This document shows, piece after piece, positions 1 through 64,000 of a DNA stretch of 64,000 nt. The notes under the pieces are model-generated. The model was given only the letters and a program-made list of their open reading frames with translations, ran no database searches and was not told the origin of the DNA. The position numbers were made by a program, and so were the translations under genes. The stretch lies in assembly GCA_050084985.1 (NCBI GenBank), contig JBITNC010000001.1, positions 179,986,001-180,050,000 of the forward strand, given 5' to 3'. The DNA comes from Nageia nagi (lineage: Eukaryota > Plantae > Pinophyta). Positions within the stretch are counted from its first letter, which is position 1. Each line of letters opens with the position of its first letter.

Positions 1-99
1 CTTGATTGTTGACTTTCTCCTCATTCAACTATTCATTCCTTCTTGCTTCTTACATTACTGAATTTGATTTGATGGATCTGATCTTCTTTCAACTGAAAA

Positions 100-535
100 C
101 ATGCATTTTATTGTTTCTAAAATTCGATATATTGTTTCCAGTGTACCAATTATGTCTACTGGATGGAAACAACCTTCTTTTTCCTCACTTTCTGTTCTGA
201 AGATTGTTATTTTCCTTTTTGTTATGGCACTTGTTTTTAACATGATTAATTTTTTCTTATGGAAAATAGCACAGGATACTTTATTTGCTTGACTGTCAAC
301 TGACTGCCCCACATGTTTTGTAATTGGAAATATGCACTTTATTCTTTTAATTCGATGTGTCATTTCCAGTATAATAATTATGTCTTCTAAATGGATACAA
401 CCTTCTTTTTACTCCCAGTTCTCTTCTGAAAATTGTTGTTTTTCCTACGTAATGGCATTGATACCTAACATGATTGGCTGTTTTTTCTAGCAAATAGCAC
501 AGATTACTTTGTTTAATGCTGACCATCAGTTATTC
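100..535. repeat. Diverged ~230-bp tandem duplication
   Basis: ATGCATTTTATT...TTCCAGT...AATTATGTCT...CAACCTTCTTTTT...AAATAGCACAG occurs at ~101-300 and again at ~332-530. Confidence 0.75.
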
Positions 536-882
536 AATTTGTTTCTTCTGACAAATGATCTAATTAAAGCATGTGACACTGATTAAGAGCTAGGATATGT
601 CAGAAGGTATCTCAATCACATGAGAATTGTTTTTCAGATTTGTTCCTTCTATTCCTTGTAGGATTCCTTATCTATTGGAATTTTGGAAATCATGCATTAG
701 TACACATTGCTTTATTAACTACAAAACTAGGCCTTCTCTTCTGTGCAAGGTTGTTATTGTTAGAATCCCACATGTTGGGAAGGAAACCTTTCCTCTTACT
801 CAGCGATCGTCCATATGATCAAGATGGGAAAGCAACCCAACATGTAGGTGAGAACATATTACTGAACTCCTCTTGTAAGGAC

Positions 883-2315
883 TGATACCCCAAGGTTTCT
901 GATGAAAATTTGATGGACACCCCAAACTTGGTTTTTGATGAAAATTTGTCAAATTTTTCATTTTAGGCACCATTTTTCACTCCATTGGATTTGGAAAAAT
1001 ATGGAAAACTGTTTCTAGGAATTTGAGCCACCAAACTTACTCAAAATTGAAAGTTTGCAAGTTTAAATGTGCTAGAAATGCCAATTTTGACCCAATGAGC
1101 ACCTTAGGATTGATTTTTGTTGAATTTTGCACTTACCCCTCCAAGTTAGGTGCCAAAATGCAAGTCTATGGATTTCCAATCACTTGGAAACTTGCGCCTA
1201 GGATTTTAGGGCACTTCCATTGGTCAAAATCAAAAATTTGTAGACCTAAAGTGCCTTAGAACAGGATTTTACATGCAATCAAACCATCTCCCTTGATTTT
1301 CAAGACAAATTTCATTTTTCCCTTGGTAGCTAGGTGCCAAAATACACCCCATTGGATTTGCCTAGCCTTGGAGGGCTCAAAACTTGCTCAAAATCGAAAA
1401 TTTCAAGTCCTAATTGTGTTAGAAATAACCTTATTTCTCCAATGACGCTCTTAGACTTGATTTTCAACACCATTTTGCAATTCCTAGGAGCTATGTGTCA
1501 AAACCCAGGCTTGGATATCACTAAAATCCTCAAACTGTGCTCTTGGGCACACCTTGTGCATTCCGGACCCATATCCACCATTTCCAAGCTTGAACTTGAC
1601 TAAATCCACATTTTTCGTCATTTTCAGGCTTAAACTGTGCAAAAACGATCATTTTCGGCATTTGCGGTCAAAACTGAGCTTAAAGTCTGAAAAAGATCAT
1701 TTTCGGCACTTCAGAGCTCAAACTCTACATTTTCAGCCAAAACCACACTTTCCAAGTATTTTGAGCTCAACTTTACATTTTTTACCATTTTCGAGCTTTC
1801 CGAGATCAAAACATGCAAAAACGCACATTCTTGCCTTACTAACCACTTCCGGCCTCAAAATTGACAACACATTTTCTATCACACTTGCCCTTTTCTAGCA
1901 TTTCGGGCTCAAAATTGACAAAAACACTTATTTTTGTCATTTTAGCCATATTCACAGCTCTAGGACTTAATCTTGACAAAAACGCTCATTTTCGTCACAC
2001 TTGGCACTTTTGAGCTTAAAACTCTGAAAAACAACCCCATCTCTATTGACTGCACTCTAGACCAAAAATCTGTGCTCTAATACTCTCTCTTAGATCTTGG
2101 CTCCTTGGCTCCAAAATTGGTGACTGAAAACTTTGATACTCTTCAAGGTCTTCATCGCAAGATCTCCTTGAATCACTCCCTGATATCATGTTTGCACTCT
2201 TCAGAATGAACTATCCGTCGCCAAAAGCCAATCTCAAGGCAATGCACTTTATTGCCTTTGCAAAAATAGGGTCCCCAAAATCTTGAATTTTGGGGTGTAT
2301 TGTGCGGGCACAACA
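883..2315 (-). mobile_element. 5' fragment of a TGTTG...CAACA giant-LTR-like element, abutting/inserted in the 5' LTR of the Reina-like element
   Basis: Reverse complement from 2315 reads TGTTGTGCCCGCACAATACACCCCAAAATTCAAGATTTTGGGGACCCT, homologous to the starts at 13667, 36176 and 39019. Degenerate internal repeats at ~1560-2030. The left end is uncertain and no TSD was found. Confidence 0.7.
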
Positions 2316-5300
2316 CATCCTAACATGTCATTATTAGTATAGTTGTTTGGTATATCAGTTTGTAATGTAAACCACCATATTTGTTTTGTAATGTGAATTG
2401 TCATTTTGTAATGTTCAAATATTTTGAACCGTCGGCCTTTAAAAACAGTTTAGTTAATTTGAGCTAGGGTTAAGGTAGTAATTCTATAAATGTATAAGTG
2501 GGGAAGAGATGGTATCTTGAAGAAAGTATTTTGTCTTTGAAGTTATAAGAAGGAAGCCCCCTCGAAGTGGCCTACAATTCTCATTTTTATTTCAATAAAG
2601 CTATCTTATTTCCAATTTGAATCGTGTTATTTCATTTGATATGCTCTATTAATTCAAAGCTTTGTTTTCATGCTCCATTTTCGCTAAATTTAATAGTTGT
2701 TTATGCTATTATTTGGAATCAGTTCTTTTAGAATCTTAACAGCTGGTATCATAGCACTTACCAAGGCCATTTTGTTATTCTTCTACACATAGATTCCTGA
2801 GAGTGTCATAGGCTTAAAACTCTGTATTGAGGGTCTTTAAATATCATGGAGCATTTGTCATTTTTGGCAAGCACGCCTACCCATAAAGCAATGTGTGAAG
2901 TGATGTGCATAAAAGTCGGTATATGGAATTGGACTCTGTACGAAAAGGTATATCAGAGAAAACCCTAGGTTGAAACTAAAACTAGACTAGGAAGTCGTTG
3001 GCCATCTATAAATTGTAAGCATCAGTAAGCAATTAGCACCAAGAAGTTACTCATCACAGAAGCCTTCTCCGCAACTTCTTTTTGCTTATCGAAAGTTGAT
3101 AGGAGGAATGTTTAGACGAGCCTACAAAGCAGACACACCTTGACAATAGAACTTGCATTTTACTCGTCTTAGGAGGCATAAGGTACTACTTTCAGTATTA
3201 CAAAGCAGCTCCAAAATGTTAGATAGCTACTAATTCTTGGAGGCCACTACCTTCAAGGATTACAAAGCAATTTCCAGAATTCACAACTTGCAAAAGTAGT
3301 AAAATTTAAGAATAGCCGCTTGAAGATAATTCCCTAAAAAGAGTCTCGAACGCAAAAAAAAATCATTGTTTTGAGACATAGCCCATTGAGACCATCTTGT
3401 CGAGGCATTTGTTTTCATATATAAAACCCTTAAAACTTTTTTGGGAGTCGAAAATTGTCAATTTGAGACCTAGTCCATTGTGACCATCTCATTGAGGTGA
3501 TTGTTTTGACATATAGCATGCATATACTTTTTCAGTCACCTCCAATACCATACGAATGGCTAAAGGAAGAAATCAAACAATCAAGAGGATGCTTACCCAA
3601 TTCAATCTCAAGCATGCTTTAAAAGAAATGGATTCAAGGAATGAAGGCTTAATATGATACTTTGAACCAGAACATGTTGCAAGTACAACAATTGGTGCAA
3701 TCAATTGTAGCAGCACAATGCAGAACACACAAGGTTCGAGTTCTCAACAGTTGATAGGATACATACATCAAATGCATATGGGAGGACAACAAGCAACCAT
3801 TCTTCCAAGGAAAACTAAGTTATATTTTCCTAAGTTTGATGGAGGGGATTCGACCAATTGGATTTATCGAGCAGAATAATATTTTTCATTGAACCAAATT
3901 CTTGAGGCTTAAAAGATGAACATTGCATCCTTTCATCTTGAGCATGATGTCATTTAATGGTATCAATGGTATGAAAAGACTTAATTGGGCAACCTTTACT
4001 CAAGGGGAATTCACAAAAAATTTATTGGTTCGATTTGGTCCAAGTGACTTTGAAAACTTCATGGGAGCTCTCACAAAGTTCCATCAAACATCATTAGAAA
4101 ACAATTATCAGAGTCAAGTTGAGAAGCTTGCAAATCGCATGGAAGGATATGATGAATCCTTTTTCAAAAGTTGCTTCATCAATGGACTGAAAGAATAAAT
4201 TAGGGTGGAAGTAAAGATGTTTAATGCCAACACCATGATGTAGGCCATTGGGTTAGCTAAGCTGGCAAAAGATAAATGCAATGCTCAATGTCAACAAGGA
4301 AAGCAACCTATTGAGAAGCCACAAGTCACTCAAACAGCCACAAAACCTTATCGACCCTTACATGTTAAGCAACTCAATCCTTAGAAAATGAAAGAATGAT
4401 AGGAGAAAGGCCTTTGCTATAATTGTGATGAGAAATATGTACCAAACCATAGATGTACTATACAAAAAGTTGTACTTGTTAAATGTAGATGTTCCTTGTA
4501 ATTTAGTAGAGGAATAAGAGGAGGCGAAGGTGGAAGAAGTGGTAGATGAACTTGATAACACTAATAAAGACACCCCAAAGATTTTTTTCAATGCTCTTGC
4601 AAAGTTTTCTTCCCCACAAACTATGAAGGTCCAAGGGTAGTTCAAGCACAAACTATCATTATCCTCATCGATTTGGGAAGTACACATAATTTCATTGATC
4701 CAAGATTGACAAAACAGCAAATTCTTATATTCACCCTTGTAATAGCTTTGAGGTGATGATTGGTAATGGAAGGAAAATTGTATGTAAAGGGAAATGTCAA
4801 CATACTCATGGGAGACTAGAATTTGAAATTTGATACGTATGGACTTCCATTGGGAGGATGTGATGCTGACATAGGGGCTCAATGGTTGCAAATGTTGGGG
4901 CCAATATTATAGGATTTTGCAACACTATGCATGCAATTCACAATAGAAGGATAGAGATACACTTTAAAAGGATTACAAGCAAGCCCTTTGTAGATAGTAA
5001 GTTCCCACCACATGGAGAATCTTGTTCAAAAAGGAGGCAAGGGGATAAACGCATAGTTATTCTCAATTCAATCAATAAGGGATGGACAAGAAGTGGAGTT
5101 ACAATAATTTTTGGCACGTCATGTAGGAGTATTTGAAGAACCAAAAGGGTTGCTCCTCCATTGCCCTCAAGATAATGCTATACAATTTTTCCCTAGGAGT
5201 CAACCACTAAATATTCGACCCTATCACTACCCCTTCTTGCAAAAAAAATGAATTTTTTTTCAATATTCGACCCTATCAATACCCCATTCTTGTCCAATAT

Positions 5301-8240
5301 TGTTGGTTCATAAGAAGGATGGATCATGGCACCTATGCATAGATTTAAAGCTCTCAACAAAATCAAAGTCAAAATTCCCAATTCCTATCATTGATGAATT
5401 GTTGGATGAACTTCATGGAGCTAAGTATTTTTCAAAATTGGATTTACGATTTGGATATTATCAAATCAGAATTCAAGAAGACATCCCTACAAGAGCTTTT
5501 CGCACTCATGAGGGCCATTATGAATTTTTGGTCATGCCATTTGACCTTAAAAATGATCATTCAACTTTCCAAAGTTTGATGAATTTAGGTATTTCACTCT
5601 TATCTCAAAAATTTATTTTGGTTTTCTTTGATGATATTTTGGGTTATAGCAAGACTTGGGAGGATCATTTGGCTTAGTTGGACAAGACATTGCAAATCTT
5701 GGGTGAAAATCAATTGTATGCCAAATGCTCAAAGTGCTCTTTTGGGCAGAATGAGATTGAGTAACTCAAACATATCATTTTTGAAGAAGGGGTTAAAGTG
5801 GACCCATATAAAATTGAAGATATGATGAATTGAACGATCCCAAAATCATTGAAAAGTTTGCATGATTTCTAGGATTGATCGGGTATTATTGTAAGTTTGT
5901 AAAAGATTATGGTAAAATAGCAACCCCATTGACAACTTTACTCAAAAAGAATGTTTTTGTCTAGTCATCGAATGTCGAAGATGCTTTTAATAGGTTCAAA
6001 GAAGCTATGTGCTCCACCCCAGTATTAGCCATCCTAGACTTCTCTAAGACCTTCGTGATTGAAAGCGATGCTTCAGAATAGAAATTTGTGTAGTTTTCAT
6101 GCAAGAAGGAAGACCCTTGTCCTTCACCAAAAAGGCACTTTTAGGAAGGAATTTGGCATTGTCAACATATAAAAAGAAGATGTTAGCAATCATTCATGCC
6201 ATCCAACATTGGCAGTCATACCTCATTGGTGGACATTTCATTATTTGCATATATCATCATAGTTTGAAGTATTTTGTGGAAAAATGTATCTCTACTCCCT
6301 AGCAATAAAAGTGGGTCACTAAACTATTGGGGCATGACTATGAGATTGTGTATTGCAAAGGGAAGGAAAATATAGTAGTTGATGCTTTATCATGAAAATT
6401 TGAAGAACTGACAACATTGCAAGCAATCTCTTTACCTATTCCCCAATGGTTAGACCAAATAAAACAGGAAAAGCACAATGACAACACAACTCGAACATTG
6501 ATTCAGTAGCTCCAAAGTGACCCTTTTGGGAAACCCAACATCACTTGAAGCAATGGAGTACTTTGGTATAAGGGATGCATTGTATTGCCCTCTAAATCTT
6601 CCAACCAAGTTGAGATACTTCATGAGTTACATGCAATGCCCACAACAGGACATTGGTTTTCTAAACACATACAAAAGGGTGGCTCAATCGTTTTATTGGG
6701 ATGGAATGAAACCAAACATCAAGTCCTTTGTTGCAAAATGTGGTGTTTTTCAACAACAAAAGAGTGAAACAATGGGTACTCTGAAACTACTTCAGCCTGT
6801 TCCCATACACAAGCGCACTTGGAATTCATTTATGGTCTTCCAAAGTCTTGTGGATCCATTGTCGAAGTATGCACATTTTTGGTTGTTCTTAGCTAACCTC
6901 TATAAGGTTGTTAATGTGGCTCAACTTTTCCTTGATAACATTTTCAAGCTCCATGGTTTGTCATCGACTATAGTAAATGATCGAGATCCTACTTTCACCA
7001 ATCATTTTTGGCAAAAAAATTTCAAGCTTCAAGGAAGTCAGCTCAACATGAGTTTTGCATATCACCTCCAAACTAATGGATAGACAAAGATTGCTAATAA
7101 ATGTTTGGAGACTTATTTGCATGGTTTTGCTTCTGCACAACTTGTTCATTTGGTTAAATGGCTTCCCCTAGAAGAGTGGTGGTACAATACTTCCTATCAT
7201 ACTACAATTAAAATGATCCCCTAGGAAGTTTTATATGGCCAAGCCCCACCAACAGTGACAACCTATATTCCTGGAAACACCAATGTTCAAGCAGTGGATT
7301 TTGAGTTGACCAATAGGTGGGGTATTCTTCACCTTCTTAAGGAGAACTTGTAGACTACACAGCAACAGATGAAAAAACAAGTTGATCAACAATGGTTGAA
7401 AATAAATTTCAAGTGGGAGATATGGTATTCTTGCAACTTCAACCTTATCGTTAGATTTCTCTCAAGCTAAAAGGACCCCAAAAGTTAGCTCCAAAATTTT
7501 ATGGACCTTACAAGATTTAACGCATTGGACCAACTGCATAGAAGTTGGAGTTACAGGAGTCTTTGAAAATTAATCCAATGTTTCATGTATCTTGCCTCAA
7601 GAAGGTCATCAATTCACAGGTGAAGGTACAAAGTTACCAATATAGTTACCTGATTTCACAAAGGATGGCTCTTTAGTTGTGGAATCTAAAGCAATCTTGG
7701 AATGACGTACCTATCAACTTTGCAATCGCACCATTATTGAAGTTCTAGTTCAGTGGCATGGATTCACCCCTAAAGATGTTACTTGGGAAGTACTTTATCA
7801 GCTTCAATAAGAATTTCAATTTCAACTTTGAGGATAAAGCTTTTTCCAGGAGGGGTGGCATGTGAGGATCCCACATCCTAACATTTCATTATTAGTAATA
7901 GTATAGTTGTTTGGTATATCGTCTTGTAATGTGAACCGCCATGTTTGTTTTGTAATGTATACCGCCATTTTGTAGCGCTCAAATATTTTGAACCGTCGGT
8001 CTTTGTAAGTAGTTGGATAAATTTGAGCTAGGGTTAGAGTAGTAATTCTATAAATGTGTAAGAGGGGAAGAGATTATATCTCGAAGAAAGTATTTTGTCT
8101 TTGAAGATGTGAGGAAGCCCCCTCGAAGCAACCTACAATTCTCATTGTTATTTCATTAAAGCTATGTTTTTTGTAATCTGAATCGTGTTATTTCATTTGA
8201 TATTCTTTGTTTATGCTGTTATTTTGAATATTCTTTGTTT
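2316..8240 (+). mobile_element. Decayed Ty3/gypsy chromovirus (Reina-like) LTR retrotransposon
   Basis: 5' LTR 2316-2741 (first bases displaced). PBS TGGTATCATAGC at 2744-2755 (tRNA-iMet type). PPT AGGAGGGGTGGCA at 7848-7860. 3' LTR 7861-~8240 is clearly homologous to the 5' LTR. Confidence 0.93.
3556..7850 (+). pseudogene. gag-pol pseudogene (gag, Zn knuckle, protease, RT, RNase H, integrase, chromodomain)
   Basis: GLCYNCDEKYVPNHRC (~4410); LIDLGSTHNFID (~4665); KKDGSW..FSKLDLRFGYYQIR..FFDDIL (5300-5677); RNase H (6099-6302); integrase KLHGLSSTIVNDRDPTF (6517-7083); EVLVQWHGFTPKDVTWE chromodomain (~7740). Many stops and frameshifts. Confidence 0.93.
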
Positions 8241-9482
8241 ATTGACTGTATATACTGCCTCTTTAATTGAGTGTTTGTTATTTCCTTCATGAATAGAAAT
8301 GTAGCTACAATAGGAGGCAAAAGTTGTGCATACTTGATAGAAATGGCCCTTATTGACATTGCCCCCAGTCTTGTACATATAAAAGTAAAACGTGAGGATA
8401 ACATGCTCAACCTGTTTTGAATGCGAACAGTAAAAAAGAGGGTGCCCATATCATAAAAAGCTTCACAAGAAGGTCAAATATGGTTCATAAGAAAGAAAAT
8501 GACATTGTCATTAAACCTTGTAATGAAGAAAATGATAAAGACACTTCTAAATAATGGAGGATAACATCCAAAGAGAAAATAATGAAAGAAAAAATTTCAC
8601 ACCATATAGAATCCTTACATACAAGACCATATCTGTAAAAGAAGTGATGAGAAGGTATAGAAATTAAATTTCAGTATTCCTTAAAGCAAATATGATGGAG
8701 ATGAAAGAGTTTCAGGATTCCTGAGTTGCTCCCAATACAACCAAAACCGAAGATAAATGAAGTTATTTACGAATTAGTTATCTTTATTTGCCTTTGTTCA
8801 TAATTCATCGCAAAACATGAAATAAATTATAATTGTATTTGTTATTTGATCTTCTTGAGAATTCCTTCAAAAGTTTAGAGCATATATGGAGTTGATTCCA
8901 TTCATTTAATAAACATACTTACCAAAGATGAAAAAAGACCTTCAATTAAAGCAGTTTGTAAAGGCAAGGTATGTCAGTTATGCATCTTTAAATGGTTGGA
9001 TATTGACACCCTCTATCCAAATTACAAATAATGAACACAACCAAATTAAACAGGTAGAAAATGAAGATGAAGACAAAACAGAAAAGTGTATGCAAAGAAT
9101 ATGCAGATAATGATGATTTCTAAAAAAACATCATGGCAGAAATGACAGCATTAATATTTACTTGAAACTTAGGGTTGAGACATCTCTACTTCATTTATGA
9201 AGGTTTTCGTAATTTCAGTTATGCCCCTTTCTGAATGATAGCAGACTGTGGGTCCCACTCACCTGTTTTTGTGGAGTAGCTGTGGTGAGTGGATGCTAGT
9301 GTGTAGGAGTAGTAGGAGGGATAAGTGTGACTGTATCAGTAACCACAGACATTTGTTTTGTATTGTTTTCCTGATGAATAAAAGGGAAATTCCTATTTTT
9401 GAGGGATCTTCCTTGGATCAAGTTTTGAGGGGCCCTGCTGATTCCCCTAAGGGTGTTCTATTCTGCCCTGGCATCCGTCTGA

Positions 9483-10682
9483 TGTAATTTGGAGTCGTAT
9501 CAAAGATTTTTTTGAGAAATTATGAAGCACACCAAATACAAATGCACACAAAACAATAATAATTCCACAAGGCAAAACCTGATTTCTTTTATATTTTGTC
9601 TTTTCAATAAATAAAACTTGCAACTACAGCAGATTATAGGTAATAGAGACAATGCATTACAATTGTATGTAAGCAAGACAATTACAAATCACTAAGCACA
9701 CCTCTAAAATCTGTTCAAACAGCTGTAACACCTTCAAAACTCAAAACAAACCCCACAAGAACTGGACAAACAGTTGTATTATTGTCTCTAAGCTAGACGA
9801 CTGCTGGACAGATTTCTCATAGTTGTCCTCAGTCGATTATCTTAGCAAATAACACCCTCAAGCCTCTATCCTGCTGAACAAAGGCTGATATGCTCAAAAT
9901 TGTGCCAATACTGGATTGTCTTCACCAAAGCTAAGCATGAACATGGCTCCCTTGACAGTTTTGGCCCTTATAACCTACAAAATAGTCCTCTCAAGGCTGA
10001 CATCTTACTCCAATTGCCTCCAAAGGCTGGATCTCTACTTCAAAACTTCTAACTTGCCCTCCAATAGGCAGATCTACACTTTAGCTTCAATGATGCTCCT
10101 CAAATAAAGCCCAAATCACCAACCTTGATGTGGATTGGTCAGTGGGTGGATAGCTCTAGGATCTGATCCTTCAAGACTCAATTTAATTGATCTCCAATGG
10201 GAACCCCAAAAAACTCCAACAAAATGCAAGAGTCCAAAAGAGCACAACTCTTCCAAATTCCAAATTCACCCCTTCCAAATGACCAACTCTTCCTCTTAAA
10301 TAGTCTTGAAAATCTTAATTTAAGCCTCTTGACGGTTACAAAAATTTTCTCATAACAGTTAAATCCTCTCCTATGGCAGTTACAAAAGCATTAAATAATA
10401 CCTTAGACTTTGACCTCATAACAGTTACCTTTGCCAAAATGGCAATTACAAATACTAAAGACATTTAATATTACCTTATCATCCCAAACATCAAGCTAAA
10501 AACATGTACCAAGTCAATGACATTAATTAATACCTTTTTTCTTGTCCCAAAACTATTCTAAATACATAACCAACTCCTTAAACACTTATACTAACAATAA
10601 AACTTCTCAAAACACACTAACCCACCCCTTGAAGGCCCACAAACACAATAAAACATAAATTAAAATATTTTGGGACATTACA
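9483..10682 (-). mobile_element. Probable solo LTR (gypsy type), nested in another LTR-like sequence (~9247-11589)
   Basis: Right end GGGACATTACA equals TGTAATGTCCC on the minus strand, the same start as other LTRs in the window. Left end TGTAAT. No TSD recognisable. Confidence 0.55.
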
Positions 10683-11966
10683 AATTATGGCTAAATATAG
10701 GTTCTAAGAGGGCTGATTCTACTTTCTAGGCTAGATTTGAGGACGATGGACATCTAAGACTAGGGCATGCATATAGTCATTGGATTTAGCTTCAAATCTT
10801 CTAATTTGGGTTTTTGATACTTTAGGTAACCGAGATGCCAATCTCAAGTTGTGATTATGATCTTTGGTCCAAGACTTAGTATTTCCAGACTTGAGGAGTT
10901 TAATTCAATTTTATGTCATTAAGGATACATTAAGGGGTATCTATTTTAATACATTATGATTAGACTAATGTCTAAAGTGTGGAGTTAAAAAGCGACTATT
11001 CTCCTAAACTAGGGTAGTGGCTTGAAAAAAGAAAAGTTTTTGGGAGAGAAGGATATCTTCAACATTTTAAAAAAAAATTTCTATTCTTCTTGGGGCAGCT
11101 GTGTAACAGCAAAAGCTAGCAGATTTGAGGATGAAAACCTTCAGACCTCAAAGGAAGAGGGCATAGCTTTTTTATTTTGGTAGAAAGATTCATGCATATC
11201 TATACTTGTGCATTCAAAGAGATTTCAATTGAAGGTTGTGCTGATTTGGCTAGAGTTTTGGCTGAGAAGATCTAGGTTTAACTTCTGCATCCTATAGTGA
11301 TCAAATCTCTCTATCTACATCTACTTCCTGGGTGTCTTGAGTTGTAACAGCGAGAAGCCTGCTTTTCATTGTAATAAAACTTCATCGTTTAGTGGATGCA
11401 AATACCTAGTGCATTCTGTTAGTTTATTGTTATATTTATCTTTGTGTGATTTTTCCTTGAATTATGTCTCATTGAAACAATAAAAAAATACCAAAAGATA
11501 CAACTGTTTAGAAATTTTATTGGAAATTCTCATTTTTTTTTTGTTTTGGAATTTGCATGTTAGTGTGTATTTTGACAAGGGGTTCTACAATCGTATGAAA
11601 GCTACAACCTAGCTAGCCTGAGGGGTTACAAGGAGTATTAGTTCTTTAGTGTCACTTACTGAAGGGAAATAAGATATCAAAAGAAAAAACAAACAAAACT
11701 TCATAAAAGTCTTATCCCACAATAGGATATAGGTAATCATGTGAAGATGTCAGATGAGGATAAAGAAATAGAAATATATTAATGTCCACTAGTGACCCAA
11801 AAGGTCAATGGAACTGTAGGGTAAGACAATTACAAAGTAAAAAGAGTGCCTTGCGCAGCTCCAAAGAGAGTAGAGTAGATAAAGATATGAGCAATGCAAT
11901 AAATGAAACCCTTAATTAGCATGAGAAAAATCTCAAAATGTATTAAATATGTAAGTCAAGGACCAC

Positions 11967-12999
11967 TGTAATGTACATTTCTAGGATTTATCTAATTTTA
12001 CTTCATTCCACATTCATTCACATATTAGAGCATCAAAGTAAATGCTTATTAGCCATCGAAACATGCGCTCAAAACTGAAATATAACAGCAGTAGCCAAAT
12101 ATGATATAAAACTCATATAACATGCAAATATGATCAAGCTAGGACACAACTTCAGATTTGTAACATAACAGAAATATAGCTCCAAAATACTCTAATCTGC
12201 ATACATTCCCATGCACAATGAAGATAATAGCATAGCAGAAATTTATAGGAGCATTCATTCACATTCAAGGTGCAATATAAGAGCCAAGATCATGAATAAT
12301 CAACCAAGAATAAGTATAGGACTGTAACAAGCCTGTAACAAGTTCTAGGGCAAATCCCAAGACTTCAAATATGTTGAACCAAGACTCCTAAAGGCTAGCA
12401 CAAAACGCAAGAAGGCTTCCAAGCTTGGTGCAAGTCCCAAGATGTCTCCCAATCGCTGGCGCAAGCTTCCAAGTGGCAAAAATGGTAGGCGCAAGTCTCT
12501 AGAATGCTCCTCAAGGTTGGCCCAAGCTTTCCAAGTGATGTAGAAGAATAGAAGAGCCACTTCTAGGCTAGGGAGAAGCTCTAAGCCCTAGAAGTTAGAG
12601 AAGGGAAGCATCCCTAAACTCCGAATGATCCAAGTTCAAATGCACAAGATGATCCTTCAAGTGATGCTCTAACTTGCCTTTATATGATTTCAAACTTACA
12701 TCATATCTTTCCCCAAGTTGGCCAACCAAGTAGGAGGATATAAAAAATTACAAGTGGCCCAATATCTCCTTGAGTTGGCCGACTAGGTGTGAGGGGTTAA
12801 ATACATTAAAGTGGCCCCTTTAACTTAGCCAAAACAAATTACATATTGCCCTTACTTGGGCGTTCCCCAAATGGGATACAAATATAAATATCAAATTATA
12901 TTTAATTGACAAATAAAAGACTCCTAATTCAAACACTATAGATCAAAGTAAATAAGCATGAGGGGTGACATCTAGATGTCCCAAATTTGGGACAGTACA
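11967..12999 (-). mobile_element. Solo LTR with intact target-site duplication
   Basis: TGTA...TACA termini. Perfect 5-bp TSD ACCAC at 11962-11966 and 13000-13004. Minus-strand start TGTACTGTCCC. Confidence 0.9.
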
Positions 13000-13967
13000 A
13001 CCACTCCCAGTATTCAAGGCTGAGAAGAAGCGAGTGATGCAGGTTTTTGATGTCATCCTAGGAAGTCTTTGTTGGAGTTGACAGTGGATTGATCTCGTCA
13101 TATCTCTATGGTCACCCGGGCGCTTACTATTTGAGACTCCTTGGGGCTGGAAGAAGGAAGGGATAAGTCTGAATCTAGTGCCTATCTTAAGTCTATTATT
13201 GAGTTTTTTTCTCAGATAAAAAGAGCAATGGACCTCTAGTGTTCCTAGTTTATCCCAGATTTTAGTGTATGGGTGTCTTTAAATAAGCAATAATGTTTGT
13301 CATGTATCTCATAGTAGATGGGGCAAGTGAAGATAAAATGCTCTTCAAATTCCACTTCGAGATTGCAAAATTTATAAATACACTAATCTTTGGGAAGGTG
13401 GTGATTTGTCTCAATATGTAGTTGGTGTGAACAAGCTCGTAACTGGGCTAGAGGGAACTTGAGGCTATGCGACATTTGCATAAAGTTATCTTTTGGGTTA
13501 GTGCTCAATCTATTTTCTATTTGGAGTTAGAAGCAAAAAAAATGAAGTAGCTTCAGTGATAGAGGCTCCTTTGGTTCAATCTATGTAATCTTTCGACATG
13601 TTGAGTATATCTCGTCTCTATACTCCTTATTAATACTAAAATATGCAGCATTAGTTGGCAGCTTAGTGTTGTGACTGAAACACAACATGCCCCCAAATCT
13701 TGCGATTTTGGGGACCCTCAACACTTCATGTAAATACTTTGCAATGTTGTAGTCTTATCCAACTCAAGTGATGTCGCAAGACCCAGATTCAAGGACAAGC
13801 CCCTCACGTTCAAGCCTCATCCTTCGTCCAAAGTCAATCATACCAAGCTAAAAGTGTGAAATTCTTCCAAAAATGGCTAAGTCCGGAAACTGAACGTCAA
13901 CCTTAGGTGAGCTAGGAGAGTCTAGGACGAGCCATGATAGAATCAAGCCAAACTGGGTCACTCCTAG

Positions 13968-14941
13968 GGTTGGCGCATGATTTCAAAAGACAAAATCTTG
14001 TCTTTTTGAAACATGCAACTAGACCTGGGAGCCGTCCAAACTAAAGTTGAGGCTTGGAAAAGCAATCTGGGCCACTTTCAAGCCCAACGCATGCCTCCAG
14101 GAGAGAAAATCTTTACTTTTCGAAGCATGCGCCAAGGACAAGCAACAAACTGGACCAGGATGAAGCTCGAAAAGACAAGGTAGGGATACTTCAAGGTTGG
14201 CGCATGGTCTCAAAAGACAAAATCTTGTCTTTTTGAATCGTGCGACCAAACTGGGAGAAGCAACTGGGCGAGTTCAAGGATTGAGAAGTGAATCCCAGGC
14301 ACCCAAGAGGCTGGCGCAAGCCTCAAAAAGACAAGATTTTGTCTTTTTGAACCATGCAACTAGCCCAAAAAGGCTTGCAATTTGTTCAACCAAGAACAAT
14401 GACTAAAGCATGAAGCTTGAAATCTCGGGACCAAGTCCAACACACCCAGGAGGGCTGGCGCATGATTCCAGAAGATAAGTTTGTGACATTTTGAGCCATG
14501 CGCCAAGCCCAAGAAGCCTCTAGGATTGACCAAAGGGGGGGAATTTGGCAAAGGCAAGGGAAAAAAAGCATCAAAGAACGAAAAATTGGCCATCTGGAGG
14601 TTGGCGCATGATTAAAAAAGACAAAATCTTGTCTTTTTTAACCACGCAACCAAGATGGACGGGCAGGAAAGGCTTATGCATGCCTTAAAAAGTCAAAAAC
14701 ATGATTTTTGGAATCATGCGCCAAGCTTGAGGAGTGCCCAAGTTGAGATGAAAGATCAAATTCGACAAGTCCAAGCACCAGAAAGACCAAAAATCAGGAA
14801 AGATCAGGTCGAAGGGCGAGTTCACAATCGAGACAAGCAAGCAAGTGAACAAAAAGGGCCAACGTTTGAAGCATGCTCAACCCCAAGGCTAGCGCATGAT
14901 CCAAAAAGACACAGTCATGTCTTTTTTGGCCATGTGCCAAG
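13968..14941. repeat. Array of 8 spaced ~53-bp palindromic units (GGYTGGCGCATG-N-AAAAGACAAAATCTTGTCTTTTT-N-CATGCG)
   Basis: Units start at ~13968, 14081, 14195, 14309, 14452, 14599, 14671 and 14887, separated by dissimilar spacers of ~20-160 bp. Confidence 0.9.
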
Positions 14942-15093
14942 CCAGAATGAGCTCTAAAACCCCAAGGTCCGGTCACAGGCAACTTGACATGAATTTTGGC
15001 GTAGGCACACATCTCGAGATCGTCCAAACGGATGGCTAAGATCAAGTTTGCTCATTAACCTAATTGACTAGGGTTAGATGCAAGCCAGTTTGG

Positions 15094-15102
15094 CTATAAA
15101 TA
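15094..15102 (+). promoter_or_regulatory. TATA box upstream of the orphan ORF
   Basis: CTATAAATA, 230 nt before the ATG at 15324. Copy C has TATAAAA at 40724-40730 before its ATG at 40865. Confidence 0.5.
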
Positions 15103-15323
15103 CAAGCCTGGGGACTTCATTTTTTCAAATCCAAAACTCGCTCCTTTTCCACTTTTGTGCCAAAGTAGCAGGAAACTGCAGATTTTTGAGCTTGAATCCC
15201 ATCATAATCTATCCTAGGGCTTGCGCAAGCATTTGGAAGGCAAGCCAATCCAATGTGGGGTGCCTTCACCACTTGGAAACCCTTGCATCACCCTTGAGAG
15301 ACTTCGTTGCAAACCTGAACACC

Positions 15324-18300
15324 ATGACTACTCCCAAGGGCAATGTGGCTTCAAACTTTGCTAGGGACCTCGAGCAGTTGACACAAGATTGCGTTATCAC
15401 TATCTATGAAAGACAAGACTCCCTTCCCCAAGGGGCCAAATTCTCGAGGAACGTTCTTGCTACCATCAGAGATACAGAATGGCAAGACATTGATTGAGAG
15501 ATAAAATACGGGAGTTACCCATCAGTGACCTCAAACAAGACATTGTCTTCTTCTTTGGACTCTCCACATGCACATGTGTACCCTTCACAGCTCCGTTTCT
15601 TGAATTGTGCATGGAGGTCGACCATCACTGGCAAAAGGGGGGGAGAGTCCTCCGTGATATCAAAGGAGACATCATCATGGACTTCAGCCCCAACGCCATC
15701 AAAACGGTGTTCCAGTGGACTCAAGAAGGAAATTTCAAGTACAACGAGGCACAATCACTGGCATGCTATCAAGAGACCAACAGGGCCGTTGTTGCAATCA
15801 AGAATTGGATGTTGGATGACCATCATGGACTCAAGGGTAACACTCTCATAAATGCTCCTCGTTCCAATTTCTATCCTTCAATTAAGTTGATGATCTTGAT
15901 GTTGTCCAAGGTTCTCGAGAAGGAAGATGCTTCTAAATTCAGGAAAGAGTTCTTTGGCTTCATCATTGAAATTGCTAGAGGGAAAAGGATTAGGTGGAGC
16001 AAGGTGTTGAGTGACACAATAGCTGATCAGTTATCATCCATAGGCACCACTCGCAAATTCTACCTCAATTCATACCTAGTGTACATGTTGCTTCACGACG
16101 AGTACAGGGCCATGGCGAAAGGAGAATCAACATTGATCGAGAAAGGGACCTATGCCATTTGGAGATGCTACCCTAAATGGAAGCTTGAGAGGAGATGGGA
16201 TAGTTTCACCATGAAGAACAATGGATGGGAGTATGAGATCTACAAGGAGCTCAAAGGAGAAATCACAGTGGCAAGGATCTCTAACTCAGCCCAAGATGCA
16301 TTGAAGAAGCATGGGGACTTCTTCCTCCATCACCAACACTATTCCTATATCAAAATCCATGGGTCAGCCGTGAAGTCGTATCAATTGCCAAGGTTCATGA
16401 GCAACAAATTGCTTCTTATGGAGATGAGGCAATTGGCCTATCTACATGAATAGGTACGGAAGAAGAAATCGACTTCTTCAAATTTGTCGATTATAGTAAG
16501 TGAATACCAGTGTAAATCTTGGGCGGACGTTCACACTATGAAGGAAGAGTTAGCGAGATGTAACTTCAAGAAGATGCCTACCGCCGACCATTATGACCTT
16601 AACCACAGGATGCACCAGTTCTTCATGAAGGAAAGGAAGAAAGCATATAAGTACAAACCACGTGGAGAAAAGGAACCTTTCCGAAATGGGAGTAACGAGG
16701 TAGAGATGAGAAAGATTCGCGAAAAGATGCATAAAGATGCCCATGATCAGCAACACCTTGTCGAGGCCACTATCAACAAGAGATTATCACAACAGGAGGG
16801 AAGAAGACCTCAAGAGTCCACATCCAGGGTCACCCAGTTTCCTCCCACAGTTGAAGCACCAGTTGGACAGTATGCGTCAATGCGTGGCAAGAACCCAATA
16901 GAGTAGAAGTAAGGGATACCATTGATGAGCACGAAGTGAGAGAGCTAGAACATGTGGCCACGGACAAGATGGTGAAGTGTGTCAGGAATAGAGAGAAGGA
17001 TTCAACCCCACCACCAAGATCACCTAGAGAAGTAATTGGGAGTCCATCACTAGTCATTCCGCTATCTAGGTCTGCATCCACTAGTCCCGCATATGAACCT
17101 GACAACCATGAGGAAGAAGAGGAAGTCAGTGAGACAAAAGAAGAACAAGGAGTAAGTGCATATTAGCACGATGAAATCCCAGATACACGGCAAGAAGACG
17201 AATCCTTGGAGATAGTGAAGGTAGTCCAGAACCCCACAGCTTCCAAACCATCCACAGAGAAGGTTAAGGGATGGGCCTCAGAGACAGTACAGAGAAGAGC
17301 CTAGTTGAAGAGAACTTCACAATCATGGACAACAAAAACCTCCGAGGAGCTTGGTGAAGAAGAGGCAAGACCCTCGAAAAGGGCCAGGAAAAGTACCACC
17401 ACCATTCAGGAAGTAGTTGTTAAGACTCATTAGCCATCACCTACAGATGAATGGAGAGTTAATATGGAGGAGTGTCTGGATGTGTTCAACATGGATGTTG
17501 AGGAGGAGTTTGGAGTGAGAGAAGAGAATGATCAGATTAGAGAAAGCTCCACTCGCCCGAGTAAGACCTAGACTTATGTGCATCTAGCCAAGAACACAAT
17601 TCACATCAAGACTATAATCGCAGAGAAGGAGAATTCCCAACGACTTGAAGATCTCAGGCAGGTGAACCAAATCATCAATACAGGTCCTATTGGTTTGGCT
17701 GGTCGGAAACATGCAATCATCTCCACCCTTGAGGCGATTACCAAAGATGGGATGATGAAAGAGAAAGAGATTAAAAGCCTCAAGAAGAAGTTAGTTGCAC
17801 AAAAGTAATTGACTAGAGAATTAGAGTTAGCTAAGGTGCCCACAGAGGAGCTTCGAAAGATAAAATCACTTGAAGAGGGCATGATTGCAGTGAAACAGGA
17901 AAAATTGATGAGGTCTTAGTAGTAGTACAGTAGTTCATTGGTGCACTACAAAGGGTAGCATTTGAAGAGCAGAAGCTGAAGGATATTGTGGTGGAGAGAG
18001 CCAGCCTTCTCAGGATTTTGGATTCCCGAAGGCCTATGATCATGAAGTTGGAGATGACACGAGACCGAAGGCTCGAAGATGTGAAGTTTTGTGAAGAGTA
18101 CTGGTTCTACTTGGGTGTCGTCAACCAGATAGCCACACATTTCCAGGAGGTGCAGAAGCAGGTCGAAAAGCTCAATGACAAGGCTAACACTAGCCTCAAG
18201 CAGATGGATTTCCAGGTCAAGTTCATTGATGATGATGCCACCATTTGAGATAAAGACCTGGTAGTGGCGAAAGTGAGGCACTTTCTTCACAGTCTAATCA

Positions 18301-18527
18301 TGACTGATGATGTCAACACCTACCAAATTGGGAGTCACTTGAAGCACCTACCTAAAGCTCGCACTTGGAAGGATGATATGCAGAGGATGGTGGACAAGGT
18401 TGGACGCCGCATCACTAGGAACGGGCCAAAGCTATCATAGATGCTGCACGGGTTAGAACTCACAGCAAAGTTCTTGGATGAAGATTTTGAAAGACGCATT
18501 GAGGTGTTGGGCCCACATGTGCCTTAG
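15324..18527 (+). pseudogene. Disrupted ~1060-codon orphan gene of element A
   Basis: Same-strand ORF pieces 15324-15497, 15494-16453, 16484-16906, 16936-17166, 17578-17808, 17988-18248 and a tail ending ...ERRIEVLGPHVP* chain through single stops and frameshifts. Collinear homology with 40865-44446. Confidence 0.85.
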
Positions 18528-20621
18528 TCGCAATTTTCATAGTTTTATGTTATTTTCAAGAAAATGCATTTATTTTATGAAACATTTTGATTATATTTGA
18601 TATTTAATTCCTATGTTTGAGATGGATGAGGATTTGCTCCCACAAACTTGGAAGACATTTAGTAATGCCATGTGGCAAGCTTTGATTGAACCATTTGTTA
18701 CTTCTTGGATTTTGAAATTAGGGTTAGGGAAACATTTAGGGTTGCCACAAAACTATTTATAGCCCACTAGGGCTCATTTGTAGGGGATTAGATATTTTTG
18801 CACTTGTGAGAGACTTAAATTTTACTTCCAATTCAGCAAGTTTGCTCCATTTACGAATGTGATATACTCCAAGTAATTGAATTGTAAATGCTCTCATTTG
18901 AAACAATGAATGTTAATGGATGTTACTTTCTTATGTTGTCTTGAATACTTGGTGCATTTTGTAAATCCGGTTTAAGGTGGACAAAAGAGTGCTTGAACAT
19001 TCTTAGAAGTACTTCAAGTAACGCATGGTTATGTAATGATTCATAGTTTGCACTTAGGACTTGTACACTTTATGATGGCTCCCATATGTCACTTAGTCTA
19101 GGAACTTCACTCCTTTGATTAAGGTCTACCCACCTCTCACCCCTTTTACCTCCATCGCCTTAGCTTCAAGCTCCTCTTGCTAGGTCATTTGTGTCGTTGC
19201 CCAACAAGTTGGATTCAGAGTGCGTGGAACCTATGACAAGCCCGTGAGAGTTGAGTCTTAAAACCTATACCAATCGGTGAGAACATTGAGCTCATGTGCT
19301 GAATTCATATATCACTGTCTTCTCAACCTTTTTTCTTTTATTTTTATCCTTTTTTGTCGGGCTTTTGCAACCTCCCTTTTCTTTTCCTTTTGAAAAACAA
19401 CCATTCCTGGGGACAAGGACCCTTCGAGTCCTTGGTTAATGAATACTATTTGAGTTGGAGATAGCTTCAAACATCTCTACCAATCCCCTGAGTCACCTCT
19501 TGCACACTACAACACTAAACCTTTGAGGTAACCAGTCCTCATAGCGGGTAGGTGTCACGCCCTACCACTCAAGTGTCGGTGTCTTTCTATGGGCCTTGCA
19601 ATTTAAATTGCCCATTAGCAAGGTAGGAAACAAAAAGCCCCCAACACTTAGTAGGAAGGAGTCTCCATTATAAGTATTTCAATTTCGAAGGCTTTTATGG
19701 CCTTTGTTTCTTCATTATAAGTATTTCATGCATGATTTGAGTTATTCTTTCATTTCAAATTTGGTTTTAGTCACTAATCTATAAGGACAAGCTTGGTCAT
19801 CATCTAAGTTGATCGTAACCCCTGCAAAATCTAGGACGAGTCAATCCCCCCAAAACCATTGAACTTCCAGGTGCTCTTTAGAAAGAATTCGATGGTGAGT
19901 TTCTAAGGGTTAGAACTCTGAGATGCACAACATATCACATTCCTTGTTTCAAATTGATATATGTTAGATTTACAATTGTGATGCTTGTTTGTTAGATCTT
20001 CATGGGCCTAGTTTGTTCATTAATGTTATATTACACTCCTTTATTGATATTTCTTCTAGGCAAATTCTATATTAATCTTGTAGGCAAATTATTGGGTTTT
20101 ATTATTGTTATAATTCATTTTTTTCATCTACATTATTGTGTAAGGAAACAAATGTCAAATTATTATGTTGTATATGGAAGATGTAATCTTATGGGATAAT
20201 GTATCACTATCACCAACATGTGGCAAATATATCAGGTATCCCTTCATGGTTTAAGGGGCCCATAGGTTCTATTTCATGGGGCTTTAACATCCATGGTATT
20301 ATTAGTTGTTAGACATAAATATAAAAGGGAGATGTCATTAATCATGTCTTCAAACATTGTACACGAAAATTTGGAAGGTTGCCCCTTCATAGTGGCTATG
20401 CATATTATGGTATTTCTCTATCTTAAGGGTTCTCAAATATCTTATGTGCAATTCCTTTTGTTCTTCAATTATTTTTGCACATTGTGGTGACATTTTGTGG
20501 AGTATTATTCTTATTTTCTAGCATTTGCAAGTTGAATCATAACAAAGGAAGGCAACTTTTTTCCCCAAAACTACAAATACAACCTTACCCAATATAGATG
20601 CATTATGTATAATATTCTTAC

Positions 20622-20700
20622 CACGTCCACGCAATAATCGTTGAATTGATTCCACTGAACCTCCTATACATAATGCAGTTGGAAAATCCTTCTTACAATC
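20622..20700 (-). CDS. NDUFAF5: NDUFAF5 coding exon 3
   Basis: 79 nt, [26 protein letters not shown](G). TGTAG acceptor and GTAAGA donor. This is exactly the segment expected after LLDRLE in plant orthologues. Confidence 0.92.
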
Positions 20701-20721
20701 CTACAACACCAAAGTCAAAAT

Positions 20722-21033
20722 GGCAGTATGTCATTGTTAACCTGGTAACACTGTTTCGCACATTGCAATCCACAAATGATGCTTGAAAATTAATCAACAT
20801 TATCTAAAGCCAAATATACCTTGGACTTTAGAATCAAATAAAATCCAACTTTCTTTTGTTTAGAAGAAGACAAGAAAACGGCATTATGTCATTGGTAGCC
20901 TGGTAACACCGTTTCACATATTGCAATCCTTTTCTTATAACACAACACAAGCGATGCTTAAAAATTAATCAGCATTGTCTAAAGAGAAATATACCTCAGA
21001 TTTTGGAATCAAATAAAATCCAACTTTCTTTTG
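20722..21033. repeat. Diverged ~140-160 bp direct duplication just inside the intron 2 acceptor
   Basis: GGCA.TATGTCATTG...CCTGGTAACAC...GAATCAAATAAAATCCAACTTTCTTTTG at 20722-20858 and 20880-21033. Confidence 0.85.
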
Positions 21034-24000
21034 ATTAAAAGCGGACAAGAAATTAGCCTCTTTCCTTATGGTTATGAAATTATAGTGAAGGATGTGAAGT
21101 ATAGGAATGAAGAACTGTCATCATTAAAATTTCATTCTTGTCAAATGCTTGTGCAAAATCATTGTGTGCTAAAGTCAATGATTCTTATGCACAAACATAA
21201 ATACATTGTAAAGTAACATCGTCAGCATAAGTGTTAATGGCAACAATAGGGTTTTATTCCAATTTGGTTAAAATACCATTGAGCTTGGGCTCTTCAAGCA
21301 AGATTGAGGGGGAAAACAGGTGGTGGAGACTTTGATGTGCCAAGCAAGCAAGTCAAACATTAAGAATAAAGAAGCAACCAAAAAAACGGTGAAACACTCT
21401 TCAAGACCGAAATTTCTTGACAAGCAGCTAATTGTAAATCGCTTTAGGTCATTATGATGATTTTTGCATAGAAATGTCTCCATGTCATGCACCCCAATTC
21501 CATTGTCCGAATTGAGGATTCAATTCCTGTTTGTAGTTACTCATAATTCCTTTTCCTGAATTTATACTACTTTTTTTTAATTACGTTTAATGTTACATGA
21601 GACCCATGGATACCAAGAGCTATAAATTTTGCCTGCATGATTTATTCCAGCAAATCATAAACATATTCACCATTTTTGGTGAACAGGTTTCAAATTCTGC
21701 CACACCATTTTCCATGAGCAGATCAAGTTGCTAACTTACCCTTTACCGTGAGTGGGCTTCCAATTCTCATCAGCCTCTACCGTAAGCATGTGAAATTTCC
21801 TAGCTAGTCAGACCAGGACAATGTCAGTATCCATGTTTACATGATATGCTTCAATAGTTTGATTTACCTTAAAATCATAAGCTCCTCATTGTCCAACAGG
21901 TTTCAAGAACATTTGTAAGGTAATGATTAGTTTACTTGATGTTACAGTCAACTAAAGGAGTTTCTATCATATGTATCATGTCCTGTATTTTCATCATAAG
22001 TTCATACAGGTAATGAATCTAAGTTCTGCATGATATTCGTCTAGGATAGGTCTTGACCTCAAGTACGCTTGAATGTAACCATAGTCAATGCTTGCATAAG
22101 TTTATTGTTCTTCTGAAGAGATTAACAAATTCCCATATCATTTCCAAGATCTAACCTTACTGGATAGCTCAAGCAACTTGCAACATATATTTTAATTATA
22201 TGCTATAGGTGAACAGCCTAAAGTGTTATGCCTGCCATTTACTGTTACATCATAACATGGTGGTCATATGCCTAGTTGCTCAATTTAATAATAGATTCAT
22301 ATATTTGTTTTTATCATTCAAAATTGACCAGTTAAACTCCATGTATTTTACTTTCCCATTTTCACATAATATTATGTTACTTCTCATGATATGAAACTTG
22401 TGTATATATTTCCTGTTTTTCTTTACTACAGTTGCAATACAAATGTGCATTGATCATCATTCCCTGTTATCTATAACAGTAACAACAGTTTAAACAAATA
22501 AACATGATTATAAAGCTTATAAACAAGATAAGTCATTCACCATAAAGATACACAATTTATTGTAGTGGGGAACTCCAAAGGAGGAAAACCCACTGGCAGT
22601 TTTCACTGCCATGCAAATGATTCTTTTATTATTTTTTTCTAAATGCATTACGTAACCTAAGCAGTGGAGTACAATTCCACTAATTACATGTTTCTCATGC
22701 TCTATTCATTTTTCCGTAATCCAGTGCCATTGCAATTCTTATGCTTTCATGCTATTTCACATGCTCCGGCACGTTTCCTTGCATCCTTTATTCAATGCAA
22801 TTGCAACTGCTTTTATGCAAAAACACATTCTCATGTTCGTACAGGCATTCCTTTCCCATGTCATCATAACACAAACATTTAATATGCATTATACAATCAT
22901 TCCAGAAGAATACATGCTTTGCAAATGTTCTTAAAACAATACAGCTGTACAATCTCTCACATTCTAGCATGAACTGCCTCCTATGCAAATTTGGACAGCA
23001 GTAAATAGAAGAACCCATTGATATGTAGCTGGTCTTACCACATTCGAAATGAAATGTTCAGCCATAGGCCATTATACAATAATATAAGTTTACCAGAAAT
23101 GCCAGCATTAATTTCTTAAGACAAAATGCAATGCGGTTATCTCTATCTGCTTATCACAGTTGATCAACACACATAGTGCAGATTTAAAAACCTTAACATA
23201 TGTGTATTTACAAATATATTTGCAACAACAATAACTAAAAATAAATGTTTTTTTCTTCAACTGTGCAAAAGCAACAAATTTACCAGCTAATACAAAAATG
23301 AGGGCATCCATGGCTAGAAAACTGCCTCTACTTCTACCTAGAATACAACTTAATCTAGTGTAGTTTTATCATGTTTTCTAAAGCAAATTTTACTAATGCA
23401 AAAGACCATTTTCATGGCTGCAAAAGGAATGCAAGGCAGTTGATTTTCTTTTCACAAATTCGTCATGAAAATAAGAAAATGAACTTCCAACAGTCTTACC
23501 TTTCTAAAACAAGAAACAACCAGCATTCTCAAAGAAACAATTCCTCAATGGAAGATCCACAATCTTCAATAACAAACCCACAAAAATATATATGCATTTC
23601 AGTGATCTTATGAACCTAAGAAAGACATTGTTTCCAACTCGAAACCATACCAATCATAAACAACAACAATGCAAATATGCAGAGTGTTCCATGCAATACC
23701 CATCAAAAACTTATGGACAGCAAACTCTTTTCACATTTCCACACTTAGAGGGTTAAGCATTACCTCCTTGCCTTGAAAAATCAAAACATAAGAAACTTCA
23801 ACTTACTTCCCTCTTCTCCTCCTCTACACTGCGCACTGTCTGCTGCTCAAATGGAGTGGATTAATCCTGTTTTAACCAACCACACCAAGGTCGGCACAAT
23901 TTCATTTCAAATAGCATGCTCTTGCTCATTCAATGCCAAGTTCATCATGGAGTTGTAGAGACTCTTCTACTACACTCCATCACCCAAACAGGCTCCACAC

Positions 24001-25209
24001 ACACCTTCCATTCTTCTTGGTTCATCTGAATAACAATCCTGTTGGTGATAAGTAGCATCCTTTTCATTTTCTCATTGGCTGGGACCACAGCCATGCATGG
24101 AGAAGGGCACTACATTCTCTAGAACATTATATTACAATATTTTATTACTTCCAGTTCCAAGCAATCCTCCTCCTATGGTGCGACCATGTTCTTTAGGCAA
24201 TATTTGTATATTCATCATGCTCCTCCACGCAAGCATATGGTGGTTTACAATCCCTTGCTATAACTTCCAAAGACCATCTAATGACATGGCACAATATTGC
24301 AGCCTTCCAATTGGCTGCCAACATGCCTCATCATCCCTCTATGTCAACGCATGCTTTGGTGGAGCCTTTTAATCATTTAAAAACATTTCCATGCCTTCCC
24401 AATTTCAACACTTCCTCGTCATTGATGCTAATTAAACATTCTCATTTCGCTTTTGAAATTTCAATGCATACATTTCAAATATGCATATATTTCGATATTC
24501 TAATGATTTCATTCTTATATTTATTTTTAATAAAAGTGTATCATTTGCTTAATAACCATGCAAGTAATATGCTTAAAATAAAACATTCTCTTCATGTTTT
24601 AAGGTAAGAGATCTCAGGAGTAAATTACTAGTGCCCAAGATCATGTAATTTAAAACAATTTAACAACATTTATCCTACAACTAATGCTATGGATTTGCTA
24701 AGCATAGTCCTTAGATGGAGACACACCTTATGATTTCAAAAACGCAAATAAAATGAACCTTCATAAATAATTAGCCAGATACCAACAATGTTAAGGAATT
24801 TTCTGATATTTATAATTAGACATTCCTATGCCACAGCAAAACATATTAAATGCATTTTGTATAATTAGTCTTTTAGATTAAGACAAGAGGGGTTGTGACA
24901 CTCCATGTAGTCAATAGTGGAATTTGCATTCTTCTCATCATTCAAATTGTCATCCAACAACTCATGTACTTCAATGCAATGAACATACTTCATATCCTTG
25001 TCTCCCTCCTATGAATTGGAGTTCTACACCTTGTTCACAACCCTTACCTATAGCATCATGGATACAAGTTAACTTTATCATCAATGACAACAACATTTGA
25101 CCTTGTTTATGGCATCTTTCGTTGATAGGTAAAGGAGGGGGAACATTTGTTCCAAATTCTCCAATTGAAATACAAAAGACTTGCCCTCTAGAAATGATCC
25201 AAAATGAAT

Positions 25210-26647
25210 TTTGGATCGACAAAAATTAAGTGTTCGAAAAGTCTAATTTCATCAATCTATGTCGAAGATCTTTTCTCCATGATTCTAAAGGTTCGAACAA
25301 CACCTCAAAATGATCTTTGGTTTGTCAAATATTGCAATTTGAAGTTTTCATAAATAATAATTAAATATTACTATTTATTTACTTATTAATTGGAAATTTG
25401 CAAGGTTTTAATTTAGAAAAGGGGAAAATGAATATTTGAAATGTCCAATAGGACCCATAAGGCTTCGTAAGCATCCACATTGTGGTCAAACCGAAGTTGA
25501 CTAGGGGATATGTGACATAAAGTTTATCTTGGGCTGCAAGAAGACCATGGGCCCACGCGCCACATCAAAGGACATTGGGAAGTCGTGTGTAAAGGGAGCC
25601 TCCTGCCACCATGGCAACATGAGGATCCGCTTTTGGAGTCCAACGTGGAAGTGTGAAAGGAGACCATCGGCTGTGTAACCCACCTTGGACTACCCACCAA
25701 CATGGAGTTGTGTTGAGTCTATCAAGCAAGGAAGCGATCACCATCCGCCAAACTGTGGAGGTGAATAGTGGAACCCACGTACGGTTTGAAAGATGTCATC
25801 AATCCGATGACATCACCATAGGCTCTATAGAAGCGTGCACCAAATGAAGGAATTTTTACCATCCAACTCCTCTCTTTCCTTGACAAGTGGAAGTCTATAT
25901 TGGATCCGCCCTATTATTGGGTTTATAAGGTATTTTTGGGTATTATTTGTTTGGAAAAACTTGTAGATGCATTTTGAGCCTATGTTGTTGCCCATACAAA
26001 TTCCAAAGAGTTGTATTTTTTAAGGTGGAGACAAATATTGTTAAGTAACCTCTCCAAAACAAATTATTGGTGAAACTAATTGCCAAAATGGAGCATTCAA
26101 AAGGATAAGACAAGAAGACAGTATTATTGTTGAGAGAGAATATTATTGTAACCATTTTATTTGTATTTTTGAGGCTCCTTAAACCTATAAAAGGAGACCA
26201 TAGTATTCTAAATGGTTAATGAGCATTTTTTGAGATAGAAAGTGTGAAGTCCAGGATGTGAATATATTCCTGAGAGAGTGGAGAGTTTTAGGCAAGGCTT
26301 GTCGAGGTTAATTACATAGGCAAGTTTTGTAAGCTCTTGAAGAATTATTAATGTTGAGAGATTTGTGAGAGATTATTGCCTGAGAGTTGAGAGCATCATG
26401 AAGGCACTAACATTGGGATTTGGAGGTCTTGAATTTGTTCCAGTCAAAAGCATTGTGAAGAGCCTTTTGGATGAAGGTTTATGTACTCACTTCTCATCAT
26501 CATAGTGGAGTTTTGTTGTAGTTTTCTACCCACATTGGGTTTCTCCAAGGTAATTTTTGTCTCAATTGTGGTGAATGTTTTCTCTCAAATTTATTTGCAA
26601 CATGATTGTTGAGTAGTTGCTTAAATTTATAAATCAGGGTGTCCACA
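25210..26647 (+). mobile_element. Probable solo LTR
   Basis: TATA-like CCTATAAAAGG at ~26183, GA-rich R-like region, U5-like GTTTTCTACCCACATTGGGTTTC, ends GTGTCCACA. Left end and TSD not resolved. Confidence 0.5.
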
Positions 26648-27977
26648 TCATTGAAATAATGGAATCTCAAGGCAGGTGAAGCGTCACGAACACCTTGTGA
26701 AGGCAAATGAAGCGAAAGGTCATTGGAAGGCAAAGAGATGGGTTTGGCAACGAAAAACGTATCTTTAAGAATCATTCAGAAGAAGAGGAAAAAAAGAAGG
26801 GAGAAAAAAAGAAAAGCATTGGTGAACATTGTGAAGAAGAGAAGTGTAGCCACTTCTGTGGCAAGCTGCTACCATTTTTGGAGCAGACCCTGCTACTGTT
26901 AATAAACAACAATAGCCATACAAAAGATTATTACTATTGGATGAAAATCAAACCAAGGTGGAAAAAGTCTTCATGGAAGCTTCGTTTCTTCTCATTGCCA
27001 GGTTTATTGTTGGTTGGGTGGAGTCGATGGACAACATCATAGCTTGCTAATCAATATGCAATGTGAGAACCTTAGTGTAGTGTGAACAATATCATATTCA
27101 TTCTATGCTATATATTTCTTCTTGTATTCTTCATATATTAGGTTGATCATATAGTGTTGTAGTGTGAGTATTGTTGTGTGGTCACATGTTGTATTTTATG
27201 GGGGGTATAGCATGTGTTTCAATACATGTTTGTAATGCAAATGAAGAGGAAAATCTTCATGCTGTCCAAGAGGAATGATCTATGAAGCTTGCAAAAGTCT
27301 ATCAGCTAGTTGTTGAAAGCACTCACTGATGAGATGTTGGGAGTAGATCTAGGATCATGGGCAACATTTATAATAAATTTCAAAAGGAAAATATTGTCAA
27401 AGGAACAACATCGACGTTGTGGTTGTAGAAACAGAAGGTTGCGGACGACGTTGCAGTAGTGAGAAATGCATTCCTGAGTTGTACTGAACATTGGCAGCTT
27501 GGAGAACATTGTGTAGTCAATTTGGTTGATCAATATAGGGGCTAAGAATACCATAAGAAAGTTGGAGAAGGTGTATGAATGTCCAAAGAAAGGCATAGCA
27601 CCTAGCTTTGTGGTTGTGGCTTTAAAATTTATTGATCAATAATAAAATTAGAGATTAAAAGGGGTGTACTCTCACATTGAGGGGAACCTCTATAAATACT
27701 TATGTTCTTTGTGTTGATGTGCATTATTTTAATCAATATCAATGCATACTAAGAACATAGAGAGCATAGAGAAAATGAAAATAATGAAATCTGTATTTGA
27801 GGATCCAAGTAAGCCACAAGCTTCTAGTGATTACAAATTCTCACATGATATGTAAAATTTAGACAGCTATGTTGTACTGACGTTCATCACATACAGAATT
27901 CATTCATACTTTTAAATTGAACCCAATATTATTAAAACCTACAACGTGGACGATCTAAATGATTGTTTTAAGGGTGT

Positions 27978-30900
27978 TGATGTTGTACAGTTAATTGAAT
28001 TCACTTACAAAATTAAGTATGCAAGTGTGGAAATATTGATTACATGCATAGAATAGTGATAATCAATCAAGCAAACAAAATAACACAAGATACTTATATT
28101 GGTTCCTCCAATTGTAGAAGTACATCCAATTTAACAGTTCCTCTTCTTCATTATGGGGATTTTACATGGATTTATAGATACAAGAATATGGAAAAACATG
28201 CCTCATACAGCAACAATCCTTCCTGACTATGCAACTCATCCAAATCTCCTTTAATCAAATGATATTAACTCTTCAACATGAAAATTTTTACAACTTGTTC
28301 AACAACCCTTCAACAATGGATTCTACAAGTAGATATACAGCCTTGAAGCGTCGCACAACTTCTCAAACCAACAAAACATCTCCCTAAGCAATTATAGCAA
28401 CTGAAACAACCTTGACCGTTGAGTTTCCCCACTCAAGCTATCCGAAGGTACGATGTCCACACCCTGAACTAGGCTTCTATGGCATCCACATTGTGCTATT
28501 TGTGGATCCATCGCACCAAATCTCTAGAGTATGTCTGATTTCGAACATAGAAACATATGGTGCATACATATTTGTCTATCGAACATCAGACTTCTTAATT
28601 GATCAATTCAAATCACCCCACCCCCATGGGAAGGCATTTTGTCTCACAAATGCATAAGTATGGATAAGATGAGGAAATAGTTCCCCCACCTTAGTAGGTA
28701 ATTGTCCTTTCAACCCCACCAACCAAATTTTTTGTTCATCTCTCTTTGTAGTATGAACCTTCTTCTATAGGATTGAATCTTCCCCAAGGTCATTCATGGT
28801 ATTTGGAGCTAAGTCATCAACTGATGGAAAAAATTGTCTTGTCTCTTGTTCTTCCTCAATCAGAATAAATGGCTCAAACAACTTCCAAGTTCTCCACATT
28901 CGCAATTGAGCAGATATTCATGTAAGAATGTAGATCCAATCTAAAAGTACTCACTTACTTGCTCTACGATACAAAATGGTCCATATCTGATAGACTTAAG
29001 CTTTTTGGCTGGTCCTTGTAGCCTCTTCTTACTGAGATTCCACCAAACCTGATCTCCTATTTGGAATTTGTGGTCAACCCTATGTTTGTCATGCCTCAAC
29101 TTATATTTAGATTGGCTAACTTGGAGTTGCTTTTGAACTTTCAAATGAACTTGCGTTATCTTGTCAATGAATTGTTCAGCTTGCTTTTCTTCATGCACAA
29201 CTAAAACATCATCATCCTTTTTTGCTCAAACACAATCAAAAGGTGATAGCGGTAAAAATCCATAACAATTTTCAAATGGAGATTTATTTGAAGAGAAATG
29301 AATTGCTCTATTGTATGAATGCTAAACAAACACAAGATGCTCTTCCCAAGCCTTCGAATGCTTGCCACAATAATCCCTTAACAATTAAACAATTGTCCTA
29401 TTGACCACTTCAGTTTTCCAATTCATTTGAGGATGAAAAGCAATGCTTCTTTTCAGTCTAGTATCCATCTTTTCTCAAAAACAAGTCCAAAACTTACCTA
29501 AGAATCTAGAATCTCTATCCGTAATAATAGAACTAGGTAATCCAAAATGACCCACACAAGAGAAAAGAAGAGTTCAACAACTTCTTGACCTATTATAGTC
29601 TTCTTACATGGAATTAGCACACGCATCTTGTTAAATATATCAACAATCACAAATAAATAATCATGCCCTTTCTTGGACATAGGTAATGGCCCTACAAAAT
29701 CCATTGAAATACTTTCTAAAAGACAATGAGGAACTAGAAGTGGTTGATACAAACCCAATTTCCTATTGCTAGATTTGCTAGTGTAACACATTACACACCC
29801 CCTTACATACTTAACAACTTGCTCTTGCATCTTTGTCCAATACACATACCTTTGAAAATTTGCAATTGTCTTACCAACTCCAAAATGTCCAGCAAATTTT
29901 GAAGTATGAGTCTCTCTGATCAACCTAAGTCTTTCTACTTCAAGAATACACAATAGATTATATTTATAGAGAAGGTCATCTTTAATGTGAAATTCATCCA
30001 TCCCTTCACAACTTGGTATAGATGACTGTTTCAGCTTTTGGTATACATCCTACATCCTGCATATATGCCTCTAGAAATGCTTCAAAAACAAATGGATAAA
30101 ACTTCATGACAATCAGAGATCATTTTCCACTCTTGGAACAACGTAGGTGTTGTAGTTTCAAACTCAAAAGGCATTAGCGTCATGGTTGCTACTATTGGTG
30201 GTCTGGCAAGCATGTCGTCAATCTTATTGGTGTTGCCTTTCTTATATTTGATGATAAGATGGAATTATTGCAGAAACCCCATCCATCTGAAATGCCTTTC
30301 TTGTTGCAACTTGGATTGAGTTTGTAAACATTGTAATTGTTGATGATCAGTATGAATTATTTTCTATTTTCCCAATAATGCTTCCACTTCTTCACCACAT
30401 GAAACAATGCATACAATTCCTTATCATATGTAGGATAGTTCAAAACTGCCCCACTAAACTTCTCGAAATGGTAGCATATAGGTCTTCCTTGCATCAATAT
30501 TGCCCCCATGGCATACTCACTAGCATCAGTATCTACCTTAAATAGTTGTTGTAGATTGGGTAGTGCCAAAACATGTGCATTACTGATCTTTTAATTCACT
30601 AGGTCAAAAGAAGTTTGTTGTTTCTTTTACCACACAAAACCTTGCTTCATTCTTCCTGTAATGTCAAACAATGGTAAAACAATATTGGAAAAATCAACAA
30701 TAAACTTTCTCAAGTATTGAAAAACTGCTAGAAAACTCTTGGTTTCAATCACATTATATGGTCTTGGCCAATCAACAATAACTCTAACCTTCTCAAGATA
30801 TATCCTATGTTGTCCTCCACCAATGACATGTCCTAGGTACACCAAAGATGTTTTACCAAACTCACGTTTACTTGCTTTCAACAACAAATGTTTTTTATTT

Positions 30901-33300
30901 TTGCAAAGTTTGTAACACCTTCCTAAGATGTACTAAATGTTCATCCCAATTACAACTACAGATCAGAATATCATCAAAATATAAAGGAACAAAAGAATCA
31001 AGATATGGCCTCAGGACATCATTCATCACCCTCATGAAGGTGGAAAGTGCATTACACAACCCAAAAGGTAAAACTAACCATTCACATAGACCTTGTCTAG
31101 TCTTGAAGGCAATCTTCCAAATGTCCTCCTCTTTAATTCTCACTTGATGATACCCACTTCTCAAGTCCAAATTGGTAAAATACTTTGCTCCTTGCAATTG
31201 ATCCAATAGATCATTTATCTAAGGCAATGGATAACGATTCTTGATGGTTATTTTATTCAAAGATCTGTAGTCAATACACATTCTCCACGATCCATCTTTC
31301 TTATGAACTAGAATAACAGGTGAACCACATGAAGAAGTATTGGGTTGGATCATGCCTTTATCCACCAGCTCTTGTACATGCCTCTTAATCTCCTCTTGTT
31401 CCAAAACCGATTGCCTAGACAATCCTATGTCAGGAAGAGGAATCAGGTAACAACTAGATTTCATGTTGAATGTCCTGCATAGGTGGCAATCCCTTTGGCT
31501 CAAAAAACACAATCTAAAACTCGTACACCAATTTCTATTGTTGATCTTCTTGCCTCAACAGCACCTGCGTTGTATTTTCAATCTAGAAGGATGTTAGCGT
31601 CGTGCACTTGAGAGAATCATCTTCTACAGCTCTTACCATGAGTAGCACGAATTTCAAATTGATGTTAATCAACCTTTTTACTTGACTGGATGTCACCAAA
31701 GACATTCTCTTTGCAGTCTGAAAAGCGTGAACAATATAGAACTTTCCATCTTTAATCAGTCTATATTGATTCTTTCTTTGATAATAAATGCCATCTTTGT
31801 CCTACAAATAGGTAAATAGTGAATATCAAGAGGTACCACATCCAAAACAGCTTCATTCGCAAAATTAGAGGAAATAGTGGAATTCAACTTGCATTGCTTT
31901 GTTACTTGTAACTTGGCATCACTGTGAACCCAACCTAATGGGTATGGTTGAGGATGCTTCTCTGTCTTCAACCCCAACTTTTGTACCAAACTTTAAGCAA
32001 TCGAATTTGCTTAAGAACCAAGATCTAAAATAGAATTACTAATTGTCCCCTTGATTTGGATCTTGACATGGAATGGTGATGTCCTCTTCTCCTCAACATG
32101 TTTGCATTTCCAACTTCATGGACTATTGTACATTTAAGGTTTTCATCAGAACCTCCACTATCCTCACTCTTAGTGACCATTGCATTCTTTTTATTTGGAT
32201 TCTTCTTCTTCTTGTATGGGTACAACTCAGGATGAAGCTTCCAACACTTCTCATCTACATGTCCATCTTTGTCACAATGTGAACAATGTCATGTATCACC
32301 TTCCTTCTTTGAAATATTTGTGGTTTTCTTCTCTTGTTGCTTCCCTTTAGCTTTCTCTTGAGATTTACTGCCTTCTTGGTTCCCCTTATTATTTGTATTC
32401 TTCTTGGAGTTCTCAAAATGTTGTTTATGTCTCCCATCTTCTTCCAAATATTGAGCTTGCACACAAACTTAATCAAAATTAGTAGGATTAAACAACATAA
32501 TCAACTTCTGCAAATGAGTATACAAACCTCCAATGTACATCAAAATTTGAGGATCCTTAAGAGAAACCCCAAGTAAATTTGTTTGCCTCCTAAATTCAAT
32601 GGTGTATTCTTGGATTGATTGTCCTTTTTGTTGGCGAAAAAATTGCCATTTCATGAGTCGCTTATTATGATGACCCAAAGGATAGAACTGAACTATCAAC
32701 AAATTCTTGAATTCGTCCCAAGAAGAGATAGATGGTTCATCCTCATGTTTGAGGGATTATACATGACTCTCCCATCAAACTAATGCATGACCTCTCATTT
32801 TCAATCTAGCAAATGAAATTTTATGAGCATCATTTTCAACACATTGAAACTAAAAGTATACCTCAAGTTGCTTCAACCAATTGTTGAGCTCCTTTGCATC
32901 TACCTCGCCTCCAAACGTAGGGATCTCCAACTTGGCCTCTACTTTGAATGGCAATGATGTAGTGGCATGAGAAGGTCCAACATCTTCAAATGGTCTTCTA
33001 TCATACTTAGGTGTCCTTGGATCCTCCCTAGTTTGTCTTCCTTGAAGTAACTCCATTATTCTAGCCATATTGTTCTCCATTGCAAGAAATCTCCTCTCGA
33101 ATTCAAAACTCAAGTTAGAATCAATTTGTGGATGCTTTATTCAACTTTCTTCTTGTTCTTCCATTGAATTGGTTCTTATATGCCTTCTTCCAATCTCAAG
33201 ATCAAAAGGAAACAACTTAGCTCTTTGAGACCTTCTACCTTGCATAAACAACTTTGTTTTGTGGAGGTTTATCTTTTGATGTGATGTCTTCCCATGCAAC
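27978..33300 (-). mobile_element. Decayed Ty3/gypsy element (CRM-like gag/protease), 5' LTR missing
   Basis: gag KVEAKLEIPTFGGEVDAKELNNWLKQLE; Zn knuckle at ~32240-32290; VQKLGLKTEKHPQPYPLGW; [33 protein letters not shown]; RNase [14 protein letters not shown]; integrase HTSKFAGHFG..ISMDFV. PPT at 28616-28630, 3' LTR ~27978-28615. Confidence 0.9.
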
Positions 33301-33309
33301 TTCAATATT

Positions 33310-35374
33310 TTCTTAAACTATTTCGTTTCGTTCACAGTGGCTTGCCCTATTAAAAGTGTCATCTACAAACTAATGATGTGTGACAGCTTCACAATCTCTT
33401 CTAGGAATTATTTCTTTTATTGTATCCTTTCTTTTTTCATCTTTTATTGCCATTTCTAATGCTTCTTCGATGATTATAAAAAAATAAGGAGAGATCCTTG
33501 TCTTAATCCTCTTTAAGAGGTAAAGTACCCTACCACTTCACCATTAACTAGTACAAAAAAACTTTGGAGTAGTGATACATTCCTAAATCCATTTCCTCCA
33601 GGTTACTCCAAAACCAAATTTTTGCAAGATTTGATCCATGAATTTCAAATTGATTTTATCATACGCCTTTTCCATGTCTAGTTTTAGAATCATAGCTTCC
33701 TCTTTTTTTATATTTATTGAATGTAACACTTCATGCATCAAAACTATTCCATTTGTGATTTGTCTTCCCTAAACAAAACCATCCTACTTTGGAGACACAA
33801 TCCATGGCAAAATTCTTTTTATTCTCTCAATCATGATTTTGCTTCCTAGGGCTTTCGGATAAGAACTAAGAAAGTTGCATTCCATGCTTTTAGTAATGTA
33901 CCTTTTCTAAAGAATTCCATAATTGCTTTTTGTACATTCTCTACCACTATTTCCCAATTTTATTGAAAGAAGCCTGTTGAAAACCCATTCAAACCTAGTG
34001 CTTTATCCTTGTTTAGTAAGAACATAGTTTCCTTAATTTCCTCTTTAGATACAGGTTTTTCCAACTCCAATCTTGTTCTTTGATCTATTATTTGGGGTAT
34101 ATACTCCAGAATTTTCTTCATTATTGTCCTATATTTCCCTTTAGTCTAAAGATAATAACTTCTTGTAGACCCTTTCTAATCCATTCTTTATTTCTTTATC
34201 TCTAGTTATGCTTCCATCATATTTCTTTACTTCAATTATTCTATTAAAACTCCTTTTCAAAGTAGTAATTTGAAAAATCTAGTGCTTCTATCTCCTTCCT
34301 TTAACCAAGCTACCTTGGATTTGTGTTTCAAATTTTCAATGTATTTCCTCTTGGGTTAAAGTGTTATAGTGCTCTAATATATCTCCTTCTTCCCATCAAT
34401 AATCACATCTCTTCCTTCTCTTAAGATCTGTTGTTCTATTTCCTCTAAAGCATTTTTTAGGGTTTTTTTCCTAGTTTTAACATTTTGGAACGCATGTTTG
34501 TCTCAATGCTTAAGTTTTCTCTTTACTTCTAGCTTTCTTGAGAGTTTGTACATTCCAATTCCATTTACTTCTTCCTTCCACCATTCTTTTAAATTTTCTT
34601 TGACACTTGGATGTGTCATCCACATATATTCAAATTTGAATGGAGATTTCTTCCTTTGTTCTAGATTCATATTCAGCAGCAATGGATAATGGTTAGATGT
34701 TATTCTTGGCAAAGATAGTAAATCATTGTTTTGGAACTCCTCTAGCCAATCCATTAAGACCAATATCCTATCTAAGCTCCTATGTATGAAATTCCACCCA
34801 CATCTTCTATTTGATCATGTAAATTTGTTTCCTTTGAGACACAAGTCTACCAATCCAATAGAGTCCATCAAGGTCCTTAAATCTTCCAGGCTTCTAGACA
34901 GATTAGTTCTTCCACCAAATATATCTTCTAGGTGCAATGGGGAGATCAAATCTCCGCCCACCACCCGTGGTTCATTTTAAAAAGTTTTCATATGATCTGT
35001 CAATTGCTCCCATAAAGTTTTTCTACTACTTAGAATATTTGGAGCATAAACATTTGATAACATAAAGGAAAATTTGTTGTCAATACACACTACTCTTACT
35101 ATGATGCATCTTGAAGAAGTAAAATTAACTCTTTGAATGTTTACAGTTTTTGGGGTCCACAAAATCCATAGCCCACCAGCTTTTCCTACTACATCAATCA
35201 CCTAAATATGTGCTTCTTTCCAAATCTTATACTTCATTGTTTGTTGTTTCTCATTTTTAACTTTAACTTCCTAAAATAAAATTATGTCTAGTTTGTATAC
35301 CATCCAGACTTCTCTTGCAAATTTTGTCTGCCAGGTAAGTTGCAACCTCTTATATTCCAGCATAGTAGATTCAT
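33310..35374 (-). pseudogene. LINE ORF2 pseudogene (APE endonuclease + reverse transcriptase)
   Basis: MNLLCWNIRG start; GKAGGLWILW; NVYAPN; SNHYPLLL..FKFEYMW; LKLDMEKAYD; RGLRQG; FVDDT at ~33355-33370. Many stops. Confidence 0.92.
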
Positions 35375-36480
35375 TTTGACTTCCTTGAGCTGGGTTTCCC
35401 ACCTCCACTCCACTCTAGAGTGTTATTTTTAATAGCAGAACTTGTATATCTTCCCTATTTACCCACATTTGTTGTTTTCTAGAATTTTTAATTGTTCTTG
35501 TTCTGGAATGTTCATTTTCCTTATTTCCTTTTGTATTCTTCCCTCTTTTCCTACTATTTCTTTTTGTTAGTTGTCTTTCATGCTCTTCAGCAACTACATC
35601 TATCTCTACATTTGCTTCGTTCTCAGCCTCTTCTTCTGCAGTCTCCTCTTCTTCTTCTGGCTCCTCTTCTTTCTCTTCATGCTCATTTCCATCTATAGAC
35701 TTTTCCGGTGTTTTAGTAGACTCTACATTGATATCCCTCTCTTCGAAGAATTTGAGTTTCCTAAACTTCATATGTTGTTTCTTCCTCATTTTCCTCTAGA
35801 AATTCCTTTGTAATGTTTCCCAAAATTTCATATCAGTTTCTTTGAGCTGATGTTTGGGGTATTTCTGGAAATTTCTTTGGATTTTGTATTTTTTCAGGCA
35901 CTTTCCCCAGTAGTTTGTCTTGTGCTTCCTTCATTAATTGATCTGGTCCCTTTAAGGTCCTTCCTGCGGTATTTCTTTTTCTTTTTCTTTTCCTTTTCTT
36001 ATTTATTGATCTTGGTTTTCAATCCTTCTACATGTCCATCTCCATTCTATATTTTGCCTTTGTCTTCTGTCATTTGCTGGTTTAGTTGGACAGTCTTTTC
36101 CAATATGGCCAAAGATTTTGCATTCAGTACAAGCCATTGGCTTTAAGTTGTGGGAAAGTTTTTGAATATGCTCCCTATTCTGACTGAAACACAACATCCC
36201 CTAAAATCTTGCAATTTTGGGGACCCTCAACGCATCATGTATATGCTTCGTTTTGTCGTCGTCAATCCCACCCAAGTTGCGTCTCAAAGACATAGATTCA
36301 TGGACAACCTATTATAGTTCAAGCCACTTCCTTCGTCTAGGGTTAGTCATGTCAAGATAGGAATTTCAAAATCTCTAAAAAAATGGATAAGTCTGGGAAA
36401 GGTAAAAGTCGATCTTAGGTGAGAACTAGGGAGTCTAGGAAGAGTCGGAGCTTGATCAAAGCAAACTGGGGATCTCCAAG

Positions 36481-37448
36481 GGCTGGCGCATGCTTCAAAA
36501 AGACAATCTTGTCTTTTTGAACCATGCGACTGGGCCTAGGGGTCATCCAGACAGAAGGGAAGGCTCAAGAACGGAATTTGGGCACTTGCAAGCCCAGCAC
36601 ATGCCTCCAGAAGACAAAATCTTGTCTTTCCTGGGCATGCGCCAAACACAGGGAGCGAAATGAAGCCAAAGTAAGCATGGAAAACCCAAGGCAAAGGCAC
36701 TACAAGGCTAGCGCATGGTTTAAAAAGACAAAATCTTGTCTTTTTGAACCATGCGACTTGGCCAGGAGGACAAGATGAGCAAGTTCGGAGGTCGGGAAAT
36801 GATCATGAGTCATCCAGGAGGCTGGCACATGCTTCAAAAAGACAAAATCTTGTCTTTTTTAACTATGCACCAAGCCTAGAAAGGCTGCCAGTCTGAGCAA
36901 AGTGGAAAATTTGACAAGTCCCCGGACTCAGGAAACTCAAGACCAACTCAAGCATGCCCAAGGGGTTGGCGCATGGTCTAAAAAGACAAATTCTTGTCTT
37001 TTTGACACATGTGCCAAGCCTAGGAAGCCTTAGGATTTGAAAAAAGTAAAAATTTGGCTAAGGCATGGGCACTTGAAGATCAAACTCTGGAAAATAGGCC
37101 AACTGGAGGCTAGCGCATGCTTCAAAAAAAAAAATCTTATCTTTTTGAACCATGCGACCAAGCTAGATGGACAAGCAAGGCTAGCGCATGCCTTAAAAAG
37201 TCACAAACTTGACTTTTGGAAGCATGCACCAAGCCCACAGGTTGCCCAAGTTGAAATAAAACATCAAAATTGATAAGTACAGCTGACCAGAAGACCCAAA
37301 ATCAAGAAAAATTAGGTTACTGGGTGAGTTAGGTGAACAAGGCAAGCAAGCATGAAGGCAGGAGACCCAAGGTTGGAAGCATACACACCCTTAGGGCTGG
37401 CGCATGGTTCAAAAAGTCACTTTTTTGTCTTTTTTTCCATGCACCAAG
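36481..37448. repeat. Array of 8 palindromic units, positionally equivalent to 13968-14941
   Basis: Units at ~36481, 36591, 36706, 36820, 36964, 37108, 37179 and 37394. Confidence 0.9.
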
Positions 37449-37534
37449 CTAGGTTGAGCATTAAAACCCAAACGTTTGAGCACAAGCGGCTTTATAGGAG
37501 GTTCTGGGCTGGCACACATCTCGAGGTCAGCCAG

Positions 37535-37694
37535 GTGGGAGAAGGATATGATGAGGGTCACCGACAAGGTAGAGCGTAGCATGGTGAAGAATGGGCCGAA
37601 GCTATCAAAGATGCTACATGGATTGGAGCTCACAGCCCAATTCTTGGACTACTTTGAACGGCGTGTAGAAGCGTTGGAGCCACCATCTGCCTAG
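37535..37694 (+). pseudogene. C-terminal remnant of the orphan gene in copy B
   Basis: WEKDMMRVTDKVERSMVKNGPKLSKMLHGLELTAQFLDYFERRVEALEP matches WKDDMQRMVDKVGRRITRNGPKLS*MLHGLELTAKFLDEDFERRIEVLGP at 18367-18527. Confidence 0.85.
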
Positions 37695-39200
37695 TCACAA
37701 TATTTGTTGTCTTGCATTTATTATATTTCATAAGTTATTTTTGGAGGCTTTATTTATTTGTTAATAAATTCCCAAATTTGTGATGGATCAGGATTTGCTC
37801 CCACAAATTTGGAGGACATCTTGTAATGCCATGTGGCAATGTTTGATTGGACCACTTATTATTTCTTGGAACTCGTAATTAGAGTTAGGGCAACATCTAG
37901 GGTTGCTCTAAAAATATTTATAGCCCATTTGGGCTCATTTGTAGAGATCAGACATTCTTTGCAACTGGGGACTACTTACATAATACTTTCAATCTTGCAA
38001 GTTTTCCCTTTTCGCAATTGTGATATAATTCCAAGAAATTGAAGTGAGCTTGTTTTCATTTGGGACTATGAAAATGAATGAGTGTTACATTTTTATGCTA
38101 TCTTGAGTATTTGAGACATTTAATAAACCTTGTTGGTGGATAAAAGAATGCTTGTATATCCTTTCGAAATATTTAAAGAAGTGTTTGATTGTAAAGTTTC
38201 ATAGTTTGCACATGAGATTAGTGTGTTCTAAGATGACTTGTGTATGTTGCTTAATATAGGAACTTCACTCCACAATTGAGTTCTACCCACATGATACCTT
38301 TCTTATCCATCGCCTTAGCGCCAAGCTCCTCTCGTTGGGATGTTCGTGTTGTCGCCTTTCGAGTTGGATTTGGGGTGAATGGAACCTATGCCAAACCTGC
38401 ACAAGTTCAGTCTTAGAAAATCGTACTAATCGGTGAGAACATTGCCCTAGAGCTGAATTCATATATCACCGTCTTTCCACAACTCTTTTTCTTTATTTTC
38501 TAATTCTTTGTGCGGCTTTTGCAAAAAACCTTTTTTTCCTTTTCGTTGAGAAACAACCATTCCTGGAGTAGAGACCCTTCAAGTCCTTGATTAACAAATT
38601 TCATTTGAGTTGGTAATAGCTTCAAACATCTCCACCATATCACCTGAGTGAACCCTTCCATCCTTCATTTTCAAACCTTTGAGGTAAAAGTCCTCATAGC
38701 CGGTAGGGGTCACACCCTACCACTCAGGTGTTGGAGTCTTTCTACAAGCCTTGTGATCCAATTTACCAATCAGCAAGGGTAGGAAAGAAAAAGCCCCCAA
38801 CACTCCCCATTTTTGTTCTTCAAACAGATCCTATTTTGTAAGGGTTTAGAAACATCAATATTTGCACAAAGACATGTTGAGGCATACCTCTATGCTTCTC
38901 TTGTATTTTTAATTTTATGCAGGCAAATGAAGGTTCTTAAAGATTTGGCTACCCCTTTTATAAGATCCACACACCAGAAATCCAAGGGTAGGTTTGGAAG
39001 GGTTATGCATATTGGTACTATTGTGCCTACACAACACCCCCCAAAATTTTGCATTTTGAGGACTCTCGAAAATAAAAGGCCAATGTATGTAAGTAAGACA
39101 TCTGTCTAGAAGGAATGTATACATCTTGGTCTAGTTTCAGGAAACATGCTAAACTTGCACATTCATAATCAAATCAAGTCAAAAACCTGCATTTTTCCTC

Positions 39201-40616
39201 AGTCGCACATTTTGAGGGACATGCTTTTGCACATCCCCTAAATGGTGCAACCAACCTCATGTTGCATTTTCACACTCATACTTGCATTTTTCAGCCTTAG
39301 AGTTGCACTTTCGGGGTCCCTCATGCTGCAAGTCCATTTCTCTTTCATTGCATTTCGTATTTAAGGTCATCATGGTCAAGTTTCAAAGATAAAATAGGTT
39401 TTTCAGCTAGTCGCATGTTTTCAAGTGTATGCTTTTGCACCCACCCAAAACCGTGCGATCAAAACTGGGAACTCATACTTAGCAATTTTTCGCAAAAAGG
39501 CTTAGTTGCATGTTTTTAGGTGTGTGCTTTTAAAGCACCCAACTCAAACCATGCGACCAAGGAGGAGAAGACTAAGACTTAGCCGTTTTTAGAGCTTACA
39601 AGGCCAATCGCATGTTTTTCAGTGTGTGCTTTTGCACCCATCCAAAATCGTGCGACCAAATTCATGGGGTAAAATTTGGTTGTGTCGGACTCAAATTGTT
39701 GACGAGTTTAAGCACATGCATTTGACCACTTCTTGCACTAATCATATAACGGCACCTGTCCTATCCAAGAAGGCTATAAAAGGAAGTTCAACCTCGATCA
39801 TTCTGTTTGGAAGGTTGCCAAGAGCACTGCGTGGAGCTAAGGGAGAAAAAGCACGTCCTTCAAAACTTGCGACCTGTTCAAATTTGCATTTTTTAGTCAT
39901 TTTTCACCTATGTTTGAAATTTCTAGTCTCGGGAAGTGTGCCAAACCCCAAGCGCATCATTTGTTATACATGAAAAAGCAACCCTCCCGAATCATACGCC
40001 CAGTCTCAAACGTTTTGGCTCCGAGTGAAATTGGCAAAGTGTTTGAAATCTAGAGGAAAAGGCCAGGCACAGGGTTTAAGGTGCATGCTTTTGAACTCTT
40101 CTAAAGCGATGCGACCAGGAATTGGGCCCCATCATACATTTAAATTTGACTAAGTTCCCTACCCCCTAGTCGCATGCCTTTTGACACATGCTTTTGCACC
40201 TGTTCTAGACCATGCACCCTCTATTTTAGCTCTACCATTTGAACATGAATCCGACCAACCCAGAGGTGACACGTGGCAACCCGCAAGGTTATAAATATTA
40301 GGCCACCCCTTAGTCACTTTTACCACTTCGTCTCAGATTTTCTCCATACTCCCCAGTCACACCATTTTCTAGCATATGCTTTTGCACTCTTCTAAAACGG
40401 TGCGCCAAGAAAGAAATAAGGAGTTTAAGGGGGCCATTATGCATCCAAATAGCCCTTGAGGTGCATGCTTTGCAGTGCATGCTTTTCCCCTCACCCAGAT
40501 CCATGTGCCTAGGTGTGAGGTGAAGAATTATAACCCAGAATTTGACTAAGTGACCCAAATCCTAGTCGCATGCATTCCAGATAGTGCTTAAGCACTCATC
40601 CAAAACTGTGTGTCCA
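39201..40616. repeat. Array of ~9-10 spaced ~52-bp units (AGTCGCATG-N-TGCTTTTGCAC-N-CRTGCGACCA)
   Basis: Units at ~39201, 39408, 39503, 39606, 40066, 40167, 40355, 40460 and 40563, plus a degenerate one near 39700. Confidence 0.85.
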
Positions 40617-40984
40617 GGGTTACAAGGCAAAGTTGGTTAAGTTTGAGATGCCAAGAGTTGGGAAGAGAAGAAGACAAGTGGCAAGCATGCACCTTGCCAT
40701 ACATTCACCCTCAATGCATCTCATATAAAAGGAAAGCAGTTTTCATTTAGTGTGTTGGACGTCCTGCAACCCAAACCTACACATTTGGTTCTTTCCTGCT
40801 ACACCCTTCACAGCATCCAAGCTTGTCCTTAGGTCCTTCCAGGGGCATTTTCAAATAATCCTGCATGGCTTCCACTATTAGACCTCCTCCATCAAGAGCC
40901 AGGAAAATTCAAGGACAATTGTTTGAGAGACATGTGACTAAAAACCAGATGGCCCGGCTTTCGAAAGAAAGTTTGATTGAATTT

Positions 40985-40987
<3 letters not shown>

Positions 40988-41031
<44 letters not shown>

Positions 41032-41035
41032 GAGA
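40988..41035. repeat. (GA)n microsatellite
   Basis: Direct inspection. Confidence 0.95.
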
Positions 41036-41360
41036 AACCAGAGCTCCCTGAAGCCAAATTTAAAGGGAGATACATCTTTGTTGGTGATATAAACTGGGAA
41101 AACTTGGACCCCATCCAGACTTTAGCCTCTACTGCCTCCATCAATAAGGAGTACATATCAAAAGAGCTTATCCACACTTGTGGCTTGTTCAATGCCACTA
41201 TGATGCCTTTTGCAGTACCTTTTCCTGATTTGTGCTATGAGGTAGCCAGGAGATGTGCATACGACAAGAGAGTCCTACAGGACACAGAGGGAAATGTAAT
41301 TATGGACTTCTCCCCTGTTGGAATTGAAGCAGCCTTTGGTTGGAAAAGGTATGGGGACGA

Positions 41361-41448
41361 CTACACACTAGCATATTCTGAGGAGTTCCATGATTCCATA
41401 GCCTCTACACACTAGCATATTCTGAGGAGTTCCATGATTCCATAGCCT
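41361..41448. repeat. Perfect 44-bp tandem duplication
   Basis: CTACACACTAGCATATTCTGAGGAGTTCCATGATTCCATAGCCT twice. Confidence 0.95.
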
Positions 41449-44400
41449 GGCCTGGGGACTACATTCGACCATGGTTACTTGAAGATTATCAGAATCTTCA
41501 GAGCCAAAGGCTGATCAACACTCGTATAGAGGATTTTTTGCCTGTTGTGGCCAAGCTGATCACTCTTTTGTCTAAGGTCACTGGTCAAGAAAATGATACT
41601 AAGTATAGAAGGGAGTTTACGAGCTTCATTGCGGTTATTAGCTCGAAGAGAGCTATCCGATGGGCTGGGGTAATCAGTGATGCCCTACACCAACAGTTAG
41701 CTTATTTTGGCTCCTCGAAGAGATTCTACATGAATTCCTATCTTGTGTACTTGTTATTGCATGGCAAGGTCAGGTCTAAGGAGTTGGCTGATGAAAGATA
41801 TTTAGAACAAAAGAGCACCCCCATGTGGCGAGCTTATCCAAAGTGGTGGTACCCAAACAAGTTCCAGAATTTCTGTGACAGAATTGGTATGATATCTACA
41901 AAGATATCAAAGGGGAGTCAATGGTGAAGAGAATTTTTGATGCAGTCGTCCAAGCCATCAGTGTACATGTAGATATCTTCCTGCAGAATGCTGACCATAC
42001 ATTCATCAGAGCCTATGGCTCAAAAAGAGCGACCCTTGCTCCTACCAAGATATGCCAGCGACAGACTCATCCTCATGGAGTTTGCTAAGCAACTCTTGTT
42101 CTTTAAAGAGAAAGTTTGGAAGAAGAAGAATGCGACCATTAACTTGGCTATCTGAATTGCAAGGTATGTGTGTCAGACGTGGGTTGACGTAGCTAGAATG
42201 AAGGAGCTGCAACAGTATGCCTTCTCCAAAAAGGCAACAGCGAGAAACTATGATCCTAGAAATAATTGCACATTTCTACAGCACTACATTCCACAAACCT
42301 ATCGCTTTTCAGCATAAATCTTTGGAGAGTGTGGAGAAGTATTGAAACGTGCAAGATGAGGAGATTGCAAAGATAAATGCTCTCCTGAGCAAGAAAAAGG
42401 CTCCCCTCCAGGTAGAGAAACCACCTCAGAAACCCCGAACTACTAAATCTAGATCTACAGAGGTCCCTCTCAGGATCGAGTCATCTCTTCCTTTTGTTCG
42501 AATTGCACCACCACCAGTTAAGGCACCCTTGCTTCCTGTTGGAAGGAGGCAAGAGGCTCCGAGGGAGCACATTCCAGGCCCTAGCAAGCGTAGTGTAGTA
42601 ATGGCTGATCTCAAGGATGCTGGCTATCATACTATCCCCTCGAATGTACTGGATGAGGCTTGTGCCAGTGATTCGCCCATAAAAGAGGTCCCTTCCAGAC
42701 CCACTTGTTCTTCTGGATGTAGGGAGAAGGTTCCCCCTTTGCAACCAAGTTCTACTTCCAGTTTTGAACATCCCACTTCCTCCTCCAATGAAGAGACTGA
42801 TGAAGAACCCGACTGTAAACTAGAAGACTCCGGAGAAGAGTCAAAAAGCCGTGGTGAAAGAGAAGAAGAAGAGGAAGATGATGATGATGCTACCGATTAA
42901 AAAGATGTAGCTATACGTGCCTTTGCACTCGATGAGACGGAGATTGAAACTCTTCCAGATGAAAATGAGATAGTGCACGTTGGAACCTATGATGATGAGG
43001 TCCAGATCGTTGGAGATAGGTGTACTAGAGAGGTGGGTGCTTCCAAACCCTCTCTTGCCAAGCATAGGAAAAGGTCCCCTTCTTCATAAAAACCCTCTAC
43101 AAAGAGAACGAGCCATGAAAGGTGCCCCTAGCCACGGAATAAAGGCATATCTATAGGTGGCGATGGAGGAGATGAAGAGGATGAAGGAGAGATTGAGGAA
43201 CAAAAGAAGAAGAGAAGGTAGGAAGAGCACCAAGGCAAGGAGATTACCTTAGTTCAGACCACTCCAGCAAAAGAGGTCAAGAAGATCAACAAAGGACGAT
43301 TGTTGGTACAGAGGTTTCCTCCCCAGCCAACGCATCCAAATCTTGACCTAGATGCCTGCCTTAGAGCCCTCAGCATAATTACAGCTCATGATGAAGACAT
43401 AGACCAAGATCTACGCTCTAAAAATGAGGAAGAGGAGCTTTTAGATGGTTAAAAGATTTGAAGGGTTGATACATTTGTCTCCACCTCCCGAAAGGAAATC
43501 TCCATCAGCCATTGCTATTCAAAGGAGAAACATCCTCAAAGAGCAAAAGATTATGTTATCGAGACATTTAAGATGCTTGTGAAACTATGATTGACAACCT
43601 GTAAACATAGTCACTCAAAACGTTGCAGTCGTGGAGAAAGAGGGGTACGAAGCCAAGAAGGAGGTGAAAAGGCTGAAAAGGGAACTCACGGCCAGCAAGA
43701 AGATCATCAAGGAGTTCTAGAAGGTCAATACCACCCCTCAGATCTACAGAAGCAGACCTCCTTCCATGAGAGATGGGATTTGATGAAAAGAGTAGCTGAA
43801 GAAAGAAATGATGGAGGCTATCGAGAGATTGTCTTCTCGAATTTACAAGCTCCTTGCTGAAGGTGTGGAAATCAGGGACCTTAAGACACAAATATCAACA
43901 CACCTTAGCACATTGAATGGCCATTTTCCCAACGTCTCCCATCTGCAACATGTTTACGCTGACAATCCTAAGAAGTTAGTCTATTGCCACAAGTTCACAT
44001 ACCACCACAATTGGTTGAATCATGCACTCGAAAAGTGTAACGCAGTCTTGAAGCTCATAATCCCCTTGAGATTGGAGGTCGAGGAACAGATGAGTTACTA
44101 TGCCTATCAGCTAAAGTTCCAAGGGGAGGACAACAATGTGAGAAAGAAGGAGGTGGTATTGGTAGAGGCTCAGAACATGATATAGGAGCATCTAGACATC
44201 GATGATCTCAATTTGCTGAAGGCAGGGCATCCTATCGACCGCAAAAGGCGGATGGTCATCTAGAGGCACTAGATGCAGGCTACATCTAAGAAGATAGAGG
44301 ACTACTTTCCGTAGAATGGTAGCACCATCGGTATGATTTCCGGGGGCATGCGGAAGACTGTGACATTCTTGGAGGAGACCATTGAATCGTACGATCTCAC

Positions 44401-46634
44401 CAACAAGGAGTGGAACTCCGCCAGTACCGAATCAAATCTTGCCTAAGTCTGATCCACTCACAGATTTACTTTGTGATATTTGTTCTTTTGTTTAAATGCA
44501 TATTTGATGGTGGTTGTTATGTTAGATTCTATTTACTTGATTTGACTGGTGCAAGGATGAGTTTTTGCTCCCGCCGGGTCAATCTATCAGACTCATTTAT
44601 GACTCTGATCGATGCAGGGATGAGGTTTTGCCCCCGCCGGTTCAGATGTCAAACTTTTCATTGCATATTTGATTTGATTTTGAGTAGTTTAGAGGTAGAT
44701 TAAATGCACTCTAGTAGTGGCATTTATATTTTGTCAGACTTTTAAGTGCCACTTGCATCATTTCATGTGAACAATCTGATTTTGTATCGGTATGTGTGTT
44801 GCATGTGTGCACATCATATCAGATTTGATGCCCTTAGGTAAACACTTCTAGTGGCATATTTATACTCCATCATGGCCTTTTAGAAGAGGATTTGGCATTT
44901 GGGATTTTTGCATTTGGAATACTACTGATGTTGAGAATTTTACGCATATTTGCACATGTGAGACTCTGCATTTAATAGAAGTATTACATATTGAGGATCT
45001 TGCATTTCGAGATGTTGGTTTCAAACCTTTACATGTGTAAGATTCTTTGAGTTTGTTTAAAGCTTTTACATTCTGTTGCATAAAGGTTTGCTGCATAAGG
45101 GGTTCTATGCATGTTCATTATTGAATATCATTATGAATGTATTTCTTTTGTGGGATGAGATTATAAAGTTAATATTGTGAAGGATATCATTTGTGGGATC
45201 ATGCATATTTGAATAATTGTCCCCTTGGAGTTGCATATTGAATATTCATTGAAGTAGTTTGAGTCGTTCTTTGCATGGTTTGTACGTAAGTCGATGTATT
45301 CTAAGGCTCATAGCTTGTCTTTATACCATTCGATTAGGTTCCTATGCTCACACCTCACCTCATTCATTTCTTCCCACTGAGTCTTCCACTAAGACCCTAC
45401 AGCTTCTTGCTCTTGTCTAGTAGTGATTTGAGCACATATTGCTATTTGTTGCCCGACTTGATAGTGAGTACATTGACCTTAATGAATTTGAAGATGACCT
45501 GCAGAGACACTACATCACTGGTGATACCTTCATAAGTTCATCTTTCCCTGTATTCCTTGGCATTTATCCCTGTGTTTGTCCCTGCATTTGTGATCTTTCT
45601 TCGCTTTCATTCACATTTGTAGTCATTTCTCATTGTGGAGAAGAACTCTGGCGTTGTATTTCCCTTGTATACGGTTAACAACATGCATCTCTGACTATTG
45701 TGCCTTAAAGACCATATTCCATGTGAGAGGTTGGGGTAACCAGTCCTTTCAGGCGGAAACAAGTAACGTTGTTTCCTCCAAGTCTTGTGCATGTTTTGGA
45801 CTAGGAAAGAAAAACATACCAACAGGTACCACTTCAAAAGATACTTTTTCAGGTCTAAAACTAGGATACCATTTTTTCAAATGTAAACCACTTTTACCGA
45901 ACCACCAAGGTCCATTTTCCAGTACCCATTCCATGTCTTCTTCAACATTAAACTCACAAATCAGGAAGTCACATGAGAGGGTTCCCATTTCTACATTTCC
46001 TTTAATGATCCAATTTTCTTTGATCCATTTTCTGACATTTTCCAGCACTAGTCTGGATCCCATAAATTTCCCAACCAGAGACAGCCTTCTTGTTTCATCT
46101 ATTTTCGATGTCAGCTCATCAAGCATAATTATTTTGGACATATCTTGTCATATTCAACTTTTTGGATATCTACGGGTACTCCTATGCTTAGTTTGGGCAT
46201 TCCGTTTTTGGTTTTTAAAGTCCAGAATCCGAGAGGGTTCCCCCCCAGGAAGGTTTGGGGTCCATGGTTTTGTTGCTTACCTGCTAATCACATGTGCTGT
46301 CTGATCTGTCCTGATCCCCTTCATTTGGGGATTCTCTGTTCATGGGCTTCATTCTCCCTTCTTCCCACCCCTTAAAATTTGAAATCGCCCGCTCCTGTAA
46401 ACTAACAATATGGCAACCATAGAGTTTCTGATTATTTACAATATGAAGAATCTGTATGTATACCCACTGACTGATGCAACAGCAAATATTAGAAGTTGGA
46501 ACTAATCAGATATCTCTGTCATTATATAGTATAGCTGCAATTGGAAATGATGCTTCTTAGTTTGATTTTCAGCTTGCTCAGTTAAGTACAAGTACATGAT
46601 TATTTTTTTCTCAGATGAAAGCCTGATCTAAGAT

Positions 46635-46755
46635 GTTTTTCCTTCATGCCTAGCTGGGAAGGAAAAGCTTTAGTGAGCTTTCTACATTAGTTTATATTTT
46701 TCCTTATGCCTGGATGGGAAGGAAAAGTTTTATATAAGCCTTCTGCATTAGTTTG
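46635..46755. repeat. Diverged ~61-bp tandem duplication
   Basis: TTTTTCCTT..ATGCCT..GGGAAGGAAAAG..CATTAGTTT twice. Confidence 0.75.
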
Positions 46756-48044
46756 AGTCTGTATAGTATAACTCTGATTTTCTTCCAAGTAACCTATTCC
46801 ACCAGATGAATATGCCTTTGCAGAGAAATAAAAATGTAAAATACTTATCAGCATATATCAGCCTTCTTACAAAAAGAATGGCATACCAAGAGATCCATCA
46901 AAATCATAACAAATTGGCAGGACTGGAAATCCCATGGGATCAAGTCATTTACAGAGTTGCAGTATGCAGCAGGGTTTCTAGTATACTAAATTGTTGATGA
47001 CCAGCAATAGACAATCAAAAGAGTTATGGTTGGAAGATTATATAACTTTGTTTCTTGTTGCTTGTAAACAGCTACAGTTTAGAAGATAGACGACTAATGT
47101 GTTAGTCATAACCTCTCGGATGCTATGAATGTAGCAGTCAAAATTAATTAGCATTTAGTCAGCATTCACTTCCTAAAATCCATACACATAGTTAAATAAC
47201 CATATTGAAATTCTTATAAGAAAGGACAGTTAGTATTCAGTTAGATTAAGGTTCCACGCATATGATGAGCATTCAATCAAGACTTTGGTTATAGTTTTAT
47301 GAAATTGATTAGTCAAGGAAGATAAGTCCAACCAAACTTCCCTTTTCTATCTCCTACCCTCCTTTACTGTAAGAAAGTTGAAGTGTAATCAATTACGGAG
47401 TGTCTTTACTGTTTTCTAGTGAAGAAGGAACTGTTTCTTGGAAAAATTTATAGCTTCCCCGTGTAAGAGTGGCTCAATGAAGAGCTTGGGTTGTTCTATC
47501 TATTGGTGGTACAAGAACAAAGTTCTCTTATTCTGTTTGTTAGAAATGCATTTATATTTTCTACAAAAATCGAAAAACATTTTTTGCAAATTTAGAAATC
47601 AGATTCATGGATATTTTAATTTTCATTCCATACTACGTAATATTCTTTGCAATGATTGTTTTCAGATTTAGACTCATATCAGTAGTATCAAAACCTTGAT
47701 TCCTCTAGCCTCTGCCTCGAAATATTCTATCTATCATGGATTCTAAAAGAGTGGGAAAAGATGATATTAGACTATTTGTGCGAGGATGTTTCAATCTTTG
47801 GCTCATAGTATAAGGAAGATTATTCAAACCATGCATTTATTACTGCAAAAGAGGAGAAACAAATCTTCGTCAGATAATTTTATACCCAATGCTGAGATGC
47901 TACACATTAAACCAACCAGATTGAAATGAGATGCTTTGATTCATCATCCACAATATCATTCTCCTATAAAGAAGAATCTTGGAGGAGAGAAAAGGCCAAT
48001 GCTTATATCCAAACAAAACAGAAAAATGAGGTAATTCAGGAACT

Positions 48045-49291
48045 TGTAATGAGCTGAACTAGGGCTCATCTAATTATGGCTTAATAAATTCTGAAATAAA
48101 TTGCTAAATTCACCAAAATTACCAAATCAACCAATTATGCCAAAATAATGCTTGAATAAATTCTCTAAAATTAGGGCAAACCACAATGAGGCACAACAAT
48201 TGCTTAAAACACCATAAATCGTGCCTTAAAAATGGACGAACCATGCATGGTCAGGAATACTGAAAATAATACTATCCAATGCACTAGATCTCGATAATTA
48301 CTCAAGACGGAGATGTGTCAATGCCAAATAATTGAGTAAGCCAAGAGAAATGAGTTACAAGCCTCAAAGAGCAAGAATGATGCCCTAGAAATGTGATGTC
48401 GTAGCCACGGGGCTAAATTCAGCACTTCGAGGTCTCAAGCTGGCATGGAATGGGCTCTCCAATTTGGACGACCTTCCAAAAGACTCAAGGTTTCTCCTAG
48501 GGTATGACATACAAGCAGCAGTGGTGAATCTCAACAGTAGGGAAGCTCTAGCGCTTTGCAATAATTAGCAGCAATGGTGGATCTCAACAGTAGCGAAGCT
48601 CTAGCGCTTTGCAGTAATTAACAACAATAGTATGGATCCCAGATGGATCTCCTCAATAGTAGTGGAGAGAACCCTCTCAAGGTTCCATGACTCCGCAACA
48701 GTAGTGATGGAGTGAACCCTCGCAAGATTCCAAGACTCCGCAGCAATAGTGATGGAGTGAACCCTCGCAAGAGTCTAGGACTCTGCAATAATGGTGGCAG
48801 AAATAAGCCAATAGAATCGCCTCCAATCTCCTCCAAGACCTTCCTTGCGATGGCAAGTGGGAAAGAGAGCTTGCGCCCACAAAATAATTAATCCAAGCAT
48901 GCCTAATGACATGAAATGCTCTTCCTTAAATAGGCTCCTTAGCCTCTCTATCTAGAAGTTTCTATGAGTCCATTGGGATCCCAAAAATAACATCCAAGGG
49001 GATCAATTCACCTTTGGGATTGGGATGTCCCATTATGGGAGTCATAATACATCATTGGGATTAAAAATTTATCTTTAATGGCCACTAATGGGCCCTCTAC
49101 ATGGTGCGTTCCAAATGGGGCTTTTTTATTACTCCTAGAAAATACAAATTTGCCTTGAGATCATGCATTACAAATATTTGGGCATTATTAGTAGCCCACC
49201 TATTATAAAATATAAAATACTCTAATTAAATAAAGATCACTCCTAAATATAATAAATTGCTACTACACATCCCTAAGAGAGGGACATCACG
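48045..49291 (-). mobile_element. Probable solo LTR with internal 45-54 bp tandem repeats (48515-48790)
   Basis: Right end GGGACATCAC equals (T)GTGATGTCCC on the minus strand. Repeats GAAGCTCTAGCGCTTTGCA x2 and GGAGTGAACCCTCGCAAG x2-3. Left end uncertain. Confidence 0.55.
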
Positions 49292-50691
49292 TTCAAAGTG
49301 GTCAAATAGAAGAGAATTGTGGATTCCCGTTGCAATGTCCCTATCTTGGATGCCCCATTTTACGATAGGAATTTTAAACTTTTAATTAAGTTTTATAAAA
49401 TTTAAATATGGCATGAGGTAATGGACATCCCATTTATGGGAATAATATAATTTTATTTTATGAAGTTAAGTTATGATTTTAGCATGTGCTCAATTAGATA
49501 AGTTAAGTGGAGGCATAATGGAAAATTATAACATTGAGTATAAAAGGAGAAGTGAACTTATTTTCATTCATTCTTGATTAATATTACTTGTATATTGGAT
49601 GGAGAGAGTTGTTGGACCAGCATGCTTCCCATTTGCTTCTGCAGATGAAAACCTACAGAGGAACAAGTATTCAAGGATGAAAACCCTTGGATTTTTTAGA
49701 GAGCAAGGACGAAAAACCCTTTTGCTCTTTTGAGGTGGATTCATCCAGACTTCACATTGAGGCTGATTGTATTGTTGGGTCTTAAGGGTGTTGAGATAGA
49801 GATCAGATCAAAAAAACTAAGGATCAAATTTCCAGAATTCCAAATTCAGAGATTTGAAGATTGAGATCAGATCTGAGATTGTGACCAGATTTGAAGATCA
49901 GATATTGCAGGTTTTGATTAGATTTAAAGGTGGAGATAAGATCTAAAGTTTGCAATCAGTTTTGCAAGGTTTAAGATCAAATTTGAAGGTATATAATCAG
50001 ATATGATGGGTTGAGATCAGATCTGCAAATTTATAACCAGATTTGAAATCTGTAAGCAAATCTGCAAGTTTTGACTCCATATCTCAGGCATCCAGCATTT
50101 GACACTAATCTTTAGTTTCTTCTTGAGGGTTTGCGTCATTGTTCCAGGTGCACCACTCTTATTTGTAGTGATCTGCAATAAGGGTTGATTTGTATTGGTA
50201 TATTAGTCATTATAGCTAGGGCTTGTGTTAGATCTGCATTCCTAGATTCTAGATCAAGGGTTTTCATTTGTAGATTTGGATTGTACTTGTCGTTTTCAAA
50301 TCAATAAATCTGTTGTTGAAGTAGATCTGCAAATTTCTATGATTTTTTGAACTTATTTTCAGTTATTATTTCAGATCTAAAAACCAGGGCACCAATTTAA
50401 GTAGATCTGGTCATTACTGCATTATTTCTGTTTTTTTCCTAATTTGGTTCTTTACAATGGTATCAGAGATGGTTTCCTACCAGCCTGTGATTAGATTTGG
50501 ATAAATCTGACATTATTCTAAGGAGATCTGGTAGATCTATTATTATTCTAAGTAGATTTGATAGATCTAGCATTATCCTGAATAGATCTGTTAGATTTGG
50601 CATTATCCCAAGCAGATCTGCTAGATCTAGCAAAATTCTGAAGTAGATCTACTTATTTCAGTACTATTTTTGTGAAGCCAGCCAGAGAATC

Positions 50692-53600
50692 ATGAGATTT
50701 CCATTTTATAGGCCTGCCAAGCCTATTTTTATTCAAAAACAAACGGCAAATCCAGATCATATATCCTCTGCAGAATTGTATGCCCTATTTTTGGGGTATC
50801 AAGGTAAATCGGGTAATTTTAAAACTACAATTGCCTTTGAGAAATATTTGGAATATATTGGGAAAAAAGCCAACAAGAAATATCTACAACAACTACTCAT
50901 CACATTTGGGCTTGCACAACCAATAAATCATGATGAAAAAGAAAGGAAAGCAAAGAATTTTGAAGATATGATCAGAAGCATTCAAAGGGATAAAGAGAGA
51001 ATGATGGAGCTGATGTTGCGCATACAAAGTGACATACATTAGACCAACTTTATCAGGGGACATGTCCTCCCCTTTTTTTTCCTTCATTTCCCTGTCCCTT
51101 ACGTCCCCAAGACTAGGGGATGCCTCAATGGATGTTTCCCCACCATCCCCTTTTTAGGTCGTACGGAAGGGACATCTTTGGGATGATTTCCTAAAACCTG
51201 AGGATGTTTCCTTTTAAAATTTCCAAATAGGGACGACTGGGGGATGGCTAATCGTCCCCTCCTCCCCGCTCTTGCCAGCATTGCACACTAAAAAAAATCC
51301 TCAACTTTTTTTTTTATTTTTTTTCATAAACCTTAGGGCGGTGGGTCCCACAAGGGTTTCCACCCCTCCAACCCTAAAAACATGCCCTTATATTTACAGT
51401 ACAATTATTTTTTCATTTACACTTATTTGTCATTTTTGACTTATTTGACAAATTCATTTCAAAGACTATGTTTTTGGGCCTTAGCATATTCAAACTTAAT
51501 GGCATTATGATTATTGACTTTGATTATTAGACTATATTTATGGCTCATTATGATTTATCATTTATGATTCAGATTTCTGATTTTTATTTTATAATCATGT
51601 TACATGTTACTTGTTAGTATGTTAGTAGTTAAAGATTTTAATTTTCAAAGTATGTTACATATTTGAATTGGTCCTTGGATGAATCATGAATGCTAATGAT
51701 GAATGAAACATTGAAACTATATCTAATATCTACTTTTCTTAAATCTGAATATTCTGGAGATTTTTTAGTATATATATATACTTGTTGTCTCCTCGTGTTT
51801 CCTAAAATCAAGTCGTCATCCCTACTGTCCCTGGGGACTCATCCCCCAGTCCGTGACAACCTTGCATCAGATGTTCCCTATTGCACCATAAGCCATACCT
51901 CTACAAACACCTCATCATGTAGCCACATCATCTCATGCAGCCCAAGATGAGAAGTCAATCAGATCTGCAGAACATAGTCAAACAACAATTGACAAAAAAA
52001 GAAGTGACTTTTGAAGGATTACAGATTTCAGGACTTCATCACAGATGCAAGAATTGGTTGAAAGGAGAGCAGCGTTGTTACACATGTCAATAGGCTTGGA
52101 CTCTTGGTCACATACGTGGAAACAACAAACCAAATGCCTTAGTGCAGCCTAGCCAAGATGAGGAGAAGAAAAAGACTGAGGCTTCAAAGGACATAGCTGC
52201 TGAAACAAAGCAGAAGGAAGCTGAGAAGTCTAAGGCTGAAAAAGATTTTGCATCAATAGAAATTGATCTGGACAAGCGCTTGAACTACACAGTTGAGGGC
52301 ATGGAGGTGACTGGGGTGTCAGTTGAGAAGGAAATTAAGTCTGTTTCTGATGTACCAAATCAAGAAAGAATTAAAAATGAAGCACATTCTCCGTTGCCAT
52401 TAGTAGAACCATCATCATCTGGAAAGAATGATGTGACTGCATCAGAAACAAGCTCAATATTACCATCAGATGCATGTGAACAAGAGAAAAGCGAGTCTTC
52501 AAAGAAGGTATTAGGCAATGAAACACAAATAGCAGCTCCCAAATATGGTTTAGATGGCCTTGCAAAATTTTCATATACAGCAGCCAAAAAGTTGAATGTG
52601 TGTATGCATTCTTCATCCCTAGTAATCAAAACGAAAGAAGAGTGCCCTGCAAGTTCAGGTGCAGAAACAAGCACAGAATCATTACATGGTCAGAATTATG
52701 ATCAAGATTACAATATTCAGATGGCAGTTGCTAAGCATGAACAGTTTGTTGAACCATGTCCTCAATCTCTTGAAAAGCTGCTTGATGTGCCTGAGAGGTT
52801 GGGAAGACAAAAACTGTTGGACACTTAATTGATGATGATGTGAATGAAAATGTGTTGCTATTTGCCATAGTGAGAACTTTCTTGCTGGTTTACGGAGTAT
52901 GAGAAGACCAATCATAAGAGATGGGCCACAACTCTTGCAGGTTTGCAGTCTAGTAAGGATAATTTTGTAAAAATCAACGAGAGGTTTCATTATAGCAGCA
53001 GTGATGTTAAAGATTGCACCACAGACAAGGAAATTTATATTGAAGGACAGGCAACATCAGGCATCTCAAATGGATACCCAGACTTTGACCAGTTAAAGCA
53101 GTCAGATTTCACAGTGCTTGTCAATTCTAATGTTTAGGTGGACCTGTAGCAGCTGGTGCAGCTAATATAGAAAATCAGCAAACACAGATGTTGCATTCAT
53201 GTGTTTTGAGGAATGATGCTGCTGAAAACACACTTGGATAGAACTTTAATCAGACAACCATTCAAGCAGCAAACACAGATTATTGCAAAGATGTAGGCAT
53301 TCAAGATTCGCATAATTATACTAGGATGGCTTCCTCAAAACTGAAGGTCATATTTAGCTACATGAAGGATATTATCTCAACTAATCATGTAATCTTAGCA
53401 AGTTCTTGTAGCCAGATGGCACCATGGATTTTTCAGAATATGTGCCAGAGTTTCCTCTTTACAAAAGTCCTTTAGATATGCGTAAATCATACAGGATTTT
53501 GAACTATGCTCAGCCATATTTGACTGTTGATGGCAACGCTGAGGTGGAAAATGTTGAGGATATATTCATCTTTTTGGTAGTAAAGGCTGTGAATTTTTGC

Positions 53601-54040
53601 TTGAATATGTTAGGAACAGCAAAACACAATCATGTTGGTTCAGTTCAAATACTTTCTATTGAGGATGGAGATTGCCATGTTAAATTTCTGGATTTAGGTT
53701 CCATTGGCATGCACATTCCAGCTGTTGACAGCGACACTTATTCCAATATAATTGTTTATCTTGGCTGTAGCAGATTTTCTCTACCAGGTATTGATGATAA
53801 TGAGATTGGAATCTCCAACCATTGTTTCAAATCTGCTCATTTTGTAGAAAAAGTTGCCATGAAAATGGAAGAGTATTTTATTATTGGCAAACAGTTTTTA
53901 TGGGGTAAAAATGAGAATTTGTTTCTGAAATCAGGAAAAGGAAATTATTGAAAGAGATTCTTACCAAATACCTGGTTCATTGGAAGGGATTTCCAGATTC
54001 AGTTTTCATTGTTTGAGGACAAGCAATTTTGGGAGGGGTG
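50692..54040 (+). pseudogene. Disrupted orphan ORF inside the non-autonomous LTR element
   Basis: Same-strand pieces 50692-51042, 52142-52828, 52943-53137 and 53424-53951. Ends at FEDKQFWEGW, which resembles the gypsy pol end overlapping the PPT. Confidence 0.6.
51045..51864. mobile_element. hAT-type MITE
   Basis: 8-bp TSD CATTAGAC (51037-51044) / CATCAGAT (51865-51872), 6/8 identical. Imperfect TIRs CAACTTTATCAGGG / CCGTGACAACCTTG. Many GGGGAC/GTCCCC subterminal motifs and an AT-rich core. Confidence 0.75.
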
Positions 54041-55963
54041 GTATTGTAATGTCTCTATCTTGGACACCCCATTTTATGATACGAAATTTAGTTTTTTAAT
54101 TAAATTTTATAAAATTTAAATATAGCATGAGGAAATGGGCATACCATTTAGGGGAATAATATAATTTTGTTTTATAAAATAAGTTATTTTAGCATGTGCT
54201 CAATTAGATGAGTTAAGTGAAGGCATAATGAAAAATTATAACATTTTGTATAAAAGGAGATTTTCATTCATTCTTGATTATTATTACTTGTCTATTGGAT
54301 GGAGAGAGCTGCTGGACCAGCAAGCTTCCCATTTGCTCTTGTGGACAAAAACCTGCAGGGGAACAAGGATTCAAGGACGAAAACCCTTGGATTCTTTAGA
54401 GAGCAAGGATGAAAAACCCTTTTGCTCTTTTGAGGTGGATTCATCCAGAATTCACATTGAGGCTGATTGGATTGTTGGGTTTGAAGGGTCTTGAGATAGA
54501 AATCAGATCAGAAAAGTGAGGATCAAATTTGCAGAGTTCCAGATTTTTGAAGATTGAGATCAGATCTAAGATTGTGACCAGATTTGCAGATTTGAAGGTC
54601 TGATATTGAGGGTTTTGATTAGATTTAAAGGTGGAGATAAGATCTAAAGTTTGCAATCAGTTTTGCAAGGTTTAAGACCAGATCTGAAGGTATATGATCA
54701 GATCTGAAGGGTTGAGATCAGATCTGCAAATCTATAACCAGATCTGAAATCTGTAAGCAGATATGCAAGTTTTGACTCCATATCTCAAGCATCCAGCATT
54801 TGAGGTCGATATTTAGTTTCTTCTTGAGGGTTTGCATCATTGTTCCAGGTGCACCACTCTTATTTATAGTGATCTACAATGAGGGTTAATTTGCATTGGT
54901 ATATTAGTCATTATAGCTAAAGTTTGTGTTAGATCTGAATTCCTATATTCTAGATCAAGGGTTTTCATTTGTAGATCTAGATTGTTCTTGTCATTTTCAA
55001 ATCAATAAATATAGTGTTGAAGTAGATCTGCAAATTTATGTGATATTTTGCACTTATTTCCAGTTATTATTTAATATCTGAAAACCAGGGCACCAATTTA
55101 AGTAGATCTGGTCATTATTGCATTATTTCTGGTTTTTTTCTAGTTTGGTTCTTTACACCCACGTACGATATGTTACCAGGGATGAACTTCAAAAGGCAAT
55201 ATCTCCCTCATTTCTTGACAAAATCATGTCATGTAACCTGTCAAAACGAATGGCAGAGGATTCTCTATCCATATCTGAAAGTTACGTCAACAATTCATGG
55301 CTTGTAGCAAAAAGTTATGCCTTTTATAAGATTTCTTAAAAATGGGGTCATTACAGGACTGTTAGAGATTACAATTCAAGATAGCTCAATTAATGATGAT
55401 ATAACTACTATTAATCTTATTGTTGAAGCAACTGAAAGTATACAAAGTGACAAGACTACAAAATTCTCTTTAGACCAACCTAAGGGAAGGCAACAATAAA
55501 ATGGTTGGTCTTGAAAGTGGAATGCTTGTCAGTGAGAGTTTGTGTTCAAACTTCAGAGAGAATGTACAGCTAATTTAGAGGAGCATAGGATCAAAAGCTT
55601 GTTATTTAGCTACTTCTGCAATCGTTATTATCAATAATGAAGCATCATATAAAAAAGTTATTTGCCAGTCATTGCATGTTACTGCAAATGTTGCAGAAGC
55701 AATTAAAAAGAAACACAAAATAGGCTGGCATCAAAAGACAGCATATTTGACAGTAAGAAGAAAATCAAAAAAAAATTATGAGGAAACAACATGATCATGA
55801 AGGTCAAACTGCTTGTGTTGTTCTAGATGATGACCCTTCTTCCACAGCATCAGCCTATGAATATAAGAAACATGATGCTAAGAACAGAATTTATTTGATC
55901 TAAATAAAAGTGCAAACCAGCTGATCACAGTAGACAAAATGGGCAAAGAACAAGGCAAAGGAG

Positions 55964-56777
55964 AGATGTGTTCAATGTTTGAACGCCATTACCTAAGGGA
56001 GTTCCATTTCAAGTTCAAAGCACAATAGATAGCAAAACAAAACGAAGTGGCACATATGATTATTGAAGTTGAAGATGTGCCTAGGAAGCTGAACTTTAAG
56101 CTTCCAACAGACAGGTTGTATGCCAACATCTTTCTTGGGTTACGTGATTGGGGAGCAATGGATCAAGGAGGGCCAAATATTAATGAGCCAAAATATGGCA
56201 GTCAAAATCAACTAGCATTTACTAAGCATTCACTTCTTAAAATTAAGGAGAGTTTGCATTCAGTTAGGACTTCATGGATATAGTCAAATCAGCATATTGA
56301 AATTTCTAAAGGACGGTTAGGAGTTCAGTTAGGATTCCATACATATAGTTAGCATTCAATTAGGACTTCAGTTAGAATTTTATACATTTAATAAAATAAA
56401 TAGATTGAGAGTGATTGATTAATAAATATAGACAATTACAAGCAAACTTCCTCTTCTAACCTTCTCCATTATCAGAAAGCTGAGTGCAACCAATGAAGAA
56501 AGATTTTTCGATTCACTTGGGACAAGTTGGTGATTCCTCCATGTGAGAGTGCCTCACTGGAGAGCTTAAGCTATTCTATGTGTTGCTGGTACTAGAACAG
56601 AGTTCTCCTATTTTGCTTGTAGGAATTCTAATCACATTTTATTCAAAAAAAAACAATATATAGTTTGTAAATTCATATTTTATTCATAGATATTTCAAAT
56701 TTTGGTACATATTACAAAATATAGTTTGAATATACTATTTCCAGGTTTAAATTTATAAAATCAAACATTGCATATCA
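55964..56777 (+). mobile_element. Possible solo LTR
   Basis: Inverted ends sharing CAATGTTTGA/TCAAACATTG, with an internal TATA-like AATAAATATAG. No TSD. Confidence 0.4.
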
Positions 56778-58299
56778 GTCAACCAGAATCAAAAAAAAAA
56801 GTCAGCAGACTTTAGCTGTCCAATCAACCGAAATCTGATTGTTGCCAAAGGAATTTAAGATTATAAAGGAATCATGCTGCAATAAAAGCAAACTTTTGAG
56901 AACTGAGGAGGAGATGTTTTCAAAAGAAGAGACATTGTATGAGTTTCTTTTTCTCAGTTTACAAACTACGCCATTACATGTCTCAGTCATATATATTATT
57001 TGGACTTCATTTGAATTTTATCTCAATGGAATCCACACTTCAGGGATAATCACTGTGGACGAATGGCATGCAATTTCTGAGAGGACAATCTATAGATCAC
57101 CAAATCAGATCAGTTACACTGCCAAACACCTGTACAAGGATAACGATCAATGTTGTAGTCACCAAGGACTTGATTGAAGAAATCCACACCAATTAAAGTC
57201 TACACTGGCATGGTTTGGACTTTAGAATGTGCATAACCTTGGCAAACTTAGGTTGGAAGACAATAAACTCAAGATCCTTGATGGTGGTTTCAACACAGTA
57301 ATTGTCATCTGCACAGCAGCTCCTAAAAACACTAACACCAATAAAAAACTTTCAAAACTGTTATGATCCACCATGCACAGACAAGAAGATAACAAGAATA
57401 ATCCTCACAATATCACCAATACAACCACAAAAATAGTAAACCATACAAGAGAAACACAGACTAGATATTGAATAATACCCTTAAAAAAAGATAACACCAC
57501 AGAGTACTCTTTAAGGTAGGATATCGATCAATGAAAGTCAATCTTTCCAAGTACAATGCTTCAGCACAATTACATAATTCTTCACAACATAATTTGGCAA
57601 TGGCATCTCCTTCTAACTCTAAGTAGAGATATACAAATTAATAATAATGTGGACAGTTAGGCTAAATCTCAATAATTATACAAACCTATGGCCTATTTAA
57701 TCCAACTAAACCATCTACAAATGAGTCATGTGTCAGCAGTGCATCATCCCATATAAAATATGTTATTCTAAAAGTTCCATATTCAATGCAATATGACAGT
57801 ATGGCGTTGCCTTATACAATATTATATGTCTATACTTGTAATATACCCATCTGTGGTACATCACAAAATTGTAAGGGTATGGTAGGCTATTGTTTTAGTT
57901 TGAGTCATTAGAAATTATAATAGGTAGGAATTTATTGTAGCCTCATCCAAGAGGAAAACTTTTATTGTCCTTATAATTTTATCAATGAATTAACAATATG
58001 TGCATTCTTTATAAAAAATTATGAAAATGTTGTTTTTAACAACAATAACGATAGATTGCTCTTGGCCAAAAAAGAAAATCAAGTTTTACCCAGAATGCCC
58101 ATAAATTACCTAAAAAGCAATACACGAAAACAATTAATAAATAAATTGGTTGAATACGAATCCATTAGGGCATTACAGTTGCCCTATTCGTAAATAATCC
58201 AACTCCATTTTACACCTAGCCGATTTCCCTTTGAAAATGTGACATTTCCACTATAACATGAATGCAATTACTCTAAATTGCTTGAGATTGTGGGTATAC

Positions 58300-58380
58300 C
58301 TCTAGTCGATCCAACAACCTATCTGCAACTGTATCAGTGAAGTTGTCACTGGGTCTCATAAGCCATGCAGCTCTGTCTCT
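58300..58380 (-). CDS. NDUFAF5: NDUFAF5 coding exon 2
   Basis: 81 nt, RDRAAWLMRPSDNFTDTVADRLLDRLE. Flanked by a TTCAG acceptor and a GT donor, phase 0, and continues exon 1 in frame across an 82-nt intron. Confidence 0.93.
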
Positions 58381-58462
58381 CTGAACTAAAAACTGCGTAA
58401 GTACTAATTCTATTCCGGACCAAAACAGAAGTCATGAAGCTAAAAGTAAATAAGTATTTTAC

Positions 58463-58630
58463 CTGCAATCTTTTGAGAGACCTGTCAAATATTTTGAGCC
58501 TGCCACCTTGGGATCCATCCTCTGATGATGCCACTGATGATAATGCTAATGATAATGAGAAGCAATTATTATACCGATGTTTAAGACAATGCCCACAGAT
58601 TTTGGGGAGCTTTGACAACATCTGCATCAT
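58463..58630 (-). CDS. NDUFAF5: NDUFAF5-type mitochondrial SAM-dependent methyltransferase/arginine hydroxylase (complex I assembly factor; At1g22800-like), coding exon 1
   Basis: 56 codons MMQMLSK...GRLKIFDRSLKRLQ: a putative transit peptide followed by the family motif KIFDRxLKRxQ. GT donor at 58462-58461. Family recognised from recall, not from a search. Confidence 0.9.
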
Positions 58631-58738
58631 TTCTGCAGAAACTTCAAACAGATATCAGCGATGGAATTTTTAAAGAAAGAATGAGACAGGTTTAAGCAAT
58701 TACAGCGAAAAAATGGTATACTAGAAAATTGTAGTCAC

Positions 58739-58775
58739 CTTGGTTTGGATGGAGTGTTACGAGAGATTTGTTTTA
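58739..58775 (-). other. Possible 5'UTR exon of NDUFAF5
   Basis: On the minus strand a CAAG|GTGAC donor at 58738 and a TTTCTGCAG acceptor 2 nt upstream of the ATG define a ~106-nt UTR intron. The upper bound is a guess. Confidence 0.4.
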
Positions 58776-58796
58776 ATTCTGTTCAATTAATTAAAA

Positions 58797-58830
58797 CTAG
58801 CAATTGCAACTAAGTGCAATGGGTACCGCG
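58797..58830 (-). mobile_element. Helitron-like 3' terminus
   Basis: Minus strand ...GTACCCATTGCACTTAGTTGCAATTGCTAG|T: an imperfect hairpin, then CTAG followed by T. An AT-rich body extends to higher coordinates. Confidence 0.55.
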
Positions 58831-59200
58831 ATTATTATTGTTATTAATTATTATAATTTTTTTTTAATTATTTTTATTATTTATTTATTACTTGTCTTTA
58901 TTTTTTATAATTTTTTTATTTTATTAATTATTATTGATTAAATAATTAGATTATGGTAATTATATTATTATTTTGAATAGTTTTTAAATTATCTTAATCT
59001 TTGTTTTCATGGTTTGTTGTTAATCATTTTTTTATTATTATTATTTTTTCATTTTAAAATTGTTATTTTTTTAAAATTATTTTTATTATATTTTTTTAAA
59101 TTATTATTAATGTTAATTATTATTATTATTATTAACAACATATATTATTTTAATTTTTATTATTAATATTATTATTAATTTTCTTATTAATATTAAGAAA
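58830..59200. repeat. (TTA)n-derived AT-rich low-complexity tract
   Basis: Direct inspection. Confidence 0.85.
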
Positions 59201-60235
59201 AATTACCAAAATATCTTTATAATTTCATATAATTACAAAAATACTCCTATATTTTTAAAATTACCAAAATACCTCTATTGTATGTTGTTTTCAGCTCACC
59301 AGGATGACGTTCAAGGTTTTTTTTGCGTTGAATATGAAAAACTTATTCCAACATAGAGAAGACTTCAAAAATGAATGTTTTCTTGGTGGCAGTATTACTA
59401 TTACCATATAATTGTTGCAGAGAGTGGGAAATGTCTCCTAATACCAAAGACAAGCCATAACCAGAGTGTATGTTTATTTTCATTGGTCAATGAAATTGCG
59501 GAGAGCAAAATAAATTTGGGTTCATCACTATCAGACACATTTTCAAGTTTGTTGAAACTTCCATACAATACATCTACATAGAACTCAACTCAACAGGTCC
59601 TATGTGTTGTAATTAACTATACATAACCATTTATTTATTTTTCGCACTTTTTTTTGTGTTAAAAATGAAGTTGTTGAACATGCCCCATAAAGTACTAGAA
59701 TATTTTGTGTTGTTGAGTTTGCTTTTGAAATGAATGGAAATCATGGAGCCTTCTTATTCTAATTATAGAATTCCATAGATAAGTGTGGACACTATATCCA
59801 TTAGAGGATTTTTCTATCCACACGTGTGCTTTTTTTTGCTAACTAAAAATACAGTAATATATAACATTAAATATACTACGAACCTTATCTACGTCTAATG
59901 AATATGTTTAAAGCAAATCATATTTCCTCTCTTCTCAATTCAAACACGCGACGGGTAGTCTCTCATTATTGCAGAGTAGTCTCTCCCGATACCTAAAGAA
60001 GCATAAGCTTGCAAAACAACAAACTAGGTATTTTTTTATGAAACCATCTTTGCAGGTCAATTTTTTGGAATTAGATTTCGTGTCTGAGGGGTTCTCTTCC
60101 TTCAAAGTCACCCGGAAGTGGCACCCGACCTCATCTACGGCAACATGATCACCCACCGATTGAAATTAGCATATCCACATGATATGAAGGGGGAGAGTTT
60201 TAAACTTGGAACCTCCCTTTTTCAACTTAAGAGTT

Positions 60236-60720
60236 TTATATATATATATAATATTATTATTATTTTAATTTTTTTTAATTATTGTTATTTAATTATGTCC
60301 ATTATTCTATTTTTTATTATTAGTATTATTATTATTTTTCTTATTCATATTATTATCATCATTTTTTAAATTTATTTTAAATTATTATTAAGTAATTATT
60401 ATTTTTTAAATTATTATTATTATTATTTCATTTTGCGTTAATAGTTCACCAACCTTCATAGTCATTACTTTTATTATTATTATTATTATTATTATTTATT
60501 TTAATTATTATTAATTTAATTTTTTAAATATTTTTATTGTTAATAAATTTTTTAATTATTAATCTTATTATTATATTTTTTATTAATATTATTATTTTTT
60601 AATTGTTATTATATATATATTAAATTATTATTTATTATTATTATTATTATTAAAAAAAATATTGTTATTGTTGTTATTACTATTAATTTTTTAATATCAA
60701 TCTTTTTTTTTAAATATTTA
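60236..60720. repeat. (TA)n/(TTA)n AT-rich low-complexity tract
   Basis: Direct inspection. Confidence 0.85.
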
Positions 60721-61553
60721 TGTGAGAGACATTTGAATCCACAACTTATATACGTTCTATATTTATTACGTTCTTTATTAAATTTCGTTGCATTATTCAA
60801 TTTCCCGGCTGGCACTCATTATGCAGGGTATGTGGGCATATTGTACTGTCTACGCTTTTATGCGACGGTCCTATTTATTATTACACTGCTAGAAGGGATT
60901 GGAAATTTGAGCCACCCAACTCCAAGGTATCCACGTTCTGTCGACGTTGTCCGACCAGTCTATGAAATTGAGCATCTCCTTGGATTGCTGACATTCTGGT
61001 AAGCTTCCAGTGCACGCTCCGTCTCAGAAGTATACTCCACACCTGATGCTGGGGATGAAAAAAATTCAACATGGTGGCTTGCTATGTAAGGTTTAGATTA
61101 CTTTCATCGTATGGCCGCTACCGTGGAACTTTAGCCAGTCATGGATGGTAAAAGCAAGACCCTCAGCCTCAATGTGCGGTACGCCTTAGATGCAAATATA
61201 GGTCAATAATAACGAAGTAAAGATTAAAAAAAAAAATTAGAGGTTCTTCAGATTATTTGTTAGTATAATTGAAAAATTTTACATGGAAATATATTTTCAA
61301 ATAATAGTGGTAATGTTTAACATATTTCGATTAGTTAAGTAATAGTTATTTATAGGTATTTAGAAGAATGAATCTCATGGTGTTTTAGATAGGAAAGATG
61401 TTTACAAGAGTTAAATATATGATAATGGATACTCTTAAATGTGTAAATTGGTTTGCTAAAAGGTTGTCATCTTCATATGATATAGAAATATGTTAGATAT
61501 AATGGAAGAAATTCTAGCAAACTTTTGTAAGAGAGATTTGTTGCATGAATAAA

Positions 61554-61590
61554 CTAGCTATTGCAACCCTATGCAATGGGTACAACGTAG
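61554..61590 (-). mobile_element. Second Helitron-like 3' terminus of the same family
   Basis: ACTAGCTATTGCAACCCTATGCAATGGGTAC is near-identical to ACTAGCAATTGCAACTAAGTGCAATGGGTAC at 58796. Confidence 0.55.
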
Positions 61591-64000
61591 ATTAATAATT
61601 ATGCTCTTTAAATTTAGGTGTTATGTTTGTATTAAAAGAGATGACATAATCAAAATATTGAATTAATATGCATTTACTTAATAAATAAATAAGTTTCCAA
61701 CAAGTCATTCAAAACTCAATTATTTTCTAACAAGGAAACAAAAATTAGGTACCTTGGAAGCGATCGAGTGGAAATCTTTATCTTGGACATCATTTTCTCT
61801 TCCCCTGAATCGATCTCTTCATCCTCAACATTTTCCCCCTCCTCTTAATCTGCAAAAACCCTTATGGTAGGTTAGCACGAGAGGTTGCTCTTCTACCAGA
61901 CTTGCCAACTTTTTAGAGCAGTGGAAAAGAAAAGAAAAAGAAAGTATATTAATATCCTCGGGTGACCAAAAGTGGTCAATGGGACTAGAGTGAACAATAC
62001 ATGAATCAGATTCCAGCAAGCGCCTATTAGGATTCCTTTAAATCAAACAAAGAAATAGCCTAATCAAAGCTAGTAAAACCATATAAGAGAAGACCCGAAG
62101 TCTAAGGGATAGGTGGTACAGCATCGTAATATCCAAGAGGTCATCTTAGGGGGCCTTTGTGGGTGCATCGAAAAGACTAATATTGGAGAAGAAGGAAGTA
62201 ATCTATTGCTCCCTTAGTGTGACCTTGGTAACTCGAATGTGTCTCTTGGTATGACAAAGAGGGAGTGGTTGCTCTTCTCGGTGCCTCCGATAAGTCCCCT
62301 CTGGGGAAGATGCTCTGAAAAAGGATATGATTTGTCGCTCCTCCTTGGGATACTATGCGTATGCTAAGAGGCACTTCCAAATAAGGAAGATCTCCTAAAA
62401 GTATAGGACAAGGCAACACTGATCTAGATATTGTATGAAGGTGGCTAGTGAACTGTGTGCATCTCGAAAAAGGTAATGATAATGACCTCTGATCTCATAG
62501 TGGAATGAGCATCTGAAAATAAAATGCTCCTTGAACTCAATATCCTACTAACAAAGGTAGTGGACTCTCAAGTACCTAGAAAGTGGCCCAACGATTTATC
62601 TCCAAAATGCAAATAACTAGCAGTAGATTTTAAGATATTTTGAAAAATAAGAAAATAGAAACTAGAAAAGAAAACTATTGAGAGAATGATGTACTTCTGC
62701 TAGTAGTACTTTACTCTTATGTAGGTAATTTAGCAAGCAAATGGGAGAAGAGATAAGAGTTGAGATTAGAAATGGTAAGAGGAAATTTAAATAGTCGATG
62801 TAGAAGTGATGTGATGCAATGGTTAATGTGTTGATGGTGATGGCTAGAGGATCACCCTATTAGAAAGGGTATTTTTTATGCCTCATTGATTTTACTATTG
62901 GTATAGAGGTGGAATCCATCATGCTATTCTGCAGCTTAATTATTGAGGGTAGCTATGTGGCATCTCATCTAATTTGCACTTAACGTGTTCTAAGGCTCCA
63001 ATGCCTAGAAAGTGATTGATAATAGTATTAATCATGGTTTGAAATCAACAAACTTAGACTACATACAGGACTTTTGCATTGCTCACTCCCTTCATTAATC
63101 CTAATAAAACTAAGAGCAAAAGTACACATTAGAGTTGTTATACTCTCTTTTTGCTAAAGCACCTCATTACTTGTAAGCCAACTAAAATATTTTACTTTTA
63201 GCTAGATGTTCTCTATTTACTTCAAATATTTCTCCTTTCATTTTTACAATTTGCATGCTTCCTTCACCAACTCTTTACTCTACAATTGTAGATGATGCCT
63301 AAAAAATAATGTCGATAATCAACAACATTATATATTCGTACAAATATTTAATAACAACACTTTTTTAAAAAGTGGAATGATGGAATGATGAAATCGGTTC
63401 GCATTAATTTGCTTCACCAATAATCCCCATAAGAACATTCTTTGCATTTGAAATGATGAAATTGATTCGCATCCCTCGTAGCAATGTTCCTTATAACAGT
63501 ATTGGTTGCATAATTGTAGTCATCAAAGGTTCTTCACAACCTTAATAACATTTCTAATAGAATCTTTAATAACCTGAATGCAACTACCAACTTTTCAAAG
63601 GAATTCTTTATCTTCAACTTTCATATCATTCAAAGTAGGTATTATATTCAAAAATATAATTCACGACCTTCATCTTACTCGATAGTTTCTTCAAATCGCC
63701 ATAGATCTCCTATGTTCAATCTATCTCCTACAAGAAAAGCGTGAATACTCTTTCAATCCAAATACATCCAAGAGTCTTCTTATTTCATCTATCATTCATT
63801 AATGTCCTTACTTAGAACATCATCCTTGTTGCCCACTTTAGTAGAAATATTTGAAAACAGAACATATGATGGAGTATGTAACTTAGTCTCTAACAAAAAT
63901 AATTGTTGCCATGTAATCCCCACTCCTACATTCATAAGTGGTGTACATGTACCAAGAAGACATCATTGAGCACCCAATTTGGTGTGCCTGCTTGGTTATT

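Follow-up and report, generated by a model that had tools for sequence, protein, structure and literature searches.

Gene-carrying units with palindrome arrays in Nageia nagi as possible solo LTRs of a giant gypsy-type retrotransposon

The window analysed here (a stretch of 64,000 nucleotides from Nageia nagi, contig JBITNC010000001.1) consists of AT-rich plant-type intergenic DNA with nested retroelements throughout, and it contains three complete plus-strand copies of an unusual unit. Copy 1 is a full-length unit of 5,980 bp (13667..19646), bordered by the TSD CTTAG at 13662-13666 and 19647-19651. Copy 2 (36176..38802, TSD CTCCC) measures 2,627 bp, and copy 3 (39019..45824, TSD GGTAC), a member of a distant family, 6,806 bp. 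The coordinates and TSDs that an earlier note had assigned to these copies were re-found exactly; a perfect 5-bp TSD accompanies 3/3 complete units in the 64-kb window, and three perfect 5-bp duplications would arise by chance at fixed positions with a probability of ~2.5e-9. The layout is terminal hairpins, palindrome array, a first promoter (promoter 1), a gene, a second promoter (promoter 2) and a conserved right end. The units are real, old, unusual and, in this window, decayed.

The grouping of the copies into a single family holds for copies 1 and 2, but not for copy 3. Copy 2 is 72-74% identical to copy 1 in both arms; a deletion near 37528-37536 has taken out the gene promoter and the gene itself except for ~50 codons. 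The array (36485-37446) survives, as does the tail promoter (37898). Judged from its sequence, copy 2 is an internal-deletion derivative of the family of copy 1. Copy 3 constitutes a separate family: what it has in common with copy 1 is confined to ~50 nt at the left end, ~130 nt at the right end, a single internal motif and a protein identity of 33-38%. A fragment of a further family (883..2315, minus strand), previously reported as an element end, does carry a left end, with the first ~50 nt common to the copies, but it lacks a TSD and sits in the 5' LTR of another retrotransposon, of the chromovirus type. Its insertion point is nine bases into this LTR, where a few target bases have been lost.

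Copies 2 and 3 are both located in a single L1 ORF1 (DUF4283 match), 216 bp from each other; this ORF1 is part of one L1 LINE on the minus strand (~33300-46400). Since the reading frame of the split ORF1 picks up again beyond each copy, both are clean insertions. The occurrence of two families at one L1 spot may reflect chance or target preference. The chromovirus-type element is a decayed gypsy element (874-8250, plus strand) with PBS-Met near 2745, RT and integrase matches, a PPT before 7863 and LTRs that are 83.5% alike. A second decayed gypsy gag-pol (~28900-33150, minus strand; RT at 30898-31554, integrase at 29501-30049) adjoins the L1. Another LTR element (49314-55157, plus strand) has PBS-Met and 1.1-kb LTRs that are 88% alike; its ORFs at 52094-52828 and 53412-53951 have no Pfam match, and the element is possibly non-autonomous. 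The window also includes an AT-rich tandem repeat region (58831-60721) and a 160-bp local duplication (78%) at 20717-21052.

At the left end, two adjacent hairpins (13667..13713, plus strand) are common to copies 1, 2 and 3 and the 883-2315 fragment, with folding z of -4.4 (0/200 shuffles) and -3.9. The right end is formed by a block of the form ...GGAAA(C/G)AAAAA...CCAACA (19520..19646, plus strand), present at 5/5 ends examined: these ~130 nt are common to copies 1-3 and two metagenome loci (L001 and L002), and the motif occurs three times in the window vs 0.02 expected. The TGTTG-like...CAACA termini described earlier stand only in part. CA closes 5/5 right ends, whereas left ends begin with TG in 2/4 cases and with TA in 2/4; copy 2 starts with TATTCTG and copy 3 with TATTGTG, TGTTG being confined to copy 1 and the fragment (minus strand). 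The inverted match between the two ends of a unit amounts to only ~5 nt.

The absence of terminal direct repeats is borne out. No direct or inverted terminal repeats of the units emerged from 18 tests, which scored 14-27 vs shuffle maxima of 21-30 (2/18 lay one point above all shuffles), and two paired-LTR elements of the window, used as positive controls, reached 411 and 1611. An ordinary element with overlooked short LTRs was rejected on this basis. The PBS after CCAACA and the PPT before the left end, reported as lacking, were looked for and not found: TGG followed within 0-5 nt at 0/5 right ends, a purine tract preceded 0/4 left ends, and PBS-Met and PPT were both detected in control elements of the window. 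This absence does not separate the readings discussed below, as it is expected for a solo LTR and a stand-alone unit alike. LARD and TRIM elements, which have two direct terminal repeats plus PBS and PPT, were rejected as candidates, the units having none of these. The lack of a DDE motif also holds for the modelled part of the ORF product, which matched neither a transposase family nor a transposase fold.

The array of copy 1 (13972..14938) comprises eight spaced 48-bp palindromes with arms GGCGCATG...CATGCGCC and a 32-bp spacer, putative protein-binding sites, and that of copy 2 likewise eight palindromes of ~48 bp each. In copy 3, the array (39202..40614) consists of eight looser 50-bp dyads with arms GTCGCATG...CATGCGAC, a 34-bp spacer and a different centre; two extra TATA-like boxes lie inside it (39775 and 40291). 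Arm and spacer vary by family (GGCGCATG with 32 nt in copies 1 and 2, GTCGCATG with 34 nt in copy 3), and the arms of L001 read AGCGCA(C/T)C (two units visible). Because a single base distinguishes the arm of copy 1 from that of copy 3, co-variation of array and protein is modest. Pairing is found at 228/330 positions in 15 of 16 palindromes tested (copies 1 and 2), and the palindrome units fold into hairpins (z -5.2 and -2.6). Compensatory changes show no excess (9 vs 7.1 in shuffles), which fits a sequence-read site better than a selected RNA stem and is proof of neither. The palindromes are likely protein-binding sites.

Promoter 1, a telobox (TAGGGTT) with a TATA box (15069..15102, plus strand), stands upstream of the ORF. 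The large gene ascribed to each long copy is present, but stops and frameshifts interrupt it in both: the ORF of copy 1 (15324..18527, plus strand; ~1,060 codons) has three frameshifts and several stops, and that of copy 3 (40865..44446, plus strand) is broken, with an N-terminal domain 33-38% identical to those of copy 1 and L001. An (AG)n run is expanded within the copy 3 ORF (40985-41035) and translates as ERERE. The gene is under purifying selection. The copy 1 product combines a predicted VANC/PMD-like N-terminal fold, an acidic low-complexity middle and a helical C-terminus. The predicted N-terminal fold matches VANC21 (PDB ID: 9LNK) at 6% identity, and on this modelling a VANC/PMD-like fold is probable. 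None of 92 member proteins exceeded the Pfam cut-off for DUF1985 (PF09331; among 25 of 26 families listed) or for PMD (PF10536; best E 0.023, in 1/92). The VANC21 match supplies a candidate function for the gene, for which the earlier note had offered none: the protein might bind the array and counter silencing, a proposal given slightly less than even odds.

A second telobox with a TATA-like box (TATTTATA) is located in the tail of copy 1 (18719..18790, plus strand), ~890 nt before the right end. Among 12 TAGGGTT[AG] sites in the window, six are accompanied by a TATA-like box no more than 60 nt away, in every case on the plus strand: those of both control chromovirus LTRs, the gene promoter, the copy 1 tail (two) and the copy 2 tail, the telobox-TATA pattern having been picked post hoc. 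The combination occurs in 4/5 tails (copies 1 and 2, L001 and L002) and is absent from copy 3. On the minus strand, the tail box reads GGGCTATAAATA, which is also TATA-like, recurs in 3/4 tails and equals the gene's own TATA. Downstream of the box the plus strand is T-rich, like the control LTRs. From these sequence features, the tail telobox and TATA likely constitute an LTR promoter of inferred direction. Between the TATA-like box and the right end of copy 1 there is no ORF of 100 aa; a conserved tail promoter without an ORF behind it is sensible if the unit formerly led into gag-pol. An 18-nt conserved motif (18624..18641, plus strand) follows ~100 nt past the gene stop; it is present in copies 1, 2 (37785), 3 (twice, 44555 and 44618) and L002 (2831), not in L001, and might mark an older LTR border.

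In each of four public runs, 2,000-3,084 contigs align to copy 1, covering 30/30 bins mostly at 80-95% identity, so the family is high-copy and diverse. Contigs over the left end have the same first bases, with poor agreement upstream (0.67-0.69 across 30 letters in two runs with 10 contigs apiece, among the 24 loose-end matches listed of >2,100). Protein searches returned eight close relatives (57-77% identity) and 131 cluster representatives of up to 488 aa, and a wider profile gave 55 matches; no homologue fused to RT, integrase or gag was seen among them. Named relatives of the ORF protein come from Taxus chinensis. The Taxus cluster has 28 members on several chromosomes; one of them, a protein of 994 aa without stops, has the same part order and is 25% identical to the element protein over 414 aa (E 4e-36). 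In predicted gene models, some relatives are joined to arabinokinase and cyclophilin/RRM domains (P0142, P0170, P0088); these are probably intronic element copies mis-called as exons. L002 has a right end like that of copy 1, L001 has a single right end and a gene that is open almost throughout, and no PBS follows either end. Three metagenome loci gave these two right ends, neither paired, and no paired copies were found in viral or prokaryote contigs. Positions 1-2050 of L001 duplicate tail and flank in inverted orientation, a fold-back chimera that is probably a product of amplification or assembly.

The units are interpreted, with a probability of roughly 55%, as solo LTRs derived from a giant retrotransposon of the gypsy type, carrying a gene whose product, with its predicted VANC/PMD fold, would bind the unit's own array and act against silencing. 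That the unit is an LTR at all is considered probable. A solo LTR with a gene inside had already been suggested; the tail promoter, the PMD/VANC-type fold and the lack of a DDE signal speak for it, but neither a paired copy nor a PBS or gag-pol came to light. It is preferred because more weight was given to the promoter in the tail and to the dissimilarity of the two ends than to the five unpaired ends. Each unit would have been left by recombination between two 6-7 kb LTRs of the parent, in which promoter 2 would have driven a genomic RNA that included PBS and gag-pol. All sequence left of promoter 2 (5.1 kb in copy 1) would then be U3, which may have grown by taking a 3' accessory-gene region into the LTR. 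Promoter 1 would make the regulator's own mRNA; the regulator might bind the dyads as an oligomer via its helical C-terminus and, once bound, protect or activate the LTR in cis and its relatives in trans. Very long LTRs would recombine often, letting solos dominate. From gene type and size, a Tat/Athila-like parent lineage is a guess. Solo:complete LTR ratios are given as ~1:4 to 1:7.5 for Pinaceae in the available part of PMC5751070, and as 2.8:1 for Cupressus in that of 10.64898/2026.07.23.736688; three solos in three insertions would have a probability of ~0.003 under the former and ~0.4 under the latter.

An unlikely alternative, also raised in the earlier note, is a stand-alone, non-autonomous unit that was never paired, was moved in trans by an integrase-type DDE enzyme and had a VANC-like protector as its sole gene. 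The absence of PBS at 5/5 right ends and PPT at 4/4 left ends suits this reading, as do the upstream divergence of contigs over the left end (among the matches listed), the separate singles 216 bp apart, the retention of both ends and array in the deleted copy 2, and the homologues without RT, integrase or gag fusion. The ~5 nt shared in inverted orientation are, however, unlike the TIRs of such enzymes, the conserved promoter near the right end has nothing behind it and no role in a single unit, and only five ends were sampled. To our knowledge, no route exists for reverse-transcription copying of a unit without PBS and R. Integrase-like DNA transposons with TA/TG ends are known in plants (PMC6839031, as far as available). 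Were the reading correct, these units would represent a new kind of element, improbable as that is: unpaired, with integrase-type ends and no mobility enzyme, carrying a VANC-fold protein with its palindromic targets, and moved in trans in several high-copy gymnosperm families.

Quite improbably, the solo LTR might run on the minus sense, the 0.9-kb tail being U3 and the gene lying antisense in a very long R/U5. The minus-strand tail box, identical to the gene TATA, would agree with this, and Retand elements have antisense ORFs and repeat arrays beside an LTR (available part of PMC11963269). The telobox-then-TATA order and the T-rich sequence past the box nevertheless agree with the plus strand of control LTRs, and palindromes in the cis-regulatory part of Sirevirus LTRs (available part of PMC4728375) fit the array as U3. 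Little probability is also given to a solo LTR with unrelated gene and array, in which the palindromes are host-factor sites or siRNA hairpins and the protein does something else. siRNA hotspots at Sirevirus LTR palindromes (same source) are in line with this, as are the hairpin folding, the array retained without the gene in copy 2, and arms within one mismatch in copies 1 and 3 despite 33-38% protein identity; the lack of compensatory covariation, as for a sequence-read site, and a predicted fold that indicates a DNA-binding family point the other way. MULE TSDs are ~9 bp long. A non-TIR Mutator-like (VANDAL-type) derivative retaining only its VANC-like gene is scarcely credible: the predicted fold matches VANC21 and VANC targets of VANDALs stand in repeat arrays, but the units have 5-bp TSDs, TG/TA...CA ends and no transposase remnant that could be found, and VANC is described as dicot-specific (PMC13547354).

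Should the solo-LTR reading be true, plant LTRs can reach 6-7 kb and harbour a regulatory gene of ~1,000 codons that is under selection, and each solo LTR thus keeps a trans-acting factor together with its targets. In the literature consulted, mostly openly readable work, neither a gene inside a plant LTR nor a VANC-like gene in a gymnosperm element was found. VANC-type sequence-specific anti-silencing, known in dicot DNA transposons, would extend to gymnosperm retroelements, and the accessory ORFs of PMD type in gypsy elements, which have long lacked an explanation, would gain a testable function. Parents would measure ~19-21 kb, longer than search settings commonly allow (in one gymnosperm study, paired LTRs had to lie no more than 15 kb apart), and an abundant component of giant conifer genomes is possibly hidden. 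Protein and candidate binding site adjoin here and vary by family.

Retroviral genes are located within or overlapping U3 in MMTV (sag), HIV (nef, overlapping) and foamy viruses (bel). These resemble the present case in having a regulatory gene in or overlapping the LTR; however, they belong to animal retroviruses with LTRs of 1-2 kb, and their proteins are unrelated to that of the unit. GingerRoot elements of plants share integrase-like TA or TG ends and a size of 4-13 kb; a GingerRoot/Ginger assignment was rejected, as it needs a 6-bp TSD, 100-150 bp TIRs and a DDE transposase, none of which the units have (available part of PMC6839031). The Sirevirus LTR is similar in its palindrome-rich, fast-evolving cis-regulatory region, but Sireviruses are a Copia lineage whose LTR, in the available part of PMC4728375, has no gene, whereas the unit here carries one.

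The non-chromovirus gypsy elements with extra ORFs (Athila, TatII/TatIII, Ogre and Retand) are alike in 5-bp TSDs, TG...CA ends, a PMD-type accessory ORF and adjoining family-specific arrays (available parts of PMC6317226 and PMC11963269). According to the former, TatII/TatIII are gymnosperm-specific, whole elements measure 8-18 kb, 5 bp is the predominant TSD length in Athila, TatIII and Ogre, and the extra ORFs of Athila/Tat/Ogre were recorded on the 5' or 3' side of the polyprotein, inside the pair of LTRs; according to the latter, Retand has LTRs of 315-1,194 bp, with antisense ORFs and arrays between pol and the short LTR. In contrast, and with no RT for a lineage call, gene and array here lie within one 6-7 kb TSD-flanked unit. 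VANDALs and their VANC proteins (VANC21, PDB ID: 9LNK; PMC5735166) offer a likeness in predicted fold, in the adjoining array of short family-varying motifs and in the coiled-coil-like C-terminus. VANDALs are, however, dicot Mutator-like DNA transposons with a transposase, for which the units have no match, and VANC21 recognises tandemly repeated 9-nt motifs rather than 48-50 bp dyads. PMD-A is described from angiosperms, and the element proteins here fall below the Pfam cut-off. Published modelling places PMD proteins (gypsy PMD-A and host MAIL1/MAIN/MAIL2) in the same structural group as VANC; one of them, MAIL2, counteracts silencing and is found in association with a palindromic motif.

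Follow-up and report, generated by a model that had tools for sequence, protein, structure and literature searches.

Eight imperfect palindromes of 46-57 bp in the 5′ part of a mobile element are candidate docking sites, or operators, for a dimeric protein. This protein would most probably be the element's own product of about 1000 aa, which its structure model suggests may be VANC/PMD-like, an identification that we hold tentatively. The element (copy A) lies in the window, by which we mean the whole 64,000-nt stretch of Nageia nagi DNA analysed here. The family formed by copy A and its relative B is a high-copy eukaryotic mobile element, and the array is its 5′ non-coding module.

The array and the element around it

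Three complete copies of the element are present in the window, with the following features.

13662-13666 and 19647-19651, no strand: target-site duplication of copy A, CTTAG, read directly
13667-19646, + strand: element copy A, 5980 bp, with TGTTG...CAACA termini, array, putative promoter, decayed ORF and tail; homology to copy B and to loci L001-L004 begins and ends here
13973-14018, 14087-14132, 14200-14245, 14314-14359, 14458-14503, 14604-14649, 14676-14721 and 14892-14937, no strand: cores of the eight dyad units of array A
15094-15102, + strand: TATA box P1, GGCTATAAATA, conserved in A, L001 and L003 and present as CATATAAAAGG in C; putative promoter
15324-18248, + strand: intronless ORF of ~970-1000 aa, broken in A (frameshift near 15494, in-frame stop at 16451-16453, more frame changes downstream)
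18753-18766, + strand: second TATA-like box P2, CTATTTATAGCCCA, invariant, in the tail, with TTAGGG-like motifs before it; putative function
19546-19566, + strand: 3′-subterminal stem-loop with a 7-bp stem and a GTAAC-type loop
36171-36175 and 38803-38807: target-site duplication of copy B, CTCCC
36176-38802, + strand: element copy B, 2627 bp, with TATTC...CAACA termini; gene-less deletion derivative (A minus 15022-18365)
36486-37444, no strand: array B, the eight units of array A in unchanged order
39014-39018 and 45825-45829: target-site duplication of copy C, GGTAC
39019-45824, + strand: element copy C, 6806 bp, with TATTG...CAACA termini; diverged lineage, its ORF (40981-44185) broken
39203-40613, no strand: array C, nine units with a spacing of about 95-105 bp and multiples thereof
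40724-40730: TATA box of C, downstream of array C

Array A (13973-14937) consists of eight imperfect palindromic units with a 46-nt core and CGCATG/CATGCG arms, much as an earlier sequence-only reading had described them, including the AATC centre. The consensus of the A-type units is GCGCATG-nTTCAAAAAGACAA-AATC-TTGTCTTTTTGAAn-CATGCGC. GCGCATG is followed by an A-rich half (TTCAAAAAGACAA), the 4-nt centre, a complementary T-rich half and CATGCGC, and the dyad continues outward (GGCTGG.. / ..CCAAGCC) to a total of ~57 nt. Mean column identity is 77% (n=25 units), and conservation peaks in the CATG of each arm, the two lying 36 bp from each other. A search of the window for GCATG-N30-42-CATGC returns 12 matches where 0.62 are expected, and 0/100 shuffles attain this number; arrays A, B and C contain four, five and two of the matches, respectively, and one falls outside the arrays.

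The units start 114, 113, 114, 144, 146, 72 and 216 bp apart in array A. The same set in the same order, already noticed for copy B by the sequence-only reading, is found with near-identical start-to-start spacings in array B (111, 114, 114, 144, 144, 71 and 216 bp) and in the unrelated metagenome contig L001 (114, 112, 113, 145, 144, 71 and 211 bp). The spacers are 26-170 bp long. Inside one array they are scarcely similar to each other (local-alignment z mostly <3, maximum 6), which is why the array is absent from the Tandem Repeats Finder output for the window. Between A, B and L001 they are orthologous and alignable, and their order is inherited. ORFs of 80-113 aa run across the array on both strands and in several frames; we put these down to base composition and reject the array as coding sequence.

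Conservation is higher in units than in spacers. When A, B and L001 are aligned, 254/368 unit columns (69%) are invariant versus 285/600 spacer columns (47.5%; Fisher p=5.4e-11), with 56% for the leader columns, and A-B identity is 80.7% in units versus 64.3% in spacers. The CpG observed/expected ratio is 0.98 (A), 0.73 (B) and 0.63 (C) in units, with all CpG located within the arms, and 0.32 (A), 0.15 (B) and 0.49 (C) in spacers, while the window as a whole has 0.32. The higher conservation of the units and the persistence of CpG-containing arms in CpG-poor DNA, both claimed from the sequence alone, thus hold up in the multi-copy alignment and in all three arrays, respectively. The CpG retention would fit a local loss of methylation at the sites. 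By this comparison the units are clearly the more conserved part, and the spacers appear to be faint relics of an old tandem repeat at most. Since the units are better conserved and the spacers at most faintly alike, the array departs on both counts from the picture that the sequence-only reading had set against its own proposal, namely units no more conserved than spacers, and spacers that align as parts of one decayed tandem repeat.

The 5′ part of the element comprises a conserved leader of about 300 bp with small terminal hairpins, followed by the ~970-bp array. About 155 bp separate the last unit from the P1 TATA box, which would act as a promoter, and about 220 bp of leader lead from P1 to the ORF. 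The ORF is open over longer stretches in loci L003 and L004 than in A. It is followed by a tail of about 1.3 kb that contains P2, a read-depth peak around this box (18612-18855), the 3′ stem-loop and a C-run at the 3′ terminus.

TG..CA-type termini and perfect 5-bp target duplications are found in 3/3 complete copies. In a self-comparison, 13669-15021 aligns with 36178-37528 (72%) and 18366-19648 with 37536-38804 (74%); the matches stop at 15021 and resume at 18366, and B therefore equals A without 15022-18365. The insertions of A, B and L001 are independent and overall 72-75% identical. Four public sequencing runs each yield 2,693 to 8,048 contigs that fall on copy A at >=80% likeness; read depth in these runs is maximal over the array and drops to about 0 past 19.83 kb, on the 3′ side. 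All element copies seen are decayed. The remainder of the window consists of decayed Ty3/gypsy remnants, a tRNA scan of the window returned 0 hits, and viral contigs scanned with the protein and with the 3′-end motif gave no match.

Copy B retains the leader, all eight units (these form the best hairpins) and the tail, and lacks the ORF and the P1 TATA box. It has no downstream gene; the gene near it belongs to the third element, C, which has an array of its own. The deletion joint of B falls in a short direct repeat. It is bridged by 3 of the 32 contig pieces listed, from two runs, with at least 31 nt on each side and ~90% identity, and some 40 loose contig ends at the joint run on as the A form. 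Because the bridging contigs are only ~90% alike, the deleted form exists in several diverged copies, and it has likely propagated. With all units kept and neither P1 nor gene present, B shows the array retained where driving a gene in cis is impossible.

The DNA of copy C is unalignable with that of A except for the termini, and the C protein is a paralogue of the A protein (about 30-36% identical). A perfect tandem duplication of 44 bp (41361-41448) accounts for part of the damage to its ORF. The C units have arms as in A (TCGCATG...CGTGCGA) and a different interior (..GTGTATGC-TTTT-GCACCC..) that again shows dyad symmetry; unit length and the ~100-bp spacing are kept, again with a TATA box and the paralogous ORF downstream of the array.

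Dyad sites, hairpins or a decaying repeat

The sequence-only reading left two functions side by side, operators for a dimeric protein and a series of RNA hairpins. Our data favour the former, dyad-symmetric double-stranded sites: there is no strand bias and no covariation within the family, the CATG pairs are conserved, and the array precedes a TATA box. Each of the units folded (13/13) can form a single hairpin (z -2.6 to -5.9 versus shuffles). For 24 units, however, the + and - strands fold equally well (-16.9 vs -17.9 kcal/mol, p=0.19), and neither strand is enriched in G-U pairs. Compensatory changes, which the sequence-only reading had in view, are not found beyond column composition in the 25 A-type units of the A/B/L001 family: pairing is 81.5%, versus 80.7+-0.7 in column shuffles, of which 84/500 score as high. 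The signal is marginal in the C-type units (41-59 of 500 shuffles as high). The 3′ stem-loop serves as an in-element comparison for genuine covariation, with 6/7 stem pairs staying paired via two-sided changes among A, B, L003, L004 and C. As the pairing of the units is no better than that of column shuffles, their palindromy reflects two conserved half-sites and not the compensatory evolution typical of RNA.

A reading in which the units act as RNA or single-strand hairpins, formed from read-through, antisense or LTR-type transcripts and giving rise to small RNAs or structural signals, gains from the long hairpin of each unit, well under shuffles in energy, and from lineage C, which swapped the interior yet remained self-complementary. 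The palindrome regions of Sireviruses are also described as hairpin-prone siRNA hotspots in the part of PMC4728375 used here. Given the lack of strand asymmetry in stability or G-U pairs, a covariation that is present in the 3′ stem-loop and at best marginal in the units, the position of the array upstream of the TATA box and the absence of any Rfam family match (0 at gathering threshold over the whole window), we consider this reading improbable. More improbable by far is a functionless, decaying tandem repeat (mini-satellite) carried along in a transposon, with units conserved through gene conversion. The spacing does suggest tandem duplication of a ~100-114-bp unit, some spacers are faintly alike (z up to 6), and variants in unit number occur among the contigs. 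Yet three independent insertions, overall 72-75% identical, agree in units, order and spacings, CpG is retained in the arms only, and the architecture persists in C despite otherwise unalignable non-coding DNA. Moreover, A and L001 differ half as much in their units (0.24) as at synonymous sites of the adjacent gene (pS 0.49).

The encoded protein

The ORF belongs to a real gene family, as judged from its sequence evolution and homologues. Purifying selection acts on it (pN/pS 0.22-0.39 between copies). It has 10 close homologues, and a search among 1.84 billion representatives gives 125 clusters at E<=1e-3; the distant members include Taxus chinensis proteins annotated as hypothetical, which fits a conifer-type host. 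One homologue carries a fused Alg9-type glycosyltransferase, a junction that probably stems from a faulty gene model. A search for longer homologues gave none, which is weak evidence.

Known families are of little help in assigning the protein. Pfam DUF1985 or PMD gave no match in 51/51 alignment members at E<=10, and Pfam returned nothing relevant for the ORFs of A, C and the loci, for 16 long homologues or for the Taxus 686-aa protein. DUF7405 appeared below threshold in 3/51 members (best E 1.6e-4, 21 bits vs a cut-off of 27). Sequence and profile searches of the PDB gave nothing meaningful, and two queries of the ESM Atlas gave no usable match.

An AF2 model was calculated for the residues encoded by 15497-16450 from an alignment of 51 sequences. 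This N-terminal domain is predicted with a pLDDT of 77.1 (>90 over residues ~40-200) and a pTM of 0.68; a model from 6 sequences reached a pLDDT of only 35. Foldseek of the AF2 model against PDB and BFVD found no match at E<=0.001. A VIA-align comparison with 48,161 PDB chains gave a single match at Z>=5, 9lnk_A, which is VANC21 in complex with its target DNA. The match has an rmsd of 5.0 Å over 210 aligned residues with 9% identity, and its Z of 6.0 lies under the best Z of 7-8 that is typical of models without true matches, and higher for helical proteins, so that Z 6 alone is not significant. It is the sole match that spans the main domain (residues 5-255); the lower-ranking matches cover a small C-terminal alpha/beta part only. 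A second VIA-align look in the PDB returned nothing at Z>=5, and VANC21 was not among its matches. The weak match gains weight because VANC21 is unique among known proteins in binding motifs arrayed within the transposon that encodes it. Our model thus weakly predicts a resemblance of the N-terminal domain to VANC21.

Element class, known systems and possible function

To our knowledge, only one TE-encoded sequence-specific anti-silencing system is known in detail, VANC of the Arabidopsis VANDALs. Membership of the VANC/VANDAL group is marked by Pfam DUF1985 or the PMD family and by a Mutator-type element with long TIRs and target duplications of about 9 bp. We reject VANDAL/Mutator membership for the element described here, which has TG..CA ends, 5-bp duplications and no DUF1985/PMD match. 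The similarity lies in the design: like VANDAL21/VANC21 (structure 9LNK), as portrayed in the part of Hosaka et al. 2017 (PMC5735166) used here, the element combines an accessory protein of its own with dense arrayed motifs in its own non-coding DNA. According to the same part of PMC5735166, VANC21 binds YAGTATTAY motifs that are dense in the non-coding DNA of VANDAL21 and causes methylation loss, and the targets of related VANCs are other sequences that originate as tandem repeats. Targets that differ between related TE lineages are also what we see in the A versus C arrays. The sections of PMC13547354 used here describe VANC as dicot-specific and as having the same fold as MAIN, a PMD protein, with self-association predicted to occur via a coiled coil. 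Several traits set the element apart. VANDALs are Mutator-type, whereas TG..CA ends and 5-bp duplications are found here; the VANC21 motifs are 9 bp long and of single orientation, compared with palindromes of 46-57 bp at spacings of 72-216 bp. The protein has no sequence or Pfam likeness to VANC, and homologues of it occur in Taxus. Thus, of the VANC analogy drawn in the sequence-only reading, the resemblance of design and a weak, independently obtained structural match stand, and a relationship by Pfam family, termini and target duplications does not.

In En/Spm (CACTA) elements, TNPA, a non-catalytic protein that the element encodes, binds subterminal repeats of ~12 bp at both ends, the termini are CACTA with a 3-bp target duplication, and the TNPA motifs persist in non-autonomous deletion derivatives. 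Our element similarly carries repeated, partly inverted candidate motifs near an element end and keeps them in a gene-less derivative. In contrast, the array is on the 5′ side only, and CACTA termini and a 3-bp duplication are absent; CACTA membership is rejected on the TG..CA termini with 5-bp duplications. A CRISPR array has near-identical direct repeats, foreign spacers of uniform length and adjoining cas genes, and is found in prokaryotes. The CRISPR-looking aspect seen by the sequence-only reading proved to be a surface likeness, a repeat-spacer look with partly palindromic repeats, in a eukaryotic transposon with diverged repeats and inherited spacers. We reject a CRISPR array on the mean column identity of 77%, on spacers of 26-170 bp that are orthologous among A/B/L001, and on a Ty3/gypsy-rich window without cas genes. 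The sag gene of MMTV is an ORF within the U3 region of a retroviral LTR; if our copies are LTRs, they would likewise be coding LTRs with an internal promoter of their own, although MMTV, a retrovirus of animals, encodes an unrelated protein and has no palindrome array.

Integrases of the retroviral type produce ends and duplications like those of the element, whose layout is also reminiscent of a U3-R-U5 LTR. As to class, solo copies of a giant LTR come close to being likely in our assessment, and a self-contained, LTR-less unit is possible but less so, with the remaining weight going to other classes. Going further, the element could derive from a giant LTR retrotransposon in which the array is a U3 enhancer, a host factor binds its dyad boxes to activate the TATA promoter(s), and the ORF is an accessory gene in the LTR; this combined reading we think unlikely, if far from negligible. 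It accounts for the termini and 5-bp duplications of A, B and C, and for the C-run at the 3′ terminus together with two conserved TATA boxes; the covarying 3′ stem-loop suggests an RNA stage. The other LTR in the window (49330-50456) also has arrayed short palindromes. A parallel exists in the RM boxes of Sireviruses (Ty1/copia), where the parts of Bousios et al. 2010, 2016 (PMC2829016, PMC4728375) used here describe LTRs with ~7-9 hairpin-prone dyad palindromes upstream of TATA, a CpG core kept while the rest varies, and a C-rich 3′ end with a polyC integrase signal near it. Multiple palindromes upstream of a conserved TATA box are indeed found in our element. The RM boxes are, however, closely packed motifs of 11-17 nt with a CGG-CCG core as described in that part of PMC2829016, whereas the units here are regularly spaced, 46-57 nt long and built on CGCATG/CATGCG, with neither the CGG-CCG core nor an 11-17-nt motif; no paired LTRs, PBS, PPT or gag-pol are seen, and a 1000-aa ORF lies within the TG..CA-ended unit. 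A host factor would also fit the conservation of the arms across lineages A and C. The sharing of arms between lineages with proteins of only about 30-36% identity speaks against the element's own protein as ligand, as do the 9-bp single-orientation sites of VANC21 and the reported restriction of VANC to dicots.

Several observations weigh against the solo-LTR interpretation. None of 4 starts (A, B, C, L001) and none of 5 ends (A, B, C, L003, L004) adjoins a PPT, a PBS or a shared interior, while a real LTR-PBS junction is plain elsewhere in the window (PBS TGGTATCAGAG at 50459). Full elements may occur in other parts of the genome. Upstream loose contig ends in the four runs lead into heterogeneous flanks with no purine tract, and Pfam finds no gag-pol domains in 9 flanking ORFs. 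Conifers have about 1 solo LTR per 4-7.5 complete elements according to the part of PMC5751070 used here; if this ratio applies to the host here, 3/3 solos have p ~0.0002-0.002, bearing in mind that families differ. Form B lacks the P1 TATA box, and a literature search found no plant LTR of 6-6.8 kb with a selected 1000-aa ORF. Within the copies there are no terminal direct repeats: alignments of head versus tail score no better than shuffles, and short internal LTRs are rejected on these scores. A search of the literature on coding LTRs and gymnosperm palindromic LTR repeats found no description of this element family.

Our preferred, tentative reading remains binding by the element's own VANC-like protein. 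In this mechanism, a dimer of the protein would bind the CATG-bearing arms and thereby hold array and neighbouring promoter in an unmethylated, active state; the effect, anti-silencing or activation, would operate both in cis and in trans. Derivatives without the gene could then exploit the protein in trans, and the unit interior and the protein would co-diverge between lineages. A fuller version, to which we assign a rather low probability, is that of an undescribed gymnosperm LTR-less element with integrase-type ends and no reverse transcriptase or integrase of its own, which would encode a candidate DNA-binding protein of VANC/PMD fold, carry long palindromic operators, have arisen outside Mutator elements and dicots, and have gene-less derivatives that use the protein in trans.

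The class of an element that has integrase-type ends and shows no LTRs, PBS or PPT merits attention by itself. Should the host-factor reading be true, the regular spacing of the array would make it an unusually clean enhancer model in which to test how palindromic boxes work in TE promoters. If the element's own protein is the ligand, a VANC-fold protein with arrayed targets in a conifer-type giga-genome would mean that the strategy is older than thought from VANDALs or convergent. It would also represent a new long dyad DNA-recognition module and offer a handle on how repeats remain active in genomes that consist mostly of transposons.

Insertions and lesions of the element copies

Copies B and C of the mobile element lie in the same orientation with separate target duplications, and the gap between them (38803-39018) measures just 216 bp, a closeness that may reflect either chance or a local insertion preference. 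The joint of the form-B deletion coincides with a direct repeat that is short and imperfect, GGAWGG.T..GAT (37528-37540 in B, compared with 15015-15035 and 18360-18385), and is also present in other contigs. The ORF of copy C is shifted in frame by a perfect 44-bp tandem duplication (41361-41448). Copy C is old in other respects, but this damage seems to be recent.

In L003, a locus outside the window carrying the same element family, the element 3' end with 18 nt of flank is present twice within positions 1-1020, in inverted orientation and about 800 bp apart. The palindrome array 5' of the L003 gene is shortened by an inverted tail copy, with only two degenerate units left. This structure could have arisen by rearrangement, or else the assembly has folded back on itself.

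Three of the 51 members of alignment A8, which covers the ORF-encoded protein family, gave sub-threshold matches to Pfam DUF7405 (P0018 and two others). The best of these reached an E-value of 1.6e-4 and a score of 21 bits, where the cut-off is 27, and a remote kinship between the two families is possible.

Other retroelements in the window

The window also contains decayed Ty3/gypsy elements and a small LTR retrotransposon.

2314-8214, decayed Ty3/gypsy element
2314-2653 and 7872-8214, its LTRs of 340 bp
5252-5677, its RT fragment
6502-7083, its integrase zinc-binding domain matches
29498-31308, minus strand, decayed Ty3/gypsy element with a minus-strand integrase fragment
49330-55157, small LTR retrotransposon, LTRs of 1.13 kb, 88% alike
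50459, its PBS (TGGTATCAGAG)

Pfam searches of the internal ORFs of the small LTR retrotransposon returned no matches. Its LTRs and leader carry short AGATCT-centred palindromes arrayed with a period of 20-30 bp, a second case of arrayed palindromes in the window.

Tail block and 3'-subterminal stem-loop

Two conserved features lie in the 3' part of the element.

18680-18790 in A, 37850-37950 in B, invariant tail block
19546-19566 in A, region of 38703-38724 in B, 45755-45776 in C, 3'-subterminal stem-loop
~20-45 in L003, ~3745-3770 in L004 (locus coordinates), 3'-subterminal stem-loop

The tail block is kept in A, B, L003 and the further locus L004, and within it a TATA-like box, CTATTTATAGCCCA, comes after TTAGGG-like motifs (ATTAGGGTTAGGG, TAGGGTTGC). 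A read-depth peak covers the block and its TATA-like box. The block may be a second promoter of the element, and this putative promoter is still found in copy B, which is gene-less.

The stem-loop lies about 80-100 nt upstream of the element end and has a conserved loop of GTAAC type. The stem sequence changes from one lineage to another (GGGTAGG/CCCTACC, GGGAGGG/TCCCTTC and GGAAACAA/TTGTTTCC), with covariation in six of seven pairs. Such covariation points to a single-stranded, perhaps RNA, stage involving the 3' end of the element.

Follow-up and report, generated by a model that had tools for sequence, protein, structure and literature searches.

A long-conserved gene inside TG..CA units of the Nageia nagi genome, with a probable origin of the units as giant solo LTRs

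Non-chromovirus LTR retrotransposons of plants are described as typically carrying extra ORFs and having LTRs of up to ~5 kb (PMC6317226), and supplementary file 5 of the same paper gives 5-bp target duplications as the rule in most plant LTR lineages. Among element-encoded regulators, VANC of the VANDAL transposons has DUF1985 as its domain, and the repeated motifs bound by VANC are reported to co-evolve with it (bioRxiv 2024.09.27.615353, PMC5735166). No report of an ORF inside a plant LTR was found in the literature searched, which left most subscription papers outside its coverage.

The stretch of N. nagi DNA analysed here (64,000 nucleotides, hereafter the window) is a nested LTR landscape of 37% GC. 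In our best explanation, to which we give a probability of slightly more than one half, the gene-bearing unit described below is a solo LTR that derives from a very large Ty3/gypsy element, and the gene product would be an accessory regulator binding the element's own palindrome array. The origin of the unit as a giant solo LTR whose U3 region holds the gene is, taken by itself, probable.

Gene copies and the units that carry them

Two copies of the gene, A and C, were identified in the window. The six-frame translation placed the start codon ATG of copy A at 15324 and its stop codon TAG at 18527, and the broken copy C occupies 40949-44446. Each copy lies wholly within a TG..CA unit bounded by a 5-bp target duplication, a setting that was absent from the original prediction. 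At least three related loci, L001, L002 and L003, were found on metagenome contigs among the 592 pattern matches listed. The gene copy and the units are as follows.

13667..19646, + strand: unit A, 5,980 bp, TGTTG..CAACA, solo-LTR-like and gene-bearing (CTTAG at 13662-13666 and 19647-19651; depth edges)
15324..18527, + strand: pseudogene copy A, ~1,068 codons (54.8% identity to the L001 copy over 938 codons; three frameshifts; dN/dS)
36176..38802, + strand: unit B, 2,627 bp, a deletion derivative with both ends (target duplication CTCCC; 72-74% to the two ends of A)
39019..45824, + strand: unit C, 6,806 bp, a divergent gene-bearing subfamily with its own palindrome type (target duplication GGTAC; depth edge at the left end)
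773..2315, - strand: unit D, 1,543 bp, gene-less, with the same left and right hairpins (left-end profile E 3e-6; target duplication ambiguous)

Units A and D have the end motifs TGTTG..CAACA, and the starts of B (TATTC) and C (TATTG) were read as G>A decay. Exact 5-bp target duplications were present in all three units with clear flanks (A, B and C). B and C are both located within one LINE ORF1 (DUF4283), whose frame runs on across both units when one duplication is counted, demonstrating clean insertions. Unit B corresponds to the left 1.35 kb of A joined to the right 1.3 kb of A, retaining seven palindromes and the final ~54 codons of the gene, a remnant that is open and in which changes are commonest at third positions. 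Unit D was found with a profile of left ends, was missed by the right-end sequence profile, and is inserted close to a gypsy LTR edge.

The summed contig depth fell from hundreds or thousands inside unit A to 3-7 outside in four of four public runs, and at the unit ends overall it dropped from hundreds or thousands to ~2-11 in the four runs. This sharp drop indicated that the ends are family-wide and that the family is high-copy. A host gene was rejected by the high copy number, the target duplications and the insertion into the LINE. A long terminal direct or inverted repeat was found in none of A, B and C, and a mini-LTR or long-TIR structure was likewise rejected, the best left-right repeat being no better than E 0.2. 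Scanning 61 of the 85 ORFs of at least 85 aa, with some opposite-strand or short frames in the units omitted, detected no gag or pol domain within the units. Neither a primer site nor a polypurine tract adjoins any of the four window units or the two right ends outside the window, and both features occur in another element of the window. In L001 an inverted right end occurs upstream of the gene; it rests on 100% identical contig-end copies of 123 and 110 nt, and it was rejected as an element structure because such identical copies fit one normal unit scrambled during assembly. The ends of this contig are exact reverse copies of inner stretches (1-123, 900-1022, 1903-2012 and 5821-5930).

The non-coding anatomy was examined in unit A and compared among the units.

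13667..13725, + strand: left-end double hairpin common to A, B, C and D (alignment; fold z; the profile finds D)
13971..14939, + strand: palindrome array, candidate protein-binding sites (five pairs at 32-bp spacing)
15095..15100, + strand: TATA-like box TATAAA, candidate internal promoter (~230 bp upstream of the ATG)
18528..19646, + strand: 3' non-coding part (TAGGGTT motifs, TATTTATA at 18754 by motif scan; 79% alike in B)
19523..19572, + strand: two conserved right-end hairpins (~80-120 nt before the right end)

The left-end double hairpin consists of TGTTGTG-loop-CACAACA followed by a hairpin of the CCCCAAAAT..ATTTTGGGG type, with fold z values of -3.9 in A, -1.7 in B and -1.8 in C. The palindromes, located upstream of the gene, are inverted 9-bp half-sites of the TGGCGCATG type. 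Unit A has five, all 32 bp apart, B has seven at 30-32 bp, and C has three at 34-37 bp with a different spacer, so that the A/B palindromes are distinguished from those of C by spacer as well as by spacing. Palindromes of the A type were detected neither in the ORFs, nor in the 3' parts, nor in a further 48.5 kb of the window, and shuffles gave a mean of 0.02 and a maximum of 1. None was found by a strict pair search in the 608-bp upstream piece of L001, and D had none of that type. The half-sites contain CATG, as in the RY/Sph motif, and host factors could bind there instead.

The 45 nt around the TATA-like box are 80% alike in L001. By eye, a CCAAT-containing motif upstream of the start codon of A (15240-15275) seems to be repeated in unit D (1145-1355, - strand). 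Downstream of the gene, a second TATA-like motif is accompanied by TAGGGTT repeats, and we infer that 18528..19646 comprises the LTR promoter, R and U5. In the right-end hairpins, which are also kept in unit D, 7 of the 12 pairs were changed on both sides among six copies, and 93% of the cells were paired versus 47-58% in slid controls, in a comparison of only six related rows from which the structure itself had been derived. A search against Rfam gave no match within the window.

Several other elements were observed. The decayed L1-type LINE ORF1 (DUF4283, then a CCHC knuckle) occupies 34378-36175, 38803-39018 and 45825-46200 on the - strand, with B and C 216 bp apart, and an old gypsy element at ~760-8214 (RT, integrase zinc finger; LTRs 84% alike) has the edge of its 5' LTR split by unit D. 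The LTR element at 49330-55157 has LTRs of 1.1 kb (88% alike) together with a purine tract and a TGGTATCAGAG primer site; its internal ORFs of 131, 244 and 179 aa showed no Pfam match at cut-off, and the element may be non-autonomous or contain novel genes. A decayed gypsy internal region with gag, RT, integrase and SH3 lies at 28900-33140 (- strand), another repeat is present in two copies that have diverged (62%) and may be solo LTRs, at 47128-47678 and 56192-56757, and degenerate long (TTA)n tracts lie at 58830-59200 and 60250-60690.

Conservation and relatives of the protein

Copy A encodes a conserved N-terminal domain (to ~16750), an acidic/Pro/Ser linker containing RPSKRARK and a charged helical C-terminal part. 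The parts common to A and C are the N-terminal domain of ~400 residues and, more weakly, the C-terminal part. The N-terminal domains aligned with a similarity of 32.6% across 282 columns and of 38.2% across 68 (E 3e-52), and the C-terminal segment scored 121 versus a mean of 32.7 and a maximum of 62 in shuffles, with 0 of 1000 shuffles as high. The peptide pairs quoted in the original prediction were all found in the translations, as were both NLS-like motifs, RPSKRARK in A and KKKRR in C. Its statement that the two proteins align along their length applied to the two ends and failed for the linker, which is poorly alignable between A-type and C-type proteins. It had also noticed little DNA similarity despite the protein similarity, and indeed blastn gave one 40-nt match at the left end of the unit and two of 30-33 nt, and nothing more. 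A coiled-coil-like C-terminus had been proposed as well; a crude heptad proxy left the L001 copy without any such region and marked two in P0152, a distant relative, near residues 503 and 736.

Copy A carries three frameshifts (near 15496, 16905 and 17912) and eight in-frame stops, two of these in the tail. Copy C carries five frameshifts, one of which is a perfect 44-bp tandem duplication, and at least nine stops counted in the aligned part, along with an expanded (AG)n run close to the gene start. In L001 the frame was held across 971 codons with three stops. The first 2,555 positions of L003 (1-2555) are strongly depleted in CG and CHG (observed/expected 0.07 and 0.23) and contain many stops, the CG ratio of the other copies being 0.4-0.6.

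The dN/dS ratio was calculated by Nei-Gojobori counts between copy A or C and related copies. For A versus L002 it was 0.07 in the N-terminal domain and 0.10 in the C-terminal part, and for A versus L003 it was 0.08 in the N-terminal domain, 0.28 in the linker and 0.15 in the C-terminal part. No ratio was derived for the N-terminal domain of A-L001 or A-C because the synonymous sites were saturated (pS 0.80-0.82 versus pN 0.22-0.42), and the C-terminal part of A-C gave 0.41 with an interval of 0-0.75. In the unsaturated pairs, to which these values are limited, both end domains thus showed dN/dS of ~0.07-0.15. Long-term purifying selection on this transposon-borne protein, as had been proposed, was supported by these values, obtained where a ratio near 1 had been named in advance as contrary evidence. 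The gene is real and long-conserved, with ~1,070 codons, and copies A and C are now pseudogenes; it was kept as a protein during the divergence of the subfamilies and decayed once inserted.

The protein had been regarded as an orphan, a description that did not survive a full HMMER search, in which 320 clusters (50% identity) matched at E<=0.001 and 117 at 1e-10. A word-based search collected 57 fragments. Of 58 fragments sorted by type, 45 resembled A, 9 resembled C and 4 resembled neither. The relative P0152 is an uninterrupted protein of 1,010 aa with an N-terminal domain, an acidic linker containing a basic motif and a helical tail, such basic NLS-like motifs recurring in A, C and P0152. 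Two of ten relatives were named 'hypothetical protein' and the other eight had no name. Longer homologs were absent among 1,815 candidates, and scans of viral contigs and prokaryote genomes found no relatives.

No Pfam match reached the cut-off among the members and distant relatives scanned. The plant mobile domain (PMD, PF10536) appeared in one of 59 members (E 0.023; 14.3 bits versus a cut-off of 34.9) over the W-x-x-V-L-S-D region and in none of the distant relatives, 40 of the 150 listed having been scanned. DUF1985 (PF09331) gave no profile match among the members or the 40 distant relatives. For both queries the nearest named ESM clusters were DUF1985 and PMD, with scores of 0.76-0.79 (0.78-0.79 for DUF1985) against a lead level of 0.9, and the ESM neighbours carry a Streptophyta label. 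The sequence link to PMD/DUF1985 is therefore treated as a weak lead. This much remains of a suggested relationship to PMD or Transposase_28/32, the latter part of which fell away, as Transposase_28 and Transposase_32, like gag, env-like and Athila ORF1 domains, never matched Pfam at cut-off. A confident match to gag or to a host gene had been named as the other outcome contrary to the proposal, and none reached the Pfam cut-off.

In a 64-sequence alignment of the N-terminal domain, none of the catalytic sets D-D-E, HUH and tyrosine recombinase (R-H-R-Y) was conserved. One Asp alone was conserved above 70% (85%) and no His was; the conserved columns of the protein are aromatic and hydrophobic. 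No clear transmembrane segment was detected in the 971 codons of L001, where the best 19-residue hydropathy window, a single one, reached 1.79. Two structure models were of low confidence (pLDDT 33.6 and 53.6; pTM 0.24-0.26); with these models Foldseek returned nothing at E<=0.001 and the best VIA-align Z was 5.2, on helical hairpins. One PDB sequence search gave no match and the other a single match at E 0.65.

Origin of the units and role of the protein

The solo LTR reading was adopted because the ends and the target duplication are those of an LTR integrase, and a lone unit of this kind is normally a solo LTR. A full element made by integrase, carrying two such LTRs (18 kb or more), would have inserted, and LTR-LTR recombination would then have deleted gag-pol and left the solo unit. 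The gene would sit in U3 and have a TATA box of its own, the 1.1-kb tail would supply promoter, R and U5, and B and D would be short-LTR or deleted variants. The parent lineage is likely the Athila/Tat group, judging from the unit size, the extra ORF and the end motifs; a conserved fold, for which the literature searched gave no confirmation, may mark the LTR ends of Tat elements. As for the protein, the N-terminal domain is predicted to be a remote PMD/DUF1985-like DNA-binding fold and the C-terminal part is predicted to dimerise. Such a dimer would bind the spaced inverted half-sites and counteract silencing in the way that VANC acts for VANDAL transposons, so that the element would be kept on. 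By this analogy, the protein is predicted to regulate the palindromes of its own element in a sequence-specific manner.

Several observations count against this explanation, among them the left-end loose ends and the weak PMD and ESM matches treated elsewhere. A parent element with two such units around gag-pol was seen neither in the window nor in the three related loci, which are too short to span one. None of the window units or outside right ends has an adjoining primer site or polypurine tract. Units A and C, at 6.0-6.8 kb, exceed the LTR maximum of ~5 kb given in PMC6317226, and palindromes of this type are absent from the L001 piece and from D.

It is possible, on balance unlikely, that the units are instead complete mobile elements, each a single TG..CA cassette with structured ends served by an integrase in trans; B and D would then be deletion forms that are non-autonomous and keep only the ends. 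All four window units lack an internal region and, over lengths of 1.5-6.8 kb, have only their ends conserved; hairpins abound at both ends, those at the right end showing covariation, and the 32 left-end contigs listed share no common upstream tract. To our knowledge, however, no route copies one LTR-like unit lacking primer sites, and the contig method could miss short overlaps. Moreover, published solo:intact LTR ratios are 5.5:1 in non-Pinaceae gymnosperms (PMC9364684) and 2.8:1 in a Cupressus preprint. As far as these reported ratios apply, the chance that three of three units are solo is 0.20-0.39 at 2.8-5.5 (0.0001 at the Pinaceae ratio of 1:9), and four of four solo units would be unremarkable, at 0.12-0.29 by hand arithmetic.

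The loose ends of contigs bear on the same choice. At the right end, agreement was 0.54 versus 0.50+-0.014 for random flanks (16 contigs listed, three runs), a slightly non-random value that speaks against complete elements and allows a minority of units to be followed by a common sequence. At the left end the loose ends fitted random flanks: under a crude model (32 contigs listed, four runs), one third sharing a flank was rejected at P 0.007, and a shared flank was possible in up to about a fifth. A new kind of plant mobile element, namely a single TG..CA cassette with its own ~1,070-residue regulator, cognate palindromes, a borrowed integrase and end-only derivatives of 1.5-2.6 kb, is a doubtful proposal. 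If such a self-contained cassette did exist, units of this type would go unnoticed among the 'solo LTRs' of annotations and push solo:intact ratios upwards.

A solo LTR origin could also be combined with a different job of the protein, such as transport of the particle or integration complex, RNA handling or an env-like role, with the palindromes binding host factors; we consider this rather improbable. The domain link to VANC is weak, and plant extra ORFs are described as lacking a settled function, with several roles proposed (PMC7264820). Set against this, the L001 copy has no clear transmembrane segment and the NLS-like basic motifs recur in A, C and P0152. Finally, a reading of the gene as the transposase of a novel DNA transposon, one with terminal inverted repeats of 5 bp and with binding sites in its subterminal regions, would account for the single large ORF, the subterminal palindrome arrays, the deletion derivatives with both ends and the fixed 5-bp duplication, but is very improbable given the lone Asp above 70% with no His, the lack of a DDE, HUH or tyrosine-recombinase set, of a Pfam match at cut-off and of a PDB sequence match, and the restriction of the palindromes to one end.

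Comparison with known systems

If the giant solo LTR with a regulatory gene is real, a ~3.2-kb gene in a 6-7 kb LTR would mean two gene copies per element. Since a gene inside the LTR survives the recombination that disarms the element, solo LTRs could regulate the family in trans. The protein and its candidate target sites are neighbours in at least two subfamilies, an arrangement that would make the function of an extra ORF testable by a swap, and a large unnamed protein family (320 clusters) would gain a genomic home.

The closest counterparts are the extra ORFs of the OTA elements (Athila, TatII, TatIII, Ogre, Retand), especially those of the PMD or PMD-coiled-coil type, which are likewise described as conserved non-gag, non-pol proteins (PMC4408406). 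Their layout also pairs an N-terminal domain with a helical, charged tail, and the elements that carry them have LTRs of great length and target duplications that are mostly 5 bp (PMC4408406, PMC6317226). In contrast, they are reported either upstream of gag or in the interval from pol to the 3' LTR (PMC7264820, PMC4408406, PMC6317226), whereas the ORF here is inside the TG..CA unit and lacks a Pfam match at cut-off to PMD, Transposase_28 or Athila ORF1. Retrosat2, RIRE3 and RIRE8 resemble the present units in their long LTRs (over 3 kb), an unexplained extra ORF (ORF0) and a solo:complete ratio of 2.6:1, but ORF0 is placed upstream of gag-pol and outside the LTR, and those LTRs are half the size (PMC3485330).

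The location of the gene has its parallel in sag of MMTV, described as a gene in the U3 region of the LTR and hence kept in solo LTRs (PMC12548423). MMTV is, however, an animal retrovirus, its product is a superantigen, and no sequence relation to the present protein was found. Sag is also much shorter, at about 320 aa. The predicted function is closest to that of VANC of the Mutator-like VANDAL elements, where an element-encoded protein is paired with repeated non-coding motifs differing by subfamily (PMC5735166), and to the PMD-C proteins MAIL1, MAIN and MAIL2, the motif of MAIL2 being palindromic and PMD resembling DUF1985 as reported in bioRxiv 2024.09.27.615353. Unlike the present gene, VANC and the PMD-C proteins belong to DNA transposons or to the host; the homology seen here consists of sub-threshold hints in sequence, and binding to the palindromes is predicted from this likeness.

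Follow-up and report, generated by a model that had tools for sequence, protein, structure and literature searches.

Palindromic arrays with subfamily-specific cores upstream of a predicted VANC21-like gene in an abundant element family of Nageia nagi

Introduction

The stretch of Nageia nagi DNA analysed here (64,000 nucleotides, called the window below) contains three copies, A, B and C, of an element in which an array of short inverted-repeat units lies upstream of a long ORF. Copy C raises the question of why an array can keep its general layout while the sequence at the centre of its units is a different one. A sequence-only reading of the window had proposed that subfamily-specific cis motifs diverge together with the protein encoded by the same element, as in a lock-and-key self-recognition system with an anti-silencing or trans-activating role. 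Sequence-specific anti-silencing by an element's own protein has been shown for the VANDAL elements, and VANC21 acts on short motifs that were amplified by tandem duplication and co-diverge within a copy (PMC5735166). What the extra ORFs carried by Ty3/gypsy elements of plants do has yet to be settled (PMC7264820, PMC11963269).

Results

Arrays of the two types

Ten units were recovered in the C array, in agreement with the earlier count of about ten, with starts at 39202, 39410, 39505, 39607, 39951 (a weak unit), 40066, 40169, 40357, 40460 and 40565. In a leave-one-out profile the eight seed units of C scored 31-59 bits, the highest score in 60 dinucleotide shuffles being 9.3. The unit length of about 52 bp that had been assumed to be common to both types was not found, since units measure 50 nt in C (34 nt between the CGCATG and CATGCG arms, and 53 nt in total in one unit) and 48 nt in A and B (32 nt between the arms). 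As proposed, the arms are shared between the types: arm identity is 61% between the A/B and C types and 66% within type. Both arms have at most one mismatch in only 3 of the 10 C units. The C units are imperfect palindromes with a TTTT loop at the centre, less perfect than those of A and B. CGCATG is the sole motif strongly enriched in both the A and C types, by about 30-fold.

The exchange of the core was confirmed as a difference in sequence but not in the wording originally given to it. Core identity between the A/B and C types is 0.49, the same as that with shuffled cores, so the cores are unrelated; the C profile has matches in none of five A-type regions and the A profile in neither of two C-type regions. 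However, the core first noted for C, GTGTGCTTTTGCAC, is exact in one of the ten units; TGCTTTT is present in eight. The arrays of both types occupy the first 1.3-1.6 kb of the element, upstream of the TATA box and the ORF, as had been described, but unit length and spacing differ (mostly 95-115 or about double in C, 114/144 in A), so that the geometry of C is similar and not identical to that of A and B. The array observation is thus partly confirmed.

Table 1. Positions of the arrays, elements and associated features in the window
Feature	Position	Strand	Description
Element A	13667..19646	+	5,980 bp; TGTTG ... CAACA; target duplication CTTAG
A array	13972..14938	+	8 palindromic 48-nt units, CGCATG-N32-CATGCG, core AAAAGACAAAATCTTGTCTTTT
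A ORF, decayed	15324..18527	+	TATA box at 15095; about 1,070 codons, with 15494-16450 as the longest open piece; VANC21-like N-terminal fold predicted for the family
Element B	36176..38802	+	2,627 bp; A type, lacking about 3.3 kb (TATA and nearly the whole ORF); target duplication CTCCC
B array	36483..37446	+	8 units at positions matching those of A
Element C	39019..45824	+	6,806 bp; TATTG (decayed TGTTG) ... CAACA; target duplication GGTAC; inside ORF1 of a minus-strand LINE
Conserved left-end signature of C	39019..39066	+	two short hairpins; common to A, B, C, D and five loci outside the window
C array	39202..40614	+	10 palindromic 50-nt units, CGCATG-N34-CRTGCG, core around TGCTTTTGCAC
TATA-like box upstream of the C ORF	40724..40730	+	seen in the sequence; putative function
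C ORF, decayed	40865..44446	+	interrupted by numerous stops and frameshifts; globular N-terminal domain, then an acidic linker and a C-terminal part that is charged and helical
Fragment D	883..2315	-	family-like left end, different repeats; interrupts a gypsy 5' LTR; uncertain member of the family

Structure and surroundings of the elements

All three complete copies have TG..CA-type ends and a 5-bp target duplication, with inverted ends of only 5 bp (Table 1). The left end reads TATT- in both B and C, and TG is restored at the left end of C in the reads. From left to right the layout consists of the end hairpins, the array, the TATA box, a single ORF of about 1,070-1,190 codons (decayed in A and C) and a trailer of 1.1-1.4 kb. 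In C, two more TATA-like sites (about 39774 and about 40289) and a G-box, CACGTG, at about 40270 are candidate regulatory sites, and the element also carries RY-like GCATG sites; A and B have a TATA on the minus strand too, about 880 bp from the right end. Past the approximately 50 terminal bases no BLAST alignment was obtained between the non-coding DNA of A and that of C. A changed core is therefore to be expected, and it is the retention of the arms and of a nearly equal unit length that stands out. One ORF only was seen in a six-frame view of the element (plus-strand frames), with no second gene, and no Pfam family was found in the stop-free pieces scanned, which included no transposase or integrase and no MULE transposase gene.

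B and C lie 216 bp apart (38803-39018) within the ORF1 of one decayed LINE on the minus strand (33200-46200); this ORF1 (DUF4283, zinc knuckle) is split by the two copies, with DUF4283 at 45752-46147. At an outside locus, L036, a C-type right end is found 31 bp ahead of an A-type left end (4014-4044), in the upstream flank of a second one, L012, an A-type copy lies some 350 bp within a further relative, and the reads contain single-contig joints between family copies. Such adjoining or nested copies could reflect a target preference or sheer abundance. One contig (run X2) skips 5,434 bases of C (window 40279-45714), which suggests that C-type deletion derivatives resembling B exist.

The window also holds two decayed Ty3/gypsy elements with reverse transcriptase and integrase pieces (874-8214, whose 5' LTR is interrupted by D, and 28900-33200). 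A further LTR element at 49330-55157 has 1.1-kb LTRs that are 88% alike and a Met-type primer binding site (PBS). Internally it contains repeats of 30 bp, and its ORF pieces (52094-53951) have no Pfam matches; it looks like a non-autonomous element with captured sequence. An old direct repeat pair, 62% identical, is located on either side of it (47128-47678 and 56192-56757).

Fragment D had been taken as carrying a third kind of repeat. It does have repeats of its own, 40-58 bp long, at about 1580-2033, but it contains no CGCATG, no relative of the ORF and no target duplication, and its resemblance to C is confined to a 46-bp terminal match (E 1e-5). For these reasons, and because of its position inside the gypsy 5' LTR, D cannot serve as a third pair of protein and motif.

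Abundance and relatives of the family

C is covered end to end by 2,827-11,018 contigs in each of four read runs, from which we conclude that this is an abundant family. Metagenomes were scanned by pattern and yielded 54 loci, five of which are ends of the family (L005 of the C type; L012, L025, L036 and L049 of the A type); the other 49, like both viral matches, were rejected as chance. Relatives of the family were absent from the viral contig and genome contig collections. About 200 bp past the A-type element end in L049 there follows another sequence, rich in repeats, that includes GATGTCATC and GCCACGTGTC units, and the upstream flank of the same locus is a copia-like integrase piece.

A profile search for relatives of the protein gave 177 at E 0.001. 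One of them (P0205, 1,010 aa) is of similar length and has no Pfam family, and Taxus chinensis and Cryptomeria are the named sources of distant relatives; none of 1,613 candidates was a longer homologue, which is weak evidence. Two matches, P0171 and P0212, are mannosyltransferase gene models of Cryptomeria in which the first 69 residues correspond to the transposon domain, as a result of either mis-annotation or exonisation.

Selection on the ORF and its predicted fold

The dN/dS ratio is 0.056 for A and L036 over 400 codons, with synonymous sites near saturation, 0.164 for C and the C-type part of L036 over 264 codons, and 0.27 for A and C over 137 codons; a value of 0.94 for the tail shared by A and B covers only 43 codons and was set aside. 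These ratios indicate that the ORF is under purifying selection. The decayed copy in C additionally carries an (AG)24 microsatellite at 40987-41035, expanded where relatives have EFQEREKPELP, and a perfect 44-bp tandem duplication at 41361-41448. In a protein tree built from the 33 of 68 rows with at least 70 core residues, an A clade (n=23) and a C clade (n=9) were recovered, both with support of 99/94, and P0045 was placed on a long branch beside C.

No Pfam family scored above the cut-off for the ORF or its relatives, with the exception of one fused Cryptomeria gene model (P0171). DUF1985, which together with DUF287 characterises VANC proteins, was not among the Pfam matches listed for 150 members, and PMD matches (two of 68 members and one of 150) remained below the cut-off (best E 0.023). 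Searches of PDB sequences with the ORF family gave no match. The window's own protein yielded a poor AF2 model (pLDDT 39, from 11 rows), and the comparison of structures was made with an intact relative, P0082 (25% identity to A over 316 aa, E 1e-31), which was modelled with pLDDT 84 and pTM 0.80 from a 150-row alignment. In VIA-align the chain of VANC21 bound to DNA (PDB 9lnj/9lnk) took first place among 122 and again among 48,161 PDB chains, aligned over 241 of 362 residues with an rmsd of 4.5-4.6 and a Z of 8.2, a score just above the best of 7-8 that is typical of models with no clear match. The match is nevertheless isolated from the next ranks, which reach Z 3.2 and 4.2 on short stretches, spans most of the domain, and concerns a comparison that was chosen ahead of the test. 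In Foldseek VANC21-DNA was second (E 1.6; TM 0.23/0.30), with the top probability and TMq among the matches listed; all Atlas leads were below 0.9, the VANC/DUF1985 lead being weak at 0.78, and BFVD gave no match at E 0.001. From the model of this distant relative, the N-terminal domain of the ORF is predicted to share the VANC21/PMD-type fold. PMD-C proteins have been reported to have the VANC DUF1985 fold, and the same fold has been reported for the MAIN/MAIL PMD proteins (bioRxiv 10.1101/2024.09.27.615353; PMC13547354). Since the fold is also known in PMD proteins, and PMD-A is encoded by gypsy elements (PMC5418596), the prediction places the ORF in the PMD/DUF1985 group and does not fix its function.

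Correspondence of motif type and protein clade

If motif and protein diverge together, motif type should follow protein clade, and the check proposed with the sequence-only reading was a comparison of their trees. A and L036 combine an A-type array with an A-type protein and C combines a C array with a C protein, so the two clades match the two array types, but protein and array occur together in only these three copies of two clades and the congruence has no statistical power. A strict alignment showed that in all four A-type pairs the arms (76-84%) and cores (65-89%) are more conserved than the linkers (53-67%), with p from 3e-6 to 0.035, every pair including A; the CpG-bearing arms are the best-conserved part in three of the four. 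The sole C-type pair, C and L005, has no significant excess of conservation over the linkers, either in cores (p 0.67) or in arms (p 0.16). A looser alignment of units and linkers was significant for A and B only and is unreliable, given that its gap costs yield an identity of about 0.70 on shuffled DNA. The self-recognition interpretation is therefore partly supported. The predicted VANC21 fold, the purifying selection, the A and C clades and the conserved A-type units speak for it, but only two clades are involved, the non-coding DNA of A and C has diverged throughout, the C units are no better conserved than their linkers and D is without the ORF.

Discussion

Nature of the 6-7 kb unit

The ends of the element and the length of its duplication are those of LTR integration, for which a 5-bp target duplication is usual in plants (PMC11963269). 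We consider it somewhat more probable than not that the 6-7 kb unit represents a giant solo LTR, left by a gymnosperm retrotransposon that was probably of the Ty3/gypsy type, with the accessory gene lying inside it. We know of no other route by which such ends could arise in a unit lacking an enzyme gene, and the weight given to a solo LTR follows from this. The stand-alone alternative, on which we place clearly less weight, is a unit that lacks an LTR partner, has ends of the integrase type, carries a regulator gene only and is mobilised in trans by an unknown enzyme. It would account for the target duplication on both sides of all three complete copies, and for the lack of a PBS or any shared sequence beside the ends in nine upstream and two downstream flanks (E 1e-3); no parent element with paired LTRs, a PBS, a polypurine tract (PPT) and gag-pol was seen in the 11 flanks or among the loose ends of the reads, and no end adjoined a second LTR, a PBS or pol. 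These loose ends are heterogeneous at the left of C (7, 7, 9 and 9 contigs, agreement 0.47-0.51), at the right of C (16, 7 and 13 contigs, 0.43-0.48) and at the right of B (6 contigs, 0.57), although these figures come from consensus rows and from a minority of the loose-end rows (3,720 and 271), and unitigs break at shared junctions. The L012 flank does have a purine run (12 of 15), but inside another family copy. Against a stand-alone unit stand the shortness of the inverted ends (5 bp) and the fact that neither a transposase nor an integrase was seen; no copying route for such a unit is known to us, and very long LTRs would be expected to favour the formation of solo copies. The step to a solo LTR is itself awkward, because in conifers solo LTRs are outnumbered, at about one for every 4-7.5 complete elements (PMC5751070), and the family is atypical either way.

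A proposed mechanism and its alternatives

Our reading, to which we give slightly less than an even chance, is that a protein with a predicted VANC21-like fold binds the units of its own subfamily, likely countering host silencing, and that the array forms the 5' repeat region of the high-copy element of 6-7 kb which encodes this protein and which is likely a giant solo LTR. We tentatively suggest that the protein would bind half-sites of about 22 bp as a dimer, in which case the CGCATG arms could be the shared anchor and the inner half-site the key of the subfamily. Bound protein would keep the promoter active, with an anti-silencing or trans-activating outcome. New units would likely arise through duplication of periods of 70-115 bp, and this could allow a single altered core to spread across a subfamily.

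The main rival explanation, which we hold to be less likely, treats the array as a common kind of LTR-type enhancer that changes fast and is read by host transcription factors. The ORF would then encode a PMD-type accessory protein acting elsewhere, and cores and proteins would differ only through the age of the A and C lineages. Sirevirus palindromes likewise keep their structure while their sequence varies among families (PMC4728375), and an enhancer of this kind would agree with the failure of A and C to align except at the end, with CGCATG as the one motif strongly enriched in both types, with the G-box and the RY-like GCATG sites of C and with C cores that are conserved no better than linkers. 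It would not explain why A-type cores and arms exceed the linkers in every pair, and the top fold match is a protein known to bind the repeats of its own element. The arms resemble RY sites, but their binding by RY/B3 factors is weakened as a candidate, since VAL1-B3 tolerates no change in TGCATG (PMC5934628) and the arms are mostly CGCATG. We think it improbable that the units are neutral, as hairpins which slippage and template switching have homogenised and which nothing binds. They do fold as DNA hairpins (-5 to -20 kcal/mol), periods have been gained and lost between the arrays of A and L036, and the C-type pair has no excess conservation, yet the arms and the nearly equal unit length persist from A to C in otherwise unalignable DNA, and it is the arms with their CpG that are best conserved in most A-type pairs. 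Binding of the units by the element's own protein, as proposed above, remains our preferred explanation.

Comparison with known systems

The VANDAL elements of Arabidopsis, which are MULEs encoding VANC, are alike in the predicted fold of the protein and in having a dense, subfamily-specific, non-coding motif array (PMC5735166), the feature found here. Their motifs, however, are 9 nt long and in the same orientation, whereas the units described here are palindromes of 48-50 nt, and the present element has TG..CA ends with a 5-bp duplication and no transposase. VANC has been called dicot-specific (PMC13547354) and this element comes from a gymnosperm. The extra ORFs of Ogre, Retand and Athila (PMD-A, Transposase_28 and Athila ORF-1) resemble ours as conserved accessory ORFs with a globular N-terminus; that group also has nearby family-specific repeat arrays and LTRs of up to about 5 kb (PMC6317226, PMC11963269, PMC5418596). 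In contrast to those ORFs, which lie in the internal region (PMC7264820), ORF and array here are situated between TG..CA ends and inside the target duplication, with no gag-pol found and no Pfam match above the cut-off. The palindrome region in the LTRs of the maize Sireviruses Ji and Opie offers a parallel for palindromic cis units with a retained structure and family-specific sequence, but these are copia LTRs, with no ORF described within them in the sections consulted (PMC4728375); in the present family no internal region was found. GingerRoot DNA transposons are likewise plant elements with integrase-related transposition; they have a 6-bp duplication, inverted repeats of 100-150 bp and a DDE transposase (PMC6839031) instead of a 5-bp duplication, 5-bp inverted ends and no transposase family. 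On the features tested, we rejected identification of the element as a VANDAL, an Ogre/Retand extra-ORF element or a GingerRoot (PMC6317226, PMC7264820, PMC6839031). Among the titles listed by our literature search there was no report of such a gene-bearing LTR in gymnosperms, and the passages of PMC13468544 contain nothing on this family, which may already be in Repbase or REXdb, outside the search.

Significance

The family provides a matched pair that can be tested, consisting of two protein clades, two cores and a fold predicted to resemble that of VANC21. Annotation that relies on LTR pairs would overlook a gene lying within an LTR, and likewise a unit that lacks the pair. A wider claim, which we regard as doubtful, is that VANC-type lock-and-key anti-silencing occurs outside the DNA transposons of dicots, in a gymnosperm unit with retroviral-integrase-type ends that holds regulator and palindromic targets together within 6-7 kb (either as a giant LTR with a gene inside or as a single-LTR element that stands alone) and whose subfamilies swap the inner half-site. 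If the proteins bind their own arrays, the known range of this kind of anti-silencing would widen to include retro-type elements as well as gymnosperms, and it could help to explain the build-up of repeats in the giant genomes of the latter.
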